Source of the DNA: a virus
Lineage: Duplodnaviria > Caudoviricetes
Reading direction: 5' to 3' (one strand)
IMG/VR virus record: IMGVR_UViG_3300007784_000001
Span: 1-54,842 of that record
Length of the DNA: 54,842 bases
Both the position numbers and the translations under genes were made by a program. How positions within the stretch are numbered: position 1 is the first letter of the stretch; each line of letters starts with the position of its first letter. Under the pieces are notes generated by a model. That model saw only the letters and a list, made by a program, of their open reading frames with translations, did no database searches and was not told the origin of the DNA. This document shows positions 1 to 54,842 of the stretch, in pieces.

Positions 1-57
1 AATGCTCTCTACTGTGAAACCAAGTTCTGGCTGATACCAGTTGAAAAATATCGTCAT
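1..57 (-). CDS. Partial CDS (5' end) running off the window
   Basis: ATG at 57 overlaps the TGA of the LamG gene (ATGA coupling); open to the window edge (MTIFFNWYQPELG...). Confidence 0.55.
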   Translation of the reverse strand, partial: MTIFFNWYQPELGFTVESI

Positions 58-956
58 TTTCTCTCCTGTGCCCAGCCAGAATTGGGTCTATCATCTTGAT
101 CGATGTTCGTTCCTGATGCGACAGTCAATCGATCAGCAATGGGGCCAAAATCTAAACTCTGCAAATTTGGGGCACTAAGTATGGTTGGATAATTTCCAAG
201 TTGATCCATATCTTGACCAACCGAATAACCAAGACGATTAACCAATGGCAGTTCTGCCGCGTAGATCGCTGCAATGTTTGCTGGTATCTCTGCTGTATCG
301 TAGACTCTCACCAGCGCAACATTGCCGTGAAACGTATCGGCCGAAACCGTTGGTGAGCGCAACATTTCGCATACCGCGTTCGCCCCACCATCTGGTGCCG
401 TAAGACCAGTCACGTCCGCCGCAAGGTCAACACCATCAACGTAAAACTTTACGTCTCGCAGTGCGCCGTTGATAGAACGCACAACGGCAATGTGCTGTAA
501 TGGCTGCGGATCGTAATATGACAACTCACCACCAGGTGAATATGCCGTAACATCAACACCGGTCCCTTGTTCCCAGAGCATACCGAACCCGTCGGCCGAG
601 GTTTGCACAAGAGACCACAGATAGTTATCTGCCTGAACTTCACTACCACCAACGCCGCACGCGATGAGGTGACGAATCGTGCCGGCCCCAGGCGCCCCGA
701 ACCTCCTTACCCAGGCCGAGATCGTCACGTCTCCAGTAAGCAGGAAATCTGAGTTGTTGTTTACTGAACCGTGGTAGTCACCGTTGTTCTCGGAGTACCT
801 GCAAGCGTTCAGGAACCGACCCCTTAGCTGGCTGAACCACTTGTAATATCCCACGCTTGCAAAGTCATGATTGTTCGCATGACCTGAATAATCCAAGACA
901 GAAGTCACCAGATCAATAGGCCGTTCATCGCATTTCCAGTAACCTACCAAGGCCAT
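54..956 (-). CDS. LamG/concanavalin-A-like domain virion protein (tail/receptor-binding associated)
   Basis: Motifs VTISAWVRR, QHIAVVR, KFYVDG, FHGNVALVRVYD typical of LamG_3; GGAGG SD; downstream of baseplate genes. Confidence 0.75.
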   Translation of the reverse strand: MALVGYWKCDERPIDLVTSVLDYSGHANNHDFASVGYYKWFSQLRGRFLNACRYSENNGDYHGSVNNNSDFLLTGDVTISAWVRRFGAPGAGTIRHLIACGVGGSEVQADNYLWSLVQTSADGFGMLWEQGTGVDVTAYSPGGELSYYDPQPLQHIAVVRSINGALRDVKFYVDGVDLAADVTGLTAPDGGANAVCEMLRSPTVSADTFHGNVALVRVYDTAEIPANIAAIYAAELPLVNRLGYSVGQDMDQLGNYPTILSAPNLQSLDFGPIADRLTVASGTNIDQDDRPNSGWAQERK

Positions 957-980
957 GCTTCCTCCATCGTCACAATCACG

Positions 981-2054
981 CTAGAACAAAGGGAACGTCG
1001 TCGCGCCAGGCCACGGAAAACCAAGCCCAGACCTCCCTGTTGTGTTGTAACCACAAGACAAGATATTATCTGTAAACAGATTACCCTCTGCAACGAAAGC
1101 ATTGATCAACGACACAAACCGCAACTGTCCCAATAAGGATTGGTGTTCGTTCCAGTATTGTCGAACCAACGGACTAAAAGCGACTTCCTCGCCGCTCCAA
1201 GGATCTGTGCCACAGTAGCGACCGAACTCTGATATATAGGAAGTGGCTCGATAAAGTCCCCCGTGCATATGCTGGTTTACTGCCGAACCGTCTGCCGCTA
1301 GCGAAAAAGAGTTTTGTATCACGCTAGCCTCGGAAAACATCTCATTAGTATTGCTTCCTCGGCCAAACACTGGATAACTAGCCGCGCCACCAGCATCAAC
1401 AAAATACGGGGCGATGAGGTATTCAGGTTTCGGATGGTTCGCATTTCTTCGCGTCAATTCTCCAATATATCCCAAACGCTGGTACCCATAGTTTGGACTT
1501 GCATAAACACCCGTCGCGAGCTGGCCAACTGCAACCACTGTCTCATTGTCTCCAGCAAAATGAATGTTGAAGTCTTCGTCGCTTGCCGCATCTGAAGACC
1601 AACGCAAATCTCCTGAATCCACAACAGCAACAAAGTCACGTGTTACGCCTCCGACCCAACCTCCATCAGGTGATAGTCGCACAGCGACGACGCCGGTCAC
1701 CCCATCGAGACCTTTGTCAGAACCGGAGGTGTCGGCGTAGGCCACACTGTTCGCAACCTGAAACTTTACTTGCCACTGCCTTGTTCCGTCACCGTTCAGT
1801 GTTGCAGACGACAGATCTGCACGCACAACAAACCATGAGTTTTCTCCCATGGGGGGCGGATCGTTCCACGTCAGCCATGCAGTTGGCGTTCCGGTGCCAC
1901 CCTCGGTTGCGCCAGTCCCGTAGCTTATAATGGAGTAAGCCGAGTGTGCATCGAAAAAATTCAGCAGTTCCCAGAACATACGGAAGTTTACTACTCCAGG
2001 CTGACCCGAATTTTGCCACTTCCGGTTGACGCGATATTGCACAGTGCCCGACAT
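981..2054 (-). CDS. Putative tail-associated protein, paralog 3 of a tandem family
   Basis: 357 aa; shares NSWF, QVKFQ, SG.D.G and RLSPDGGW with the two neighbouring ORFs. Confidence 0.6.
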   Translation of the reverse strand: MSGTVQYRVNRKWQNSGQPGVVNFRMFWELLNFFDAHSAYSIISYGTGATEGGTGTPTAWLTWNDPPPMGENSWFVVRADLSSATLNGDGTRQWQVKFQVANSVAYADTSGSDKGLDGVTGVVAVRLSPDGGWVGGVTRDFVAVVDSGDLRWSSDAASDEDFNIHFAGDNETVVAVGQLATGVYASPNYGYQRLGYIGELTRRNANHPKPEYLIAPYFVDAGGAASYPVFGRGSNTNEMFSEASVIQNSFSLAADGSAVNQHMHGGLYRATSYISEFGRYCGTDPWSGEEVAFSPLVRQYWNEHQSLLGQLRFVSLINAFVAEGNLFTDNILSCGYNTTGRSGLGFPWPGATTFPLF

Positions 2055-2070
2055 TAACTTACCTCCTCAA

Positions 2071-3105
2071 TCAGAATGGGTTGACGTCTGAGCCACCCCA
2101 AGGAATCACCATGCATGGTTTGTTCCCGCCAAGCGTTCTGTACTGTTTGCCTTCAAGAAACACACCGTCGCCAGGACCAAACCCGAACCATACGTGTTTA
2201 TGAGAACCTATCATTCGTGTATCTGGTGAGTCTGGTTGTCCAGATATTTCCCGTCCGCTTATCGGAATCTCAATCAAATCAATAGAAGAATCTGGGTCGA
2301 ATTCATTTGGGTACATTGTCTTGTCCCAAAAATACCCAAGTGGCGAACAATTGATATTCCACCTTTTCATGTCTCCGTTTTCATCCGGGCAAGAAACAAC
2401 ATAGTAGTTGTAACCCATACGATCAGTGAAAAACCACGGCGTTTGTTCATTTGACCAGAACCCGTCAAGGTATTGGCTATTCGCATCGAGTCCGTAAAAC
2501 ATGTAACTAGGATGGTCTGGTGTATGCTGACCTGGGGTCATGGGATTATACGCCCCAATGTAACAAGTAACATTATCCCACGCAAAGCCGTTGCATTGAG
2601 GCATCAAAATAAAGTCGTCGTCAATTACAAAGAACCACCGCGTTCCAACACTCTCGATGCTGAAATTCCTTGAGACCTTTGATGGATTAGCAAAGTCAGG
2701 AAAAGTAACAGCAAAATCCCAACCTCCAAACGGAGCTAAACGCACACACATTATTCTGGTTGTGCCTTCCCAACCATAATCATTCCCAGAGCAGTCATCG
2801 AAGGCACTACTGCCAGTACCTTGAAACTTTATTTGCATTGCTGGATATCCAGGTTCTGGATTCACCTGTTCCGCAATAAACCAACTATTGGAGTTAAGAC
2901 CAGTCTCGTCGAGACCTCCCCATAAATTATTGACAATCGGATCTCCATTCACTCGATCAGGCACAGCCGACAGTGCGTAAGAGTCGATGATTTCCCAGCC
3001 AGCATGTGCCGACATGGCGCGGGCGAGGTCTAGCAAATAATGCCGTGGCCAGTCTGCGCCCAAGGCAGCCGGAGATCGCATAGACCTATAAACCGACACG
3101 GTCAT
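2071..3105 (-). CDS. Putative tail-associated protein, paralog 2
   Basis: 344 aa; colinear similarity to 3115..4176 (GQHTP.HP, CPDENG, YPNEFDP, SPDTR.IG.HKH). Confidence 0.6.
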   Translation of the reverse strand: MTVSVYRSMRSPAALGADWPRHYLLDLARAMSAHAGWEIIDSYALSAVPDRVNGDPIVNNLWGGLDETGLNSNSWFIAEQVNPEPGYPAMQIKFQGTGSSAFDDCSGNDYGWEGTTRIMCVRLAPFGGWDFAVTFPDFANPSKVSRNFSIESVGTRWFFVIDDDFILMPQCNGFAWDNVTCYIGAYNPMTPGQHTPDHPSYMFYGLDANSQYLDGFWSNEQTPWFFTDRMGYNYYVVSCPDENGDMKRWNINCSPLGYFWDKTMYPNEFDPDSSIDLIEIPISGREISGQPDSPDTRMIGSHKHVWFGFGPGDGVFLEGKQYRTLGGNKPCMVIPWGGSDVNPF

Positions 3106-3114
3106 GATTGCCTC

Positions 3115-4176
3115 CTATGGAATGAAATCCGTACTACCGTCCCACTCCATAATGACGCCAGGTTGATTCAATCCACATGGCAGAAATTGCCGACCCTGCA
3201 TAAATGCCCCATAACCCATGCCGTTGCCGAGCCAAAGGTGTTTGTGCCTGCCGATGTATCTTGTGTCTGGAGAGTAAGGATCGTTATCTCTTAGTCTTCC
3301 CATTATCGGGACTTCAATCAAATCATTTGTCATTGTTGGGTCGAACTCGTTTGGATACGCCGAGCCATCAAGGAAATACGCATAGTTAGGATGCATCGCC
3401 TCCCACTGTTTCATGATTCCATTTTCGTCGGGGCATGCCACGACGAAGTCTTGCGCAGAATGGAATCTGTCTTTGAAAAACATGTAGCTTTGCTCGCTCG
3501 TCCAATAACCCGCCCACAAATCGTAGTCTGTCGATTCTCCAAGATACATCATGCAAGGATGTGCTGGCGTATGCTGGCCAGCGCGTAGCGGCGTATAGGC
3601 ACCGACGTAGAAACAGAAGTTGTCGTAGCGAATATAGGTAGCAAAACGAAACTGAGGAACTACGAAATAATCATCGTCCATAATCAACCAAGAACGACCG
3701 CTTGTAACCTGTGGTTCCCAGGCCATGTCTCGCGAGACCTTGGTTGTGGGATTGGCGAAGTCAGGTGTTGTGTCTGCCAAGTTCCAGCCACCAAAAGGAG
3801 CAACCCGACAACCGTTCGCCCGGTTGTTTCCCTCTTGCCCGTAGTCAACCCCGGACGGCTCCGCATAGTTTGCGTTCCCTGCAGCCTGGATCTTTACCTG
3901 CATCGCCGGGAACGTTGCTTCTGGGTTCACTTGTTGAATGACGAACCAAGAGTTTGACGGCGTATTTATTTGTGAGCTTCCTCCCCATAGCCCACCTATT
4001 CCCCCTGTCATCGGGTCGCCCTTCAACCGGTTCGGCGATGCATTGGAGTTGAAGGAATCAATAATGCTCCACCCTGAGTCAAGCGAGAAAGCCTGCGCGA
4101 AAAAGTGAAGCATTGTCCTTCCGTAGTCGTAGTTGATATCATTCCTCAGCGGGTTTCTATAGACTCGTGCTACCAT
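3115..4176 (-). CDS. Putative tail-associated protein, paralog 1
   Basis: 353 aa; AAGGAG SD; paralog of 2071..3105. Confidence 0.6.
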   Translation of the reverse strand: MVARVYRNPLRNDINYDYGRTMLHFFAQAFSLDSGWSIIDSFNSNASPNRLKGDPMTGGIGGLWGGSSQINTPSNSWFVIQQVNPEATFPAMQVKIQAAGNANYAEPSGVDYGQEGNNRANGCRVAPFGGWNLADTTPDFANPTTKVSRDMAWEPQVTSGRSWLIMDDDYFVVPQFRFATYIRYDNFCFYVGAYTPLRAGQHTPAHPCMMYLGESTDYDLWAGYWTSEQSYMFFKDRFHSAQDFVVACPDENGIMKQWEAMHPNYAYFLDGSAYPNEFDPTMTNDLIEVPIMGRLRDNDPYSPDTRYIGRHKHLWLGNGMGYGAFMQGRQFLPCGLNQPGVIMEWDGSTDFIP

Positions 4177-4279
4177 GATGGCTCCTTAGATTGCTATCTA
4201 ATGACCTAAGAACAACATGACCGTTCGTCATTATAAAACAATGATAAACCAATATAACGTTATAATATATCTTTCTCTA

Positions 4280-4297
4280 TGTCTAACCGGTTAGACA
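4280..4297. repeat. 18-bp palindrome copy 1 (perfect TGTCTAACCGGTTAGACA)
   Basis: 1 nt after the stop of the wedge gene, at the edge of an AT-rich intergenic region. Confidence 0.95.
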
Positions 4298-4298
4298 A

Positions 4299-6785
4299 TT
4301 AGAATGACGGAGGTAGTATTACTACTTGAGAATTCACTGCATCAAATATTGGCAATTCATTTGCGGTCAATCCGATATCTGCCGTCGGACTAGTAATCGT
4401 TACCTTGAACACATTTCCGGGAGAAATCCGAAAAACTTGAGCAACAATCCGAGAGAGTGGAACTTCTTGTCCAAACTGCCAAACGTATGACACAGCATCA
4501 CTCTCAAGTGCAGTAGGCGAAAGAAGATATGACAATGTCTGAATCACCATAGCCTCAGTGACTATCGAGTTGGCTACAACTTCCATTTCAAGAGCGATCG
4601 ATTTCGGAACGTAATTCGAAACCGTCAGCTCATGATTCATAACAAGAACGCCAAGATAATCGTCTCCACCATTGAAGTATTCTTCCAACTCGGTACGAGA
4701 CGACTGTGCAAGAGCGGCACCACCTTGGCCAGCTACAACTAGCTCAATAGTCTTCGGCCCGAACGCATCTTCATACGAACGAGCCCGTGCTACTGGACGT
4801 ACTCCACTAGCACTGACAAATGCAGTTGCAAGAATCTCAGCATCCCGAGGCGTCACTGCCCGATACATTGTACGAAGTCGATAGGGACCTTGTTCCTTGA
4901 CCTTCTCCATCGACTCAACGGAATTCCAATCGGCTTCAACCCAGAAAAGACCGGAACGTGGATTGGTAACCTCAGTGAAAACGCCCACACCGTCACGATT
5001 GACTTGCAACGTATTGGCACCGATATTTCCATCGACGTCGGCGCCCACACGATACGTCGCTTCGATGTTATTGGTTCCAATGGGAGGAATTCTTCCATTC
5101 GTCCCATCACCAAAAACGATCACTGCGGTTCCATCAGAATTGACATCGACTCTGAAGTGACGATCGGTCTGGTACGATGTCAAGAATGTATCGACTCGCT
5201 CCCACTCAATGAATCCGCCACCCTCGTCGACATATACCCGAGCCGAATTGAGAATGTACGGTGTACGAGCAAGAGTAAACGTTTGTGACGTTTGTCCAGA
5301 TGACGAACCCAATGGTACGTCTTCTACTGTCCGACCTTGTATGGCCGTAAAAATAACGTAATGATCGCCCTCGGTAAATGTCATCGAAGTGATATCAGGT
5401 CCAGCCGGTGTGCCACTAACATCAACAATTCGATACCGAAGGAAGTAAGCTTCGCGTTGTGTGCCCGCACTAACGTCATACAACTGATACTGTTGCCAAC
5501 TATCCGATTCAGACTGTGGAAGATCAAACTTCGTCCTTCCACTATTGACCATCCGTTGACTACCAAAAACAGTAGTATCTTCAGTGATGCTGATCGGACG
5601 CCAACTACAAAATACAAGATAGTCGCCCGTTACTATCGATGGTGTCGTTTGTCCCATGTATCCAGGGATATCAACGTAATTCACACCGCCAGCAAAATTA
5701 GATATTGCATTGCTCTCATATCCAGTAGGTACATGTTGTACTTTGATATGAGCACCCTTCGCCGACGTCACTCCCATCAGAGTGTTCAAATTGAAACGCA
5801 AATATCCAGGCGATGGGTCGACTGTTACCAAATCAGGTTGTATCGTTGTTTCGGATGCGTCGTAGAATTCCCAGATTCCTTCGGCACCCAATGGAGCACT
5901 GGCGATCACCGAATCAAACCGATTCCACATCACATCGGTATGACCATAATAGAACTTATTGCCTTCTTGTACCGTGCTAGCCCATGGACTAAACCCAAGA
6001 GCGGCTGCCAAATCAGAAGCACCATTGGCAGTCACTCCACGTACCGTAAACGATAGGCTACCTTCAGAAATGAAAGCAGCATTCGCCAATCTGGCTTGAT
6101 TCCACACTCCAGAACCAGGAGTTGTTTCATCAAGTAGCTCGGTTATCCGAGCATCCTCAATATTGTTTCCAAGAATCGAACCAGTAATCTCAACCATCTT
6201 GTTGAGATCGGCAGTCACAAACTGATACCCCGCCGTAGCTTCCAGAATATCTGGATTGATTGAAGTCACCAATCCAGTTCCCGAGTTCTCACCCTCGACC
6301 CCATATGCAAGTTCGATCTGATCGGTTCTTGCATTGGTCTCAACTTCTGCCGAGTTCTCGAAAATGATTTCATCTTCATCTTCGTTTCGAACAGTAGCAA
6401 ACTTCCGATACGCTTCCAGAAGACGAACCGAACTTGCATACGTACGAGCAAGTTTTGCTAGTACATCAACTTCCGCTGCCGATGCTGGCAACATCCTGTA
6501 ATCGATCAGTCCAAGATGGTACTTCACACTGTCAGGATGACGTGCCGTATCAAGAAATGCATCGTTGGCAACCATATCAATAAGCACGTTGTTGTAGTGA
6601 GCCATCAACGCAAACGCGCGCTCAAGCTGCATAAACGGCTCGCGAAGATCTTCGTTGGTAATCTCAGGTGCGTTCGCCCGATTGAAACGACGAAGGCGAG
6701 CTGCAATCTCAGGAAAGTAGAATCCCGAATATTGGAAATCTGGAGTTCGAATAATTTCCAGATTGGCCGTAAGGTTGGATGCCAT
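4299..6785 (-). CDS. Baseplate wedge protein (gpJ / T4 gp6 / Afp11-like)
   Basis: SSGQTSQTFTL, FGDGTNGRIPP..NNIEATYRVG and RAVTPRD motifs; follows the gp25-like gene. Confidence 0.85.
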   Translation of the reverse strand: MASNLTANLEIIRTPDFQYSGFYFPEIAARLRRFNRANAPEITNEDLREPFMQLERAFALMAHYNNVLIDMVANDAFLDTARHPDSVKYHLGLIDYRMLPASAAEVDVLAKLARTYASSVRLLEAYRKFATVRNEDEDEIIFENSAEVETNARTDQIELAYGVEGENSGTGLVTSINPDILEATAGYQFVTADLNKMVEITGSILGNNIEDARITELLDETTPGSGVWNQARLANAAFISEGSLSFTVRGVTANGASDLAAALGFSPWASTVQEGNKFYYGHTDVMWNRFDSVIASAPLGAEGIWEFYDASETTIQPDLVTVDPSPGYLRFNLNTLMGVTSAKGAHIKVQHVPTGYESNAISNFAGGVNYVDIPGYMGQTTPSIVTGDYLVFCSWRPISITEDTTVFGSQRMVNSGRTKFDLPQSESDSWQQYQLYDVSAGTQREAYFLRYRIVDVSGTPAGPDITSMTFTEGDHYVIFTAIQGRTVEDVPLGSSSGQTSQTFTLARTPYILNSARVYVDEGGGFIEWERVDTFLTSYQTDRHFRVDVNSDGTAVIVFGDGTNGRIPPIGTNNIEATYRVGADVDGNIGANTLQVNRDGVGVFTEVTNPRSGLFWVEADWNSVESMEKVKEQGPYRLRTMYRAVTPRDAEILATAFVSASGVRPVARARSYEDAFGPKTIELVVAGQGGAALAQSSRTELEEYFNGGDDYLGVLVMNHELTVSNYVPKSIALEMEVVANSIVTEAMVIQTLSYLLSPTALESDAVSYVWQFGQEVPLSRIVAQVFRISPGNVFKVTITSPTADIGLTANELPIFDAVNSQVVILPPSF

Positions 6786-7174
6786 TATCGCCTCCTACCA
6801 TTCGATAGACGAACTTCGCGAGTCTCGTTATCTTCCAAATCGACGTAGTTGATAATCATCTCTACGTCGCCCTTATCAGTATCCTGAAGACCAAGCTTGA
6901 GCGAACTACCATCCCGTGGGAGCATCGTGTATCCAAGTCGCTCTTGCTCATCGAAGAAGTTGTAGATGTGCGCAATGAGTTGACCACCGGTCATCTCATC
7001 GGCAATGTTGAAGATCGTTTCCTCAGATGGAGTCAGTTTCTGATGCCACGGATGAAGACTCGACGCAGGAGTCACGCCGAGAATTACATTCTGTCGACGT
7101 GCACTGTATCCCTCGATTGTCCTGGCACCGCCACGAACACCAGTCTCTAACGGTAGTCTCAGTCCTTTGGGCAT
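6785..7174 (-). CDS. Baseplate gp25/gpW-like sheath initiator
   Basis: 129 aa, N-terminal GLRLP, C-terminal I.Y strand; between spike and wedge. Confidence 0.65.
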   Translation of the reverse strand: MPKGLRLPLETGVRGGARTIEGYSARRQNVILGVTPASSLHPWHQKLTPSEETIFNIADEMTGGQLIAHIYNFFDEQERLGYTMLPRDGSSLKLGLQDTDKGDVEMIINYVDLEDNETREVRLSNGRRR

Positions 7175-7177
7175 CGC

Positions 7178-7876
7178 TTACTCCACCAGATTATTCTCTG
7201 AGTTGAGTGTAGATGAAGGCGGTACTGTAGTTGAACTGGAAACAGGAGAATCGGAAACTCCAAGAACACTTATAACTGTCGGACCAGGTAAAGTTACCGA
7301 ATACGTTCCCGGACCATGGGTATGAGAATCCAACCATATTTTCAAAGTATCCAAAAAATCTTTCAATTCATCGCCACGAGTCAATGGATGTTGCGCGTCG
7401 TCTACGCCAATAAACACTTTCGCACTTGTCTCTAATGCAATGTTCCCATCGTTATCGACAGTAATCTTCGCACCTGATGGATGCTCGTAATGGAATGTCA
7501 GACTATCCTCTGTATCGTCGAAATAGAGGATATGCCCTTTCCGAGTAACCCAGCCTCTGCGCTTGGGATAGTTCTCCTGGAATACTTCAGGAACGCCTCC
7601 CTGTGAATACACAGAGCACTTCCACTGAGGGTCAAGGTCATTGGCCTCAGAATCATCTTCAGCTTCGATAGTGACCTCGACGATAGCTCCTGGATTCGGA
7701 ACCCAGAAACTTCCTCCTTGTTCATCGGAACTCGAATCGACGAAATGAAAAGAAGGATTCATCCATTCCATCACGTCGCCTTCGGCGATCGTATCGCACT
7801 GAACTGTCAGTCGACCTCTTTTCTCAGGGTCGTCGTTATCGATTACTATTCCCCAGTGCTTTTCTCGTTTGGGCAT
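7178..7876 (-). CDS. Baseplate central spike (gpV / gp5 OB-fold)
   Basis: DDPEKRGRLTV and FWVPNPGAIVEV OB-fold motifs, beta-repeats, C-terminal HTH (His-x-His) tip motif. Confidence 0.85.
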   Translation of the reverse strand: MPKREKHWGIVIDNDDPEKRGRLTVQCDTIAEGDVMEWMNPSFHFVDSSSDEQGGSFWVPNPGAIVEVTIEAEDDSEANDLDPQWKCSVYSQGGVPEVFQENYPKRRGWVTRKGHILYFDDTEDSLTFHYEHPSGAKITVDNDGNIALETSAKVFIGVDDAQHPLTRGDELKDFLDTLKIWLDSHTHGPGTYSVTLPGPTVISVLGVSDSPVSSSTTVPPSSTLNSENNLVE

Positions 7877-7894
7877 TGTCTAACCGGTTATACT
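7877..7894. repeat. Palindrome copy 2 (TGTCTAACCGGTTATACT)
   Basis: Fills the whole gap between the hub stop (TAG) and the spike ATG. Confidence 0.95.
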
Positions 7895-9848
7895 AGTTCG
7901 TAAGCAAAGCGCGACGCCACCGCTCCAATACATCTTGAGCTTGTGGTGTCAACTGACCCATATCTTCAGACTCAACTGTCATCTCACCATTCTCTTGTTC
8001 TGGTTCATTGAACAACATATCGACCATCAGATAACCAGAAAATGACGTCGTATACATTGAACCAGCCGACATCTTATGAGACACCTGAGTCAGAAAATAC
8101 AATCCATCGAACCTGGTCAATCCATCGAATTGATGTTTATGCCGACAGTGAACTTCGGGAATCCCCTGAATGAACTCACCCTCAGCTTCACAAAACTCCG
8201 ATGCATGATTGTACCAAAAAGACATGAGCCATCGACGTGCATCGTCAATCGTTCGAAAGTTTCGATCTGCCTGAACAGAAGTTCGTCGTCCATGAATAGT
8301 CAACACAACTTCTGGTCCATTCCCTAATGGCTCGTCCATAAGTGCTGTAGCGTCCGGTCCACGGAACTCGGGAGAATAGCGAGAAACGTTCTCCATTGCT
8401 ACACGAAGTCGTTGACTCTTCCGCGTAACAGGGTCCGTGAATACCATATCAATCTCTGTCTTCTGACCGCGTGTTGAGATACGGGGTCGAAAAGACTTGA
8501 GAGTTGTCATCTCACGGTAGTTGTAGTGAAAATTGTATATGATGTGCTGAGGCACATTATGAGGCGAGCCCCAATATCCAATCCAATTGCTAGTCTCATA
8601 GTAATAGAAGACGAACATAATGAAACCGTGGTTCTTGGCTAGCTTCTTGAGAAACTCCCAGTCGGAAGTTCCTGCCTTCTGAACCACTCGACGTCCGCCT
8701 ACTTCTTGTGTAATTCGTACCGTTCGTTCGCCAGTTGTTTCTACAACACGAATAGGCGCATCGTATGCTCTTAAATTCGGTCCTTCTGCATCCATGCTTG
8801 TCAAAAACCGACGTTGTCTATCGGGTGGTAAACTGGCAAACACTTGGGCAACGGATTGATGTGCGGCTTCGGCTTGATCATTTGTATCGCGAAAATTATC
8901 CAATATAGCAGGTTCATTAATTGTTATCTCGCGAACTTCTCGTCTTGAACGTGCATTCCCACCTACAGCTTCAGTATACGGAACAATTCCATACGATTGA
9001 AAAATTGCATTTGCGATTTCATCATCACGAAGATTGCGCCAAACTTTTCCACGATTGTTACGACGGCGAGGAACTCGCGCTTTACGAAGAACTGTTCGTG
9101 TACGTGGAGTATTCGTTCGTTGTTGATTTGTATTTGATGCCGTACCAAGTCTTACAGAATCATTAGCCGCTCTTGTACCAGTTTGATCTAATGTCTGATT
9201 GTGAACCAACGACCGTGCCTGTTGTTCAGTAAGACCTTCCGCCTGCATCAACCTTTCAATTTCTAATTGTTGCGCCTGCGGTGATTCCAATTGTTGCCTT
9301 AAATACGATGTACCTTGTTGATTCGGAGGATTCGCAGGTGGCTGTTGACGATGTCGCTCCCACCACGCCGTACCCTCAGCCTGCACTTCGGCACGACCTT
9401 CTTCCATCAAGAAGTGAGAAATATCATATCCAGTTACGTTTAACTTCGGTATTGAATCCGAAGAGAATTCCGGTTCAATACCAGTAACAATTGCACGACC
9501 CATATAATCAGGATGTCGACCATCGTATCCCATCCATAGATCAATGGAGTTTCCTTCTGCAAACATACGACTGTCATGTAGTCGCATGTCTATGTTCTCG
9601 ATTGTCAACTTCATCATACTTGCTTGACAATCATTCTCTTCCCATTCAACCGATGATACGATCAATCCATTGAGATCGTAGTTGCCTTCAGTGGCATTAG
9701 CTTCCGCCGAGAACATCACTCGATTGTTTTCGCCAGAAATCTCAATACGAAAATACGGTGCTAACATCTCACCGTACTTCTCGCTTATCTCTCGATCATC
9801 TCGACGAAAGAGCCTACCAATTCTCCGAGCCGGATACGGTCCTGGCAT
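7893..9848 (-). CDS. Baseplate hub (gpD / gp27-like) with a large internal insertion
   Basis: GNSIDLWMGY, QKAGTSDWEFLKKLAKNHGF and DGLYFLTQVSH motifs of late-control-D proteins. Confidence 0.8.
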   Translation of the reverse strand: MPGPYPARRIGRLFRRDDREISEKYGEMLAPYFRIEISGENNRVMFSAEANATEGNYDLNGLIVSSVEWEENDCQASMMKLTIENIDMRLHDSRMFAEGNSIDLWMGYDGRHPDYMGRAIVTGIEPEFSSDSIPKLNVTGYDISHFLMEEGRAEVQAEGTAWWERHRQQPPANPPNQQGTSYLRQQLESPQAQQLEIERLMQAEGLTEQQARSLVHNQTLDQTGTRAANDSVRLGTASNTNQQRTNTPRTRTVLRKARVPRRRNNRGKVWRNLRDDEIANAIFQSYGIVPYTEAVGGNARSRREVREITINEPAILDNFRDTNDQAEAAHQSVAQVFASLPPDRQRRFLTSMDAEGPNLRAYDAPIRVVETTGERTVRITQEVGGRRVVQKAGTSDWEFLKKLAKNHGFIMFVFYYYETSNWIGYWGSPHNVPQHIIYNFHYNYREMTTLKSFRPRISTRGQKTEIDMVFTDPVTRKSQRLRVAMENVSRYSPEFRGPDATALMDEPLGNGPEVVLTIHGRRTSVQADRNFRTIDDARRWLMSFWYNHASEFCEAEGEFIQGIPEVHCRHKHQFDGLTRFDGLYFLTQVSHKMSAGSMYTTSFSGYLMVDMLFNEPEQENGEMTVESEDMGQLTPQAQDVLERWRRALLTN

Positions 9849-10741
9849 TATTTCCTCGGCATGTATGTGGCCAACCGACCACGTTCTTGGAAGTAATACC
9901 GACGAATGTCAGATGCGACTATATCGTCTTCATTGAACAAATGATTCAGAGGTTTGATAGATTCCTTCGTCAATTCACTTCGATCGTATAACTTGATCTG
10001 TTCATTCGATTGAAGATCTGCCAAACCTTTCGGTGCCCATTTCTCCATGGGAAACCGAGGATTCTTGTTCCTCAACGGAACGCCCAACAATGGGTCACCC
10101 CAACGACGATTCGCAATCATCTCATACGTCTCACCTTCGCGAACCGTATGAAGTGGAGTTTGCTCCATTGGAGTCTGAACATTTCGAACAAGATTGTGAG
10201 GTGTAACCTTCTTGAGAGTAATGGAAAGTGTTACTCCACGAATCGTACCATCGGGTCGAATCTCATCGTACTTCACACCGCCAAGAGACTCGACCAAACA
10301 ACGAATACCGCCAGGGAATGCCAATCCCCAAAAGAAGGTAGTAATCGGAGGACGATTCATCGGAGGAAGAGACTCGCGAAGTTTCTTCAACTGCTCCAAC
10401 TTCTTGGTCGCCGTATAATCTTCCGAATGTTCAGAGAACAATCTGGCCTGAAAAGACAATGTCTCAACAGTACCCCCTACCCATTGAACAAGCGGATTCG
10501 TTCGGGAAAATCCACCTGCCTCGGGTACATTAGCCCCCAATTGATGAGACACATCTTGCGGAGTGAACTGTCCGTAGATTCGATCGCCTTGATGAAGGTT
10601 CGCAGTAGGTGCATCTTCTTGTACCAAGAGATGCCATAACTTAGCATCTCGCACTTTACGAGCAAACGGGTCTTCATCAAAGTTCGGTTGTGGTTCTAAA
10701 ATAATGCTTGTTCCCGAAACAACTGACGATGCTTGTGCCAT
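9848..10741 (-). CDS. Tail tube initiator fused to a LysM/gpX domain (Afp7-like)
   Basis: PLVQWVGG..ETLSF tube-like domain plus HTVREGETYEMIA..WGDP LysM; directly after the tape measure. Confidence 0.8.
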   Translation of the reverse strand: MAQASSVVSGTSIILEPQPNFDEDPFARKVRDAKLWHLLVQEDAPTANLHQGDRIYGQFTPQDVSHQLGANVPEAGGFSRTNPLVQWVGGTVETLSFQARLFSEHSEDYTATKKLEQLKKLRESLPPMNRPPITTFFWGLAFPGGIRCLVESLGGVKYDEIRPDGTIRGVTLSITLKKVTPHNLVRNVQTPMEQTPLHTVREGETYEMIANRRWGDPLLGVPLRNKNPRFPMEKWAPKGLADLQSNEQIKLYDRSELTKESIKPLNHLFNEDDIVASDIRRYYFQERGRLATYMPRK

Positions 10742-10749
10742 ATCTACCT

Positions 10750-10767
10750 CGTCTCACCGGTTAGACA
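10750..10767. repeat. Palindrome copy 3 (CGTCTCACCGGTTAGACA)
   Basis: Provides the GTC-TAA (Val-stop) end of the tape measure gene. Confidence 0.95.
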
Positions 10768-13436
10768 GAACGACTGAATCCAGTTTCGCGAAGTGAGCGT
10801 CGTTGTCCCGGAGGAAGTCGACCGCCACCACGTTCAAGTTGAGTCACGTTTGCACGCCCTACAGCCCGAGCTATTTCACGTCCATCTAACATCACAGGAA
10901 TTGAAATGTTCATGGTTCCACCGCCGCCACCAGGAACCGTAGGAGTAGGACCGGCCATCATTCCCTCTCCTGCCATCGATACAGCAGGACCAGCCATAGC
11001 TCCCTGACGAGCAAGTACTGCATTCGCAAGATGCCGTCGAGATACTACGATATCACCTGACGAGACTCCCATCAAACCACCACGATTGACATATGCATCC
11101 TGAGCAGTAGGAATACTCATACCAGTATCACCCTCAAGTCCTTCCATAATAGAAGCACTTGTTGGAGCTTGCATTTGACTCATAGCAGTTGCAGCACGTC
11201 GTGCTTCGCGCTGTATACTACGCAACTCAGTTTGAAATCCACTCAATTGCCGAATCGTATTTGTTCGTGCTGTAGATAACTCAGCACCTGCACCACCTGC
11301 AAGTGCAGCCGCTTGAGCCGCAGTTCCACGTCCCAACGATCGATGCAATTGCATAATTTGATTTGTAAGCTCTGGGATTTGTTCTCGTTCGGCACCTGCA
11401 CGATGCAATGTTCTAGCAATATCTTCACGTCCAGCCATAGGTATCAACGTTGCCAATCTTTGCATAGCACTTGATCGTTCAGTAGCTAATGCACTTGCTC
11501 GCGTTGTACCTTGTCGTTCCATACGTCTACTAATAAGGTCTTGAGCAGAAGTATCGATTTGACGTTCGCGATCTCTACGACGCCTACCTCTCATTTCTAA
11601 AAATGCTTCAACTGCACGTTGTGCTGCTCCAGCTATATCCGTAATCATCGCAAGAATTGGACCAAGAACAGGTATCCATTCCAGATAATTACCAAGTACA
11701 GCTACAGTATTTCGACGAATATCTGCCATCTCTTCATTGACTCCATCCAATCCTATTGTCCATTGAGCCAAATTATCGGCAGCTTTTATCGACATAAATC
11801 GCATAGCCATACCAGTTAGATGTACCAATCCACCGCTGAATAACTTTGCTGCACCTGCCGCAGCTCTTGACGCACCAACAAATCGAGTTATCCCTGGTGT
11901 ATTTCTTATCAATCCGGTATAGAATCGACCTATGCTTGGAGCTACTCTTGCTATAGCCCCAAACATCGGAATAAATCCACCAAATGCCACGCGAAGACCT
12001 ATCACTGCGGCAGTCGCACGTGGATAGTTGGTTACCAACCACATGAACTGTTTGGCAACCCAACCAAGAGCTTTGACCAACTCAGCAAGATTGAGCATAA
12101 ACTCTCGTATTTGAGTAGCATTCTCTCGAACACGAGGACTCATCTCATTCAATTCATCGCGCATATCCTCGTGCCCATCTTCGAGCATACCCATAACTCG
12201 AATTGCACGAGCTATTTCACGAACGTAAGTTCCAAACCCTTCGCGATTGGTCTCCATCGCACCAAACAAGATCTCACCAAATGCAATTGCCAAATCGGTA
12301 AGACCGTTCTTGAGCTGCTCAACTTGCATATGGAATCCGCGCATACGCTCTTCTTCCATACGCATAATACGACTTGTAACATTTCCTCGATCTTGAATTT
12401 CAGTATTGATTCTCAACATACGACGTGCAGCTTCATTGTATTCAGACAATGAAATACCAGCCGCCAATGCACGTCGACCAAAGATAGCAACTTCTAATTG
12501 CGCTCGTTGCTGTTGAGTCGGCAATCGACCCATAACTTGCATCAACTGAGCCATCAAATCTGGCAATCGACGCAAGTTTCCATGCTCATCATGAACAATT
12601 TGAGACCACGACGATGTTCCTTGAGTAACACGATCTATCTGTTCCTGCACTTGTCGAGATGGGCGAATCAATGCAGCAACGGCACCTCTCAATCGAGTAC
12701 CAGCCGTAGTACCACGTAGACCAACGACAGATAGACCGGCCAATGCTGACATAACTTCATGTGAACGATATCCCAATGCCGACATTTCTGTACCGGCATA
12801 TCGAAATGCTTGCTGCAATTGCTCGATATTGGTCGATGCCATGTTAGCAGCAACTGCTAACTGTCCTGACATCTGATCGGCAAACTCCCGCAACGTTATG
12901 TTCTGTGATGCCATTTCACCACGGAACATATTCATCGTATCGACAAGAAACCGAGTAGCATTATCGGTATCCATCTCAGCAACACGAGCTAATCGCAACG
13001 ATGAACCGATCAAACGCATTGATGCATGAACACCAATACCAGTCTGAATCATCGTGGTCATTGCAGTGTTTGCTTCGGTAGTCGAGTATCCAAGATTGAT
13101 AGCAGCACGTTCAGCAACAGCAGACGATATCCGTGCATTCTGACGTTGTGCATTCGTAGTCGCAGCAAGAGTTGTTCTCAACTGCGCTTGTGCACGAGAA
13201 TAATCAGCATACGCAGTCACTGTCCTACGTATCCCAAGACCTAGTGCAACCATTGAACCGGCAGCACCAATCATGAGACCGCGCATCCCAAGCATACCGG
13301 CCTTGAGCTGTGTCATGGCTTGCTTGAGATTCTTGACTTCTCTACTGAGATTCTTGGTCTTTTGCGCCGCTGGAGCGGCACCAACAACCTGGAACCATAA
13401 GATGTGCTTGTTTTTTGTGGCGGCCATGGTGCCCAC
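10761..13436 (-). CDS. Tail tape measure protein (TP901-type core); likely start ATG 13427
   Basis: AANMASTNIEQLQQAFRYAG and GLRGTTAGTRLR motifs; Ala/Arg-rich helical; hydrophobic segments; C-terminal LDGREIAR. Confidence 0.92.
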   Translation of the reverse strand: MGTMAATKNKHILWFQVVGAAPAAQKTKNLSREVKNLKQAMTQLKAGMLGMRGLMIGAAGSMVALGLGIRRTVTAYADYSRAQAQLRTTLAATTNAQRQNARISSAVAERAAINLGYSTTEANTAMTTMIQTGIGVHASMRLIGSSLRLARVAEMDTDNATRFLVDTMNMFRGEMASQNITLREFADQMSGQLAVAANMASTNIEQLQQAFRYAGTEMSALGYRSHEVMSALAGLSVVGLRGTTAGTRLRGAVAALIRPSRQVQEQIDRVTQGTSSWSQIVHDEHGNLRRLPDLMAQLMQVMGRLPTQQQRAQLEVAIFGRRALAAGISLSEYNEAARRMLRINTEIQDRGNVTSRIMRMEEERMRGFHMQVEQLKNGLTDLAIAFGEILFGAMETNREGFGTYVREIARAIRVMGMLEDGHEDMRDELNEMSPRVRENATQIREFMLNLAELVKALGWVAKQFMWLVTNYPRATAAVIGLRVAFGGFIPMFGAIARVAPSIGRFYTGLIRNTPGITRFVGASRAAAGAAKLFSGGLVHLTGMAMRFMSIKAADNLAQWTIGLDGVNEEMADIRRNTVAVLGNYLEWIPVLGPILAMITDIAGAAQRAVEAFLEMRGRRRRDRERQIDTSAQDLISRRMERQGTTRASALATERSSAMQRLATLIPMAGREDIARTLHRAGAEREQIPELTNQIMQLHRSLGRGTAAQAAALAGGAGAELSTARTNTIRQLSGFQTELRSIQREARRAATAMSQMQAPTSASIMEGLEGDTGMSIPTAQDAYVNRGGLMGVSSGDIVVSRRHLANAVLARQGAMAGPAVSMAGEGMMAGPTPTVPGGGGGTMNISIPVMLDGREIARAVGRANVTQLERGGGRLPPGQRRSLRETGFSRSV

Positions 13437-13457
13437 TCCCGATATAGTTAGTGATGA

Positions 13458-13622
13458 CTATTTTTTGTTGAGCTTAGTCAGCGTGTCCATCACTGATTTC
13501 ATCTCAACTGAAGTTATCGAACCAATATCGAAAGTAAGCGCACCTCCCGATGCGTACGCTATAGTAGTGATCGTTTTGATCGCTTCTTCCGCCGGGGCGA
13601 TCGGGAGGAAATTGCGAAAAAA
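13458..13622 (-). CDS. -1 frameshift extension of the tail assembly chaperone (GT-like)
   Basis: T_TTT_TTC at 13622-13616; the -1 frame is open for 52 codons (RNFLPIAPAEEAIKT...TKLNKK) to TAG at 13460-13458, just before the tape measure. Confidence 0.7.
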   Translation of the reverse strand, partial: FFRNFLPIAPAEEAIKTITTIAYASGGALTFDIGSITSVEMKSVMDTLTKLNKK

Positions 13623-14530
13623 CGGTCGTACGTCCAGTCTACCAGGTCGTAAAAAGATTCACCACACTTTGGGCACTGACCTTCAATTTCCCATCGCGGG
13701 CCGGCAAAAACACCTTCCATGACACCTTGGCACTTCTCGACATCGTACTTACTGAACTGAGATACTTCCTTCTCAGTCAATACAGTACCATCTGGCATGC
13801 CTTCGATTTCAACAACACAATTGGTAACCATGGCCAAGAATATTTCGGCGTCGTTGATCGAAGTCGGGAATCCCGAACCAAGCATACTCCACAACGGTGG
13901 TTTCATTTTGAGCTTGGTCTTGTGATCTCCATTCATATCGAATCCATCTTTCAACTCAACATCGGTTATCAAGTCAGATGGATTCTCGACAATTCCAACT
14001 TCCAATGTCGAAAGGTCAGCAACGAATGGAAATTTATGACGACACGATGGACATGTGATTTCTCCCAAATCCATCTCTTTGCCAAGAGTCGCCAATCGAA
14101 GATAGGCATACATGTAAAACACGTCTGCCTGGTACATCCGATTCAGAATGAGAAGTACCTTCTCAAACTTGAACTTGGTAATATCCTGATTGCCAATCTT
14201 AGTGATCGTATTGGCCAGAATAGTTCCCATGTACTCCGCAAGATTCAATCGATCTCGTCGAGCACCCCATTGTTGATTGATCTGACGTTCGATATTCCAA
14301 TTCAATGGACGAAGATCGAAACCACGAACGAGCTTCCCCTCGCTATCTATACCAATAGGAAGTTTCTGCCCCCAATCAGCAATGGTAGGATTCGACATCC
14401 ATGCCTTACATTTCGGACATCGACGGAACTCGCCAGATTGAGAATATCCACACTCTGGACATTCGCACAGTTCATCGCCCTCATCTTCATTGAGAAGCTG
14501 GGCAAGCGTCTTCTGTTGTGCTTCAGACAT
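13559..14530 (-). CDS. Tail assembly chaperone (T4 gp26-like, Zn-ribbon containing)
   Basis: Between tube and tape measure; CPECG/CPKCK, CPSCR and CPKCG motifs; two similar halves. Confidence 0.65.
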   Translation of the reverse strand: MSEAQQKTLAQLLNEDEGDELCECPECGYSQSGEFRRCPKCKAWMSNPTIADWGQKLPIGIDSEGKLVRGFDLRPLNWNIERQINQQWGARRDRLNLAEYMGTILANTITKIGNQDITKFKFEKVLLILNRMYQADVFYMYAYLRLATLGKEMDLGEITCPSCRHKFPFVADLSTLEVGIVENPSDLITDVELKDGFDMNGDHKTKLKMKPPLWSMLGSGFPTSINDAEIFLAMVTNCVVEIEGMPDGTVLTEKEVSQFSKYDVEKCQGVMEGVFAGPRWEIEGQCPKCGESFYDLVDWTYDRFFAISSRSPRRKKRSKRSLL

Positions 14531-14580
14531 TGGCTCACTCCAAATACACGTCTAGCGTGCTTGTGAGTAAGAAGGATATG

Positions 14581-15018
14581 TTAGACGGAGAGAACGTCGT
14601 CGGCTTTGAAGGTCCACTCGATCTTGTGGAGTTCGCCTTCGTTAGCCATATCAAGATCTCCGGTCTTCCGCTTTGTGGGGAACATTCCGACCAAAATCAT
14701 CGTCTTCCGATTGATACCGGAAATCGAAGACAAGATCAGAGTTCCCGTCTTTTTGTAAGCTGGATTGACCGGGTCTTGTGAATCCTGGAACCACTGCTCC
14801 ATTGCTGCCATCTCCAACTTATGATGGAGTGGCATGGTCGCCGTGAATTCAACCGGCTTCGTATTCCCGCCCGAAGCTGCCGTCCTGTCTGGCAGGTCGA
14901 CATTCTCAAGCTCTTCCTCCAAGCCCGCAATCTCGATGAACGTGATTGGCGGGAGGTCCCGGATTCGAAGCTCATACTTATTGAGCGGGATGTGGTCTGG
15001 TAGCAGAACACCTTTCAT
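14581..15018 (-). CDS. Tail tube protein (T4 gp19 / Afp1-like)
   Basis: 145 aa; F.EIAGL, W..D.Q, KTGTLIL, FPTK...DLD motifs; after the sheath. Confidence 0.85.
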   Translation of the reverse strand: MKGVLLPDHIPLNKYELRIRDLPPITFIEIAGLEEELENVDLPDRTAASGGNTKPVEFTATMPLHHKLEMAAMEQWFQDSQDPVNPAYKKTGTLILSSISGINRKTMILVGMFPTKRKTGDLDMANEGELHKIEWTFKADDVLSV

Positions 15019-15072
15019 CCCGATGCCTCCTATCGTGTCACCTCGGTTACGGACTCGGAGCTTCTCGTTGTG

Positions 15073-15360
15073 CTAGCCCAGAATCTCGAAGTGAACGTCA
15101 GCACCCGACACATTGACGTCCGCGCCATTGGCCAGAGTGAATCCCGTGTCGGTCAACGTCACACCGGCGTCTGTACCCGTCGTGGTCGACATGTACGAAT
15201 CACCAGCCATCTCGTCTGTCTTGTATCCGTGCTCGATGGTACCACCGGACACTACGAAAAACTTGACCGTCCGAGGCTTGAACGGACAAAGAGCAAACGG
15301 TACGTCCGCTGCCGCACCCTTCACAACACCATGATAGTGACTAACACTCGGGCTTGCCAT
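15073..15360 (-). CDS. Small beta-rich virion protein
   Basis: 95 aa with GAGGTG SD, between sheath and tube. Confidence 0.55.
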   Translation of the reverse strand: MASPSVSHYHGVVKGAAADVPFALCPFKPRTVKFFVVSGGTIEHGYKTDEMAGDSYMSTTTGTDAGVTLTDTGFTLANGADVNVSGADVHFEILG

Positions 15361-15372
15361 AATCTCACCTCT

Positions 15373-15390
15373 TGTCTAACCGGTTATACA
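15373..15390. repeat. Palindrome copy 4 (TGTCTAACCGGTTATACA)
   Basis: Intergenic after the sheath gene, just upstream of an SD. Confidence 0.95.
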
Positions 15391-15418
15391 CTGAATCGTC
15401 CGTTCTTGTCTAAGACAA

Positions 15419-17896
15419 TCAGGTCGACTCGGTAAGACCCAATGCTCCAATGATGAAGTTGAGCCTCTCCACGGTATCAGCAAACCGCAGAGAAATCTCC
15501 ATGTTTTGATTGCCCTGTGCACGAGTCGCGTCGGTGTTGTTCTCCTCATCCATCTTGATGATGGCTGCCGGGTTCCGACCACCGACAAACGTCTCGCCAC
15601 GAATTGCACGCTTCCGCCACTCATCGAGGAAGTATGCATGAACAGCCGCAATGACATCCGAATCGGCTTCTGGGTCATTGATCTGGAAAATGGCCCAATC
15701 GAAGTTCTCGATGATGACATTCTCGTAATGCGAGAGCTGCTCACGCTTGTGCTTCCAGCGGTACACCGTAGTGTTGTCCAACGTCCGATCGCCCCATGCA
15801 ACGATCGTTGAACCACCGGATGCCCAACGATATGCATTGACGCCAGCGGGATTGAGCAACTCTTCGTTGAGACGAGTCGGCTTGTCCGGTCGACCCAACA
15901 CAGGCGCACGCACTACAAGCGGCAAGGTAACTTCAGTGCCAGCAGATGCCTTATGGTAGCCGTCCCAATCGCGAGCCACCATAGCTTCACGACCCAACTG
16001 CATACCACTGACAGACACCAATTGCTCACGTGCCTCTGAACCAGAGAGTGCAAGCGGGTCACGAATGTACATGAATGACGGGAAGAATACGACAGCAAGA
16101 TCGAGACGACCGTATGAGTTGTTGAGCCAATCCAAAATGTCCAGCTCATTCACATACTCATCAGGAATCTCAGGCCGTGCCATCCAGTTGTAGGCCAAGC
16201 ACAGTGTTTTGACCTTCTTCTGGAGATCAAGAGCTTCTGTCGGTTTGGCAATACCAGGTACTGCCACCTTGACCAACCCCTGATTCATGGACTTGAGTTT
16301 GAGCAACGGCGAATCGCCAGAATCGAGCAACGCTTCGTAGTCGGTGGTGGTCATGTTGGCAATGTTGCCGTCATATCCACCCATAGCCTGTTCCGGCCAC
16401 TGAAGCATGTACTCATCGCCAGCACTGTTGCTTCCACCATCGGTCAAATCATTGATAGCGGAAACAGAAACGGTGGTTCGAGTATTGTCAGTGATCGAAT
16501 AGACCCGAGGAGTTGCCGAATTGACGTTCGGATTGACCTTCCCGCCAATCAACGCATCCTCAACCAGAGGACGAAGATAAACGTAGAAGTAATCCGCAAC
16601 TGCAACCGTGCCACTGGTAGTCGACAAGCTGAAGACGCCAGTGTACTGGTCCATTGTGAACGTAATGCCAACTGCCAAATCGCCAGTTGCTTGGAATGTC
16701 CGAGACGAATTCCCGGCACCATCCTCACCGATGTTTGTCGTTACTTCGAATACTTCAGCACCGGCAGTAGCATCAGTGCACTCGACTTTGAGACGTTGAG
16801 GAACAACGCTACTTCCCCAGGACGTCCAAGTGAAATCAGGTACCCAGTCGCCGCTCACGCTCAACCCGGAATACACCGGATCAGCAATGGTCAGCACTTG
16901 TGATGTCAAAGCATCCGATTCACCGTAACGGTTTGCCGGTCGAGAAGTCGCCGCCAATCGGTTACCAGTGAAATCATCTTCGACAGTCACAATGTCATTG
17001 TTCGGATCGTCGTTTACGACATCTTTCCAATAATACGGAGAGGTGTCGTCCATCGAAAGTTCTTCCCAATCGAGGTAGACAACACCATCAACGCGAATTT
17101 GGAGTCCGAACCGACCTACCGGATCAAGTGCACCATCCCGGAACTCTGCCGACATATACTTCTTAACGCCACGATAATTCAGGTTATCCCGATAGATCGT
17201 GACATTGTAGTCGGTTGGAGGTCCAGCGTTGGCCCAATCCGTTACCAGGTCTTCATCTGCCGCGAACGTGAACTCTCCATCGGCTGTGTTAGACACAACC
17301 GTATACGTCTTGGTCGTAATTCCATGGATGTGTACCGTACCATTCTTGTACTCATCCACCTTGAACGTCAACCCACCAGACGTCAGATCGAGCTGAAGTT
17401 GGTTTGCCGATGGAAAGTCAGTCCCAGGAGTTCCAGTGATTTCACCCTGGAAAGTTTTCTGAGCACCACCCCATCGTCCGCCATTCTGCGCTACAAGACG
17501 ACCGATCCGAACAGGTGTTGCTTCGCGGTTATACACTTCCAACGTCGCAGCATCCGGGGTGTCGTCTTGACTTGCAGTAACCGTCCTGGGTACAACGCGC
17601 AAACAAGTCAGAAAGCCGGCGCCTTCAGAATGGTCCCAAAAATGATGCGATGCGAGCGGCGCTTCCAGACTTGCAAACGCCATTGCGTTGAAGTCTGCCG
17701 GGTCAAGAAGACCTCCCATCTTGCGAGTATACGACTTCTTACTCGGCAAGCTGGTAATATCGTTCTCCAGACCACGCTCGAACACACCCATGAAGACCGT
17801 CGACCCAAGTTGACCTTGGACGATGTTCCGTTCGGGCTCGCGCTCCCTGACCTGTACACCTGCACCACGGATGGGACCAAAGACTCTGTCAGCCAT
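15419..17896 (-). CDS. Contractile tail sheath protein
   Basis: N-terminal GVQVRE..F.GVFERG; C-terminal LNPAGVN, VAWGDRTL, FAD.VER motifs; 825 aa with insertion domains. Confidence 0.92.
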   Translation of the reverse strand: MADRVFGPIRGAGVQVREREPERNIVQGQLGSTVFMGVFERGLENDITSLPSKKSYTRKMGGLLDPADFNAMAFASLEAPLASHHFWDHSEGAGFLTCLRVVPRTVTASQDDTPDAATLEVYNREATPVRIGRLVAQNGGRWGGAQKTFQGEITGTPGTDFPSANQLQLDLTSGGLTFKVDEYKNGTVHIHGITTKTYTVVSNTADGEFTFAADEDLVTDWANAGPPTDYNVTIYRDNLNYRGVKKYMSAEFRDGALDPVGRFGLQIRVDGVVYLDWEELSMDDTSPYYWKDVVNDDPNNDIVTVEDDFTGNRLAATSRPANRYGESDALTSQVLTIADPVYSGLSVSGDWVPDFTWTSWGSSVVPQRLKVECTDATAGAEVFEVTTNIGEDGAGNSSRTFQATGDLAVGITFTMDQYTGVFSLSTTSGTVAVADYFYVYLRPLVEDALIGGKVNPNVNSATPRVYSITDNTRTTVSVSAINDLTDGGSNSAGDEYMLQWPEQAMGGYDGNIANMTTTDYEALLDSGDSPLLKLKSMNQGLVKVAVPGIAKPTEALDLQKKVKTLCLAYNWMARPEIPDEYVNELDILDWLNNSYGRLDLAVVFFPSFMYIRDPLALSGSEAREQLVSVSGMQLGREAMVARDWDGYHKASAGTEVTLPLVVRAPVLGRPDKPTRLNEELLNPAGVNAYRWASGGSTIVAWGDRTLDNTTVYRWKHKREQLSHYENVIIENFDWAIFQINDPEADSDVIAAVHAYFLDEWRKRAIRGETFVGGRNPAAIIKMDEENNTDATRAQGNQNMEISLRFADTVERLNFIIGALGLTEST

Positions 17897-17911
17897 ACCG
17901 TCGCCTCCTGA

Positions 17912-19303
17912 TCAGGTAATATCCACAGTTTCACTGAACTCGACCGCGCCATCTTCGGTGTGAGTAGTTAGCACCACTCGCGAACCACCCTTCACAGGAT
18001 CTTCATGTAACACCGACGGTGACTTCGGCCCCTTGAACGTAAGCGAAAGGTTTTGAACGGCATGAGCTGCTTCACTGACGAACGGCATTCGAATATCGTT
18101 GACGGTAAACCGAGTCCAGAACGCTCGTTCATCTGAGCGCGATGGACTGCTGAGATCACGAAATTCTCTCTCGATTCTCATTCGGTAGTACTCGTCCAAA
18201 CCGGTAGAACGTAAGAATTGGTTCTCTTCGAAAAATTGTATCACTCGTGATTGTAGGCGGAATTCATCTACAAGACCACCTGTCAATCCATGAATTCGAA
18301 ATTCGAAAGTTGCGCGCCATGGTTCCTTGATGACTACCGCGTTTCCAGTACCTTTATCGACAACGCTTTCTTTAGCCCCCTGATTGTAGGCCGATGTGAA
18401 AGGTACTTCAAGTTGTTGTATCAACAAGCACGGCACTTTTGATACTTCGTACCAATCCTGATGTTGAATGAAGACTACTTCAGGTCGGTATCTTATCAGA
18501 ATCAACGGACGATTGCCCGCTGGAAGTGGTGAAGATAATGTGATTACTTGTGTGTTGACATCGTAACTGTCTAACTGGTTATACAATCGATCCGGGTCTG
18601 CCGATATATCATAGACCCCGGCTACATCTGAAATATTGAATGGAATATTTGTACGATACTCCGATAGGTCGATGGTACTAACATCTGTAGTAAAAGGAGG
18701 AATGTGAGCAAGATTGGCAACAGGGTCGATAGCATTCTCAAGAGCCGGTAACAGACTACGAAGAACGATGTCTTCGATGTAGTCAATGTGTACCTCCATG
18801 AGAACACGAACCTCCGTTACCTCCGGTGTCACCTCCTTATCGGTAGTTTTTAGGTTTAGCGTAACCGCAAACTCCCGATCGGGGAGGATGGGAAACGTTT
18901 CGATGTTCGCGTTGATTTCTGCCTCGGTATTCCAGTTACCCACACCAGCAGCCGACCATGCTGCACCGTCCCAATACAAATCTTCTGTACCATTGTAGAG
19001 GCGTACCTTCACCTCTGTATTGGTCTGTTGGATATTGGGAAGTACTTGCAGCATCTTGAGCTTACGAACCGAGAGTGGATTGGTTACCCACGTTCGCGCC
19101 CATATGTCATCATCGGTGGGATACCACTGGGTTGTCGCATCTCGCTTCAATAAGATACGACCCTCGACAGGAGATACTCTGACTTTCGTCGTGTCAGAGT
19201 ACGTCATCTGGTTATATAAATCCACTCCGTATCCAGTTGCGAAGTGGAATTGTTTCACAAAGTCGTATACTTCTGCTACCGAACCGTAAGTAAGTTCAAT
19301 CAT
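17912..19303 (-). CDS. Putative tail terminator/neck protein with an N-terminal accessory domain
   Basis: 463 aa immediately upstream of the sheath; call from synteny. Confidence 0.5.
   Translation of the reverse strand: MIELTYGSVAEVYDFVKQFHFATGYGVDLYNQMTYSDTTKVRVSPVEGRILLKRDATTQWYPTDDDIWARTWVTNPLSVRKLKMLQVLPNIQQTNTEVKVRLYNGTEDLYWDGAAWSAAGVGNWNTEAEINANIETFPILPDREFAVTLNLKTTDKEVTPEVTEVRVLMEVHIDYIEDIVLRSLLPALENAIDPVANLAHIPPFTTDVSTIDLSEYRTNIPFNISDVAGVYDISADPDRLYNQLDSYDVNTQVITLSSPLPAGNRPLILIRYRPEVVFIQHQDWYEVSKVPCLLIQQLEVPFTSAYNQGAKESVVDKGTGNAVVIKEPWRATFEFRIHGLTGGLVDEFRLQSRVIQFFEENQFLRSTGLDEYYRMRIEREFRDLSSPSRSDERAFWTRFTVNDIRMPFVSEAAHAVQNLSLTFKGPKSPSVLHEDPVKGGSRVVLTTHTEDGAVEFSETVDIT
18568..18585. 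repeat. Palindrome copy 5 (TGTCTAACTGGTTATACA), intragenic
   Basis: 16/18 match, inside the CDS (LYNQLDS). Confidence 0.8.
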
Positions 19304-19884
19304 TACCGTCTTCCTTGTAGTGCTTCTTCAGTTGATCGAATGATCATCTTTGCGAACAAGGCATGAACCTTCGGGTCGGTAGAAACATCGGACATGAAAT
19401 CACGAGCAGGCGATGTCCAAACGCCATTCCCCGTTGGAATATTCTGAGCTTTCCATTCTGCTGGAACTTGTGCCCAGAACGCTCGTCGTTGTGCATCAGT
19501 CGGTCGCCATGTCTGTTTACCCGTCAACCAATTGACGATCGTCTGAAGTCCACCGCTACCTCTTTCGCGACCAGGATGGTTCGGGTTACTAAACCAACCT
19601 ACTCCAACACGAACCATAAAATTACCGGTTCCTAAGTACACACGATTTTTGATTTTCGTGGATAAATGACCGGTGTGATACAATGAACGATTGCTATCCT
19701 TCGCGGCTGCCCAAGGTTCGGTATTCTCTGCATACTTCCCAGACATCATGCGTTTGCGAATTTCTCGTTCAGTGAATTCACTAAACAATTTCATATTGAT
19801 AAACAAACGTCGCGTAGTATTCGGAATGAGTTTCTCGTAATCAAGCTCCTTGCTAACCCTATAATTTACTCTCATTCCTATCAT
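19303..19884 (-). CDS. Tail completion / virion morphogenesis protein (gpG/gpS-like)
   Basis: Basic 193 aa; LYHTGHL and PARDFM motifs; neck position. Confidence 0.6.
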   Translation of the reverse strand: MIGMRVNYRVSKELDYEKLIPNTTRRLFINMKLFSEFTEREIRKRMMSGKYAENTEPWAAAKDSNRSLYHTGHLSTKIKNRVYLGTGNFMVRVGVGWFSNPNHPGRERGSGGLQTIVNWLTGKQTWRPTDAQRRAFWAQVPAEWKAQNIPTGNGVWTSPARDFMSDVSTDPKVHALFAKMIIRSTEEALQGRR

Positions 19885-20363
19885 TACAAATTCCCCTGCT
19901 GATCAACGGGATGTCGATCAATCAGATTGAATTGTATCATCGTTCCACCTACGCTGGGATAGTGAGCAAATACTTTGCTCTGTCCTTCAACGTAGTAGTT
20001 GACGGCTTCGCGTCCTATTTGAATGACTCGATCACCGCGCTTGATTTGTAAATTGGTCCATTTTCCATCAACGTACTCGACCAATCCGCGACGATACAAA
20101 TCCTTGTACCGAACTGCTACATACGACATAGTCGTATCGTCGACGCCCTTACGAGTGTACATAGGAATTTCATGCTTCGCGCTAGCGAAGTATTCCGAGT
20201 ACTGTCCCTTGACAGTGACACGCTCACCTGTACGAGGACTCTCACCTTCACGAATGGCCTGTCCTACTGGTTCACGCGCATACCGATCGTAAACAGTCTC
20301 CTCACGATCAAGCAATTCGAACGTGATGTCGATCGGATGAAGAAGGTTTGGTTCTATCGGCAT
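19884..20363 (-). CDS. Head closure (stopper) protein
   Basis: 159 aa, IKRGDRV motif, follows the adaptor. Confidence 0.55.
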   Translation of the reverse strand: MPIEPNLLHPIDITFELLDREETVYDRYAREPVGQAIREGESPRTGERVTVKGQYSEYFASAKHEIPMYTRKGVDDTTMSYVAVRYKDLYRRGLVEYVDGKWTNLQIKRGDRVIQIGREAVNYYVEGQSKVFAHYPSVGGTMIQFNLIDRHPVDQQGNL

Positions 20364-20381
20364 TGTCTACCCGGTTAGACA
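20364..20381. repeat. Palindrome copy 6 (TGTCTACCCGGTTAGACA)
   Basis: Contains the adaptor TAA stop and abuts the next ATG. Confidence 0.95.
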
Positions 20382-21343
20382 CCACGTCGCGGCATCGTAC
20401 GCGGTGCGGCAATTCGTATAGGTGAACGATACTTTCGTATCGCATCATCGACTTCTGTCAGCCCAGTCGGACCCCATGTCTTCAACCGATTGAACAAATC
20501 CGCAAACTCCTTGCGATGTCGATCGGTAACTTCCTCGATGAGTCTACCAGCGGCCAGTTGATCAATCTGATCGTCAGGCAAGTATTCCTTGGTTGCATTG
20601 ACAAGAACCAAGATTGCTCGCGTGATTGCATACGGTGTTGACCCATCAGCTTCGGTATATCCCCACGTTCCGACTATACGCTGGTTCAAATCCCCAATCT
20701 CAAATATCGAACCACTTGGACTGTAGATACTACTAGTCCCAGTCTTCAACATGATGTGAGGATTACGCCTATCATCCCTTACTGGACCACGACCATTGTA
20801 CACCGCATAACGAGTCGAATCTACGGGAGTGTCGAAATCGTCGTTGATGTACAACTCCGAAACTTCAATGATGGGAATAGGAAGTAGAAGCATCCTAGAA
20901 CCATCGCCGTCAAGATCGACAGTAGCCTCCTTCGGCGTAAAGAAATTACCGGTCTTGTCCTCGAACCATTGTTGCCAACTTGTCGAGAGTTTGATAGCGC
21001 GGTCATCGGTCAACTCCGTCTCTGTAATACCCTCATCTCGAATATCCTGGAGTGTAGTATAGAGTCCACCGTCTATACCTTGAATCGCTCTCGATAATGA
21101 AGATTCGAGCGTAGTCGTCGAATTGTAGTACGAAGTTTTATACCAATACGATGACGTCGGAGCAGTGTTATCGATGTACTCATACACCGTTTGGTCAGCG
21201 ACCAACGTGATTCTTGAAAGTGCATCGGTAATCTCAGCGTATACACCTTCTTCTGCATCCGAACGGTATACTTTGATTTGATCGAATTGAGTCATCACAT
21301 TCGACAACTCACGAACTCTTATTCGAATCTTTACGGTAGCCAT
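20375..21343 (-). CDS. Head-tail adaptor with an N-terminal Fn3-like domain
   Basis: YTTLQDIR, DGDG...LLLPIPIIEV and WGY motifs; N-terminal VYRS..YIDN..YWYK. Confidence 0.7.
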   Translation of the reverse strand: MATVKIRIRVRELSNVMTQFDQIKVYRSDAEEGVYAEITDALSRITLVADQTVYEYIDNTAPTSSYWYKTSYYNSTTTLESSLSRAIQGIDGGLYTTLQDIRDEGITETELTDDRAIKLSTSWQQWFEDKTGNFFTPKEATVDLDGDGSRMLLLPIPIIEVSELYINDDFDTPVDSTRYAVYNGRGPVRDDRRNPHIMLKTGTSSIYSPSGSIFEIGDLNQRIVGTWGYTEADGSTPYAITRAILVLVNATKEYLPDDQIDQLAAGRLIEEVTDRHRKEFADLFNRLKTWGPTGLTEVDDAIRKYRSPIRIAAPRTMPRRGV

Positions 21344-21344
21344 C

Positions 21345-21794
21345 CTACACCTCTTCCGCCGACAAAATCTCAGGACGAAGATCTATCGCGGTAGCTATTT
21401 CGGGCGACAGATGTTCATTCCCAATCATCTGTGGATAACTGTCCTCTGGTGTCTGATCAACTGCATCTATTACATTCGGTATCAGATGGATTGTACCGTA
21501 AATTTCCGGCAATAGCTCGAAAGCTTGCATGGTCTCAGGTGGTCCTTGAATCGACCCACCCGTAGGAGCACTTTCCTGATAGTAGTAATGAACTGTATCG
21601 CCAACAAGTGGTGCTTCTCTATGGCGTATTGAGTTACCGCCAAGCTCAATGATGCCATCGTTATCCGCAGGACGGACAAGCACACCATTGAGGTACATGA
21701 AAACTGTACCTGGATAGTACGCACTTGGCGTTGTGAAATCGACATTCGCCCCGTCGACAATTCCAATGGCTTCTGCTAGTACAGGATTGCTCAT
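21345..21794 (-). CDS. Virion accessory protein (small beta module)
   Basis: G.VDG.N..F..YLNG..AP..GD.V..Y module shared with 21791..22054. Confidence 0.55.
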   Translation of the reverse strand: MSNPVLAEAIGIVDGANVDFTTPSAYYPGTVFMYLNGVLVRPADNDGIIELGGNSIRHREAPLVGDTVHYYYQESAPTGGSIQGPPETMQAFELLPEIYGTIHLIPNVIDAVDQTPEDSYPQMIGNEHLSPEIATAIDLRPEILSAEEV

Positions 21795-22054
21795 GCTTCC
21801 ATATACCTCACAACGATCGTATCACCTTCGAACGGCGATTCCTTCATTGTAAATTCTCCAGTACCGGGATTCGTCTCTATGAAACCATCGTCGTCGTCAC
21901 GTCTGAACAAATGACCATTGTGCCATACCTTCAACGTATCGGATTGATACGCAAAGATAGTGAAGAACGTTGTATTAGCTCCGTTGATATCTCCCGTTGC
22001 TACTTCCACATGTTCATCATTCGTTGCCATTCTTCCCCTCCCGTTGACGAGCAC
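21791..22054 (-). CDS. Virion accessory protein (same beta module); likely start ATG 22030
   Basis: GDING.N..F..WHNG..SP..GD.I...Y. Confidence 0.55.
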   Translation of the reverse strand: MLVNGRGRMATNDEHVEVATGDINGANTTFFTIFAYQSDTLKVWHNGHLFRRDDDDGFIETNPGTGEFTMKESPFEGDTIVVRYMEA

Positions 22055-22736
22055 GTTTCAATATTCTCTGAATCGATTTCTTCTCATACTCAGTCATATT
22101 GAAATCGTCTATCGCCTGTTCCACATCACCAATATCAATATCTTGTTTCGGAGGTGGAACAGAACGAGCGGCACGAGTTACTTCAACAGGCAACCTACGA
22201 ATTTCTTTCATGAAAGTATCACGAATGATTTTGATCTCTTGATCGTTCTCTGTAATATCTTTCTTGTTCACTTCAATATGTGATGTATTCTCAACTGTTG
22301 ATACACGAATTGAAATAGCAAATATCACCGCAGCCGTAATTATCGTTCCGGCTACACCAATAACCCACCACACAAGGCGGTTCGTATTAGAAACATTAAC
22401 CATGGCAGAACTTGCCACGGTCTTCGTATCGGATACTTTTGTTTGAAGAGAATCGATATCAGAATCTTGTTGCTTCTGACGTTCTTGTTCCGAACATCCA
22501 TGAGAATGGATGCTCTCGTTCTTTTTGTGCTCAGCTAATCCATGTAGTGCTTCTCGTGCCGTATCGCGAGCATCACGAGTATCTTCGATAAGAGGTGGAA
22601 GTATTTCTTTGCGAAGCATGTTGACGTTAGCATGTGTACTCGCAACCAACGATCGCACATCTTCTAACGTCGATACAGGAACCGGAGTAGTCGGCGATCT
22701 ACGTCTTCGGTCTCCTTCGCTCATTACTACCTCCAT
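22017..22736 (-). CDS. Coiled-coil single-TM membrane protein
   Basis: Hydrophobic LVWWVIGVAGTIITAAVIFAI flanked by heptad regions. Confidence 0.6.
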   Translation of the reverse strand: MEVVMSEGDRRRRSPTTPVPVSTLEDVRSLVASTHANVNMLRKEILPPLIEDTRDARDTAREALHGLAEHKKNESIHSHGCSEQERQKQQDSDIDSLQTKVSDTKTVASSAMVNVSNTNRLVWWVIGVAGTIITAAVIFAISIRVSTVENTSHIEVNKKDITENDQEIKIIRDTFMKEIRRLPVEVTRAARSVPPPKQDIDIGDVEQAIDDFNMTEYEKKSIQRILKRARQREGKNGNE

Positions 22737-23019
22737 TCTCTTCTTTGACCGGAGGGGGTTGACTCGTTTTTGATATCAAACGAGATAGCATCTCACTGTG
22801 CTTACGGCACACTTGTCGAATATTTGCTATTTCGGAACCATTCTCTTGATACTGATTTTGTACCAATTCGACAGACATCTTCAACCCATTTACGACACGT
22901 TCGATAATGTTCAATCGATTTTCGAGTGTACGGAGGTAAGTACGCAGTTCAATCAACTCATCATAAACAAGTTGAAGTAACTTCGTATCAGGCGAGGTAT
23001 CATGATTGTCGTCTTGCAT
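22699..23019 (-). CDS. Coiled-coil hypothetical protein
   Basis: 106-aa heptad pattern within the operon. Confidence 0.55.
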   Translation of the reverse strand: MQDDNHDTSPDTKLLQLVYDELIELRTYLRTLENRLNIIERVVNGLKMSVELVQNQYQENGSEIANIRQVCRKHSEMLSRLISKTSQPPPVKEENGGSNERRRPKT

Positions 23020-23025
23020 CGCATG

Positions 23026-23043
23026 TGTCTACCCGGTTAGACA
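23026..23043. repeat. Palindrome copy 7 (TGTCTACCCGGTTAGACA)
   Basis: Intergenic; extends to GTGTCT...AGACAC. Confidence 0.95.
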
Positions 23044-23056
23044 CCGACTAAACCTA

Positions 23057-23746
23057 TTACGATATCCTCTTGAACAACACCCGTGCTCGACGAATGTATG
23101 CAGTACCACCACCAGAAACCTGGAAGTCCATGTCGATAGTATGACTACCCGAAGAGATATCTTGGATAGTCATTCCGCAACTTGACTTCCAATCAGAATA
23201 CGGCCAAGAATCAAATCCAATTTCAATCGAATCGTTGACCTCGACTTTCATCTGTGCTTTTTCACTGGCAGTGTTGTTGCTATGCTTCAACTCACAATAC
23301 CAATGGACCTCGTATGTACCAGTTGGTATATCAGTAACAGACACCCGAACCTTCTGTGCCCAAGTACTGGTATTGGTATCCTCATCCTCGTCTTTTACCG
23401 AATTGATTTCTTGATCTATATCGGTCGACAAAAGAATTCGTTCATCGTCAATTGTAACAATCCCGCCACCTTGTGTGAGAATCTTTGCCAACCGAAGATG
23501 AGCTACCGTTGGAAACCCTGTCGTATTGATCGTCAACACTCCAGAGTTATTCAAATAGACATAATTCCACGAATTGTTCGTCAGACTATTATTGATAGAA
23601 CCAGCATACGTCTTTTTGCCTCCGTTGATTTCATAGTGGAAAGAAAGCACTGCAATCGATAGGTCACCATCTGGCACCACCATCCCTGCGGCTAGCGTGC
23701 CAATCATCTGAACCTGTCCACCAGTTACGTAAACACTAGACGGCAT
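23057..23746 (-). CDS. Putative virion structural protein
   Basis: 229 aa, beta-rich with a C-terminal jelly-roll-like pattern. Confidence 0.55.
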   Translation of the reverse strand: MPSSVYVTGGQVQMIGTLAAGMVVPDGDLSIAVLSFHYEINGGKKTYAGSINNSLTNNSWNYVYLNNSGVLTINTTGFPTVAHLRLAKILTQGGGIVTIDDERILLSTDIDQEINSVKDEDEDTNTSTWAQKVRVSVTDIPTGTYEVHWYCELKHSNNTASEKAQMKVEVNDSIEIGFDSWPYSDWKSSCGMTIQDISSGSHTIDMDFQVSGGGTAYIRRARVLFKRIS

Positions 23747-23771
23747 CTATCTTATACGCTTTCTCCCCCCA

Positions 23772-24782
23772 TTAATCGGCAGCTACGTTTCCTTTCACGA
23801 AACAACGAAAGTACGTGCCACAACTTGAAAGGTCATCTTGGACTGTCACACGTACCACATCAGACGTACCGGCTCGGAGCACAAGACCACCGCCAATCAC
23901 GTATGCCGACGTCATCATATCTTTCGATGAGACAACCCATTCAAATCCACCGGGACTCGCGAAATTCACAAAACTCTCGTTCTGTACCATGTTATAGAGA
24001 GTTACTGTTCCGCTAGCAACAATCGCTTGAACTAACAACCCATTAGATAACGGACCAGACACACTTCCAAAATAGGATGTTCCGAAAGTAATCGAGTTGG
24101 CCGCCATAGTAAATTTGATCTCTTGCAATGCTATGTCATGCGTCGCATCAGCGGTATACTCGAACACTACTGGCGTTGTACTCCCATCAACTCGAAGGTC
24201 CGACGAATCTCCAGAATCCTCAACAAATTCGTTCTTTATGGATTCGGACACTGACGGAAAAGATACAATATCGCCAGCGGGAGTGAGCAACGTTGCCTCA
24301 AGACGACCCCTGCCTGTCCCCGTATCGATCACATCCAAGTGGACCAGATCAGAAGCACCCTTCGCTATCTTAGCATCGGACTGAAGACGATAGATAGAAC
24401 CATCAAGAATCACACCAACCTTGTTGCCGACATCATCTACAATGTAAAGTGGCCAACCAGACGCTGCCGCAGCGCGTGTTCCTTGAGCTACCGCCCCAAT
24501 CTCATTGGTTCCAGCCGGAAGTTGGTCCGTAATCTTCTTGACGCCGTCCGTATCCTTGATTGAATCCAGGACTGCATCGATAGTAGCAAGACGACCATCG
24601 GCTGTAGAAAGAGTCGATTCGGACGCACGTGTAGCCAGAGTGTCTTCTGTTGATGGATTAACCTGTGAACCAGAACTATTGAGTACTTTGCTAATAGTAC
24701 CCAAACGTAAATCACCACCATCATTCGTGACGAGGATTTGGCCATTGGCATCGTACAGAATTACTGCGGGCGAGATTCCCAT
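23772..24782 (-). CDS. Putative virion structural protein
   Basis: 336 aa; C-terminal domain (VDGSTTPVVF...VQDDL) homologous to 41189..41734. Confidence 0.6.
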   Translation of the reverse strand: MGISPAVILYDANGQILVTNDGGDLRLGTISKVLNSSGSQVNPSTEDTLATRASESTLSTADGRLATIDAVLDSIKDTDGVKKITDQLPAGTNEIGAVAQGTRAAAASGWPLYIVDDVGNKVGVILDGSIYRLQSDAKIAKGASDLVHLDVIDTGTGRGRLEATLLTPAGDIVSFPSVSESIKNEFVEDSGDSSDLRVDGSTTPVVFEYTADATHDIALQEIKFTMAANSITFGTSYFGSVSGPLSNGLLVQAIVASGTVTLYNMVQNESFVNFASPGGFEWVVSSKDMMTSAYVIGGGLVLRAGTSDVVRVTVQDDLSSCGTYFRCFVKGNVAAD

Positions 24783-25267
24783 TATGCCACCGTTATGGTT
24801 CTGGTTCTCGTGGTCTCAAATATTCCAGAATACGAAATAGCATCTGAGACCGTAGCAAGTAACGTTGAACCATCCGTATCATAAATCTTCCACTCGTCAG
24901 TTGTGAGATTCACACCTGTCCAAGTCAACGTGCGTTCAACGATTTTTTTCAGTTTACTCGACGACTCCCACCATATGATCGATGTCGGAAAAACACTAGC
25001 AGAAGGAAGTGTTTCCTTATATGCACCAGACGTAAATCCTTCCGCTGGTCCTTCCGAAATAAAGTGAATGAGTTGTCGTATAGTCTCATGTTGAGACTCG
25101 GAAATGCCACTACCCGAACGTGGGTCGTACTCGCCATCACTATCGTAGCAGCTAAACCGAGAACCGGTATAACGCATTTCACCGGATTCGGTAGCTACTC
25201 CGTAGTCATCGAAGTATATACCTTCTTCGATAAGTGGTCCGGGTTTTCTATCAGGAGTCTGAGGCAT
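24782..25267 (-). CDS. Putative virion protein
   Basis: 161 aa, translationally coupled in the structural operon. Confidence 0.55.
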   Translation of the reverse strand: MPQTPDRKPGPLIEEGIYFDDYGVATESGEMRYTGSRFSCYDSDGEYDPRSGSGISESQHETIRQLIHFISEGPAEGFTSGAYKETLPSASVFPTSIIWWESSSKLKKIVERTLTWTGVNLTTDEWKIYDTDGSTLLATVSDAISYSGIFETTRTRTITVA

Positions 25268-25832
25268 CGGTAGCGAGTCTCCTCACCTTTTTCTTGGGCT
25301 TTGGAGATGTCTCACCGGTTAGACGATTTTGCGCTGCTACCATGCGACGCTGTTTGACCGTCATACCAGGACGTACTCCAACCACGTGACTGGAACGTCC
25401 ATTTGAATTTTGAGGTGTCTCTTGTTCTTCTGTCTCAGCAGATTGTACCGCTTTGATCTTCTGCAACTCGTTATCGTATATCTTTTTGGTAGCTGCAATG
25501 TGACGTTCAAACGCCGATACAGCACCTTGTGCCATCAAAGTGCGTTGTTCAAAAGTCATCGCACTTGATTGCAAAACAGCGACTGCCCGCTGGAGATAAA
25601 CCTTGATATGCTTGGCTACCTCCAGCGGGCTAGTCACATCGAGTTTACCTTCGTCGAGATCTTGATCTACATGCTTGGCAAGCGACTCGACTTTTTTGAT
25701 AGTCTGGACAAGTCCACCATTTGCACCTTGAGCTAGATGGTAATCCTTCTTGGCTTGCTCCAACGTACCCTCAGCAAGCACACCCATCTCATGGATAGTC
25801 ATACACTTGATTTCGGACTTGACCAGACTCAT
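25251..25832 (-). CDS. Helical hypothetical protein
   Basis: 193 aa, AGGAG SD, basic C-terminal tail. Confidence 0.55.
   Translation of the reverse strand: MSLVKSEIKCMTIHEMGVLAEGTLEQAKKDYHLAQGANGGLVQTIKKVESLAKHVDQDLDEGKLDVTSPLEVAKHIKVYLQRAVAVLQSSAMTFEQRTLMAQGAVSAFERHIAATKKIYDNELQKIKAVQSAETEEQETPQNSNGRSSHVVGVRPGMTVKQRRMVAAQNRLTGETSPKPKKKVRRLATDASDS
25308..25325. repeat. Palindrome copy 8 (TGTCTCACCGGTTAGACG), intragenic
   Basis: Inside the 3' part of 25251..25832 (RLTGET). Confidence 0.9.
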
Positions 25833-25862
25833 ATCCTAACTCCTACTTGTTACCAATCATCC

Positions 25863-27782
25863 CTATGCGTAAGGAATGACGCAAATGACGTCATTGTTGA
25901 TGACCGGGAACTCGAACTTGAGCTGACCATTCGCCAGGCTTGTACCTGGGTAGTAGTCGTTGTTGGCAGCAGCATCCACTCCCGGCCTCAAAAGTTCCCC
26001 ATTCAAGAAGACGTCATAATCCGTAATGAAAGTACCAGCACTCATGTCAGGCAACTGAGCATCGAGGTTGGCACCACCACCGATACCACCAACATCAGTA
26101 TCGGCAACTGTCGTCGAAGTCACATTGGCATACGTCTTGGTACCACGAGCACCATGATTGTATGCCTGAACAACAGCATTCATGAGACTGACTTCACCAC
26201 CGAAAGCAGTCTCGTAATCGCTGACCTCTGTGGTAGTTTCGGATACCTTGACACCAGGGCCGGTCCAAGTTGCCTCGGATACCATATTGGTGTCATTGAG
26301 AATCAACTCGCCGGCAGCTTTGACTTCCAAATCACCGGCAGTCGTCTCAACCAAACCATCATTTACGCCAACATCGATAGGACGAGTCCCACCGCTGTTG
26401 ATGCTGGCACCCGAATTGAAGTCAACGTCGACGGCATTGTTGTCATACAGATCAACTGCCGAATCGATGGTAACTTCCGACGTACCACCAGCGGACCCCT
26501 CCGTAACACGGAACAACGTCGCTTCGAGGTCGTCTCGAATCTCCCAATAAAGACCAGCGCCCTCAAGATCGAGAATCGCATTGTTGGTCACATCAACAGG
26601 GGTAGAACCCTGATTATCATACGCGCTCTGGCGAGTCGCCGACGTTGCACCAGCATCGACAAAGTCGTCGCCAAGCCACGCATGCTCAGGAATGTCATCG
26701 AAAGCATAACGTTCTGCCGGCGAATAATCGATCAACGTACCACCGATCTCATCGGCAGATACCAAAATGAGATCGTCGTTCGTTGCATTGTGGATAACGA
26801 AACTCAACTGAACACGAGTCGATGCACTAGAAGTGATCGTGTGTCCATCGGTATTGCTCTCACTCTGAAGAAGACCATGAATCTCATTACCCGAACTATC
26901 CAACGGTGTTTGACCGGTGGTAGCATTAGCAATTCGACACAAGTTCTTCGGAGTCAGTGCATCGCCACCGGAAATCTCCGTCAGAGTTGCAGTACCGAAG
27001 TTGGCCTCGTATGCAACAACAGTACCGAGTGTCGTGACCGCGCCAACCGCAGCGGTCGTATTCCCTGGAAGCTCGCCGGCTCCAAGAATAACAACGTCAC
27101 CAGCACCACCCGACAACGTCGCAGCGCCCCACGAACCATTGGTCAGTGTCTCGGTCGTAGCGATGCTATTGCCACCAGTACCCGTCGACTTGGCGGTAGC
27201 ATCCATGGTATCGCCAGCGCCAGCCGCTGCCGTCACAGTGGGATGCAAAGTCGTCGAAGCCGCGTACAATGTACCCGAACCAGCTCCGAGGGTGATAGCC
27301 GCGATGAGGTTATCGAGGCTGTCGCTAGCCGTAGCGCCGATAAGCACATTGCCATCGACATCGGTAAGAGTCGCCTGGAACGTATACGTTTTGGTATCGA
27401 TGGTGACGGTTTCGGTATCGACCGCATTGCCCGTCAAGGTCAAAACACCGGTCGCAGCAGCGGCAGCCGGTACCGAAATATCAGCACCGACAACAGCACG
27501 GCGACGAAGAATACGCTTTCTCTCCAACTCGTGGAGATCGGTATTCAGATCATTGACGCCACGCTGTGACCCACTCTCAAATGTGGCAGGCGTGTTGAGA
27601 TCATCGTACCAATTGCCCGCCTGATCTTTGAGCAGATTGTGAACTTGAGACCGCAGACTATTGAGGTCGTCCTCAACGCTAACTGCGTTGGTCTCAAAGT
27701 TGGCCAATGACGGTACTACAGCATCATCGTACGTATCTGACTTTCTGATCTGGGTATCTTGTCGGATGAAAGTCCGTGCCAT
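25863..27782 (-). CDS. Large virion structural protein (decoration/collar/fibre-like)
   Basis: 639 aa, Thr/Gly/Ala/Asp-rich; ETVTIDTKTYTF..VLIGATASDSLDNLIAAI module; C-terminal VFLNG module. Confidence 0.65.
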   Translation of the reverse strand: MARTFIRQDTQIRKSDTYDDAVVPSLANFETNAVSVEDDLNSLRSQVHNLLKDQAGNWYDDLNTPATFESGSQRGVNDLNTDLHELERKRILRRRAVVGADISVPAAAAATGVLTLTGNAVDTETVTIDTKTYTFQATLTDVDGNVLIGATASDSLDNLIAAITLGAGSGTLYAASTTLHPTVTAAAGAGDTMDATAKSTGTGGNSIATTETLTNGSWGAATLSGGAGDVVILGAGELPGNTTAAVGAVTTLGTVVAYEANFGTATLTEISGGDALTPKNLCRIANATTGQTPLDSSGNEIHGLLQSESNTDGHTITSSASTRVQLSFVIHNATNDDLILVSADEIGGTLIDYSPAERYAFDDIPEHAWLGDDFVDAGATSATRQSAYDNQGSTPVDVTNNAILDLEGAGLYWEIRDDLEATLFRVTEGSAGGTSEVTIDSAVDLYDNNAVDVDFNSGASINSGGTRPIDVGVNDGLVETTAGDLEVKAAGELILNDTNMVSEATWTGPGVKVSETTTEVSDYETAFGGEVSLMNAVVQAYNHGARGTKTYANVTSTTVADTDVGGIGGGANLDAQLPDMSAGTFITDYDVFLNGELLRPGVDAAANNDYYPGTSLANGQLKFEFPVINNDVICVIPYA

Positions 27783-27856
27783 ATCGTCTCCTTAGCGCCA
27801 AAGGTTGTTCCCCCAGTTTCTAAATGACACGAATTCCATCGAACTACGTGAGACGC

Positions 27857-28072
27857 TCAACCGTATTTCTGCTTAGCCATCCCGCGTCGTATACCTTCAA
27901 ATGCAGCTATATCAGAATTGACATACTCCACTTTGAGCGAACGAATGATTTCGTTATCAATATCGAAAGACCACTCTCCATCTTTACCGCTTTTTCCAAC
28001 GCTGTATTCTTTCAAATCGTATCCCTTGAAACGAATGAATGCAGCTAGCGATACGTCGCGTGTCGAAAACAT
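27857..28072 (-). CDS. Small phage protein (DUF5659-like)
   Basis: TRDVSLAAFI..KGY pattern; GGAGG SD. Confidence 0.5.
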   Translation of the reverse strand: MFSTRDVSLAAFIRFKGYDLKEYSVGKSGKDGEWSFDIDNEIIRSLKVEYVNSDIAAFEGIRRGMAKQKYG

Positions 28073-28389
28073 CGGAAACCTCCCGAATGATCTAAATCGA
28101 AGACTACTCTCTTATCAGAATAATACAACGTAATGGTCAGTAAAAGAAAGTCACTTCTCATACAGAATCTTTCGCCTCGAATTTCCCGACAATTCATCAC
28201 AGGTTCTATCCACATTTGGTACTTATTATTTTGATTTAATGGCAGATCAGTACGTTTACCATCGTCGTCAACAATAGCCGCACGTCTTACTTGTCGGTGA
28301 ATATTCGGATTATCTAATGCACGAACATCACCTTCTCGACGCACATCGAGACGGATGGTTGTGCCATTATTGAGATGTAATATGACCAC
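28045..28389 (-). CDS. Hypothetical protein
   Basis: 114-aa ORF in operon. Confidence 0.5.
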   Translation of the reverse strand: MVILHLNNGTTIRLDVRREGDVRALDNPNIHRQVRRAAIVDDDGKRTDLPLNQNNKYQMWIEPVMNCREIRGERFCMRSDFLLLTITLYYSDKRVVFDLDHSGGFRCFRHATYR

Positions 28390-28393
28390 ACGT

Positions 28394-28411
28394 CATCTAA
28401 CCGGTTAGACG
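28394..28411. repeat. Palindrome copy 9 (CATCTAACCGGTTAGACG)
   Basis: Supplies the GTC-TAA stop of 28405..28695. Confidence 0.92.
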
Positions 28412-28695
28412 ATCACTCGGAACCAACCATGATCTCTAATCATCTTGAGATGTGCCATCGGAACTTTGGTCGGTTCGTTCTTCATGAACTTGATACCAGC
28501 CAACGTCAATGATGTCGCATCCTGAAGAATAGCGGTGAACTCTTTCGGCGGTGCCGGTTTCGGAATCACCTTCGGTGGAGGTGGTGGCGTGTAAGCCGAT
28601 ACTTCCTCCGACTCTTCTTCCATTTCATCGTCGGACATTTCGTCAACAACGACCGGTTCTTCTACTGCCTTGCGCGTTTTCCTGGGCTTTACCAT
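28405..28695 (-). CDS. Hypothetical protein downstream of the capsid gene
   Basis: 96 aa, acidic and Pro-rich linker; GGGAGG SD. Confidence 0.6.
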   Translation of the reverse strand: MVKPRKTRKAVEEPVVVDEMSDDEMEEESEEVSAYTPPPPPKVIPKPAPPKEFTAILQDATSLTLAGIKFMKNEPTKVPMAHLKMIRDHGWFRVIV

Positions 28696-28718
28696 CGAAT
28701 CCTCCCGAAATAGACAGA

Positions 28719-28754
28719 GGCACGGGAGTAGAGGCCGACGTCTACTCCCGTGCC
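28719..28754 (-). terminator. Stem-loop after the major capsid gene (terminator/mRNA stabiliser)
   Basis: GGCACGGGAGTAGA / TCTACTCCCGTGCC 14-bp stem, 8-nt loop, then TCTGTCTATTT on the minus strand. Confidence 0.7.
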
Positions 28755-28768
28755 CTGCCCTTCAAAAA

Positions 28769-29980
28769 CTAGTTCAAACCGACGTTGATGCCCTTCACCA
28801 TAGCTGTCACTTCCTCAATCTGCACGTCGATCTTGGTCGTGATAGCATATTGGTTGGTCGATTTGAAGATGTCGCGATCTCTCTCGATACGAATGTCGCG
28901 ACCAATTCCGAGAATCAGGTTGGCCATGTTGGTCAACAGCACCTGACCCTGGGAATTGTAGGTGACCTTGAACGTGCCACCACCGGCCAGTGCACCACCG
29001 CCGAGGTTCGAAATCGTACCGGCAGTTGCATCCACCGAATAATCGGTAGCTTCGATATACGGAATCGCCGGAGCCGAACCAAGATCCTGGTCGGTCACGA
29101 TGACGTTTGTCACCGGTCCATACCTAAGTGACTGAGTGTCAACGGCGACACCGAAGGTGATGTCCTGCACCACCAGTGGCTCCTTCTCCAGCAACGGCAC
29201 GCCGACCAACGGCACACCGTACGGACTCAGCAAGCCCTGACTCGTGAGCGCGACATCGCCCATGCCAGTGGCACGAGACGCAATCTTCTCACGATAGAGC
29301 TGCTCATGGTCCAGAGACGACATGAACCGAAGATCCTGACGACGACGCCGGAACTTGATCGGCATCGACGTGATCATGCGAGAGAAGAACGTACTGTTGA
29401 TGTCGGCACCAACAGCATCGTAGACGTTGCCCGAATCGGCTTTGCGCAGCCAGCCATTGAACAACGCCATGTACGTATCTTTGATGTACTGCGTTGTCGA
29501 GCCGTTGTCGTACAGGTCACCCTGAAGACGGGCATGACCAATGGTATCACCATTGATCATCAACTCTTCCATGTCGTTCGCCGTCTGAGTTGCCATCATG
29601 CGAACGATGGTGTTCTCGACACTCTCGCCCTCGATACTGATCTCGGAGAAGTTGTCCGAAATCTCGAACGGAGTCATCAACTCCTTGGGCTGCAAAACGA
29701 TCTTGGAAGTCGAAACACCGCGCCGAACCTGGGGCGCCTGCGCCTCGCTCTTCGGCACGGTCACGCGCTGACCGACACCAATCTTGTCGATCTCCATCGT
29801 TTCTGGCTTGAACCGAACAACGCGAACGTTGCCCTTGAGCATGGTCACATCGATCACATAATCGATGAACTTGTTGCTCTGGACCGGGTTCAGCTTTCCA
29901 CTGGAAGCCAATGCGGTCGTGTCGATCAGCGACTTCTCAACCAGTTCTCGTGCCTTGAGAAGAAGTTCTTCATTCGTCAT
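28769..29980 (-). CDS. Major capsid protein (HK97 fold)
   Basis: GKLNPVQSNKFIDYVID, DMEELMINGD, NGWLRKA, IRIERDRDI motifs; strongly biased codon usage; position after the scaffold. Confidence 0.9.
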   Translation of the reverse strand: MTNEELLLKARELVEKSLIDTTALASSGKLNPVQSNKFIDYVIDVTMLKGNVRVVRFKPETMEIDKIGVGQRVTVPKSEAQAPQVRRGVSTSKIVLQPKELMTPFEISDNFSEISIEGESVENTIVRMMATQTANDMEELMINGDTIGHARLQGDLYDNGSTTQYIKDTYMALFNGWLRKADSGNVYDAVGADINSTFFSRMITSMPIKFRRRRQDLRFMSSLDHEQLYREKIASRATGMGDVALTSQGLLSPYGVPLVGVPLLEKEPLVVQDITFGVAVDTQSLRYGPVTNVIVTDQDLGSAPAIPYIEATDYSVDATAGTISNLGGGALAGGGTFKVTYNSQGQVLLTNMANLILGIGRDIRIERDRDIFKSTNQYAITTKIDVQIEEVTAMVKGINVGLN

Positions 29981-30021
29981 TTTGATTCAACTCCTTTCGG
30001 GTGATCGTCCCAGACCCATCG

Positions 30022-31647
30022 CTATTCTGCCGACCGAAGCCCCAACACGCCGGTGAAAGATCCTTCGTCCTTCGTATTGGATTTTTCGGTCACTTTGGTG
30101 GTGCGGTCGGGTGCACCACCCCTGGAGTCGGCACGCTTCCGAAGAGCCTTGTCGACTTTCTCCTCGGATGCTTTCGCCATTGATCGAATATCGTCGAGAG
30201 ATTTCTCTACTGCATCGAACTTCTTCTCGAATTTCTCGTCCAACTTTTTCTCCAAGGCTTCAATCGCCTTGAGGACCAAGTTATCGCTCTTAGCCACCGG
30301 TTCCTCGGCGGGCTCAGTTTCAGCGGTTTCCTCCGCAGCCGGCTCCGAAGACTCAGTTGACTCAGTTTCCGAAGCGTCCGCCGCCATTTCATCGGTTGCC
30401 GTTTCGTTCTGTTCAGTGGTTTCTTCGTTCATTGAAGCACTCTCCTGTGGTTCTCCGACAATCGTGGTAGCAGCAGACTTGATCATTTCTTGAGATGCAT
30501 CGAACGCCTTCATAATACGATCGAAGGCTTCGCGCACCGTCATGTCAGCGGCTTTTGCAACTCCCTCTTCGCCAGAGTCGGGCTCCTCCTGCGAAGACGG
30601 TTCCTCGGTATCGTATTCCTCAACAAGTGATTCTAACTCACTTGCCGCTTTGTCGACAGTCGAATCGAGACCTACCGGAATCAGCATCGGTCCAGCATCG
30701 TCGTGTTCGATACCATCAACATAAGTGGTCATGTACTCAGATACCGATTGTACGATATCAACGTACCGATCGCGAACCAGATATGATACCGCACCTGCTT
30801 TTTCGATATCATCCTGTCTCTTCGTAATATCAGCCAAGGAAAGAACCGACTCGGAGATACCACGTTTTTCGACTGGTACCTCGTTACTCGGCAGAAAAGA
30901 TCGAATCTCTGCGGCAAGAGATTTGGTCATATCTACCAGAGCTTGAGGTGGTTTGTCCGCGCCCTCGTCCGTGACCTCCAGGTTTTTCACGACATCCGAC
31001 AGTCCATTGATACTATCCATGACTGACGTCAACCGCTTATGCACAACCTTCATCACCGGGCGGGAGACATCGTTCTCGTCAAGTTTCTTGTCCGACATCG
31101 GTCCTCCCTGTTTCTCCGTCGTCTCAGATTTTGTCAACTCATCCTTCAAATCCGAAGGCAACATTTGATCTAGCGGGTCTTCTGCATCATACCCTGGTTC
31201 AATCCCATGTTGCAATTCTGCACGAACTATGCGCTCATGAACGACTTTTTTCGAAGAATCTTGCTTGTATGCGTCGGCATTTTGTTTGAATCGAACTCGT
31301 GCATTTGCTGCACGTTCCTTGGTATCAGTTGGATATTTCAGGTTGACCGGGTCACCGTACTCATCCAATTTGGTTGGAAAGCTACTGGGATATGTCAGGT
31401 GAGAACCAGACTCAAGAACCTCAATACCGTATGCTTTAGAACGAGCTTCACGTGCAGCAACAAGCTCTTCACGTGACATGCTATCACTGGGCTCGTTCGC
31501 CTTTGCGACGTCTAACCGGTTAGACATTCCTTTGACAACCATGTGAGGTTCGCCAATAGCCGGAACATCTACCGCCGAGACTTCTGTCGGTTTGATATCT
31601 CGGAGAACAGCCTTGGCATCGGGAGATTCGCCCAACGTCGGCATCAC
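30022..31647 (-). CDS. Scaffold-like head protein with an N-terminal protease-type EVSxVDxPA segment and a DUF6582-like domain
   Basis: TEVSAVDVPA, KYPTDTKERAANARVRF, long acidic and coiled-coil C-terminus; between portal and capsid. Confidence 0.65.
   Translation of the reverse strand: MMPTLGESPDAKAVLRDIKPTEVSAVDVPAIGEPHMVVKGMSNRLDVAKANEPSDSMSREELVAAREARSKAYGIEVLESGSHLTYPSSFPTKLDEYGDPVNLKYPTDTKERAANARVRFKQNADAYKQDSSKKVVHERIVRAELQHGIEPGYDAEDPLDQMLPSDLKDELTKSETTEKQGGPMSDKKLDENDVSRPVMKVVHKRLTSVMDSINGLSDVVKNLEVTDEGADKPPQALVDMTKSLAAEIRSFLPSNEVPVEKRGISESVLSLADITKRQDDIEKAGAVSYLVRDRYVDIVQSVSEYMTTYVDGIEHDDAGPMLIPVGLDSTVDKAASELESLVEEYDTEEPSSQEEPDSGEEGVAKAADMTVREAFDRIMKAFDASQEMIKSAATTIVGEPQESASMNEETTEQNETATDEMAADASETESTESSEPAAEETAETEPAEEPVAKSDNLVLKAIEALEKKLDEKFEKKFDAVEKSLDDIRSMAKASEEKVDKALRKRADSRGGAPDRTTKVTEKSNTKDEGSFTGVLGLRSAE
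31509..31526. repeat. Palindrome copy 10 (CGTCTAACCGGTTAGACA), intragenic
   Basis: Encodes MSNRLD inside the scaffold-like gene. Confidence 0.92.
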
Positions 31648-33968
31648 TTACCTCGTGTGTTATGTAATCTTTTGAGTTGCTGAACCGCCGCCACTCCACC
31701 AATGCTCCAACCGGTCAGCTCGCCGCTCTTGAACATATTCCACAATGATGCATCTCTAATACGAGCATACAGTATCCAAGTGCCTTTGGGGTAAGTCAAG
31801 GTCGACAGTTCCTTTGATGGATGATTATCTGACGCGGCAGGTACTTCAACTTCGAACTCCATATCTCTGTCGAGGACGTAACTCTGAATGGGACGAGCAG
31901 CATCATATATTACCTCCCCCTGATGCATAAACTTGATGCCATTCTCTTTGGGGTCCTCCATATAGTGCTCAAGCCAATAGTGGGCCGCTGATTCAGTAGC
32001 CTGGTCGTCGTAGATGTCACCTTGTAAATCCACCACACCAGGAACCAAAACAGCACCTCCAACAATGCGTTCTTCACCATCAGAATCGGCCTTGAACACT
32101 TTATCGATCGGAACATCTATCAATTTTTCACTAAATGTTTCGATCTGTGCAAGTCTTTCTTTGGCTTCCCCCTTCGTATCATAACATCCAAAGTTGGTTT
32201 CCCCATCTTCTGAGTAAACACAATATTCATTACCGACCTGACGAATCGTTTTCTCTTTGTCTTCCTCGTCGGTACAACTTGCTTTGATTTGAGGAACAGT
32301 TTTCTTCTGCAACGACATCAACTTGATAAGCGTATTCACAGCATTATACGCTTCTTCCGGCATGGAATCACTACCGTCCATCATCATCTTCAATTTTTGA
32401 AGTTGGTCGACAGCTTGATCTTCAGTTATTCCAGCGGCTGCAATGTCAGCTTGCATCTGTTCTCGCAACATTGTCAACGAGAACGGAACATCTCCAGGTA
32501 TCTCTTCTGAGATAGGTGGCAATTCACGTCCCAATACATCCTCAGTAATGAGACGAGAAATCTCTGGTGACAAACCACCACTCTGCTCGGCGACTGCGAG
32601 CAACTGTGTCAATTCATAATTGTCCGTAATGTCAGGTGTATTAGAGCGAAATAGCACGTTAGGAGTACCGAGAGCAGGAACAATAGTCTGGTTCCATACA
32701 TCGTCATCCTCATTTCGTGCCGGACGAAATACTTGCTCCTCACCGACTTTGCGCGAGCTATCAGCAGTTGCCCGAGTGTAATCCTCTGCCCTCCCCATAA
32801 AGATAGGAGGTAGACGGAATGAACGACGTATCTTGTCATCGTTGCGTTCCATGTAGTTGACGAACAACGCATCCGTATGCTGGACCTGAGTCAGCTCTTT
32901 GATTTCCAGCTTCATTGTACCGGGGTCGCGCATACCCTCGGTAACCGGCTCACCTTCAATCAGAAGAATCGTCGAGTAATTGTCATCTCCCTGAATCCGT
33001 TCCTCGACAAACTTCTGTATCCGTTCAATCGATGCTTCGGTCAATTGAACGTTGGTAGCCATCAACATCAAAGCAGGAATGTTGTTGCTTCTGAATGTCG
33101 TATAGTTGATTACTTCGGCAGCACGGTTACCGAACACAGTAAAGAGATTACCAATCCACCGAGGCATACCGTAAGGACTACGAGAACTATATAGGCGAAG
33201 ATGTACCACCTCAGTCGCCAGCATATCCTCAGTAAAGTTTGGATCGCGGAGTTCTTCTTCAGTGAATACTTCTCCAGTTTCTTTACTGATTGGTCTTGGG
33301 TCGCCCCACTCTTTAAAATATACTTTCGTCGATTCGGCATCCCGAATTTGAACATATCGTCGAAACCGTTTGTTGTAAGGAAATGTTTGTATTGACCAAC
33401 TACCATCGGGACCTTGAACTGAACGAAGTACTTCATGCTCAGTCATTACTTCATCTTCTTTTCGAAGACGCATTTGCCAACTAGGTAGATGTGTCAATCC
33501 AGCGGGTTCGTCTGTAACAACACTACGGAGAACTTCATAATACGCATTGCCGGTTGTTTCGAGATCTATTCGAAGGTTCGAACGAAATGTCGTGAATGAT
33601 TCTGTTGGTTCAAGGATTGCATTAGAAAAGAAGTTCTTGACCTTCGCCAACTCCGTGCGAATGTTATCTTCAGGAACTTCTTCTCTTCTCTGGTTACTGT
33701 CGCGAGGAACTATACGATGTCCCATCTTTGCAATGTTCACTGTCATTGCATCGATAGCTGGACCAAGCTCGGATGAAACTTCTGGCATCACGGCAAGAGT
33801 AAAGAGATCGTAAGGTGGTTCAATAATTCCACCTTCATTGTACATATTGATAAATGGGTCTTCCGGCAACGCACGTGATACTCCACGTGCATCTTTCTTG
33901 ATTTGTATCGGAATGACCTTTGCAACGTATTGGTTTTCACCAAGCATCTCAGCAGTAGCTGTGGACAT
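31644..33968 (-). CDS. Portal protein (PBSX-type) fused to a C-terminal XkdF-like prohead protease
   Basis: Portal motifs IEPPYD, DLETTGNAYYEV, YGMPRW, FRLPPIFMG; C-terminal VLVPGVVDLQGD, FMHQG, GTW, KSGELTGWSIGG. Confidence 0.88.
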   Translation of the reverse strand: MSTATAEMLGENQYVAKVIPIQIKKDARGVSRALPEDPFINMYNEGGIIEPPYDLFTLAVMPEVSSELGPAIDAMTVNIAKMGHRIVPRDSNQRREEVPEDNIRTELAKVKNFFSNAILEPTESFTTFRSNLRIDLETTGNAYYEVLRSVVTDEPAGLTHLPSWQMRLRKEDEVMTEHEVLRSVQGPDGSWSIQTFPYNKRFRRYVQIRDAESTKVYFKEWGDPRPISKETGEVFTEEELRDPNFTEDMLATEVVHLRLYSSRSPYGMPRWIGNLFTVFGNRAAEVINYTTFRSNNIPALMLMATNVQLTEASIERIQKFVEERIQGDDNYSTILLIEGEPVTEGMRDPGTMKLEIKELTQVQHTDALFVNYMERNDDKIRRSFRLPPIFMGRAEDYTRATADSSRKVGEEQVFRPARNEDDDVWNQTIVPALGTPNVLFRSNTPDITDNYELTQLLAVAEQSGGLSPEISRLITEDVLGRELPPISEEIPGDVPFSLTMLREQMQADIAAAGITEDQAVDQLQKLKMMMDGSDSMPEEAYNAVNTLIKLMSLQKKTVPQIKASCTDEEDKEKTIRQVGNEYCVYSEDGETNFGCYDTKGEAKERLAQIETFSEKLIDVPIDKVFKADSDGEERIVGGAVLVPGVVDLQGDIYDDQATESAAHYWLEHYMEDPKENGIKFMHQGEVIYDAARPIQSYVLDRDMEFEVEVPAASDNHPSKELSTLTYPKGTWILYARIRDASLWNMFKSGELTGWSIGGVAAVQQLKRLHNTRGK

Positions 33969-33979
33969 CGATCACCTCA

Positions 33980-33997
33980 CGTCTAACCAGTTAGACA
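33980..33997. repeat. Palindrome copy 11 (CGTCTAACCAGTTAGACA)
   Basis: Immediately after the TerL TAG and before the portal SD. Confidence 0.95.
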
Positions 33998-35668
33998 CTA
34001 GAATAGTCCGGGTTCCTTATGGCGCGGCCTGCGTTTCCGAGCACCACCTTGTAATGCTCCATTGACCGCGAAATACAAAGCGTCAAATCTGTCTTTTAGT
34101 TTCACGTCTGGAAACCCTGTCAACTGCGCTTCTAGTGATGCCATTCGGCCTTTACGATGAAACACCTGCTTTCTCTCATAATAGAGTTGTAAAGCACGTG
34201 CTCTCGTAATCTTGTCTTTCGTTGTCCAAATCGGACGTGTTGGAATATCAGGCCATTCCGTAGCCACCGTAGATTCTAACACTGCCTGATAGGCGTTCGC
34301 CTCAACAAAAACACGAACTGGGTTGAACATGTCGTTGATCTCAACAAGTTGTTCACATTGCTCTTTAAATGTCAATCTTGATGCAAACTCATAGAGTACA
34401 TAAACTTCAAATATTTGTCGAATAACACCAATAACTACTACAGAGAATTCATCGGCATCATCTTTGAGAGACGATGCTAAGTCGACTCCCATCCATACAG
34501 CAAGGTCGTACTTCTTAACCATTCGTATTGGGTCATCATCGTAATACTGAAACCAACGACTCTGAAAGTAACTACCGCTCATGAACTTCGTGCGGTTCTG
34601 ATACTGACATTCAAAATCAGCGAGAGGCATGGATGCGCGCCTCTCGATGATCTTCTTCATCGGGAACCCTACCGGGTCATAACAAACAGCATTCGGAGGA
34701 GCATAGAAACGTCCCTTGTTATCCTGTTCAAGATCTACTGCCTTGCCTGTTCGTTTATCGAACACAGCAGGAATAACTAGATTGGATTCCTTGAACTTGG
34801 GGTCATTCTCACAAAGATACCCGTACAAATCCTCGGGATGGTAACGAGTACCAAGTACACGCATTTCTCCATCAGGACGAAGTGTAGGTAGCAATGAGGT
34901 ATAAAAGAAACGGATGAGGTGTTCTCGTTGGGTCTCAGTGCGAGAATTCCTCAACTCAACCAAGTCATCAGCGATAATGATATCGAAGTGCTTAGAGACA
35001 ACCGCGCCGTCTGCACCGGCAATTGTAAACGTGTGCTCTTTAGTCTGTTTGACGCGACCGCTAATATCCGCTTGTGTCTCGTCCCACTTGACTCCCCGTA
35101 GTTCTCCAAATAGTTCGGTGAGTTCAGGTTTGAGCAGATTCGCTTTAATCTCTGAAAGGAACGATTGAGACTGTTGTACCGTTCGTGAAGCGATGAGTAT
35201 TCGAACATCTCGGTTCTGCAACGCTCGCATAACGGCATAGCATATATTAGCAGATGTCGACTTACCCGATCCACGAGGCGCCAACACCAATCCAAATTGA
35301 CGGTCTTCGAAGAAACGGTGAATCACCATTTGGTGATCGGGGGCTCTATACCCCAGTATCTTCATCAAGACATCGAGTCGATCTTCTTCCAGTATCAGCC
35401 GACGAATATACTCCTGCTGAGTCTTATCGAGTTCCATGATGGATTCGATAAGCGCATCGCGCCGAAGCATATCGGCGTTCTCTTTGGTGATATCAAAAAC
35501 TTCATCGGCATATTCACGGCCAACTAAATCAATCGGAATATCAGGAGTGATACCACGTCCACGATCGCGTTCCTTACCAGTCCATGGGTCATATATCCTT
35601 CTCTTCGAACTCTCCGTCCATGATTGGTTGGGGTCCGTGAGATCGCTCAAAAACGGATTCTCGTCCAT
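33998..35668 (-). CDS. terL: Terminase large subunit
   Basis: Walker A APRGSGKS, Walker B IIIADD, GTRYH, nuclease GVDLA and KDRFDA. Confidence 0.93.
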   Translation of the reverse strand: MDENPFLSDLTDPNQSWTESSKRRIYDPWTGKERDRGRGITPDIPIDLVGREYADEVFDITKENADMLRRDALIESIMELDKTQQEYIRRLILEEDRLDVLMKILGYRAPDHQMVIHRFFEDRQFGLVLAPRGSGKSTSANICYAVMRALQNRDVRILIASRTVQQSQSFLSEIKANLLKPELTELFGELRGVKWDETQADISGRVKQTKEHTFTIAGADGAVVSKHFDIIIADDLVELRNSRTETQREHLIRFFYTSLLPTLRPDGEMRVLGTRYHPEDLYGYLCENDPKFKESNLVIPAVFDKRTGKAVDLEQDNKGRFYAPPNAVCYDPVGFPMKKIIERRASMPLADFECQYQNRTKFMSGSYFQSRWFQYYDDDPIRMVKKYDLAVWMGVDLASSLKDDADEFSVVVIGVIRQIFEVYVLYEFASRLTFKEQCEQLVEINDMFNPVRVFVEANAYQAVLESTVATEWPDIPTRPIWTTKDKITRARALQLYYERKQVFHRKGRMASLEAQLTGFPDVKLKDRFDALYFAVNGALQGGARKRRPRHKEPGLF

Positions 35669-36374
35669 CGTTTCCTTGCTCCAACATTTTGATATACATC
35701 TTCGGAAGTGTTCCCTTGTCTACCAGCTCTTCAAACTGATTGAGCTTCTTCTGAAGTGTCTTCCGAAGTTGTTCGGTTGGTAATGCTGCAAGATTCAACT
35801 GTCCAGAAACTCGGACTTCTTTTGCACGTTTCTGAATCACTCCCATATCTTGACCGGTCTTGATTGTCCGTTCAAGAATTTCACTCTTCGCTTTGATTGC
35901 AATAACCGCAGCTTGAGATGACGGAGCAGTACCAAGAATCTTTCGAGCAACTCCAGGAGAACCATATAGCTTGGCTGCTCTATTCCAATTCTTGATAGAA
36001 CGATATGTCTCTTCCACAAAGTAATCAAGATCGCGAAGGCATTGCTCTTGTTGCAAACTATAGACGTAATACCGATGCGCAGTTGTCATAGCTAACTGCT
36101 TCTGTCCATCATTTGCAAGTAATCGTTTTTCAATTGTAGCTATTTGATCATCGCGTAGACCCATGACTACCATGATTTCTTCGCGATTCATTCCCTCCGC
36201 AATACATGCCCGAAGCAACTCTTCTTCGATTCGTTGACGTGTCCTGCGAATAATCGGACGTTCTGTAGATTCCTGTCGCTCGGGTGGCCTGATAATATTC
36301 GAACGTTTTCGATCTTCTTTGAGTTCCTTCACCACTTTTCGTTTCGGCGGTGCTAGCTTTCGAACTTTGGACAT
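35589..36374 (-). CDS. Putative terminase small subunit
   Basis: Directly upstream of TerL; HTH-like GMNREEIMVVMG plus helical region; start taken at ATG 36374 to avoid overlapping the divergent MTase. Confidence 0.5.
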   Translation of the reverse strand: MSKVRKLAPPKRKVVKELKEDRKRSNIIRPPERQESTERPIIRRTRQRIEEELLRACIAEGMNREEIMVVMGLRDDQIATIEKRLLANDGQKQLAMTTAHRYYVYSLQQEQCLRDLDYFVEETYRSIKNWNRAAKLYGSPGVARKILGTAPSSQAAVIAIKAKSEILERTIKTGQDMGVIQKRAKEVRVSGQLNLAALPTEQLRKTLQKKLNQFEELVDKGTLPKMYIKMLEQGNDGRESVFERSHGPQPIMDGEFEEKDI

Positions 36375-36433
36375 AACACTAGATATACGATCTCTATTGT
36401 TTTTACTCAAGACTAAGTGCATATAATGCACAG

Positions 36434-37258
36434 ATGGAACCAATCATCAAATGGGTCGGCGGTAAACGATGGCTAGCTCCTCGAATAACACCTCTTATTC
36501 GTAAACACTTGAAAGGAAACTATTATGAACCGTTCATGGGCAGCGCCAGTGTGTTCCTGGCAGTGCAACCCACCGGTAAATCCTATTTATACGACTCCGT
36601 TGACGCCCTCGTCGCCGCGTTCCTCGTTATCAAACGGGAACCCATGGGAGTATGGTCGTACCTTAGAAGACTCAGAAAGACACCGAATACTCAACAGGCA
36701 TATAACCAACACCGAAGTTACTTCAATGGAAAGCTCGAACACGGACAATTCGACTCGGAGTTCGCCGCCTACTTTCTCTACCTCAATCGTACCGGTTACA
36801 ACGGATTGTGGCGCCAAAATGCAAACGGAGACTATAACGTCCCATTCGGAGATTACAGTAAAGTACGATTGCCATCTATCTCAGAGCTGATTGCATTTTC
36901 AAAATGTACCCAAAATGCATCAATACGTGGTATTACTTCTCCAGATGATACACTCGAAGTTATTCGAAGAACCGAACCAGGTGATGTCATATTCTCAGAC
37001 CCACCATATCTCAATACGTATCAAGGATACGACGGTATCTTCGAAGCTGGATATGATTATCAATCGGACCTAGCAATAGCTCTTTGGAAATCTGCACGAC
37101 GTGGTGTAAAAGTATTTGCTACTAACATAGACTGTAAAGAAACCAGAGGCTGGTATGGAGCTTTCTGTAAAATACATACATTCAAACGAGCGCAGTCAAT
37201 CGCTGGTACCACACAAGGAAGAAAACAATGGAACCAAATCCTAGCAGTGAGCCAGTAA
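36434..37258 (+). CDS. dam: DNA adenine methyltransferase (Dam/D12 class)
   Basis: IKWVGGK, YEPFMGSASV, FLYLNRTGYNGLWR.N..G.YNVPFG, DPPY. Confidence 0.93.
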   Translation: MEPIIKWVGGKRWLAPRITPLIRKHLKGNYYEPFMGSASVFLAVQPTGKSYLYDSVDALVAAFLVIKREPMGVWSYLRRLRKTPNTQQAYNQHRSYFNGKLEHGQFDSEFAAYFLYLNRTGYNGLWRQNANGDYNVPFGDYSKVRLPSISELIAFSKCTQNASIRGITSPDDTLEVIRRTEPGDVIFSDPPYLNTYQGYDGIFEAGYDYQSDLAIALWKSARRGVKVFATNIDCKETRGWYGAFCKIHTFKRAQSIAGTTQGRKQWNQILAVSQ

Positions 37259-37509
37259 TCGATGACAACCGATGCTACATTTGCAACGAATCCAACGGGC
37301 CAATCAATCCTGTATCGTGGATTCCAATGAGTAACGTTCGCATAACTCGTCACCTTTGTAGTAAATGTGCAGATGCATTCGATAATGAAACACACAGAAT
37401 ACAAACTCGGAAAGCATATGAACTACACGTTGCTTACAATCACTGGGAAAGTGTACAGCGCGCACGATACTTCTTCGCTAACCGGCAGCACATCCTCCCT
37501 GGAGTCTAA
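37228..37509 (+). CDS. Small Zn-finger-like protein
   Basis: CYIC...LCSKC. Confidence 0.55.
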   Translation: MEPNPSSEPVIDDNRCYICNESNGPINPVSWIPMSNVRITRHLCSKCADAFDNETHRIQTRKAYELHVAYNHWESVQRARYFFANRQHILPGV

Positions 37510-37520
37510 CCGGTTAGACA
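37503..37520. repeat. Palindrome copy 12 (AGTCTAACCGGTTAGACA)
   Basis: Supplies GTC-TAA of a plus-strand gene; next ATG 1 nt later. Confidence 0.95.
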
Positions 37521-37521
37521 C

Positions 37522-37737
37522 ATGAGATACAGACGACTACTATCAGACGTGCGGTGGGCCTTTCGCGAATCGGTCAGAGAGTCATCGCTGGAAGTTGAGC
37601 GGGGCATCTACCACAGATTGTGCGACCACTGTCAGATCATCAACGTAAAATGCTGCCCGAGATCTCGCCAATTGCACGGTAAATACCGTAACATGGTGGC
37701 GGTGAGCTGCATTTATTTTCTTCCACATCGGTCATAA
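37522..37737 (+). CDS. Hypothetical Cys-rich protein
   Basis: 71 aa in the plus-strand operon. Confidence 0.45.
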   Translation: MRYRRLLSDVRWAFRESVRESSLEVERGIYHRLCDHCQIINVKCCPRSRQLHGKYRNMVAVSCIYFLPHRS

Positions 37738-37747
37738 CCCACCACAG

Positions 37748-38095
37748 TTGTCCATAATTAAAGAGATGGCCCTAAGCAGTAAGCAAGCAGCAAGAATTCT
37801 TGGCGTCACCGTTGATGCGTCCCTCGCCGAAATTAACAAGGTGTTTCGGCAACGCGCACGAACCTGTCATCCTGACCTCCATCCTGGTGACAATGAGGCC
37901 GAAGCCAAGTATCGTCGGCTGAACGAAGCATTCACCGTTCTATCGACGATACAAGAAAACGCTCGTCGAAAGAGAGGAATGGAGGAGGATATCCTTGATA
38001 ACGAATTCGAAAGATGGATTAGGAAACTTGACCCACAAAAACGAAAAAACATCAAGCGTCAGATCAGACGGCATAAAAAGAAGGATGACGTCTGA
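37748..38095 (+). CDS. J-domain (DnaJ-type) protein; likely start ATG 37766
   Basis: ILGV...AS..EI...FR..A...HPD...AEAKYRRLNEAF.VLS with intact HPD. Confidence 0.88.
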   Translation: MSIIKEMALSSKQAARILGVTVDASLAEINKVFRQRARTCHPDLHPGDNEAEAKYRRLNEAFTVLSTIQENARRKRGMEEDILDNEFERWIRKLDPQKRKNIKRQIRRHKKKDDV

Positions 38096-38477
38096 CGAAC
38101 GTGAAGTTCTCCAGGACATCCTGGTGGAATACATCGAGAACCCTCGAAAGATGGGAACGTGTATCACAGATATTGAATCCCTTTTTCGAGAAGTTCATCA
38201 ACGATGGAACCAAGAGACCGGTCATCAAGTTCCACAGAAAAAACCAAAAGTACTGAACAAGCAAGCGCAAGCAATAATCGATGACGTTTGCGAACGATAT
38301 GAAATCGAATACGACGCATTGATAGGTAAGCGACGATCAAAATATCTCATAACCGCACGAGAACAAATTTGCTTTGCAATGCATCAAGCCGGATTCAATT
38401 TCTCTGAAATTGGACGGGCTATCAACCGACATCCAAGTACTGTCATCCATACTCTCAAGAAAGATACGGAGGAGTAA
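38085..38477 (+). CDS. Stand-alone DnaA C-terminal (domain IV) HTH DNA-binding protein
   Basis: IIDDVCERYEI....LIGKRRSK....AR.......FSEIGRAINRHPSTVIH; no AAA+ domain; start set at ATG 38085. Confidence 0.8.
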   Translation: MTSDEREVLQDILVEYIENPRKMGTCITDIESLFREVHQRWNQETGHQVPQKKPKVLNKQAQAIIDDVCERYEIEYDALIGKRRSKYLITAREQICFAMHQAGFNFSEIGRAINRHPSTVIHTLKKDTEE

Positions 38478-39064
38478 TGGCACGTACCGGTATCCGTCCA
38501 TCTGCACCAGAAGCACTCAAAGCAAAATGCTGCGAATGCTGTGCATCATACGGTGACGGTCGATACGCTGACTGTGAAGTACGTATTTGTCCACTCTACT
38601 ACCGTATGCCGTATAGAAAACACAAGCCTGATTTCAGTTGGATATTTGGGAAATGGACTAAGAGCCATCGTCAACAACGGATCGCTCTTGGACTGACAGA
38701 ACAACAATACATCGACAATCACATTATCAAACCAAATGGAAAAATCAGTCTTGGATTCCCTACGCTATTTCGCGCTAAGTGTTACCGATGTTGCAACGAC
38801 TTTTACGATGGACGTGTCGACTGTAACATGCCTGACTGCTCGATATATTATTGGATGCCATATCGAAAGCATACTCCTACCCTCGATTGGCTCTTCGACC
38901 TTCCCTACACCAGACGTCACATTGAACGACGAATTCTCGAAAATCTAACCCGAGAAGAGTACATCGCCAAATACATTGCCAAAACTGTACAAGAAGAACT
39001 AGAAGATGACGATGATGACCCCGAGCCACCGCCACGTATACGTAAAGTTCGGAGGCTACTATAA
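38477..39064 (+). CDS. Protein with a tandemly duplicated Cys-rich (Zn-binding) domain
   Basis: AKCCECC..DGR.ADC...CPLYYRMPYRKH repeated as AKCYRCC..DGRVDC...CSIYYWMPYRKH. Confidence 0.75.
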   Translation: MARTGIRPSAPEALKAKCCECCASYGDGRYADCEVRICPLYYRMPYRKHKPDFSWIFGKWTKSHRQQRIALGLTEQQYIDNHIIKPNGKISLGFPTLFRAKCYRCCNDFYDGRVDCNMPDCSIYYWMPYRKHTPTLDWLFDLPYTRRHIERRILENLTREEYIAKYIAKTVQEELEDDDDDPEPPPRIRKVRRLL

Positions 39065-39270
39065 TGGAGTCCCTCCCTAATACTATCTACGTCGTCTACT
39101 ACTTGTCCGTAAACAATGAGTGGCGACCTTCAATTCCTACCCCATACAAAGAAAACGCTATCAAGCACGCTAAAATTTTCGATGCTTCGAAGATCGTAGA
39201 ATACAGTATGGAGCAAGTAGTACCGTTCTCCAAGAAGGTACGAAAGATTCGGAAGGTTGTCACTGACTAG
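39064..39270 (+). CDS. Hypothetical protein
   Basis: 68 aa, TAATG-coupled, GGAGG SD. Confidence 0.55.
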   Translation: MESLPNTIYVVYYLSVNNEWRPSIPTPYKENAIKHAKIFDASKIVEYSMEQVVPFSKKVRKIRKVVTD

Positions 39271-39578
39271 CGCAACTCTTTCTTCTCATTTGGCCAACGC
39301 CAATAATTCGCGTTCGTTTGTCTACCAGCCATATGAATCACATGAAGGACATGTTCAATCGTCCGTCCACAACAATCCACGTCATCTGGATTCGGACTAG
39401 TAATCACTACATTGACGCATGGAACATTGATGAGTTTCTTCCTCCAATCTAACCCGACTTGCATATACACATGAATCACCAAACCATAGAAGTCCACATT
39501 GTCAGGTGACGTGTAGATCACAACATCGCCAATCTGAGGTGTCTCGATTGGCATTGGAATATTATCCATGGAGATCAT
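39267..39578 (-). CDS. Hypothetical phage protein
   Basis: PQIGDVVIY...W.WP pattern. Confidence 0.55.
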   Translation of the reverse strand: MISMDNIPMPIETPQIGDVVIYTSPDNVDFYGLVIHVYMQVGLDWRKKLINVPCVNVVITSPNPDDVDCCGRTIEHVLHVIHMAGRQTNANYWRWPNEKKELR

Positions 39579-39994
39579 GAGTTTCGAAAAAACTGTTTCA
39601 TCGGTGATTTCTTCTGAGACGACTTCTTAATATCCCATGCTCCCATCGCTGTAAAGCCTATCATCATTCCTTCGAATACTCCCTGTAACGCCCCCTGCCA
39701 CCATGGCTTGCCATCGTATACATACTGAGTCATACGCATACCAAGACTCGATAATGACGATGTTATCAAGATAATAACCGGTAAGTGTTTTTTCGAAATG
39801 ACATCGAAGAAATACTTACGAACTCCCCACACAACAAACATCAAACCAATACCAACTACTATCGGCCAGTTCTTCTCTGCCAACGCAGACCAGAACATAC
39901 TCATATCAGGGAATGGTTCCTCTACAAAATTCTGACCAAACAACGAGATGGGATACATGAGAACCAAACCCACAATCACCAATCTCATTGTCAT
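39575..39994 (-). CDS. Multi-pass membrane protein, holin-like
   Basis: Signal-like N-terminus plus about 3 TM segments and a basic C-tail; GGAGG SD before ATG 39994. Confidence 0.5.
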   Translation of the reverse strand: MTMRLVIVGLVLMYPISLFGQNFVEEPFPDMSMFWSALAEKNWPIVVGIGLMFVVWGVRKYFFDVISKKHLPVIILITSSLSSLGMRMTQYVYDGKPWWQGALQGVFEGMMIGFTAMGAWDIKKSSQKKSPMKQFFRNS

Positions 39995-39995
39995 A

Positions 39996-40211
39996 TCATC
40001 CTCCAAACTTTTCGTCTCGTCTTGCTTCGTATCGAAGACGAGCCAATCGAGTTTTCGTTGGCGACGGCCATGCCTTCGAAATCGATTCCCATTCTTTATC
40101 ATCAGATTCGATGACCCACTTCAGCCATTCGGCAAATATCGGCAGTGCTTGAAATGCAAAGTTCAACCACGGTTGCATCACTCGCCTCCTTCGCAATGAA
40201 CAATCTGACAT
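39996..40211 (-). CDS. Hypothetical protein
   Basis: Short ORF between lipoprotein and membrane protein. Confidence 0.45.
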   Translation of the reverse strand: MSDCSLRRRRVMQPWLNFAFQALPIFAEWLKWVIESDDKEWESISKAWPSPTKTRLARLRYEARRDEKFGG

Positions 40212-40666
40212 ATGCCATCAATCGAATTCTTGATTAGCTCTATGATTCGATCAGCACCATCGATATTCATTTCAGCAAGAATCGTCACAAGAGATTGTGA
40301 ATGTCTAAAAACTTGCAATATCCAATACTGCCAATTGGCATTGCCTTCATCGGAACGTTCGATGTTTTCATATACAACTTCCAATGACGCCAACGATTCG
40401 CGAACCATCGATATCACATCATCTAGCTGTAACCATTTTTCCATACACTGATCGGCATGGTGTGTAGTCTCAGAACGACGCAAACATAAATCGGCAGCCA
40501 CCTCAAACCGAGGAGCAACAAATTCATCTGTCGCTCTAAAGGCTTCTCGTACACTCACGTGTACATTACGCACCTGTCGCATGGCAGCCTTCGTCTGACA
40601 CGACGACGCCATAACAACAGGCAGAACTGCAACGATGGCAAGACTACCAACCTTGACGTGCAACAT
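40178..40666 (-). CDS. Putative lipoprotein
   Basis: Hydrophobic signal ending MASSC; helical body. Confidence 0.55.
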   Translation of the reverse strand: MLHVKVGSLAIVAVLPVVMASSCQTKAAMRQVRNVHVSVREAFRATDEFVAPRFEVAADLCLRRSETTHHADQCMEKWLQLDDVISMVRESLASLEVVYENIERSDEGNANWQYWILQVFRHSQSLVTILAEMNIDGADRIIELIKNSIDGICQIVHCEGGE

Positions 40667-40711
40667 TCGCCTCCCTTGTGATACGTCGATTACATCACAA
40701 GTCGAGGCGTT

Positions 40712-40729
40712 CGTCTAACCGGTGAGACT
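40712..40729. repeat. Palindrome copy 13 (CGTCTAACCGGTGAGACT)
   Basis: Overlaps the TAG of 40728..41075. Confidence 0.95.
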
Positions 40730-41075
40730 ACTCGGCGGGACCATCGTGTTCGGCAGTCCAATGCACAGGACCAACACCTGCTGCCGTAATGGTAAAGCCA
40801 GTACCATCCGTCGGAGCAGCCTTCAACACAGGAGCCGACGTAGCATCTCCCGTCACCGATACCGTGAAGTTCTCGTCTTCGAACGGTACATCAAAGGTAA
40901 TCACTTCATCGCCGGCACCGCCCGCCGTGTACCGCCCCTTGCGCCGCAACCGAAGAATTTGTGCCAGCGTCTGTCCGCTGCGCTTGTTCGAGAGGGATTT
41001 GCTACTCCCCTTGGTCAAGTTTGCTTGCCCCTCGAAATGATCAATGGCAATCACATGCCCAGTTTCCGATGCCAT
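40728..41075 (-). CDS. Small fibre/decoration-like protein (gp53/H-lectin-like C-terminal strand pattern)
   Basis: VITFDVPF....FTVSVT...TGFTI....VHWTA. Confidence 0.5.
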   Translation of the reverse strand: MASETGHVIAIDHFEGQANLTKGSSKSLSNKRSGQTLAQILRLRRKGRYTAGGAGDEVITFDVPFEDENFTVSVTGDATSAPVLKAAPTDGTGFTITAAGVGPVHWTAEHDGPAE

Positions 41076-41188
41076 GGTTCTCCTCCATCAAGTGGAATCG
41101 TACAGATTACGCAACTTGATGATATTATCAAAGCTATTCTTGCGCCACAAGAATATGATCGATAGACTATCAATCACAGGGAGGAACC

Positions 41189-41734
41189 ATGACTCGCCCC
41201 TATTCCGTCGAAAGTGCAGAAGCCCACAAACTGCTCGGCGACCCGAACCACGCCGAGCTAGCTCGATACCTCGATACGGTTGGAGATGGAAGCGGCAGCA
41301 AAAATATGCACGTCGCCGCAGCAACGTATCGACTATCTCCACCATCCGGTCTCATATACGTAATCGATGAGATTCGAATCGTTGGATGGGACGATACTGT
41401 TGCAGCCGGTGTATCGTTCATGGGTCTCGTTGCATTAACACTCGGTTGTAAACTGGAGATCAGATCAAAACCAAGTGACAGCGACGAAATCGTCATCGAA
41501 GATTTGACTAACGGCGTGACAATCAAAACCAACGGAGATCTCGCCTGTCTCGGAGAAACGATTCTATTTAATCAAGGTGCCGAAAGTTTGGTACAGTGCT
41601 CCATCAAGGGAACACCTTATCGACTAGAAGGTAACAAGGGAGAATCGTTAGTCTTTCAAACCCAAGATTCACTAGCTAACATTACCGGACTTCATGTTAT
41701 GGCACGTGGTCGCATCTACACCAATATTATCTAG
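41189..41734 (+). CDS. Stand-alone paralog of the C-terminal domain of 23772..24782
   Basis: I.EI.I, FMGLVALTLG and LVFQTQDSL...G align with QEIKF, YFGSVSGPLSNG and VRVTVQDDL...KG; GGAGG SD. Confidence 0.6.
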   Translation: MTRPYSVESAEAHKLLGDPNHAELARYLDTVGDGSGSKNMHVAAATYRLSPPSGLIYVIDEIRIVGWDDTVAAGVSFMGLVALTLGCKLEIRSKPSDSDEIVIEDLTNGVTIKTNGDLACLGETILFNQGAESLVQCSIKGTPYRLEGNKGESLVFQTQDSLANITGLHVMARGRIYTNII

Positions 41735-41958
41735 ATCACCTTTCTCCACATTTTTACTGGTATCCACTTATTTCGAAAATGCTTTAACTCACCACTACAT
41801 TGAACTTTGATATGAGTTGCATACAATGCTGTCTTTGGACGCTTACTAGTTACTCGTGCGCGTCTACCAGCATGCACTCCACCTACCAACTCAATCTCAT
41901 CTCCCACACTTACACTAATGGCTCTGACTATTTGTTGCGGCATTACACACCTCTCCAC
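41731..41958 (-). CDS. Small KOW/SH3-like protein
   Basis: VGDEIELVGGVHAGRRARV. Confidence 0.5.
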   Translation of the reverse strand: MERCVMPQQIVRAISVSVGDEIELVGGVHAGRRARVTSKRPKTALYATHIKVQCSGELKHFRNKWIPVKMWRKVI

Positions 41959-41975
41959 TCAATCTAGCATACAAC

Positions 41976-41993
41976 TGTCTAACCGGAGAGACA
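41976..41993. repeat. Palindrome copy 14 (TGTCTAACCGGAGAGACA)
   Basis: Intergenic. Confidence 0.9.
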
Positions 41994-42065
41994 AACCGCT
42001 ACCAAAGCCACGCTGTAAAACCTTGGTAGCAGCCACAACAGGTACTAATGTCGAGTGCGAGGATA

Positions 42066-42485
42066 TTACCTTCTCTCACATGGTTTGTCTAGCCAGCATT
42101 GAGGCATCGGTATCTTTTCACTCTCGAACATCGAACAGATACCCCATGCGGGTATACTACGCTCCTTCGCGGCTTCCCTAATAGTACCCCTTACCTCGGG
42201 TATATGTATGTACGAATCTCGCAGATATCCACCATGTGTTATCGTATATATGTAAACACGTGCATAGCTATCGCCAATCAAATCAAACGTAGGGACACAA
42301 TAATCATATGGATAATGTTTCTTGACAAAATTGAGTACCTCGCTAGCTAAGTCGTTGACTTCATCGCGACTCATCCTATCCATAACTTCCCATGCACATT
42401 CATATGCAAACTCCCAATCGTGTTCGAATGGAACATTGCGTATGCATCGAAAGCATTTGTTATGAAGAACTCGTATACGACCCAT
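42066..42485 (-). CDS. Hypothetical protein
   Basis: 139 aa; TATAAT 6 nt before the ATG. Confidence 0.55.
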   Translation of the reverse strand: MGRIRVLHNKCFRCIRNVPFEHDWEFAYECAWEVMDRMSRDEVNDLASEVLNFVKKHYPYDYCVPTFDLIGDSYARVYIYTITHGGYLRDSYIHIPEVRGTIREAAKERSIPAWGICSMFESEKIPMPQCWLDKPCERR

Positions 42486-42579
42486 AGAAGGATTATAGAA
42501 AAGTAAAAGGTGTTACTCTCATAGAGAATAACACCTTCCACTAACAGGGACACCTATGGCTATATAAATCTATGATACC

Positions 42580-42774
42580 TCATGCGCCAAATCCCCACAA
42601 GGCATCGTACAAAACATCCAAGCACGACTGACACAACCACACGCCAGACTTGGTTTCCTGTGCCACAGCCCGATGATTACACGAGGGATTCTCGCACATT
42701 TGGGGTACCGTTACTCTTTCTCGTTTGCGAACTACATTTGCCTTAGTACGTGTCTCAGTACGGTGCACCAACAT
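42580..42774 (-). CDS. Small Zn-finger-like protein
   Basis: CENPSC...LCQSC; GGAGG SD. Confidence 0.55.
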   Translation of the reverse strand: MLVHRTETRTKANVVRKRERVTVPQMCENPSCNHRAVAQETKSGVWLCQSCLDVLYDALWGFGA

Positions 42775-42921
42775 CTCGCACCTCCATTCTCCCCTCCTAC
42801 ACGATATAGTGTGGATTGTAAACTCCAGTATGCAACTATTTTTGTAACTTTTTTGAAAAACAACTTCTAACTACTAACAACCATTGACATCATTATAGTG
42901 ATCTTTGGCGAGATGTGTGCG

Positions 42922-42939
42922 AGTCTAACCGGTTAGACA
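42922..42939. repeat. Palindrome copy 15 (AGTCTAACCGGTTAGACA)
   Basis: Supplies GTC-TAA of dcd. Confidence 0.95.
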
Positions 42940-43487
42940 GAGGGTTTATAACCGACTACCCCTTTGCTATCTTGATAACGAGAACCTAGACCATCGGAAC
43001 CATATGGTCTTTCTACTTTTCCTATCATCGGACTCAAACATATCTGTGCAATTTCCATACCAGGCGATAACAAAATCGGAACTGAATTCAGATTCATTAG
43101 TTCTAACGTAATGTTACCGCGAAACCCAGGGTCAATGAAACCAGCAGTTGCATGTACAATCAACCCAAGTCGACCAAGTGATGACTTGCCTTCTACCCTA
43201 GCTGCCAAATCATCCGGTACTTCCACCCATTCAAGAGTCGACGACAACACAAACTGATGTGGTTCCAATGCAAAGCCACGTGGATCATCACTATCCAACG
43301 TCTTCTTGATATACCAAACATCTTCATCTGGACGAATAACCCAATTCTGTTGACTCACCTTCATAATGTCATTTGCCAAATGCAAATCGACCGATGCTGG
43401 TTGCATATCACTATCACTAGGTGGAGGTTCGATAATCAACGATCGATCCAACAACCGTTTCCGTATTTCAGAATCACTCAGGTACAC
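42933..43487 (-). CDS. dcd: dCTP deaminase
   Basis: LSDSEI, QPASVDLHL, EGKSSLGRLGL.VHATAGFIDPGFRGNITLE, YQ motifs. Confidence 0.95.
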   Translation of the reverse strand: MYLSDSEIRKRLLDRSLIIEPPPSDSDMQPASVDLHLANDIMKVSQQNWVIRPDEDVWYIKKTLDSDDPRGFALEPHQFVLSSTLEWVEVPDDLAARVEGKSSLGRLGLIVHATAGFIDPGFRGNITLELMNLNSVPILLSPGMEIAQICLSPMIGKVERPYGSDGLGSRYQDSKGVVGYKPSV

Positions 43488-44364
43488 TTACTCCTCCTAC
43501 GATCGATGTCAAAAACTCCGATGCGTACGCATTACGTTTACGCCATTTTGACGACCAGCACCTTACCCGAGTAACTCCTACCGAATGCATAATGGCTTCA
43601 CTGAATGACATCATCATCGCTTCCATCGGCTTATGTCCAGGCCAATGCTGGTCCCACAACGCATGACCGTATCCTACTTCTACCTCCTTCTCCATAACCC
43701 CCGGTACAAGCATTGTTCGATCAAGCGTGTATCGCTGCATATACCCAGGACCATACACATGGTCCCATGGAATCTCTATACGTTTCCCACGTGCACCTGG
43801 GCGATGTCGAGTAGCGTACGCTTGCACGAGCAAACAATCCATATGTGGCGCTACAGTAGCAGCTCGTCCATTCTCAGTATGAGAAGTAAACGTCGTCATC
43901 TCTTTGCGTATCTGATAGTCGTCGACCAGTTCTTGCAGTCGATCGACATATTCTTTGCCAGCTCGTTCTAATCGACCTGTTCCTGTAGGCGTAGCTATAA
44001 ATCCTTCAACGTGTTTCGACTTCCAATTGAATTCTAGATCTGCTTCTATTGCAGCTATTGGTCCAACCTCACACATCGCCTTCAAATCACGAAATGCAAG
44101 ATTCATCCAATTCATCGACGGATATGGCCATATCGTCAGTATAACTTCTATCGCATACGGGTCAGCCAGTTCCAACGCCTTCTCGATATCATGTAATCCC
44201 CAAGTTGATTTCCACTTCCGATCGCTCTCATCAATCATGATTGCAATCGAATCAATACCATGATCATTCAGCTCTCGAAAGTATCCCTTGGTCAGCACTC
44301 GATGACGCGGCTCGTCTATCCATAACTCAATACTTATCACTCGATTATCAAAATCCATTTTCAT
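43474..44364 (-). CDS. Putative TIM-barrel glycoside hydrolase (GH25-like; possible lysin)
   Basis: W.YP, IEADLE and QAY motifs at strand ends; family uncertain. Confidence 0.4.
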   Translation of the reverse strand: MKMDFDNRVISIELWIDEPRHRVLTKGYFRELNDHGIDSIAIMIDESDRKWKSTWGLHDIEKALELADPYAIEVILTIWPYPSMNWMNLAFRDLKAMCEVGPIAAIEADLEFNWKSKHVEGFIATPTGTGRLERAGKEYVDRLQELVDDYQIRKEMTTFTSHTENGRAATVAPHMDCLLVQAYATRHRPGARGKRIEIPWDHVYGPGYMQRYTLDRTMLVPGVMEKEVEVGYGHALWDQHWPGHKPMEAMMMSFSEAIMHSVGVTRVRCWSSKWRKRNAYASEFLTSIVGGVSVPE

Positions 44365-44605
44365 CTCTACGCGCGTATCGCAATGCCTTCATCATCAACT
44401 TATTTGACAATTGATGTTTTGCGCAAAGTTTCTGAAATATCCGATACGCATGATCTTTGACTCGTATTCTCTCACCGTCATCGATTGGTACCGGCTTCCC
44501 CTCCTTTGTACGACCTGAACAAACTGTCAGATCGTATTCAAAACAGGTATTGTAGTATTCCTCGCCAATAGAACGAAGTCTGTTTGTCTCTCTTGTTTGG
44601 TCCAT
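44348..44605 (-). CDS. Hypothetical protein
   Basis: In-frame ATG 44605 preceded by TATACT-6nt; avoids overlap with the divergent gene. Confidence 0.5.
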   Translation of the reverse strand: MDQTRETNRLRSIGEEYYNTCFEYDLTVCSGRTKEGKPVPIDDGERIRVKDHAYRIFQKLCAKHQLSNKLMMKALRYARRDENGF

Positions 44606-44690
44606 ATGAAAAGTATACCTGTTAGATTGCTTTTCGACATATCTATATCTACAATGACGTACATCGTGTAGGCAATGCATAGGAGATGCC

Positions 44691-44984
44691 ATGCCAAAAA
44701 GAACCGATGAACTTGTACATGAAATGCCGTTGATGAAAACTGTACGTCTGAAATTCCGACGAGTCGGAGTAGACTACAAATCAGATGACAAGAAATCCGA
44801 GTTCAAATACGAACTCGTAAATTGGCCCACCGACCAAGGACCGGCTCCAATTATCGGTGTTGAAATTGACGACTGGGAAGAAAACGACAAAAAACCAAAG
44901 CGTCAAAAACTCAAAGATAATGTCGAGAAAAAAATCGACACTACTATCATGGACGCGATTGTAGCGCAGCTAGCTACTCCATAA
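44691..44984 (+). CDS. Hypothetical protein
   Basis: 97 aa, AGGAG SD, ends at a hairpin. Confidence 0.6.
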   Translation: MPKRTDELVHEMPLMKTVRLKFRRVGVDYKSDDKKSEFKYELVNWPTDQGPAPIIGVEIDDWEENDKKPKRQKLKDNVEKKIDTTIMDAIVAQLATP

Positions 44985-44991
44985 TAAACAA

Positions 44992-45045
44992 AACCGGACG
45001 ATAGTTGCCAGGACTGGTCTGCACCAATATAACTACCGTCCGGTT
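44992..45045. terminator. Likely bidirectional intrinsic terminator between convergent genes
   Basis: AACCGGACGATAGTT / AACTACCGTCCGGTT stem (G-U pair on the minus strand) followed by TTGTTTATT on the minus strand. Confidence 0.7.
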
Positions 45046-45093
45046 GAGCACCCCATGTGCTCCTTTTCTATAAATAACAAATTCCGTTCCATG

Positions 45094-45276
45094 TCAACTG
45101 TAGCCAGCTTCGTCCATCCATTTCTTGATGGTCTCGCTCTTTGTCTCATCTGAGATATCCTGATTGATCATCAAATCCCAGAATCGTTTGGCGCAGTCAC
45201 CAGCATCTTGATCTGTATTGACAGCCCACTTGGCCAAGAAATCAATTACATCAGACGGCACGTCAATATTGGACAT
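45094..45276 (-). CDS. Hypothetical protein
   Basis: GAGGT SD just after palindrome copy 16. Confidence 0.5.
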   Translation of the reverse strand: MSNIDVPSDVIDFLAKWAVNTDQDAGDCAKRFWDLMINQDISDETKSETIKKWMDEAGYS

Positions 45277-45284
45277 GACTACCT

Positions 45285-45302
45285 CGTCTAACCAGTTAGA
45301 CA
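45285..45302. repeat. Palindrome copy 16 (CGTCTAACCAGTTAGACA)
   Basis: Supplies GTC-TAA of 45296..45871. Confidence 0.95.
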
Positions 45303-45871
45303 CCATGATCTTGCAAAAACTTGATGGCTGTCTTCCCGGCGCCAGTTGTTACCGCTCCTCGACTAACGGCTTTTGAAATACTACGTAGCATCTTCTCAGC
45401 CATGACTATATCATCCTTCTTGCAATTATAATCGACCAACTTGATTGCCATTCTTGGTATGTCTGGCAATGTATGACTGTACCACCATTGTATTTCCATC
45501 GAAGCCTGCATAGCTTCTACTTCATACGCAGCACGTCGAGAAGAATCCGTCAAATACTCCAACATAAAATAAAGACCACCCCGACGCCATTGCACAACAT
45601 GTTGATGTTCATGAACACAAATTTTCAACTGAGTATATAGTGGATATCGAACATTCGTTACTCCTATTCGGAAAGGAACATACACAACACTACCAATCGT
45701 TGTTGTATAGTTCTCTAAGAATCTCTCTTTATCAAGAACTCCTATTCCATCCAAGAAGTAACCAATCATCTTCATCATACCGGAATCTGATTTACTCGTA
45801 TGATGCGATTGATACGTTTTCTCCATATGATGCCAAAGATTGACTACCGTTGCCGTTGTAACTTGCCTCAT
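45296..45871 (-). CDS. HExxH zincin-like metallopeptidase domain protein
   Basis: TTIG...Y, VHEHQHVVQW and YEVEA motifs. Confidence 0.65.
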   Translation of the reverse strand: MRQVTTATVVNLWHHMEKTYQSHHTSKSDSGMMKMIGYFLDGIGVLDKERFLENYTTTIGSVVYVPFRIGVTNVRYPLYTQLKICVHEHQHVVQWRRGGLYFMLEYLTDSSRRAAYEVEAMQASMEIQWWYSHTLPDIPRMAIKLVDYNCKKDDIVMAEKMLRSISKAVSRGAVTTGAGKTAIKFLQDHGV

Positions 45872-46085
45872 GTCTCACCACCTCAATGCATGTGTGATCA
45901 ACTCCATCGAACACGCAACTCCATCCATCTGGTTGAACTTCTCGGCAATCAATCACTTTCTGCCAACGACCATGCGAATCGCAAATCTGTACTACATCGT
46001 TAGCACAACGAGTCTGCAACTTTTGGCACATTGGACCTGGGCACGATGGCATAAAACATGCCACCACCAGCAACAAATATCGCAT
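45792..46085 (-). CDS. Cys-rich secreted/lipoprotein-like protein
   Basis: Signal peptide, then C...TRC....QIC...G.W....DC; AGGAGG SD. Confidence 0.55.
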   Translation of the reverse strand: MRYLLLVVACFMPSCPGPMCQKLQTRCANDVVQICDSHGRWQKVIDCREVQPDGWSCVFDGVDHTCIEVVRHEASYNGNGSQSLASYGENVSIASYE

Positions 46086-46113
46086 GAATCCTCCTACCGA
46101 AGATCATACAATA

Positions 46114-46404
46114 TCAATTGATATGTTTGAGATGTTTTTCATCGGTAAGCATTTCGCCTACACGACAGGGTTGATTACCCCAATGACTTTGATACTGAGC
46201 ACATGGCGAAGATGGGTACCATGGCTTATCGTGAACTGAACACCAGTACTTCCCTGGCATATCACCGCGCAAATGAGGACATCGTTCCAGTTCTCCTGTC
46301 GTACCAATCGCTTTAAGATTACCTTCTTCGAATGGTCCTTCAGGGTCATCGATAACTACTGCCAACAACTTGGTACAGCAATATCCACACCGAAAGCATT
46401 TCAT
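46114..46404 (-). CDS. YkgJ-like CxxCxxCC Zn/Fe-chelating protein
   Basis: CFRCGYCC...CPHL...CSVH..P...C. Confidence 0.65.
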   Translation of the reverse strand: MKCFRCGYCCTKLLAVVIDDPEGPFEEGNLKAIGTTGELERCPHLRGDMPGKYWCSVHDKPWYPSSPCAQYQSHWGNQPCRVGEMLTDEKHLKHIN

Positions 46405-46727
46405 GCTAACGATACCGATAGTTTGATTGACTCTATTGAACGAATCAACGAAACATCAAGTAGCCTACGTTCATGATCATAATAGAACATGCAATTGTAA
46501 ACTGTCTGAATGGAAGATGCTCGTTCAAGAGAAGCCCGTATAACTTCTTCGATTTTCTCTCTCGAATCCCAGAATTCCTTATCGTCATCGTCAGGCAATC
46601 GAGAAAGTATTTCTTCGATCAGCTTCTCACGAAATCTATCAGGTATGAAATCACCGACCAAACATTGAGGACATGCCCAATCTTGTATGTCGTAATACGC
46701 ATCGTGACGTTCGCACCACATCTGCAT
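46401..46727 (-). CDS. Hypothetical protein
   Basis: ATG 46727 with an SD (AGGGAG) formed by palindrome copy 17. Confidence 0.55.
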   Translation of the reverse strand: MQMWCERHDAYYDIQDWACPQCLVGDFIPDRFREKLIEEILSRLPDDDDKEFWDSREKIEEVIRASLERASSIQTVYNCMFYYDHERRLLDVSLIRSIESIKLSVSLA

Positions 46728-46730
46728 TAC

Positions 46731-46748
46731 TGTCTCCCTGGTTAGACA
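46731..46748. repeat. Palindrome copy 17 (TGTCTCCCTGGTTAGACA)
   Basis: Between the stop at 46750 and ATG 46727; 15/18 match. Confidence 0.8.
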
Positions 46749-46749
46749 C

Positions 46750-46926
46750 TCAGTCTTCAAATGGTGCAGTAGTCACAATCCATTCAGAATTCTCGGCCTT
46801 GACCATTATCTGATTGTTCTCGACGTAAATCGATACGTTGTATATACCTCCGTTCGATTTCGTTTCATCGCGGTAACGAATGGCAACGCTATTATCTGTT
46901 TCGTGGTTGATAGATTCGATGTGCAT
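46750..46926 (-). CDS. Small hypothetical protein (58 aa, below the ORF-track cutoff)
   Basis: AAGGAGGAG SD; MHIESINHET...APFED*. Confidence 0.65.
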   Translation of the reverse strand: MHIESINHETDNSVAIRYRDETKSNGGIYNVSIYVENNQIMVKAENSEWIVTTAPFED

Positions 46927-46988
46927 GTCTCCTCCTTATGGCACAGTTAATTATTGCCATTTACGCGAATTTGTCACAGGGGAGATCA

Positions 46989-47204
46989 CTACAGGGTACG
47001 ACTTGAAGTAAGTACTTCGATGATTTGATTTCTCAATTCATATTTCGCGCGCTCTTGTGCTGCATATAATCCAGGACTGGCGATATTGCCACTCACGGAT
47101 ATCACACCTCGCAACTGCTCAATCGCAGCAATCAATGGCTCAACATCTTCATCGCGCATATCATTTTCAAGTACTACCGTCAGTGTATTATAGCGGTCTG
47201 TCAT
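46989..47204 (-). CDS. Hypothetical phage protein
   Basis: ATGA-coupled start MTDRYNTLTVVLE. Confidence 0.6.
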   Translation of the reverse strand: MTDRYNTLTVVLENDMRDEDVEPLIAAIEQLRGVISVSGNIASPGLYAAQERAKYELRNQIIEVLTSSRTL

Positions 47205-47584
47205 TTTGTCGGCCTCCAACGTCGAGGTGGCTTCCATCCCTCTGCCAATGCCTGCTTAGCCCAATCAGGGAATGGCCGTCCCGTTTGAATAGCTTTCAAC
47301 TCTGCTCGTGCCAATCTCATTGCCCGAGCAGCATGCTTCTTCGTTTCCCATATATACGCACCGCTCGTTGAGCAACACGTAACCTTTACCCTCTGAGCGC
47401 CACGTAGAGCAGCAATATTCTGTCGATGTGTGATTGCATCTTTGTCAGATATCGGCTCACCGAGAAGAACATCCATTCGGCTACTACCATCAGGTTGAAC
47501 ATCAAACCAACCTATACTCCAACCGCGCTCCCACATGTCTTCTACAAGCCCAAGATGCAACGGCATATTTTCCTCGCTAGGCAT
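47201..47584 (-). CDS. Hypothetical protein
   Basis: 127 aa in a coupled run. Confidence 0.55.
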   Translation of the reverse strand: MPSEENMPLHLGLVEDMWERGWSIGWFDVQPDGSSRMDVLLGEPISDKDAITHRQNIAALRGAQRVKVTCCSTSGAYIWETKKHAARAMRLARAELKAIQTGRPFPDWAKQALAEGWKPPRRWRPTK

Positions 47585-47972
47585 CTACAATATTCGAACG
47601 TCCTAGCGAATCTATACTGTCCTTACCCACCATGCAAGCTTCACATCGAATCTCATCGGCTACTATCCTCGCACAATGAGAGCACAGCGGACGAAAGCAC
47701 TTTCCGCAATACAACGGGTCTTCGTCCGATATACTGTTAACCATGCAATCAGTACACAATCTCATACGAGCAGTCTGCAACCGAAGCTGCTCTACAGTAT
47801 CGAATGCGTATTTGCCAAGATTTTCATTATCGAAAACCCAACCAGCAGACATCCCAGTAATCGTGAAGTCATTCTGTTCACGCATGATGTCTTCAATGGC
47901 ATAAGCTGGGAGATGACGACTGATCAACGAATAGATGAATGCAACCATGGCATCCCTAGTTCCGAATGACAT
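47577..47972 (-). CDS. Zn-finger-containing hypothetical protein
   Basis: CTDC, CGKC, CSHC, CEAC. Confidence 0.55.
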   Translation of the reverse strand: MSFGTRDAMVAFIYSLISRHLPAYAIEDIMREQNDFTITGMSAGWVFDNENLGKYAFDTVEQLRLQTARMRLCTDCMVNSISDEDPLYCGKCFRPLCSHCARIVADEIRCEACMVGKDSIDSLGRSNIVDA

Positions 47973-48421
47973 TATTCTTCTTTCTTGGGCGAGAACTCAG
48001 AAGCATTTACACCATCCATGAGCATTAGGCCACTACCAGGAAACCTCATACCAACAAACGACGGTGCCCATCCAGTTTCCACAAACCGTTCAGCAGCTTC
48101 TCGCGACGACGGTCCACATACTCCACCAGCACCCTTAGTCATCAAGTGCTCTATGAGTTCTTCTCGTGTGGCAAATACAGGAGAAGTAGGTGACCCTTCT
48201 GAAACCGTTTCCCATATCTGCCAACCCTCTCCCTCGGGTGGCTCGTAATAGTAAGGACACTCGTCCTTTGATATGTCGCAATTATCATCTTCCTCATACC
48301 CTTCTTCGGGTACAAACTTCTCACATTTGCAATGGGTTCGATACTCCGTATACCCAGGCCATACTCCATCATTAGGGCCATGATCGAAATCCAGAGCTAC
48401 CCTTTTGATTTCACGTCCCAT
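47972..48421 (-). CDS. Conserved hypothetical phage protein
   Basis: MGREIKRV, GWQIWETVSEGSP.SPVF motifs. Confidence 0.6.
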   Translation of the reverse strand: MGREIKRVALDFDHGPNDGVWPGYTEYRTHCKCEKFVPEEGYEEDDNCDISKDECPYYYEPPEGEGWQIWETVSEGSPTSPVFATREELIEHLMTKGAGGVCGPSSREAAERFVETGWAPSFVGMRFPGSGLMLMDGVNASEFSPKKEE

Positions 48422-48423
48422 AT

Positions 48424-48954
48424 TTACCCTCTGTCTATCCGGTTAGACAACATCTGGTCTAATATTTTTCTGAGTTGAGGTGGCTTCCATCCGGGAGGCT
48501 TGAGTCGCTTGCCCTTCTCATTCAGCATACCGCCCTTCTTCTTCATATTCGTTCGATGGACTTCATCGAAGAACGGTTCAAGATCAAGGTTCATGGCGTT
48601 CGTAGTATTGTGAATAGTGACAATCATGTCACACATTGCATCAATAGCCTTGACCCATGCAGCCTTCACAGACTCAAACTCATCAAGATACCGGATGTTC
48701 CCAAGACTCGCAGCTCGCTTCAATGCACAATCGAGTTCCTCCATTGCTTCCTGGAATTCGCGATGTTCTTCGTCTACCAACGAACGAAGCAAATCAATAT
48801 GAAATGAAGTTAGAAACCGAACTCCCGGACCATTGACATCGTGAGGAAGTGGAAGGTCTAATGCCAACATCATTTGCTTGACTTGTGCTTGTGTCTTATG
48901 CATGATTGCTCCAATCCCGTTCGGGAAAATGAAACCGTTAGCTGGCGGTATCAC
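48424..48954 (-). CDS. MazG-like all-alpha NTP pyrophosphatase (DR2231/dUTPase-like)
   Basis: L..EE..E, DA.CD, FDEVHRTNM.K, GK.LKPPGW.PP. Confidence 0.8.
   Translation of the reverse strand: MIPPANGFIFPNGIGAIMHKTQAQVKQMMLALDLPLPHDVNGPGVRFLTSFHIDLLRSLVDEEHREFQEAMEELDCALKRAASLGNIRYLDEFESVKAAWVKAIDAMCDMIVTIHNTTNAMNLDLEPFFDEVHRTNMKKKGGMLNEKGKRLKPPGWKPPQLRKILDQMLSNRIDRG
48432..48449. repeat. Palindrome copy 18 (TGTCTATCCGGTTAGACA), intragenic
   Basis: In the last codons (SNRID) of the MazG-like gene. Confidence 0.92.
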
Positions 48955-48977
48955 CCCCTAAATTTTCCCGAGCGGGA

Positions 48978-49178
48978 TTACGCTCTGTCCCGAGTGCGCT
49001 CTTCGCAAATGTGACAGTAGTTCAAATCTTCGTTCTCACATGCGCAGCAATTCCCATACTGCCTGCCACATACTTCGCATGATGTACGAAACTCTTCACA
49101 ACCGATTGGTAGATGACAAATATCACAAACGGTTTCTTCCAGAACGTCTTCATCGTAGTAATCATGCATGTCACTCAT
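48978..49178 (-). CDS. Small Cys-rich protein
   Basis: Multiple CxxC. Confidence 0.5.
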   Translation of the reverse strand: MSDMHDYYDEDVLEETVCDICHLPIGCEEFRTSCEVCGRQYGNCCACENEDLNYCHICEERTRDRA

Positions 49179-49576
49179 AGTATTCTCGTCCCTCGATTAT
49201 TCTGTCGTTGGATACACACCGACGTTCGAATGTCTTGCATTGCCAGTAGTTGCTTTCCTCGTTCAATAACCTTTGCGGATATCAACCTCTGCAATTTGCT
49301 CTCTGGTATATACTGAACTATCAACCGACAATCAAACTCCTGACATACCGCCGGACGTTTACTCCATATCTTGCAGCCTTTCTCTCTGTCGAGATAAACA
49401 CAATCGCCATTCTTCTTGTGTAGCAATACTAACCGACCCTCGTATATCTCAGTGATGTACTTCCTCGGGTCGTCTCCCATGTGCGGCTTGATGACTATCC
49501 GATCGCTCTGACAGCAAGCTACACATCCATTACACGGCACTTGCTGAGTTATTGGTTGATCTGTAATCAGCTCCAT
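49175..49576 (-). CDS. YkgJ-like CxxCxxCC protein
   Basis: CNGCVACC, CVYLD..GCKIW..RP.VC..FDC. Confidence 0.8.
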   Translation of the reverse strand: MELITDQPITQQVPCNGCVACCQSDRIVIKPHMGDDPRKYITEIYEGRLVLLHKKNGDCVYLDREKGCKIWSKRPAVCQEFDCRLIVQYIPESKLQRLISAKVIERGKQLLAMQDIRTSVCIQRQNNRGTRIL

Positions 49577-49979
49577 GATTCAACTTCTCCTGTGTCTCTT
49601 CAGGCAACGCATATCGACCACGATGTAGTCGCCTTAGAATTCCACGATTTGTCAACTTTCGACACGATAAACGAATACTATTGGCTGTTCCCATTCCAAT
49701 ATTATGCTGGCAATAATTGACAATACTTGGTATCTCTCTACCCGCTATACGATTATTCAATGACTCGATAACGGCCATCTCCAATCTAGTCACATTCATA
49801 TCAACATGAGTAACATTAACTTCTTCAACTGGTTCCTCCTCAATAACAGGAACCTCTGACTTCTGCTCAACAAACAACGAGGCAGCATTGCGAATACGCT
49901 CTGCTACCTCCAAAAACTCCTCAGCCTTCTTCTCGAATTGTTCTGCTAGTTCCATCAACGAATCACGATCGAATTGCAT
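49530..49979 (-). CDS. Coiled-coil plus winged-helix DNA-binding protein
   Basis: N-terminal heptads; C-terminal SIR..C.KL..RG.L.RL.RGRY; AAGGAGG SD. Confidence 0.6.
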   Translation of the reverse strand: MQFDRDSLMELAEQFEKKAEEFLEVAERIRNAASLFVEQKSEVPVIEEEPVEEVNVTHVDMNVTRLEMAVIESLNNRIAGREIPSIVNYCQHNIGMGTANSIRLSCRKLTNRGILRRLHRGRYALPEETQEKLNHGADYRSTNNSASAV

Positions 49980-50040
49980 AGATGCCTCCTTACCCTGTTA
50001 ATTATCACCAACGGGCAAGAAATATCTGTACAATTACATA

Positions 50041-50316
50041 TCAATATCCGCGAGAAGGCCAATATCGTTCAAGGTAAGATATCTTCTGCTCAACATCCAT
50101 AGCAGGAAACTCTGCCCAATGCGTAGCATATGATAGCTTCATCCTATCCCCTCGAACAATCCACCATTTGTGATGAGAGCTACGTCCAACACATAGTTGG
50201 GCAATCATTGCATCATCGTTTCTGGCATTGTAGATAATGACGGGACGACTGATCAATAGGCCGGTTATTCTCTCCTCTACAACAGGGAGAGTGTAATCAA
50301 CTTCGTTCCATTGCAT
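50041..50316 (-). CDS. DUF551-like hypothetical protein
   Basis: W..V...LP...THW...P. Confidence 0.5.
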   Translation of the reverse strand: MQWNEVDYTLPVVEERITGLLISRPVIIYNARNDDAMIAQLCVGRSSHHKWWIVRGDRMKLSYATHWAEFPAMDVEQKISYLERYWPSRGY

Positions 50317-50485
50317 AATACGACTCTACAACTTCGCTTGCCATTTGATCGAGCCATTTGGGGTCTGTGGATATATGGAAATTCGCAGCGGCCAAACGAG
50401 ATAGAATCGATGGCTCTGTACAAGTCTTGACCTTCTCGGTCATCCACTGATGGACCAATTGTTGTTTCTCAATATTCCGTTTCAT
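50297..50485 (-). CDS. Hypothetical protein
   Basis: 62 aa in operon. Confidence 0.45.
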   Translation of the reverse strand: MKRNIEKQQLVHQWMTEKVKTCTEPSILSRLAAANFHISTDPKWLDQMASEVVESYYAMERS

Positions 50486-50494
50486 CGAATGTCC

Positions 50495-50512
50495 TGTCTA
50501 ACCGGTGAGACT
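50495..50512. repeat. Palindrome copy 19 (TGTCTAACCGGTGAGACT)
   Basis: Overlaps the TAG of 50511..50771. Confidence 0.95.
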
Positions 50513-50771
50513 ACTCAGGTATCTTGGCCAGATATTGCACTGCCCACTTACCTTCCAGTTTCTTTCGAATGTTCCGTCGAATGACCATAGGTACCGTGAC
50601 TTCGTTCGGGTTGTCACATGCACCACACATGAATACCACCGGCCTTGACGGGATATCATGTATCATCAAATCACCAGTCGATATCGATACGATGCTCGTG
50701 CAACATGCACACTGTCTTATCGCTCGCCAATAGCTCTTGTTCTTGTCAGGTACAGTTGCAATTACTTTCAT
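50511..50771 (-). CDS. Zn-ribbon protein
   Basis: CACC...CGAC. Confidence 0.55.
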   Translation of the reverse strand: MKVIATVPDKNKSYWRAIRQCACCTSIVSISTGDLMIHDIPSRPVVFMCGACDNPNEVTVPMVIRRNIRKKLEGKWAVQYLAKIPE

Positions 50772-50779
50772 CGACTACC

Positions 50780-51040
50780 TCAATACCATGTCGAGATACC
50801 AGCTTCATCTATCAATTGCTGAATCTTAGTTCGATATTCTTCCAACTTTGCATACGTTTCGTCCGACAACGAATCGTTATGTTTGATATCGCTACGTAGC
50901 GCCTGGTCCAAATCCCACAAAACACCACGATACTTGTTACCCTCCATAGAAATCCACATGGTTTCCTGCTCGTCTGGCTCGCCCAGATCAAATTCAAGAG
51001 TCGCTTTTGGCATGATCAACTCCAAGTTTCGTTTTGCCAT
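50780..51040 (-). CDS. Conserved hypothetical phage protein (alternative start 51013)
   Basis: KATLEFDL...LWDLDQ.LR...KH. Confidence 0.6.
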   Translation of the reverse strand: MAKRNLELIMPKATLEFDLGEPDEQETMWISMEGNKYRGVLWDLDQALRSDIKHNDSLSDETYAKLEEYRTKIQQLIDEAGISTWY

Positions 51041-51069
51041 TGAAGAATTATAGTCAAAAGGAAGGGAAA

Positions 51070-51112
51070 GTTCCCACCATCAAGGCCCAACTCTAAACTT
51101 GATGGTGGGAAC
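51070..51112 (-). terminator. Intrinsic terminator downstream of the tRNA
   Basis: GTTCCCACCATCAAG / CTTGATGGTGGGAAC 15-bp stem then TTTCCCTTCCTTTT on the minus strand. Confidence 0.75.
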
Positions 51113-51144
51113 CAAGGCAATGCACGACAGGCACGATAGCATGA

Positions 51145-51217
51145 TTGCGGGGGTTGGACTTGAACCAACGACCATCAGGGTATGAACCTGATAAGCTACC
51201 AACTGCTCCACCCCGCG
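51145..51217 (-). tRNA. tRNA-Met(CAT), initiator (fMet) type; CCA not encoded
   Basis: CGCGGGG acceptor with C1:A72 mismatch, A11-U24, anticodon arm TCAGG-TTCATAC-CCTGA, T-loop GGTTCAAGTCC. Confidence 0.93.
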
Positions 51218-51222
51218 TTATT

Positions 51223-51251
51223 GTTATAACCACGAATCACCCATCAATCAA
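51223..51251 (-). promoter_or_regulatory. Sigma70-type promoter for the tRNA
   Basis: TTGATT-17nt-TATAAC ending 5 nt before tRNA position 1. Confidence 0.5.
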
Positions 51252-51511
51252 CTATCTTTTGGACCAACCCATCCACCTTCGACCAATCCATTACGAATAT
51301 CGCAATACTCCTGTAGAATATCAGTAAGCGTCATGATCTGACGTTGAGTAAGTCCTATCCATAACGGAGGGGGTGTTTCGATATCGTGCCCCCTATTCAT
51401 TCCAAGAAGAATTTCCTTATCTTTTGTCAGTTTGATGAAAACTGTTCCGCGCTCGCTTGCCAATATCACTTCTTCAAACTGTTCTTCTTTATTCATCTTC
51501 GTCGTCGTCAT
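51248..51511 (-). CDS. Hypothetical protein
   Basis: ORF in coupled run. Confidence 0.5.
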   Translation of the reverse strand: MTTTKMNKEEQFEEVILASERGTVFIKLTKDKEILLGMNRGHDIETPPPLWIGLTQRQIMTLTDILQEYCDIRNGLVEGGWVGPKDS

Positions 51512-51812
51512 CGATAGTCTCTCCTGTTACGTAATCGATACCATACGCTTCCATGATATCTTCACGAAGCGTTCCATATACAAACCCACCACAACATACG
51601 TCTCTTCGAATATTGACACATGTCATACATGTACGATGAGTATCCAAATATCCACCCCATTTACCAAATACATATTCATATCTTTCCCCCTTCTTTATCG
51701 TCTCTCCACATTCAAGACATGTGTATTCCTTTCGTGCATGAACATACTTCTCTGACATGAACTCTGGTGGCTCACCATCGTAACCACATATGCATGCACA
51801 TCCGAAATCCAT
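51489..51812 (-). CDS. Zn-finger phage protein
   Basis: ARKEYTCLECGETIKKGERY...C.TC. Confidence 0.65.
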   Translation of the reverse strand: MDFGCACICGYDGEPPEFMSEKYVHARKEYTCLECGETIKKGERYEYVFGKWGGYLDTHRTCMTCVNIRRDVCCGGFVYGTLREDIMEAYGIDYVTGETIDDDDEDE

Positions 51813-51820
51813 AGGAACTC

Positions 51821-52060
51821 CTACCCTTCGTACGCAACCAGATCTCTTACGCCTCGCATCTCCTCAACACCATTACTCCACTTCACCATGTAAAACATAG
51901 GAGCGTACTGCCGTTCCCATGGCATATTCATATTTCCAGAATCAATCGAAGTTACCTTTCCGATCATATTCTTATTCCCCATCAACCGAACCTTCTCTCC
52001 AATATCAAAAGGGTTTCCCTTAGTACCTCGACGGCGGGCTCTCGTTTTTGATTTTGTCAT
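51821..52060 (-). CDS. Small SH3-like protein
   Basis: FDIGEKVR...GKV...Y.VKW. Confidence 0.55.
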   Translation of the reverse strand: MTKSKTRARRRGTKGNPFDIGEKVRLMGNKNMIGKVTSIDSGNMNMPWERQYAPMFYMVKWSNGVEEMRGVRDLVAYEG

Positions 52061-52077
52061 GTCTCACCGGTTAGACA
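52060..52077. repeat. Palindrome copy 20 (TGTCTCACCGGTTAGACA)
   Basis: Spans the stop of 52071..52427 and the A of the next ATG (TAA-CCGGTGAGAC-ATG). Confidence 0.95.
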
Positions 52078-52427
52078 TCTGATTTTGTTTCAGGAGATTC
52101 CCATGCGGCAGGTCGAACAGTATTACATGGTATGCCACCGTAAATCGACATAGCTACAATCTCAACTCCACGAGATAGATAACTGACCAAATCATCAACA
52201 TTATCAATAACGAATCCATTGATGCCTTTTCTACAAAACTGACCTTGGATAAATTCATCGTAAGATAATGGAAAAGGAATATGCAGATCAAGCTTTGTCG
52301 CATACGCGGCAATACGCGAAGCCTCTTGATGTGTCCTACATACAATATACGCATTGTGCTCGGCTGCTAGCCGAATACATTTTGTAGTCTTACCGCTATT
52401 CCTTCCACCTACTATCAATGTCGGCAT
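52071..52427 (-). CDS. Small P-loop protein
   Basis: GGRNSGKTT Walker A and VIDNVD Walker B-like. Confidence 0.6.
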   Translation of the reverse strand: MPTLIVGGRNSGKTTKCIRLAAEHNAYIVCRTHQEASRIAAYATKLDLHIPFPLSYDEFIQGQFCRKGINGFVIDNVDDLVSYLSRGVEIVAMSIYGGIPCNTVRPAAWESPETKSDV

Positions 52428-52434
52428 GTTCCCC

Positions 52435-52668
52435 TCAATCCAGATTACAGCCCGAGTAAATGCTCCATTCTAGTTCACCATGTGGAGTCAGACATTCGCA
52501 TTCCATATCGTCATAGTCATAACTGACAGTACCTGAAATACAAGGTCGATGTTCTGCCTGTTCGTAGCAATCTTTTTCGGCATTGCAATGAGCAGAAATA
52601 ATCAATCCAATTATGATGATCACTGTAAATACAATGAGCATACCCTTGATAGAATCATCAATCCTCAT
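52435..52668 (-). CDS. Small membrane-anchored Cys-rich protein
   Basis: N-terminal TM segment then several Cys. Confidence 0.5.
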   Translation of the reverse strand: MRIDDSIKGMLIVFTVIIIIGLIISAHCNAEKDCYEQAEHRPCISGTVSYDYDDMECECLTPHGELEWSIYSGCNLD

Positions 52669-52882
52669 CTTCAGTACTCGTCTTCTCTCCTAAATTGAAA
52701 GTGTGCCCACACTCATCACATTGAGCTTCCTCGTTCATATCAATTGCATTCGCAACTATCTCGCTGATATCGTCGAGTATCTCACGTTCATTGACATCGA
52801 TCAGAACATAAGCATTGATCGATACGTCTTCGCTTTTACACTTTGGACACGTGTAGATCTCATCTTCCATTATCTTCTCCAA
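52658..52882 (-). CDS. Zn-ribbon protein
   Basis: CPKC...CDECG. Confidence 0.55.
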   Translation of the reverse strand: MEKIMEDEIYTCPKCKSEDVSINAYVLIDVNEREILDDISEIVANAIDMNEEAQCDECGHTFNLGEKTSTEDED

Positions 52883-53093
52883 CTTTCTTAGTAATCAGCG
52901 GAAGCAATATCGTCCGCATGTGATAATCGTCAATGACTACATTCTCATCTCGACCCTTCTTATTTATTGGGTCAGCTATCTTTTCGTCAAGCATCGCTAC
53001 GGCAGCACAATCTTCACCACCAATTGCAGCGCACATATCACGATACTCGCCAAGTGTCTCAGGACACGGTTGTCCGGTTTCGTCTGTTCTCAT
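52860..53093 (-). CDS. Hypothetical protein
   Basis: ATGA-coupled 77 aa. Confidence 0.55.
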   Translation of the reverse strand: MRTDETGQPCPETLGEYRDMCAAIGGEDCAAVAMLDEKIADPINKKGRDENVVIDDYHMRTILLPLITKKVGEDNGR

Positions 53094-53296
53094 GATTTTT
53101 TGCTAACAAGCTCGCTGATAGCATCCTCTGCTAGATGTTGAACAGCTTCATTGAATGCACGCATCAACGGCATACGACAAGACGAGTGTACAGTAACCTG
53201 CCCGCCACCACCTCGTTCACACGTAATGGCAATGTTCAGATTACGATCATCGTCAATCCACATCTTGAATCTGAACCCGCGTTCAGTATACTCCAT
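53090..53296 (-). CDS. Hypothetical protein
   Basis: AGGAG SD before in-frame ATG 53296. Confidence 0.5.
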   Translation of the reverse strand: MEYTERGFRFKMWIDDDRNLNIAITCERGGGGQVTVHSSCRMPLMRAFNEAVQHLAEDAISELVSKKS

Positions 53297-53342
53297 GAGA
53301 CTCTCCTGTATGAGACTCTCACTATATCCGGTTTGACCGTCA

Positions 53343-53903
53343 TTACCATTCACTTTTCTTCTTCGCGTCAACCAAACGTACAGACCGTTGAATCTTCGAA
53401 AGATCAAGTTCAACCACGGCATGTTTGGCCAACGCTTCAACCACAGCTACCCGCCCTCTCAGGTCCAGTAGTTCACGATAAAACGAACTATGATTGTTCT
53501 CGTCTGCACCAAACAAGTTCTCCCGCAATGCCTGTAGATCATCAGACAATGCAGTTTGAACATCCTGAACATCGCCCAGTGTTTTGCGCTCGTCTTTCAA
53601 TCGATTCTCAAAATCAATCTGCGCTTCAACAATACGAGAAAGACGAGACTCCAATTCAGCTACTCGTTTGTTCAAACGATCAAGTGATTGATCTACTCCG
53701 AGATGGGAATGAGAAGCATGACTGTGTTTCGAATGACGAGCTTTCAATGCTTCTAGTTCAATCCGAAACGCACCAATTGCGTCCGTCTGAGTTTTTTCTG
53801 TATCTTCTAAAGCATCAACACGATCGTGAAGCTCTTTGATATTGTCACATTCATTGTTGAAGTCTTGTCGCAACTTCATTATTTCAGTATCCTCATTCAC
53901 CAT
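53343..53903 (-). CDS. Long coiled-coil protein
   Basis: 186-aa heptads; GGAGG SD with TATAAT just upstream. Confidence 0.6.
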   Translation of the reverse strand: MVNEDTEIMKLRQDFNNECDNIKELHDRVDALEDTEKTQTDAIGAFRIELEALKARHSKHSHASHSHLGVDQSLDRLNKRVAELESRLSRIVEAQIDFENRLKDERKTLGDVQDVQTALSDDLQALRENLFGADENNHSSFYRELLDLRGRVAVVEALAKHAVVELDLSKIQRSVRLVDAKKKSEW

Positions 53904-53940
53904 AGATTGCCTCCGAGAATATTATATTGAGATAGAGGAA

Positions 53941-53958
53941 AGTCTAACCGGTTAGACA
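53941..53958. repeat. Palindrome copy 21 (AGTCTAACCGGTTAGACA)
   Basis: Intergenic, 14 nt upstream of a TATAAT box on the minus strand. Confidence 0.95.
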
Positions 53959-53961
53959 GAA

Positions 53962-54462
53962 CTACGAATCACATCCTTCTTCTAATCCTTCAATGCACAT
54001 CTGACATTTCCTTCCTTGTGCCATCTCAATGAATGTCTGATTTTCAGGAATGGGAATGTCATACTTCTCTGCAACGTACTTCAACATTGGCGCACCGTAG
54101 TTCTGATAATTCGAACCATCACTCAAAAACTCAAATGTCTCCGAATCGTTGATAAGCCACGTCCACGCTCGATAATGAGCAACACTCCGAGATGCAGAAA
54201 TCCCACGGTGGTTGACTGCTTTCTCAACAGCGAAACTCATATACTTCTTCATCTGTTCAATGATGTCTTCGTTTGTACGATATATCTGTTCATAATCCGC
54301 TAGATCTTTCTCTATCGATTCAGCGTCAGGATTTTTCCTTATCAACATCTCGATCGCATTGGCTTTGGTCAACGCACTATACAAATCTGTCGTCTCGAAA
54401 CCGAGAAAATCATTATCGCCGATTTCATCAATTCGTAACATAATCTCTTCTTGAGTTTTCAT
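53962..54462 (-). CDS. Conserved hypothetical phage protein
   Basis: YM.FA.EKA..HRGISASRSV.H...W.W. Confidence 0.6.
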   Translation of the reverse strand: MKTQEEIMLRIDEIGDNDFLGFETTDLYSALTKANAIEMLIRKNPDAESIEKDLADYEQIYRTNEDIIEQMKKYMSFAVEKAVNHRGISASRSVAHYRAWTWLINDSETFEFLSDGSNYQNYGAPMLKYVAEKYDIPIPENQTFIEMAQGRKCQMCIEGLEEGCDS

Positions 54463-54734
54463 TGTTCACTCTCCACTACGAATACAGGTCCACCGTCAAT
54501 CAACGTACCGTATCCAAGAATAATGCCTACAGTATTTTCAGCCCATGGATTCTCACCGCCCCGAGAGCGAAGCCACGACAGTAGACTATCCTTCTCCAAA
54601 ACCATGATGTCCGCCGATACCCATTTTCCACTGGGCATCTTCGCTCTAACGTAAATACCAGTCAGTGTACCTTTGTCGCCATACTTCGCTATTCGTTCAG
54701 GGTCGACCTTCAATTCATCTGACACTATCGTCAT
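54459..54734 (-). CDS. Hypothetical protein
   Basis: 91 aa, coupled at both ends. Confidence 0.55.
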   Translation of the reverse strand: MTIVSDELKVDPERIAKYGDKGTLTGIYVRAKMPSGKWVSADIMVLEKDSLLSWLRSRGGENPWAENTVGIILGYGTLIDGGPVFVVESEQ

Positions 54735-54842
54735 TACAATTCCTTATCGTCCAAATCAGTCCAATGAGCTTCCATCCATCGAGGTCGGAATCGAGTTTGA
54801 GACCATACCGGTACTATCCAGATCACAAACAAAACCGCATAA
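54734..54842 (-). CDS. Partial CDS (3' end) entering the window
   Basis: Open frame ending in TAA overlapping the next ATG (TAATG). Confidence 0.4.
   Translation of the reverse strand, partial: YAVLFVIWIVPVWSQTRFRPRWMEAHWTDLDDKEL

Follow-up and report, generated by a model that had tools for sequence, protein, structure and literature searches.

Palindromic sites and their position relative to genes

The window, by which we mean the whole 54.8-kb stretch analysed here, is an entire virus record representing about half of the ~100-kb genome of an uncultured myovirus for which no cultured relative was found. It contains exactly 21 matches to the 18-bp palindrome TGTCTAACCGGTTAGACA at ≤ 3 mismatches, reproducing every start position given in a preliminary description of this DNA, compared with a mean of 0.02 and a maximum of 1 in dinucleotide shuffles (n = 100). 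Scanning with a symmetrised weight matrix derived from the 21 copies returned 21 matches at ≥ 23.8 bits and none from 8 to 23.8 bits, so that the site set is clean and without weaker copies. Each of the 21 copies retains one or both of its 7-mer halves (GTCTAAC or GTTAGAC) without change, as described previously, and the 13-bp core of the motif reads TCTAAC-S-GTTAGA. The sites, to which no strand is assigned, are as follows:

Site 1, 4280..4297: perfect copy, 1 nt past the stop of an 828-aa baseplate-wedge-like gene (4299-6785, minus strand), with start 4176 lying 103 nt on
Site 2, 7877..7894: overlaps the stop of 7893-9848 and is adjoined by the ATG of 7178-7876
Site 3, 10750..10767: motif TAA terminates the tape-measure gene (10761-13436), next start 8 nt away
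Site 4, 15373..15390: 28 nt past the sheath stop (15419-17896) and 12 nt ahead of start 15360
Site 5, 18568..18585: within the 463-aa gene 17912-19303, having arisen in place in a conserved protein segment
Site 6, 20364..20381: motif TAA is the stop of a head-tail adaptor-like gene (20375-21343), adjoined by the ATG of 19884-20363
Site 7, 23026..23043: 13 nt past the stop of 23057-23746 and 6 nt ahead of start 23019
Site 8, 25308..25325: within the 3′ part of ORF 25251-25832, 40 nt ahead of start 25267
Site 9, 28394..28411: motif TAA terminates 28405-28695 (the small gene that follows the major capsid gene), GTG start 4 nt away
Site 10, 31509..31526: 117 nt past the portal stop (31644) and 29 nt ahead of in-frame ATG 31479 of a 541-aa ORF
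Site 11, 33980..33997: directly past the large terminase stop (33998-35668), 11 nt ahead of portal start 33968
Site 12, 37503..37520: plus-strand cassette, motif TAA is the stop of 37228-37509, ATG 37522 is 1 nt away, site kept here in relatives
Site 13, 40712..40729: overlaps the stop of 40728-41075, 45 nt ahead of start 40666
Site 14, 41976..41993: 72 nt past the stop of 42066-42485 and 17-33 nt ahead of the start of 41731-41958
Site 15, 42922..42939: motif TAA is the stop of a dCTP-deaminase-like gene (42933-43487), next start 42774 is 147 nt away
Site 16, 45285..45302: motif TAA is the stop of 45296-45871, ATG 8 nt away
Site 17, 46731..46748: 1 nt past the stop of 46750-46926, ATG 3 nt away
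Site 18, 48432..48449: in the final codons of MazG-like ORF 48424-48954, ATG 48421 is 10 nt away
Site 19, 50495..50512: overlaps the stop of 50511-50771, ATG 50485 is 9 nt away
Site 20, 52060..52077: motif TAA terminates 52071-52427, and the last base of the site is shared with the ATG of 51821-52060
Site 21, 53941..53958: 3 nt past the stop of 53962-54462 and 37 nt ahead of ATG 53903

Most copies thus have a stop on one side and the following ribosome-binding site on the other. With ORFs called greedily, 16 of the 21 site centres fall ≤ 30 bp from a junction midpoint, a zone that makes up 9.6 % of the window, and 13 sites end ≤ 12 nt from a start codon. No conserved element was found in the flanks of the sites. 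When checked as a possible host transcription factor site, the motif was multi-copy in none of 185,579 species genomes (19 matches to the exact 16-mer core, all single), and no host genome enriched for the core was found.

Spacing of the sites

Gaps between sites range from 946 to 4623 bp (mean 2483, SD 927, CV 0.373). The even spacing reported in the preliminary description was tested with 100,000 simulations each of uniform placement and of random selection of 21 of 86 ORF junctions, the latter derived from greedy ORF calls made in this analysis. The observed CV was reached by 0/100,000 simulations under either null. Minimum gaps equal to or above the observed one occurred at frequencies of 1.4e-4 (uniform) and 5e-5 (junctions), and a largest empty stretch no longer than that observed at 2.6e-4 and 7e-5 respectively. 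The sites of a relative, G001, are likewise over-regular (CV 0.33, 0/100,000).

The widest gaps that the two genomes would otherwise have are occupied by sites lying inside genes. Without the intragenic site at 18568 the window would contain a gap of 4991 bp, and G001 would contain gaps of 6163 bp without its site at 13010 and of 8215 bp without those at 24011 and 27260. The 18568 site was created by substitutions inside an alignable coding segment, the G001 site lying at the adjacent junction instead.

Conservation and lineage-specific versions of the motif

A check of related phages found the motif in relatives, which retain sites at the same gene boundaries as the window. Across 22 orthologous site pairs the motif is identical at 343/396 positions (87 %) compared with 1097/1760 (62 %) for the 40-nt flanks, and it is unchanged across relatives ranging in GC content from 0.43 to 0.60. 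A ~7-kb block peculiar to the window (21.3-28.4 kb) is flanked by sites common to G001 and carries two additional sites of its own. At the same boundaries, sister lineages display a 17-bp form with the same arms or the altered palindrome TGTAAAAC-S-GTTTTACA. Junctions occupied by such lineage-specific versions (18-mer, 17-mer or TGTAAAAC-S-GTTTTACA) include terminase/portal, the portal side of the capsid block, the position after the capsid gene, adaptor/next gene, sheath/next gene and the methylase cassette. Different palindromes at the same junctions indicate that both arms changed in concert between lineages, as would be expected if the specificity of their reader had shifted.

In the relative L042 the same arms occur at both 17-bp and 18-bp spacings, leaving 3 or 4 nt between 7-bp arms, a variation that a rigid dimer rarely shows and that would be in keeping with a loop. 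The same arms are also present in phage records that have no proteins in common with the window beyond a distant terminase, an occurrence left unexplained by a lineage-encoded reader. In G007, a complete phage unrelated to the window, all 14 sites lie inside 8 kb of the 63-kb genome; four tandem copies directly follow an intrinsic terminator and precede an operon, and among the central triplets CCA occurs six times whereas TGG is absent.

Symmetry and orientation

Arm deviations counted at positions 2-7 and 12-17 of each copy affect 13 of the 21 sites and comprise 15 that break pairing, one G.U wobble and none that is compensated. The mismatches are therefore non-compensatory as originally proposed, and this excess of pair-breaking changes argues against an RNA hairpin. 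The accompanying statement that there is no loop needs a slight correction, since a perfect copy can fold as a 7-bp stem with a CCGG loop, though only at -5.0 kcal/mol; 3/21 copies fold at 0.0 kcal/mol. These sequences are better explained by a double-stranded DNA site whose reader has two-fold symmetry than by a hairpin.

The window sites are symmetric with no strand bias (6 vs 8). The better half of the site in G001 lies downstream with respect to transcription in 14 cases and upstream in one, the halves being equal in six (p = 0.001); this bias reverses wherever the gene strand reverses and persists where the upstream half is non-coding, for example at 31136, 33290, 44365, 46971 and 54378. 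Such orientation links site function to gene direction, and a role that would be blind to it, as in packaging, replication or pure organisation, is not supported. Sites are also found at convergent gene junctions, at 60570 in G001 and at 11328 in L008.

Candidate readers

Two genes of the plus-strand cassette encode predicted proteins that could read the sites:

37995..38477, + strand: 160-aa protein whose helix-turn-helix resembles DnaA domain IV, the weaker candidate
38477..39064, + strand: 195-aa protein with two tandem four-cysteine repeats, a candidate reader and no more than that

The 195-aa protein is present in 7/7 relatives covering the region, has neither a Pfam nor a fold match, and its family was not found in G006-G010. 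The G001 counterpart of the 160-aa protein scores as Sigma70_r4_2; its candidacy is weakened by a recognition helix that varies between records with the same motif and by the absence of the gene from the L054 cassette. Xre-type HTH_3 had no match in the window.

The phage looks virulent as judged from gene content. G001 has its own PolB, DnaB-like helicase, primase and RecA genes, integrase and resolvase families were found in 0/5 records searched, and no transposase was found in the records searched. The replication genes together with the missing integrase and resolvase families make a lysogeny-type immunity repressor unlikely, and a lytic-cycle role must therefore be assumed for the reader.

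Possible functions of the sites

The palindromes most probably provide docking sites for a DNA-binding protein with genome-wide action, and chromosome-wide control of gene expression is their most likely function. Our preferred explanation, held tentatively and at somewhat less than an even chance, is that the 18-mers are cis-acting double-stranded DNA sites for one two-fold-symmetric, lineage-specific reader; its binding, its identity and its transcriptional effect are what we infer from the pattern. The reader would be a dimer or tandem-repeat protein with a specificity particular to the phage lineage, and selection would maintain one site per ~1-5 kb through early, replication and structural modules, at a gene boundary if available and otherwise inside a gene. 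Bound reader may block or insulate transcription at every block boundary in the manner of Cluster A stoperators. The convergent-junction sites and the tandem copies after the G007 terminator suit insulators or roadblocks, not promoters. Constitutive roadblocks within the PolB and helicase genes of G001 would however be harmful, which counts against this preferred reading.

A clearly less probable, indeed unlikely, explanation is that a sliding, spreading or bridging protein of the ParB/KorB or nucleoid type loads or nucleates at the sites and from there coats, compacts or silences the chromosome. Both the floor and the ceiling on spacing, as expected from a limited reach per site, and the filling of long gaps by intragenic sites are consistent with it. 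KorB loads at a palindromic operator, OB, and slides to promoters ≤ 1.5 kb away (PMC11790492), compared with 1.24 kb for half of the mean gap in the window; the core of OB given there, TTTAGCGGCTAAA, in our comparison shares its layout with the 13-bp core of the present motif. However, ParB_N was found in 0/5 records, two of them complete phages with a related motif, in a search whose controls were positive in 11/14 genomes and which covered the genome of the window in part (~45 % lies outside), and the parS-like organisation suggested in the preliminary description loses ground accordingly. The transcription-oriented bias in G001 is unexpected for a symmetric loader, and the confinement of the G007 sites to 8 kb also stands against it.

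Promoters or initiators for a phage-specific transcription machinery (polymerase, sigma factor or activator), sustaining long operons as in T7-type phages, are an improbable alternative. Site density and junction placement are like those of phage-polymerase promoters in general, sites are oriented with transcription in G001 and, by their central triplets, in G007, where tandem copies head an operon, and a weak Sigma70_r2 match is present in G001 (8886-9557). A palindrome would however fire both ways, the convergent-junction sites fit poorly, and the 13 window sites close to start codons leave no space for a -10 element and leader. The flanks lack a conserved element, Sigma-70-type promoter matches are not enriched (34 vs 39.8 in shuffles), and T7-type RNA_pol was found in 0/5 records in a search run without a positive control.

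It is equally doubtful that the sites act in mRNA, where a short hairpin or linear motif immediately before the ribosome-binding sites would affect processing or stability, or control translation, between blocks of genes coupled in translation. Placement between stop and ribosome-binding site, the tracking of transcription in G001 and the loop-like centre of 3 or 4 nt within one genome would accord with this, and the presence of the same motif in unrelated phages could be due to a reader that many hosts have in common, for instance a ribonuclease or the ribosome. Against this stand the uncompensated deviations, a best hairpin of only -5.0 kcal/mol with three copies unfolded, the symmetry of the window sites and the convergent-junction site, which would be read off both strands; nor would a linear RNA motif need a palindrome retained through arm changes between lineages. 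Least probable of all is a role as recombination linkers, or an origin as remnants of a small mobile palindrome, in which the sites would delimit cassettes and aid block exchange between co-infecting phages. Although the sites lie at block boundaries, bracket the window-specific block with its two added sites and share arms with unrelated phages, those phages share no genes with the window beyond the distant terminase, no transposase, integrase or resolvase was found in the records searched, and linker exchange does not predict minimum and maximum spacing or the in-place creation of an intragenic site.

Comparison with known systems

The late-promoter dyads of phages P2 and P4 have a TGT-N12-ACA geometry and are read by the Ogr/Delta zinc-finger activators, P4 Delta consisting of two Ogr units in tandem. 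The window similarly encodes a tandem-duplicated cysteine-rich protein, but the Ogr_Delta family was found in 0/5 records. The P2/P4 dyads number about four per genome and lie ~55 bp upstream of transcript starts, whereas most sites here adjoin start codons. The Streptomyces phage phiC31, a temperate siphovirus with a known repressor gene, has 17-bp inverted repeats (CIRs) in many intergenic regions that are bound by the phage repressor.

Plasmid RK2 carries 12 OB sites, and we know of no even spacing of these at gene junctions. The KorB system requires a ParB-type CTPase, unlike the present system as far as the five records searched for ParB_N indicate. The two are alike in a palindromic 13-bp core with a central S, dispersed in RK2 over a ~60-kb replicon and read by one global regulator (PMC11790492).

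Cluster O mycobacteriophages contain > 30 dispersed 17-bp inverted repeats, TGTTCGGNNNCCGAACA, many intergenic and some intragenic, whose function is not known and whose distribution was likened to that of stoperators by the authors (PMC4351075). Sequence, host group and virion type differ from ours. Only 14/34 of the Cluster O sites are clearly intergenic, and the sites as a whole crowd towards one end of the genome without close linkage to start codons (PMC4351075), whereas here 16/21 lie at junctions, spacing is even and 13/21 lie ≤ 12 nt from a start codon.

The stoperators of Cluster A phages (L5 and relatives) are repressor sites that stop elongation, with > 20 copies of one short site across a ~50-kb genome in promoter regions and short intergenic spaces, all read by one phage protein (PMC9283540). 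The argument that an ordinary repressor would not need such spread is not supported, given these sites and the Cluster O repeats (PMC9283540, PMC4351075). Density and junction placement are alike in the two systems, and stoperator orientation correlates with transcription (PMC9283540), as does that of the G001 sites. Stoperators are however asymmetric 13-mers read by a monomeric immunity repressor in temperate phages, whereas here the site is an 18-bp palindrome that shows no strand bias in the window, neither a repressor nor an integrase was found, the phage looks virulent and spacing is measurably over-regular. Overall the site pattern resembles stoperators and Cluster O repeats, and would be a variant of patterns already known from a few other phages.

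An evenly spaced set of palindromic sites

A search of the window for TGTCTAACCGGTTAGACA allowing up to three mismatches identified 21 copies, at exactly the coordinates listed in the preliminary description, compared with a mean of 0.02 in shuffled sequences. That description had also proposed a weight-matrix scan of the full window; with a symmetrised matrix derived from the sites, all 21 reached at least 23.8 bits and the range from 8 to 23.8 bits was otherwise empty, so that the set does not trail off into weaker copies. Between neighbouring sites the 20 gaps range from 946 to 4623 bp (mean 2483 bp) with a coefficient of variation (CV) of 0.373. A CV this low was reached in 0 of 100,000 random placements, both uniformly and under a junction null in which 21 positions were drawn at random from the 86 junctions between greedy ORF calls. 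The smallest gap and the longest stretch free of sites were extreme as well (5e-5 to 2.6e-4 in simulated placements). A spacing that positions picked by chance from the gene junctions could match was the result which, in the preliminary description, would have refuted its proposal; since none of the junction placements reached the observed CV, this test does not refute it. In the syntenic relative G001, likewise with 21 sites, the gaps measure 1.1-5.1 kb and their CV is 0.33, again reached by 0 of 100,000 simulations under either null.

Intragenic sites are those which split the would-be longest gaps. Removal of site 18568 leaves a gap of 4991 bp in the window, and in G001 removal of 13010 (within PolB) leaves 6163 bp and of 24011 together with 27260 (within helicase genes) 8215 bp. 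The protein segment encoded across 18568 can be aligned with all orthologues and the site was therefore made by substitutions, not by insertion. G001 has no counterpart of 18568 and has instead a site at the adjoining gene junction which is absent from the window. A window-specific block of ~7 kb, lying between sites common to both phages, carries two further sites.

The phage

The window is an entire IMG/VR virus record, linear, 54,842 bp in length and rated 54% complete. Its minus strand encodes, in order, the large terminase, portal, major capsid protein, head-tail adaptors, tail sheath, tape measure and baseplate proteins, a virion gene set which identifies a contractile-tailed phage. The region from 39 to 55 kb contains small minus-strand genes, including dCTP-deaminase-like and MazG-like genes, and a tRNA-Met. 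A search of 50,697 phage records gave no match at the nucleotide level, and the best protein identities to cultured phages are all below 36% (terminase ~25%, capsid protein 35%). Residues ~510-770 of the portal ORF (31644-33968, minus strand) form an additional C-terminal domain. The PHROGs it matches carry the annotations head maturation protease, methyltransferase or RNA ligase, suggesting a fusion.

The 62-kb G001 shares 63-72% nucleotide identity with the window in conserved genes and contributes a replication module comprising a UvrD-like helicase with an intein, PolB, RecA, a DnaB-like helicase, a DnaG-type primase and a PD-(D/E)XK nuclease. Two of its helicase genes have inteins (positions 5833-8889 and 3284-5224 of the G001 stretches L015 and L016); the intein of the UvrD-like gene has a LAGLIDADG domain and the ResIII/DEAD gene a Hint domain. 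Protein family searches covered five records (G000, G001, G007, G008 and G009), with about half of the window genome represented. Phage_integrase and Resolvase were each found in 0 of the five, and HTH_3 had no match in the window. With its own replisome and no such genes in the part of the genome covered, the phage looks virulent.

Comparison of window positions 27500-37490 with contigs from four DNA runs revealed no differences in three runs and 137 in the fourth. The difference-free contigs come from three different studies (soil, wetland and soil), which may reflect either a nearly clonal phage of very wide distribution or a common source. Among the 40 of the 137 differences that were listed for the fourth run, none fell in the three sites of this stretch, but with ~0.7 expected by chance this absence carries no weight. 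None of the 24 runs listed is an RNA run.

Concerted change of the motif among relatives

The exact 16-bp core was found in 10 viral-contig stretches, eight of which belong to relatives of the window, so that the expected presence of the motif in related phages is borne out. Across 22 orthologous site pairs the motif is 87% identical (343/396) compared with 62% (1097/1760) for the 40-nt flanks. The 18-mer is unchanged in L006, a 9.6-kb relative with a capsid protein 72% identical, at a GC content of 0.60 compared with 0.47 in the window, a large compositional shift inside one clade. In sister lineages with capsid proteins 60-67% identical, the same junctions are occupied by a different word, namely TGTAAAAC-S-GTTTTACA in L043, L048, L051, L054, L056, L069 and L072 and a 17-mer with the window arms in L042. 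Both arms have changed together at all sites, as is predicted for a specificity shift in a trans-acting reader, that is, a sequence-specific protein docking at the sites. No enriched palindrome was identified within the 16-21 kb covered of the more distant L044 (capsid identity 53%) and L045 (30%), and from these sequences the trait seems confined to a sub-clade.

The same arms in unrelated phages

Multiple copies of the same arms are also present in phage records whose only detectable similarity to the window is a distant terminase. The 63-kb genome of G007 is complete and has terminal repeats, and its 14 sites all fall within ~8 kb; four of them, of a 15-17-bp version, stand in tandem immediately after an intrinsic terminator, where an operon begins:

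G007 18.06-18.44 kb (positions 6060-6440 of its stretch L139), tandem copies, two of them inside a direct repeat

The genes of this operon include a MoxR-like AAA ATPase, a VWA/DUF2201 protein and an Nmad5 domain protein, and a copy is present at every later gene junction for 8 kb. G006 has eight sites, G009 five exact 17-mers ~8 kb apart, and the complete 52-kb genome of G008 four. By blastp no protein beyond the distant terminase is common to the window and these phages. The profile of the tandem-cysteine protein described below had no match in them, and profiles of five cassette families, run against 1388 ORFs at E <= 1, likewise gave nothing. The shared arms could stem from a reader supplied by the host, from a reader gene small enough to have escaped detection, or from convergence. 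No host genome is enriched for the core, which gave 19 single exact matches among 185,579 species genomes, none of which has it in multiple copies. The 19 loci have one site each and no phage homology except for one methylase-like match.

Candidate readers and the plus-strand cassette

A gene cassette lies beside site 37503 in all relatives covering the region:

36434-39270, plus strand, cassette around the conserved site 37503
37748-38095, plus strand, J-domain protein with HPD motif
37995-38477, plus strand, HTH protein
38477-39064, plus strand, tandem four-cysteine-repeat protein of 195 aa with two C4 repeats

Its order is D12-class adenine methylase, 93-aa cysteine-rich ORF, site 37503, 71-aa cysteine-rich ORF, J-domain protein, HTH protein and tandem four-cysteine-repeat protein, and is kept in G001, L008, L043, L048, L051 and L054, the last without the HTH gene. 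The motif was considered as a methylase target and rejected, the neighbouring enzyme being of the D12 adenine class and CCGG outside the motif occurring at the expected level (134 vs 159).

Each C4 repeat of the 195-aa protein is followed by a (M/T)PYR motif. Its 77 homologues are all metagenomic and none is named; some are single-repeat forms of 100-130 aa, and relatives occur on 95-110-kb contigs in public assemblies. The protein had no Pfam match, no PDB fold match at E <= 0.001 and only unnamed clusters in the Atlas, and its AlphaFold2 model has a pLDDT of 69. The tandem-repeat architecture would suit a palindrome, which makes this protein a lead as candidate reader. The HTH protein, which resembles DnaA domain IV, was likewise taken as a lead, and was set aside as reader because its recognition helix varies among records with the same motif and its gene is absent from the L054 cassette. 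The G001 counterpart (59450-60016) scores as sigma region 4 (Sigma70_r4_2, 26.8 bits, above cut-off), and a 223-aa ORF of the replication module (L015 8886-9557) has a weak Sigma70_r2 match (18.9 bits, below cut-off); the phage may thus encode sigma-like factors. T7-type RNA_pol (PF00940), searched without a positive control, and Ogr_Delta (PF04606) were each found in 0 of the five records.

If a protein loaded at the sites or spread from them, palindromes distributed over the replicon would be its entry points. ParB_N (PF02195) was however found in 0 of the five records, which include two complete phages with a related motif and about half of the window genome; controls were positive in 11 of 14 genomes. 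This speaks against the parS-like role suggested at the outset and leaves a loader or spreading model rather unlikely.

Placement at gene junctions and orientation

Placement was read from the ORF list against the site contexts. The centres of 16 of the 21 sites fall within 30 bp of a junction midpoint. The TAA of the motif is itself the stop codon of the upstream gene at seven sites; this stop overlaps the first two bases of the motif at three more and lies 0-3 nt ahead of it at another four, while the start codon of the next gene follows within 12 nt at 13. Only 18568 is well inside a gene, with 25308 and 48432 located within the last codons of theirs. Just past the sheath stop, 16 nt before the site at 15373-15390, we observed TGTCTTAGACA at 15407-15417, which corresponds to the two outer arms of the motif minus the central AACCGGT.

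Three sites with longer downstream spacers (4280, 42922 and 53941) are followed by AT-rich stretches containing TATAAT-like hexamers:

4230-4279, AT-rich stretch following site 4280
42870-42921, AT-rich stretch following site 42922
53904-53940, AT-rich stretch following site 53941

Such stretches may belong to promoters of host type in which the motif occupies or adjoins the -35 position. As an account of the whole set, however, promoters have little likelihood. Sites occur at convergent junctions (G001 60570 and, in the relative L008, 11328), most sites leave no room for a leader and sigma-70-type matches are not enriched at them, all of which makes a pure promoter role unlikely; the element is moreover palindromic instead of oriented and asymmetric, and the flanks contain no conserved element except a downstream Shine-Dalgarno-like G-rich patch.

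In the window the better half of the site is downstream in six cases, upstream in eight and equal in seven, giving no bias, whereas in G001 the corresponding numbers are 14, one and six (p = 0.001). The G001 bias flips with gene strand, and is also present at sites with a non-coding upstream half, so that coding constraint does not explain it. It points to a function linked with transcription or translation and speaks against direction-blind roles such as genome organisation, which the preliminary description had entertained.

Duplex DNA or RNA

The preliminary description had held that mismatches are not compensatory and that one half of each copy is intact, and both observations are upheld. 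Arm deviations (positions 2-7 and 12-17), distributed over 13 of the 21 sites, comprise 15 which break a pair, one G.U wobble and none compensated, and one half is perfect in every copy. Such a pattern is in keeping with a reader of duplex DNA that has two-fold symmetry and would tolerate one weak half-site, and does not fit a selected hairpin. L042 mixes the 18-mer (two copies) with a 17-mer of the same arms and one central base fewer (four copies), and these mixed spacings point the other way. Isolated half-sites outside the motif number six compared with a mean of 28 for hexamers of the same composition, ranking only 12th of 102, which gives no ground for claiming depletion.

The symmetry of the arms would also allow a hairpin in the transcript. 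Pairing is not kept by compensatory or wobble changes however, the fold of a perfect copy reaches only -5.0 kcal/mol, and for three copies no fold is obtained. None of the 21 sites is followed by a T run, as an intrinsic terminator requires, and none is among the 19 terminator-like matches in 36000-54842. An RNA element is accordingly unlikely. That the palindromes are recombination linkers is very improbable. A strong intrinsic-terminator-like hairpin of 19 pairs followed by a T run is present at 42502-42542 (minus strand), after the small ORF 42580-42774, and ordinary bacterial-type terminators are therefore in use and bear no resemblance to the motif.

Interpretation

Our preferred explanation, held tentatively and at somewhat below even chances, is that the palindromes, dispersed along the genome, are recognised as duplex DNA by a reader which is specific to this lineage and acts on gene expression. 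It retains two parts of the initial interpretation, a duplex site for a symmetric reader and a spacing more regular than chance, and gives up the parS-like and direction-blind roles.

The case adds, first, a spacing rule with a floor and a ceiling, statistically firm and kept by site turnover including creation inside coding sequence. Secondly, sites at the same junctions have switched in concert among two or three versions of the palindrome, a natural experiment by which the reader could be found through covariation. The third addition is the presence of the same arms in phages with no detectable protein in common with this clade. The phage has no host in culture, and about half of its genome is covered.

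A bolder proposal, which we consider improbable as a whole, is that a ~100-kb, probably virulent phage keeps a molecular ruler. Sites would be held no more than ~5 kb apart, and made inside essential genes where a boundary is lacking, for a reader of limited reach to cover the genome and silence, insulate, compact or shield it. Reader specificity would have co-evolved with all sites between sister lineages, and the uptake of the arms by unrelated phages could mean a shared host-side partner. If found, the reader could show how a large lytic phage exerts genome-wide control or protection through one protein and one short word.

Comparison with known systems

To our knowledge, dispersed operator-like repeats are known from only a few groups of actinobacteriophages, with a mechanism demonstrated only for stoperators. 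The literature searched contained no paper with the motif strings and nothing on evenly spaced intergenic phage palindromes, returning mostly CRISPR and phage-genomics papers.

Cluster A stoperators are described as more than 20 asymmetric 13-mers in promoter regions and short intergenic spaces genome-wide; their orientation follows transcription, and the protein reading them, a monomeric immunity repressor, halts elongation (PMC9283540). The sites of the window resemble them in their many dispersed copies at short intergenic places. They differ in being 18-bp palindromes without half-site bias, although in G001 a strong bias does follow gene direction. Stoperator phages are temperate and encode the cognate repressor; this phage has its own replisome, HTH_3 had no match in the window, and integrase and resolvase were found in none of the five records, with about half of the genome covered.

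In Cluster O phages a 17-bp dyad repeat with no assigned function occurs more than 30 times, and the authors compare its distribution with that of stoperators (PMC4351075). These too are 17-18-bp inverted repeats in tens of copies genome-wide with some intragenic, but the sequence is different and the phages are unrelated. KorB of plasmid RK2 is loaded onto DNA at OB sites, which are palindromic, and silences promoters after sliding as far as 1.5 kb (PMC11790492). Our sites share with KorB/OB and ParB/parS a palindromic form spread over the replicon, whereas no ParB-type protein was found in the five records, with the window genome incomplete. The Ogr/Delta system differs in its activator, found in none of these records, and in its dyads located tens of bp upstream of the transcript start, compared with 12 nt or less before a start codon at 13 of our 21 sites.

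Since they belong with neither stoperators, Cluster O repeats nor KorB sites, we file the palindromes as a variant of dispersed operator-like phage repeats. What distinguishes them is a measurable spacing rule, a concerted clade-wide change of motif and a carrier that is a probably lytic, uncultured 100-kb myovirus.
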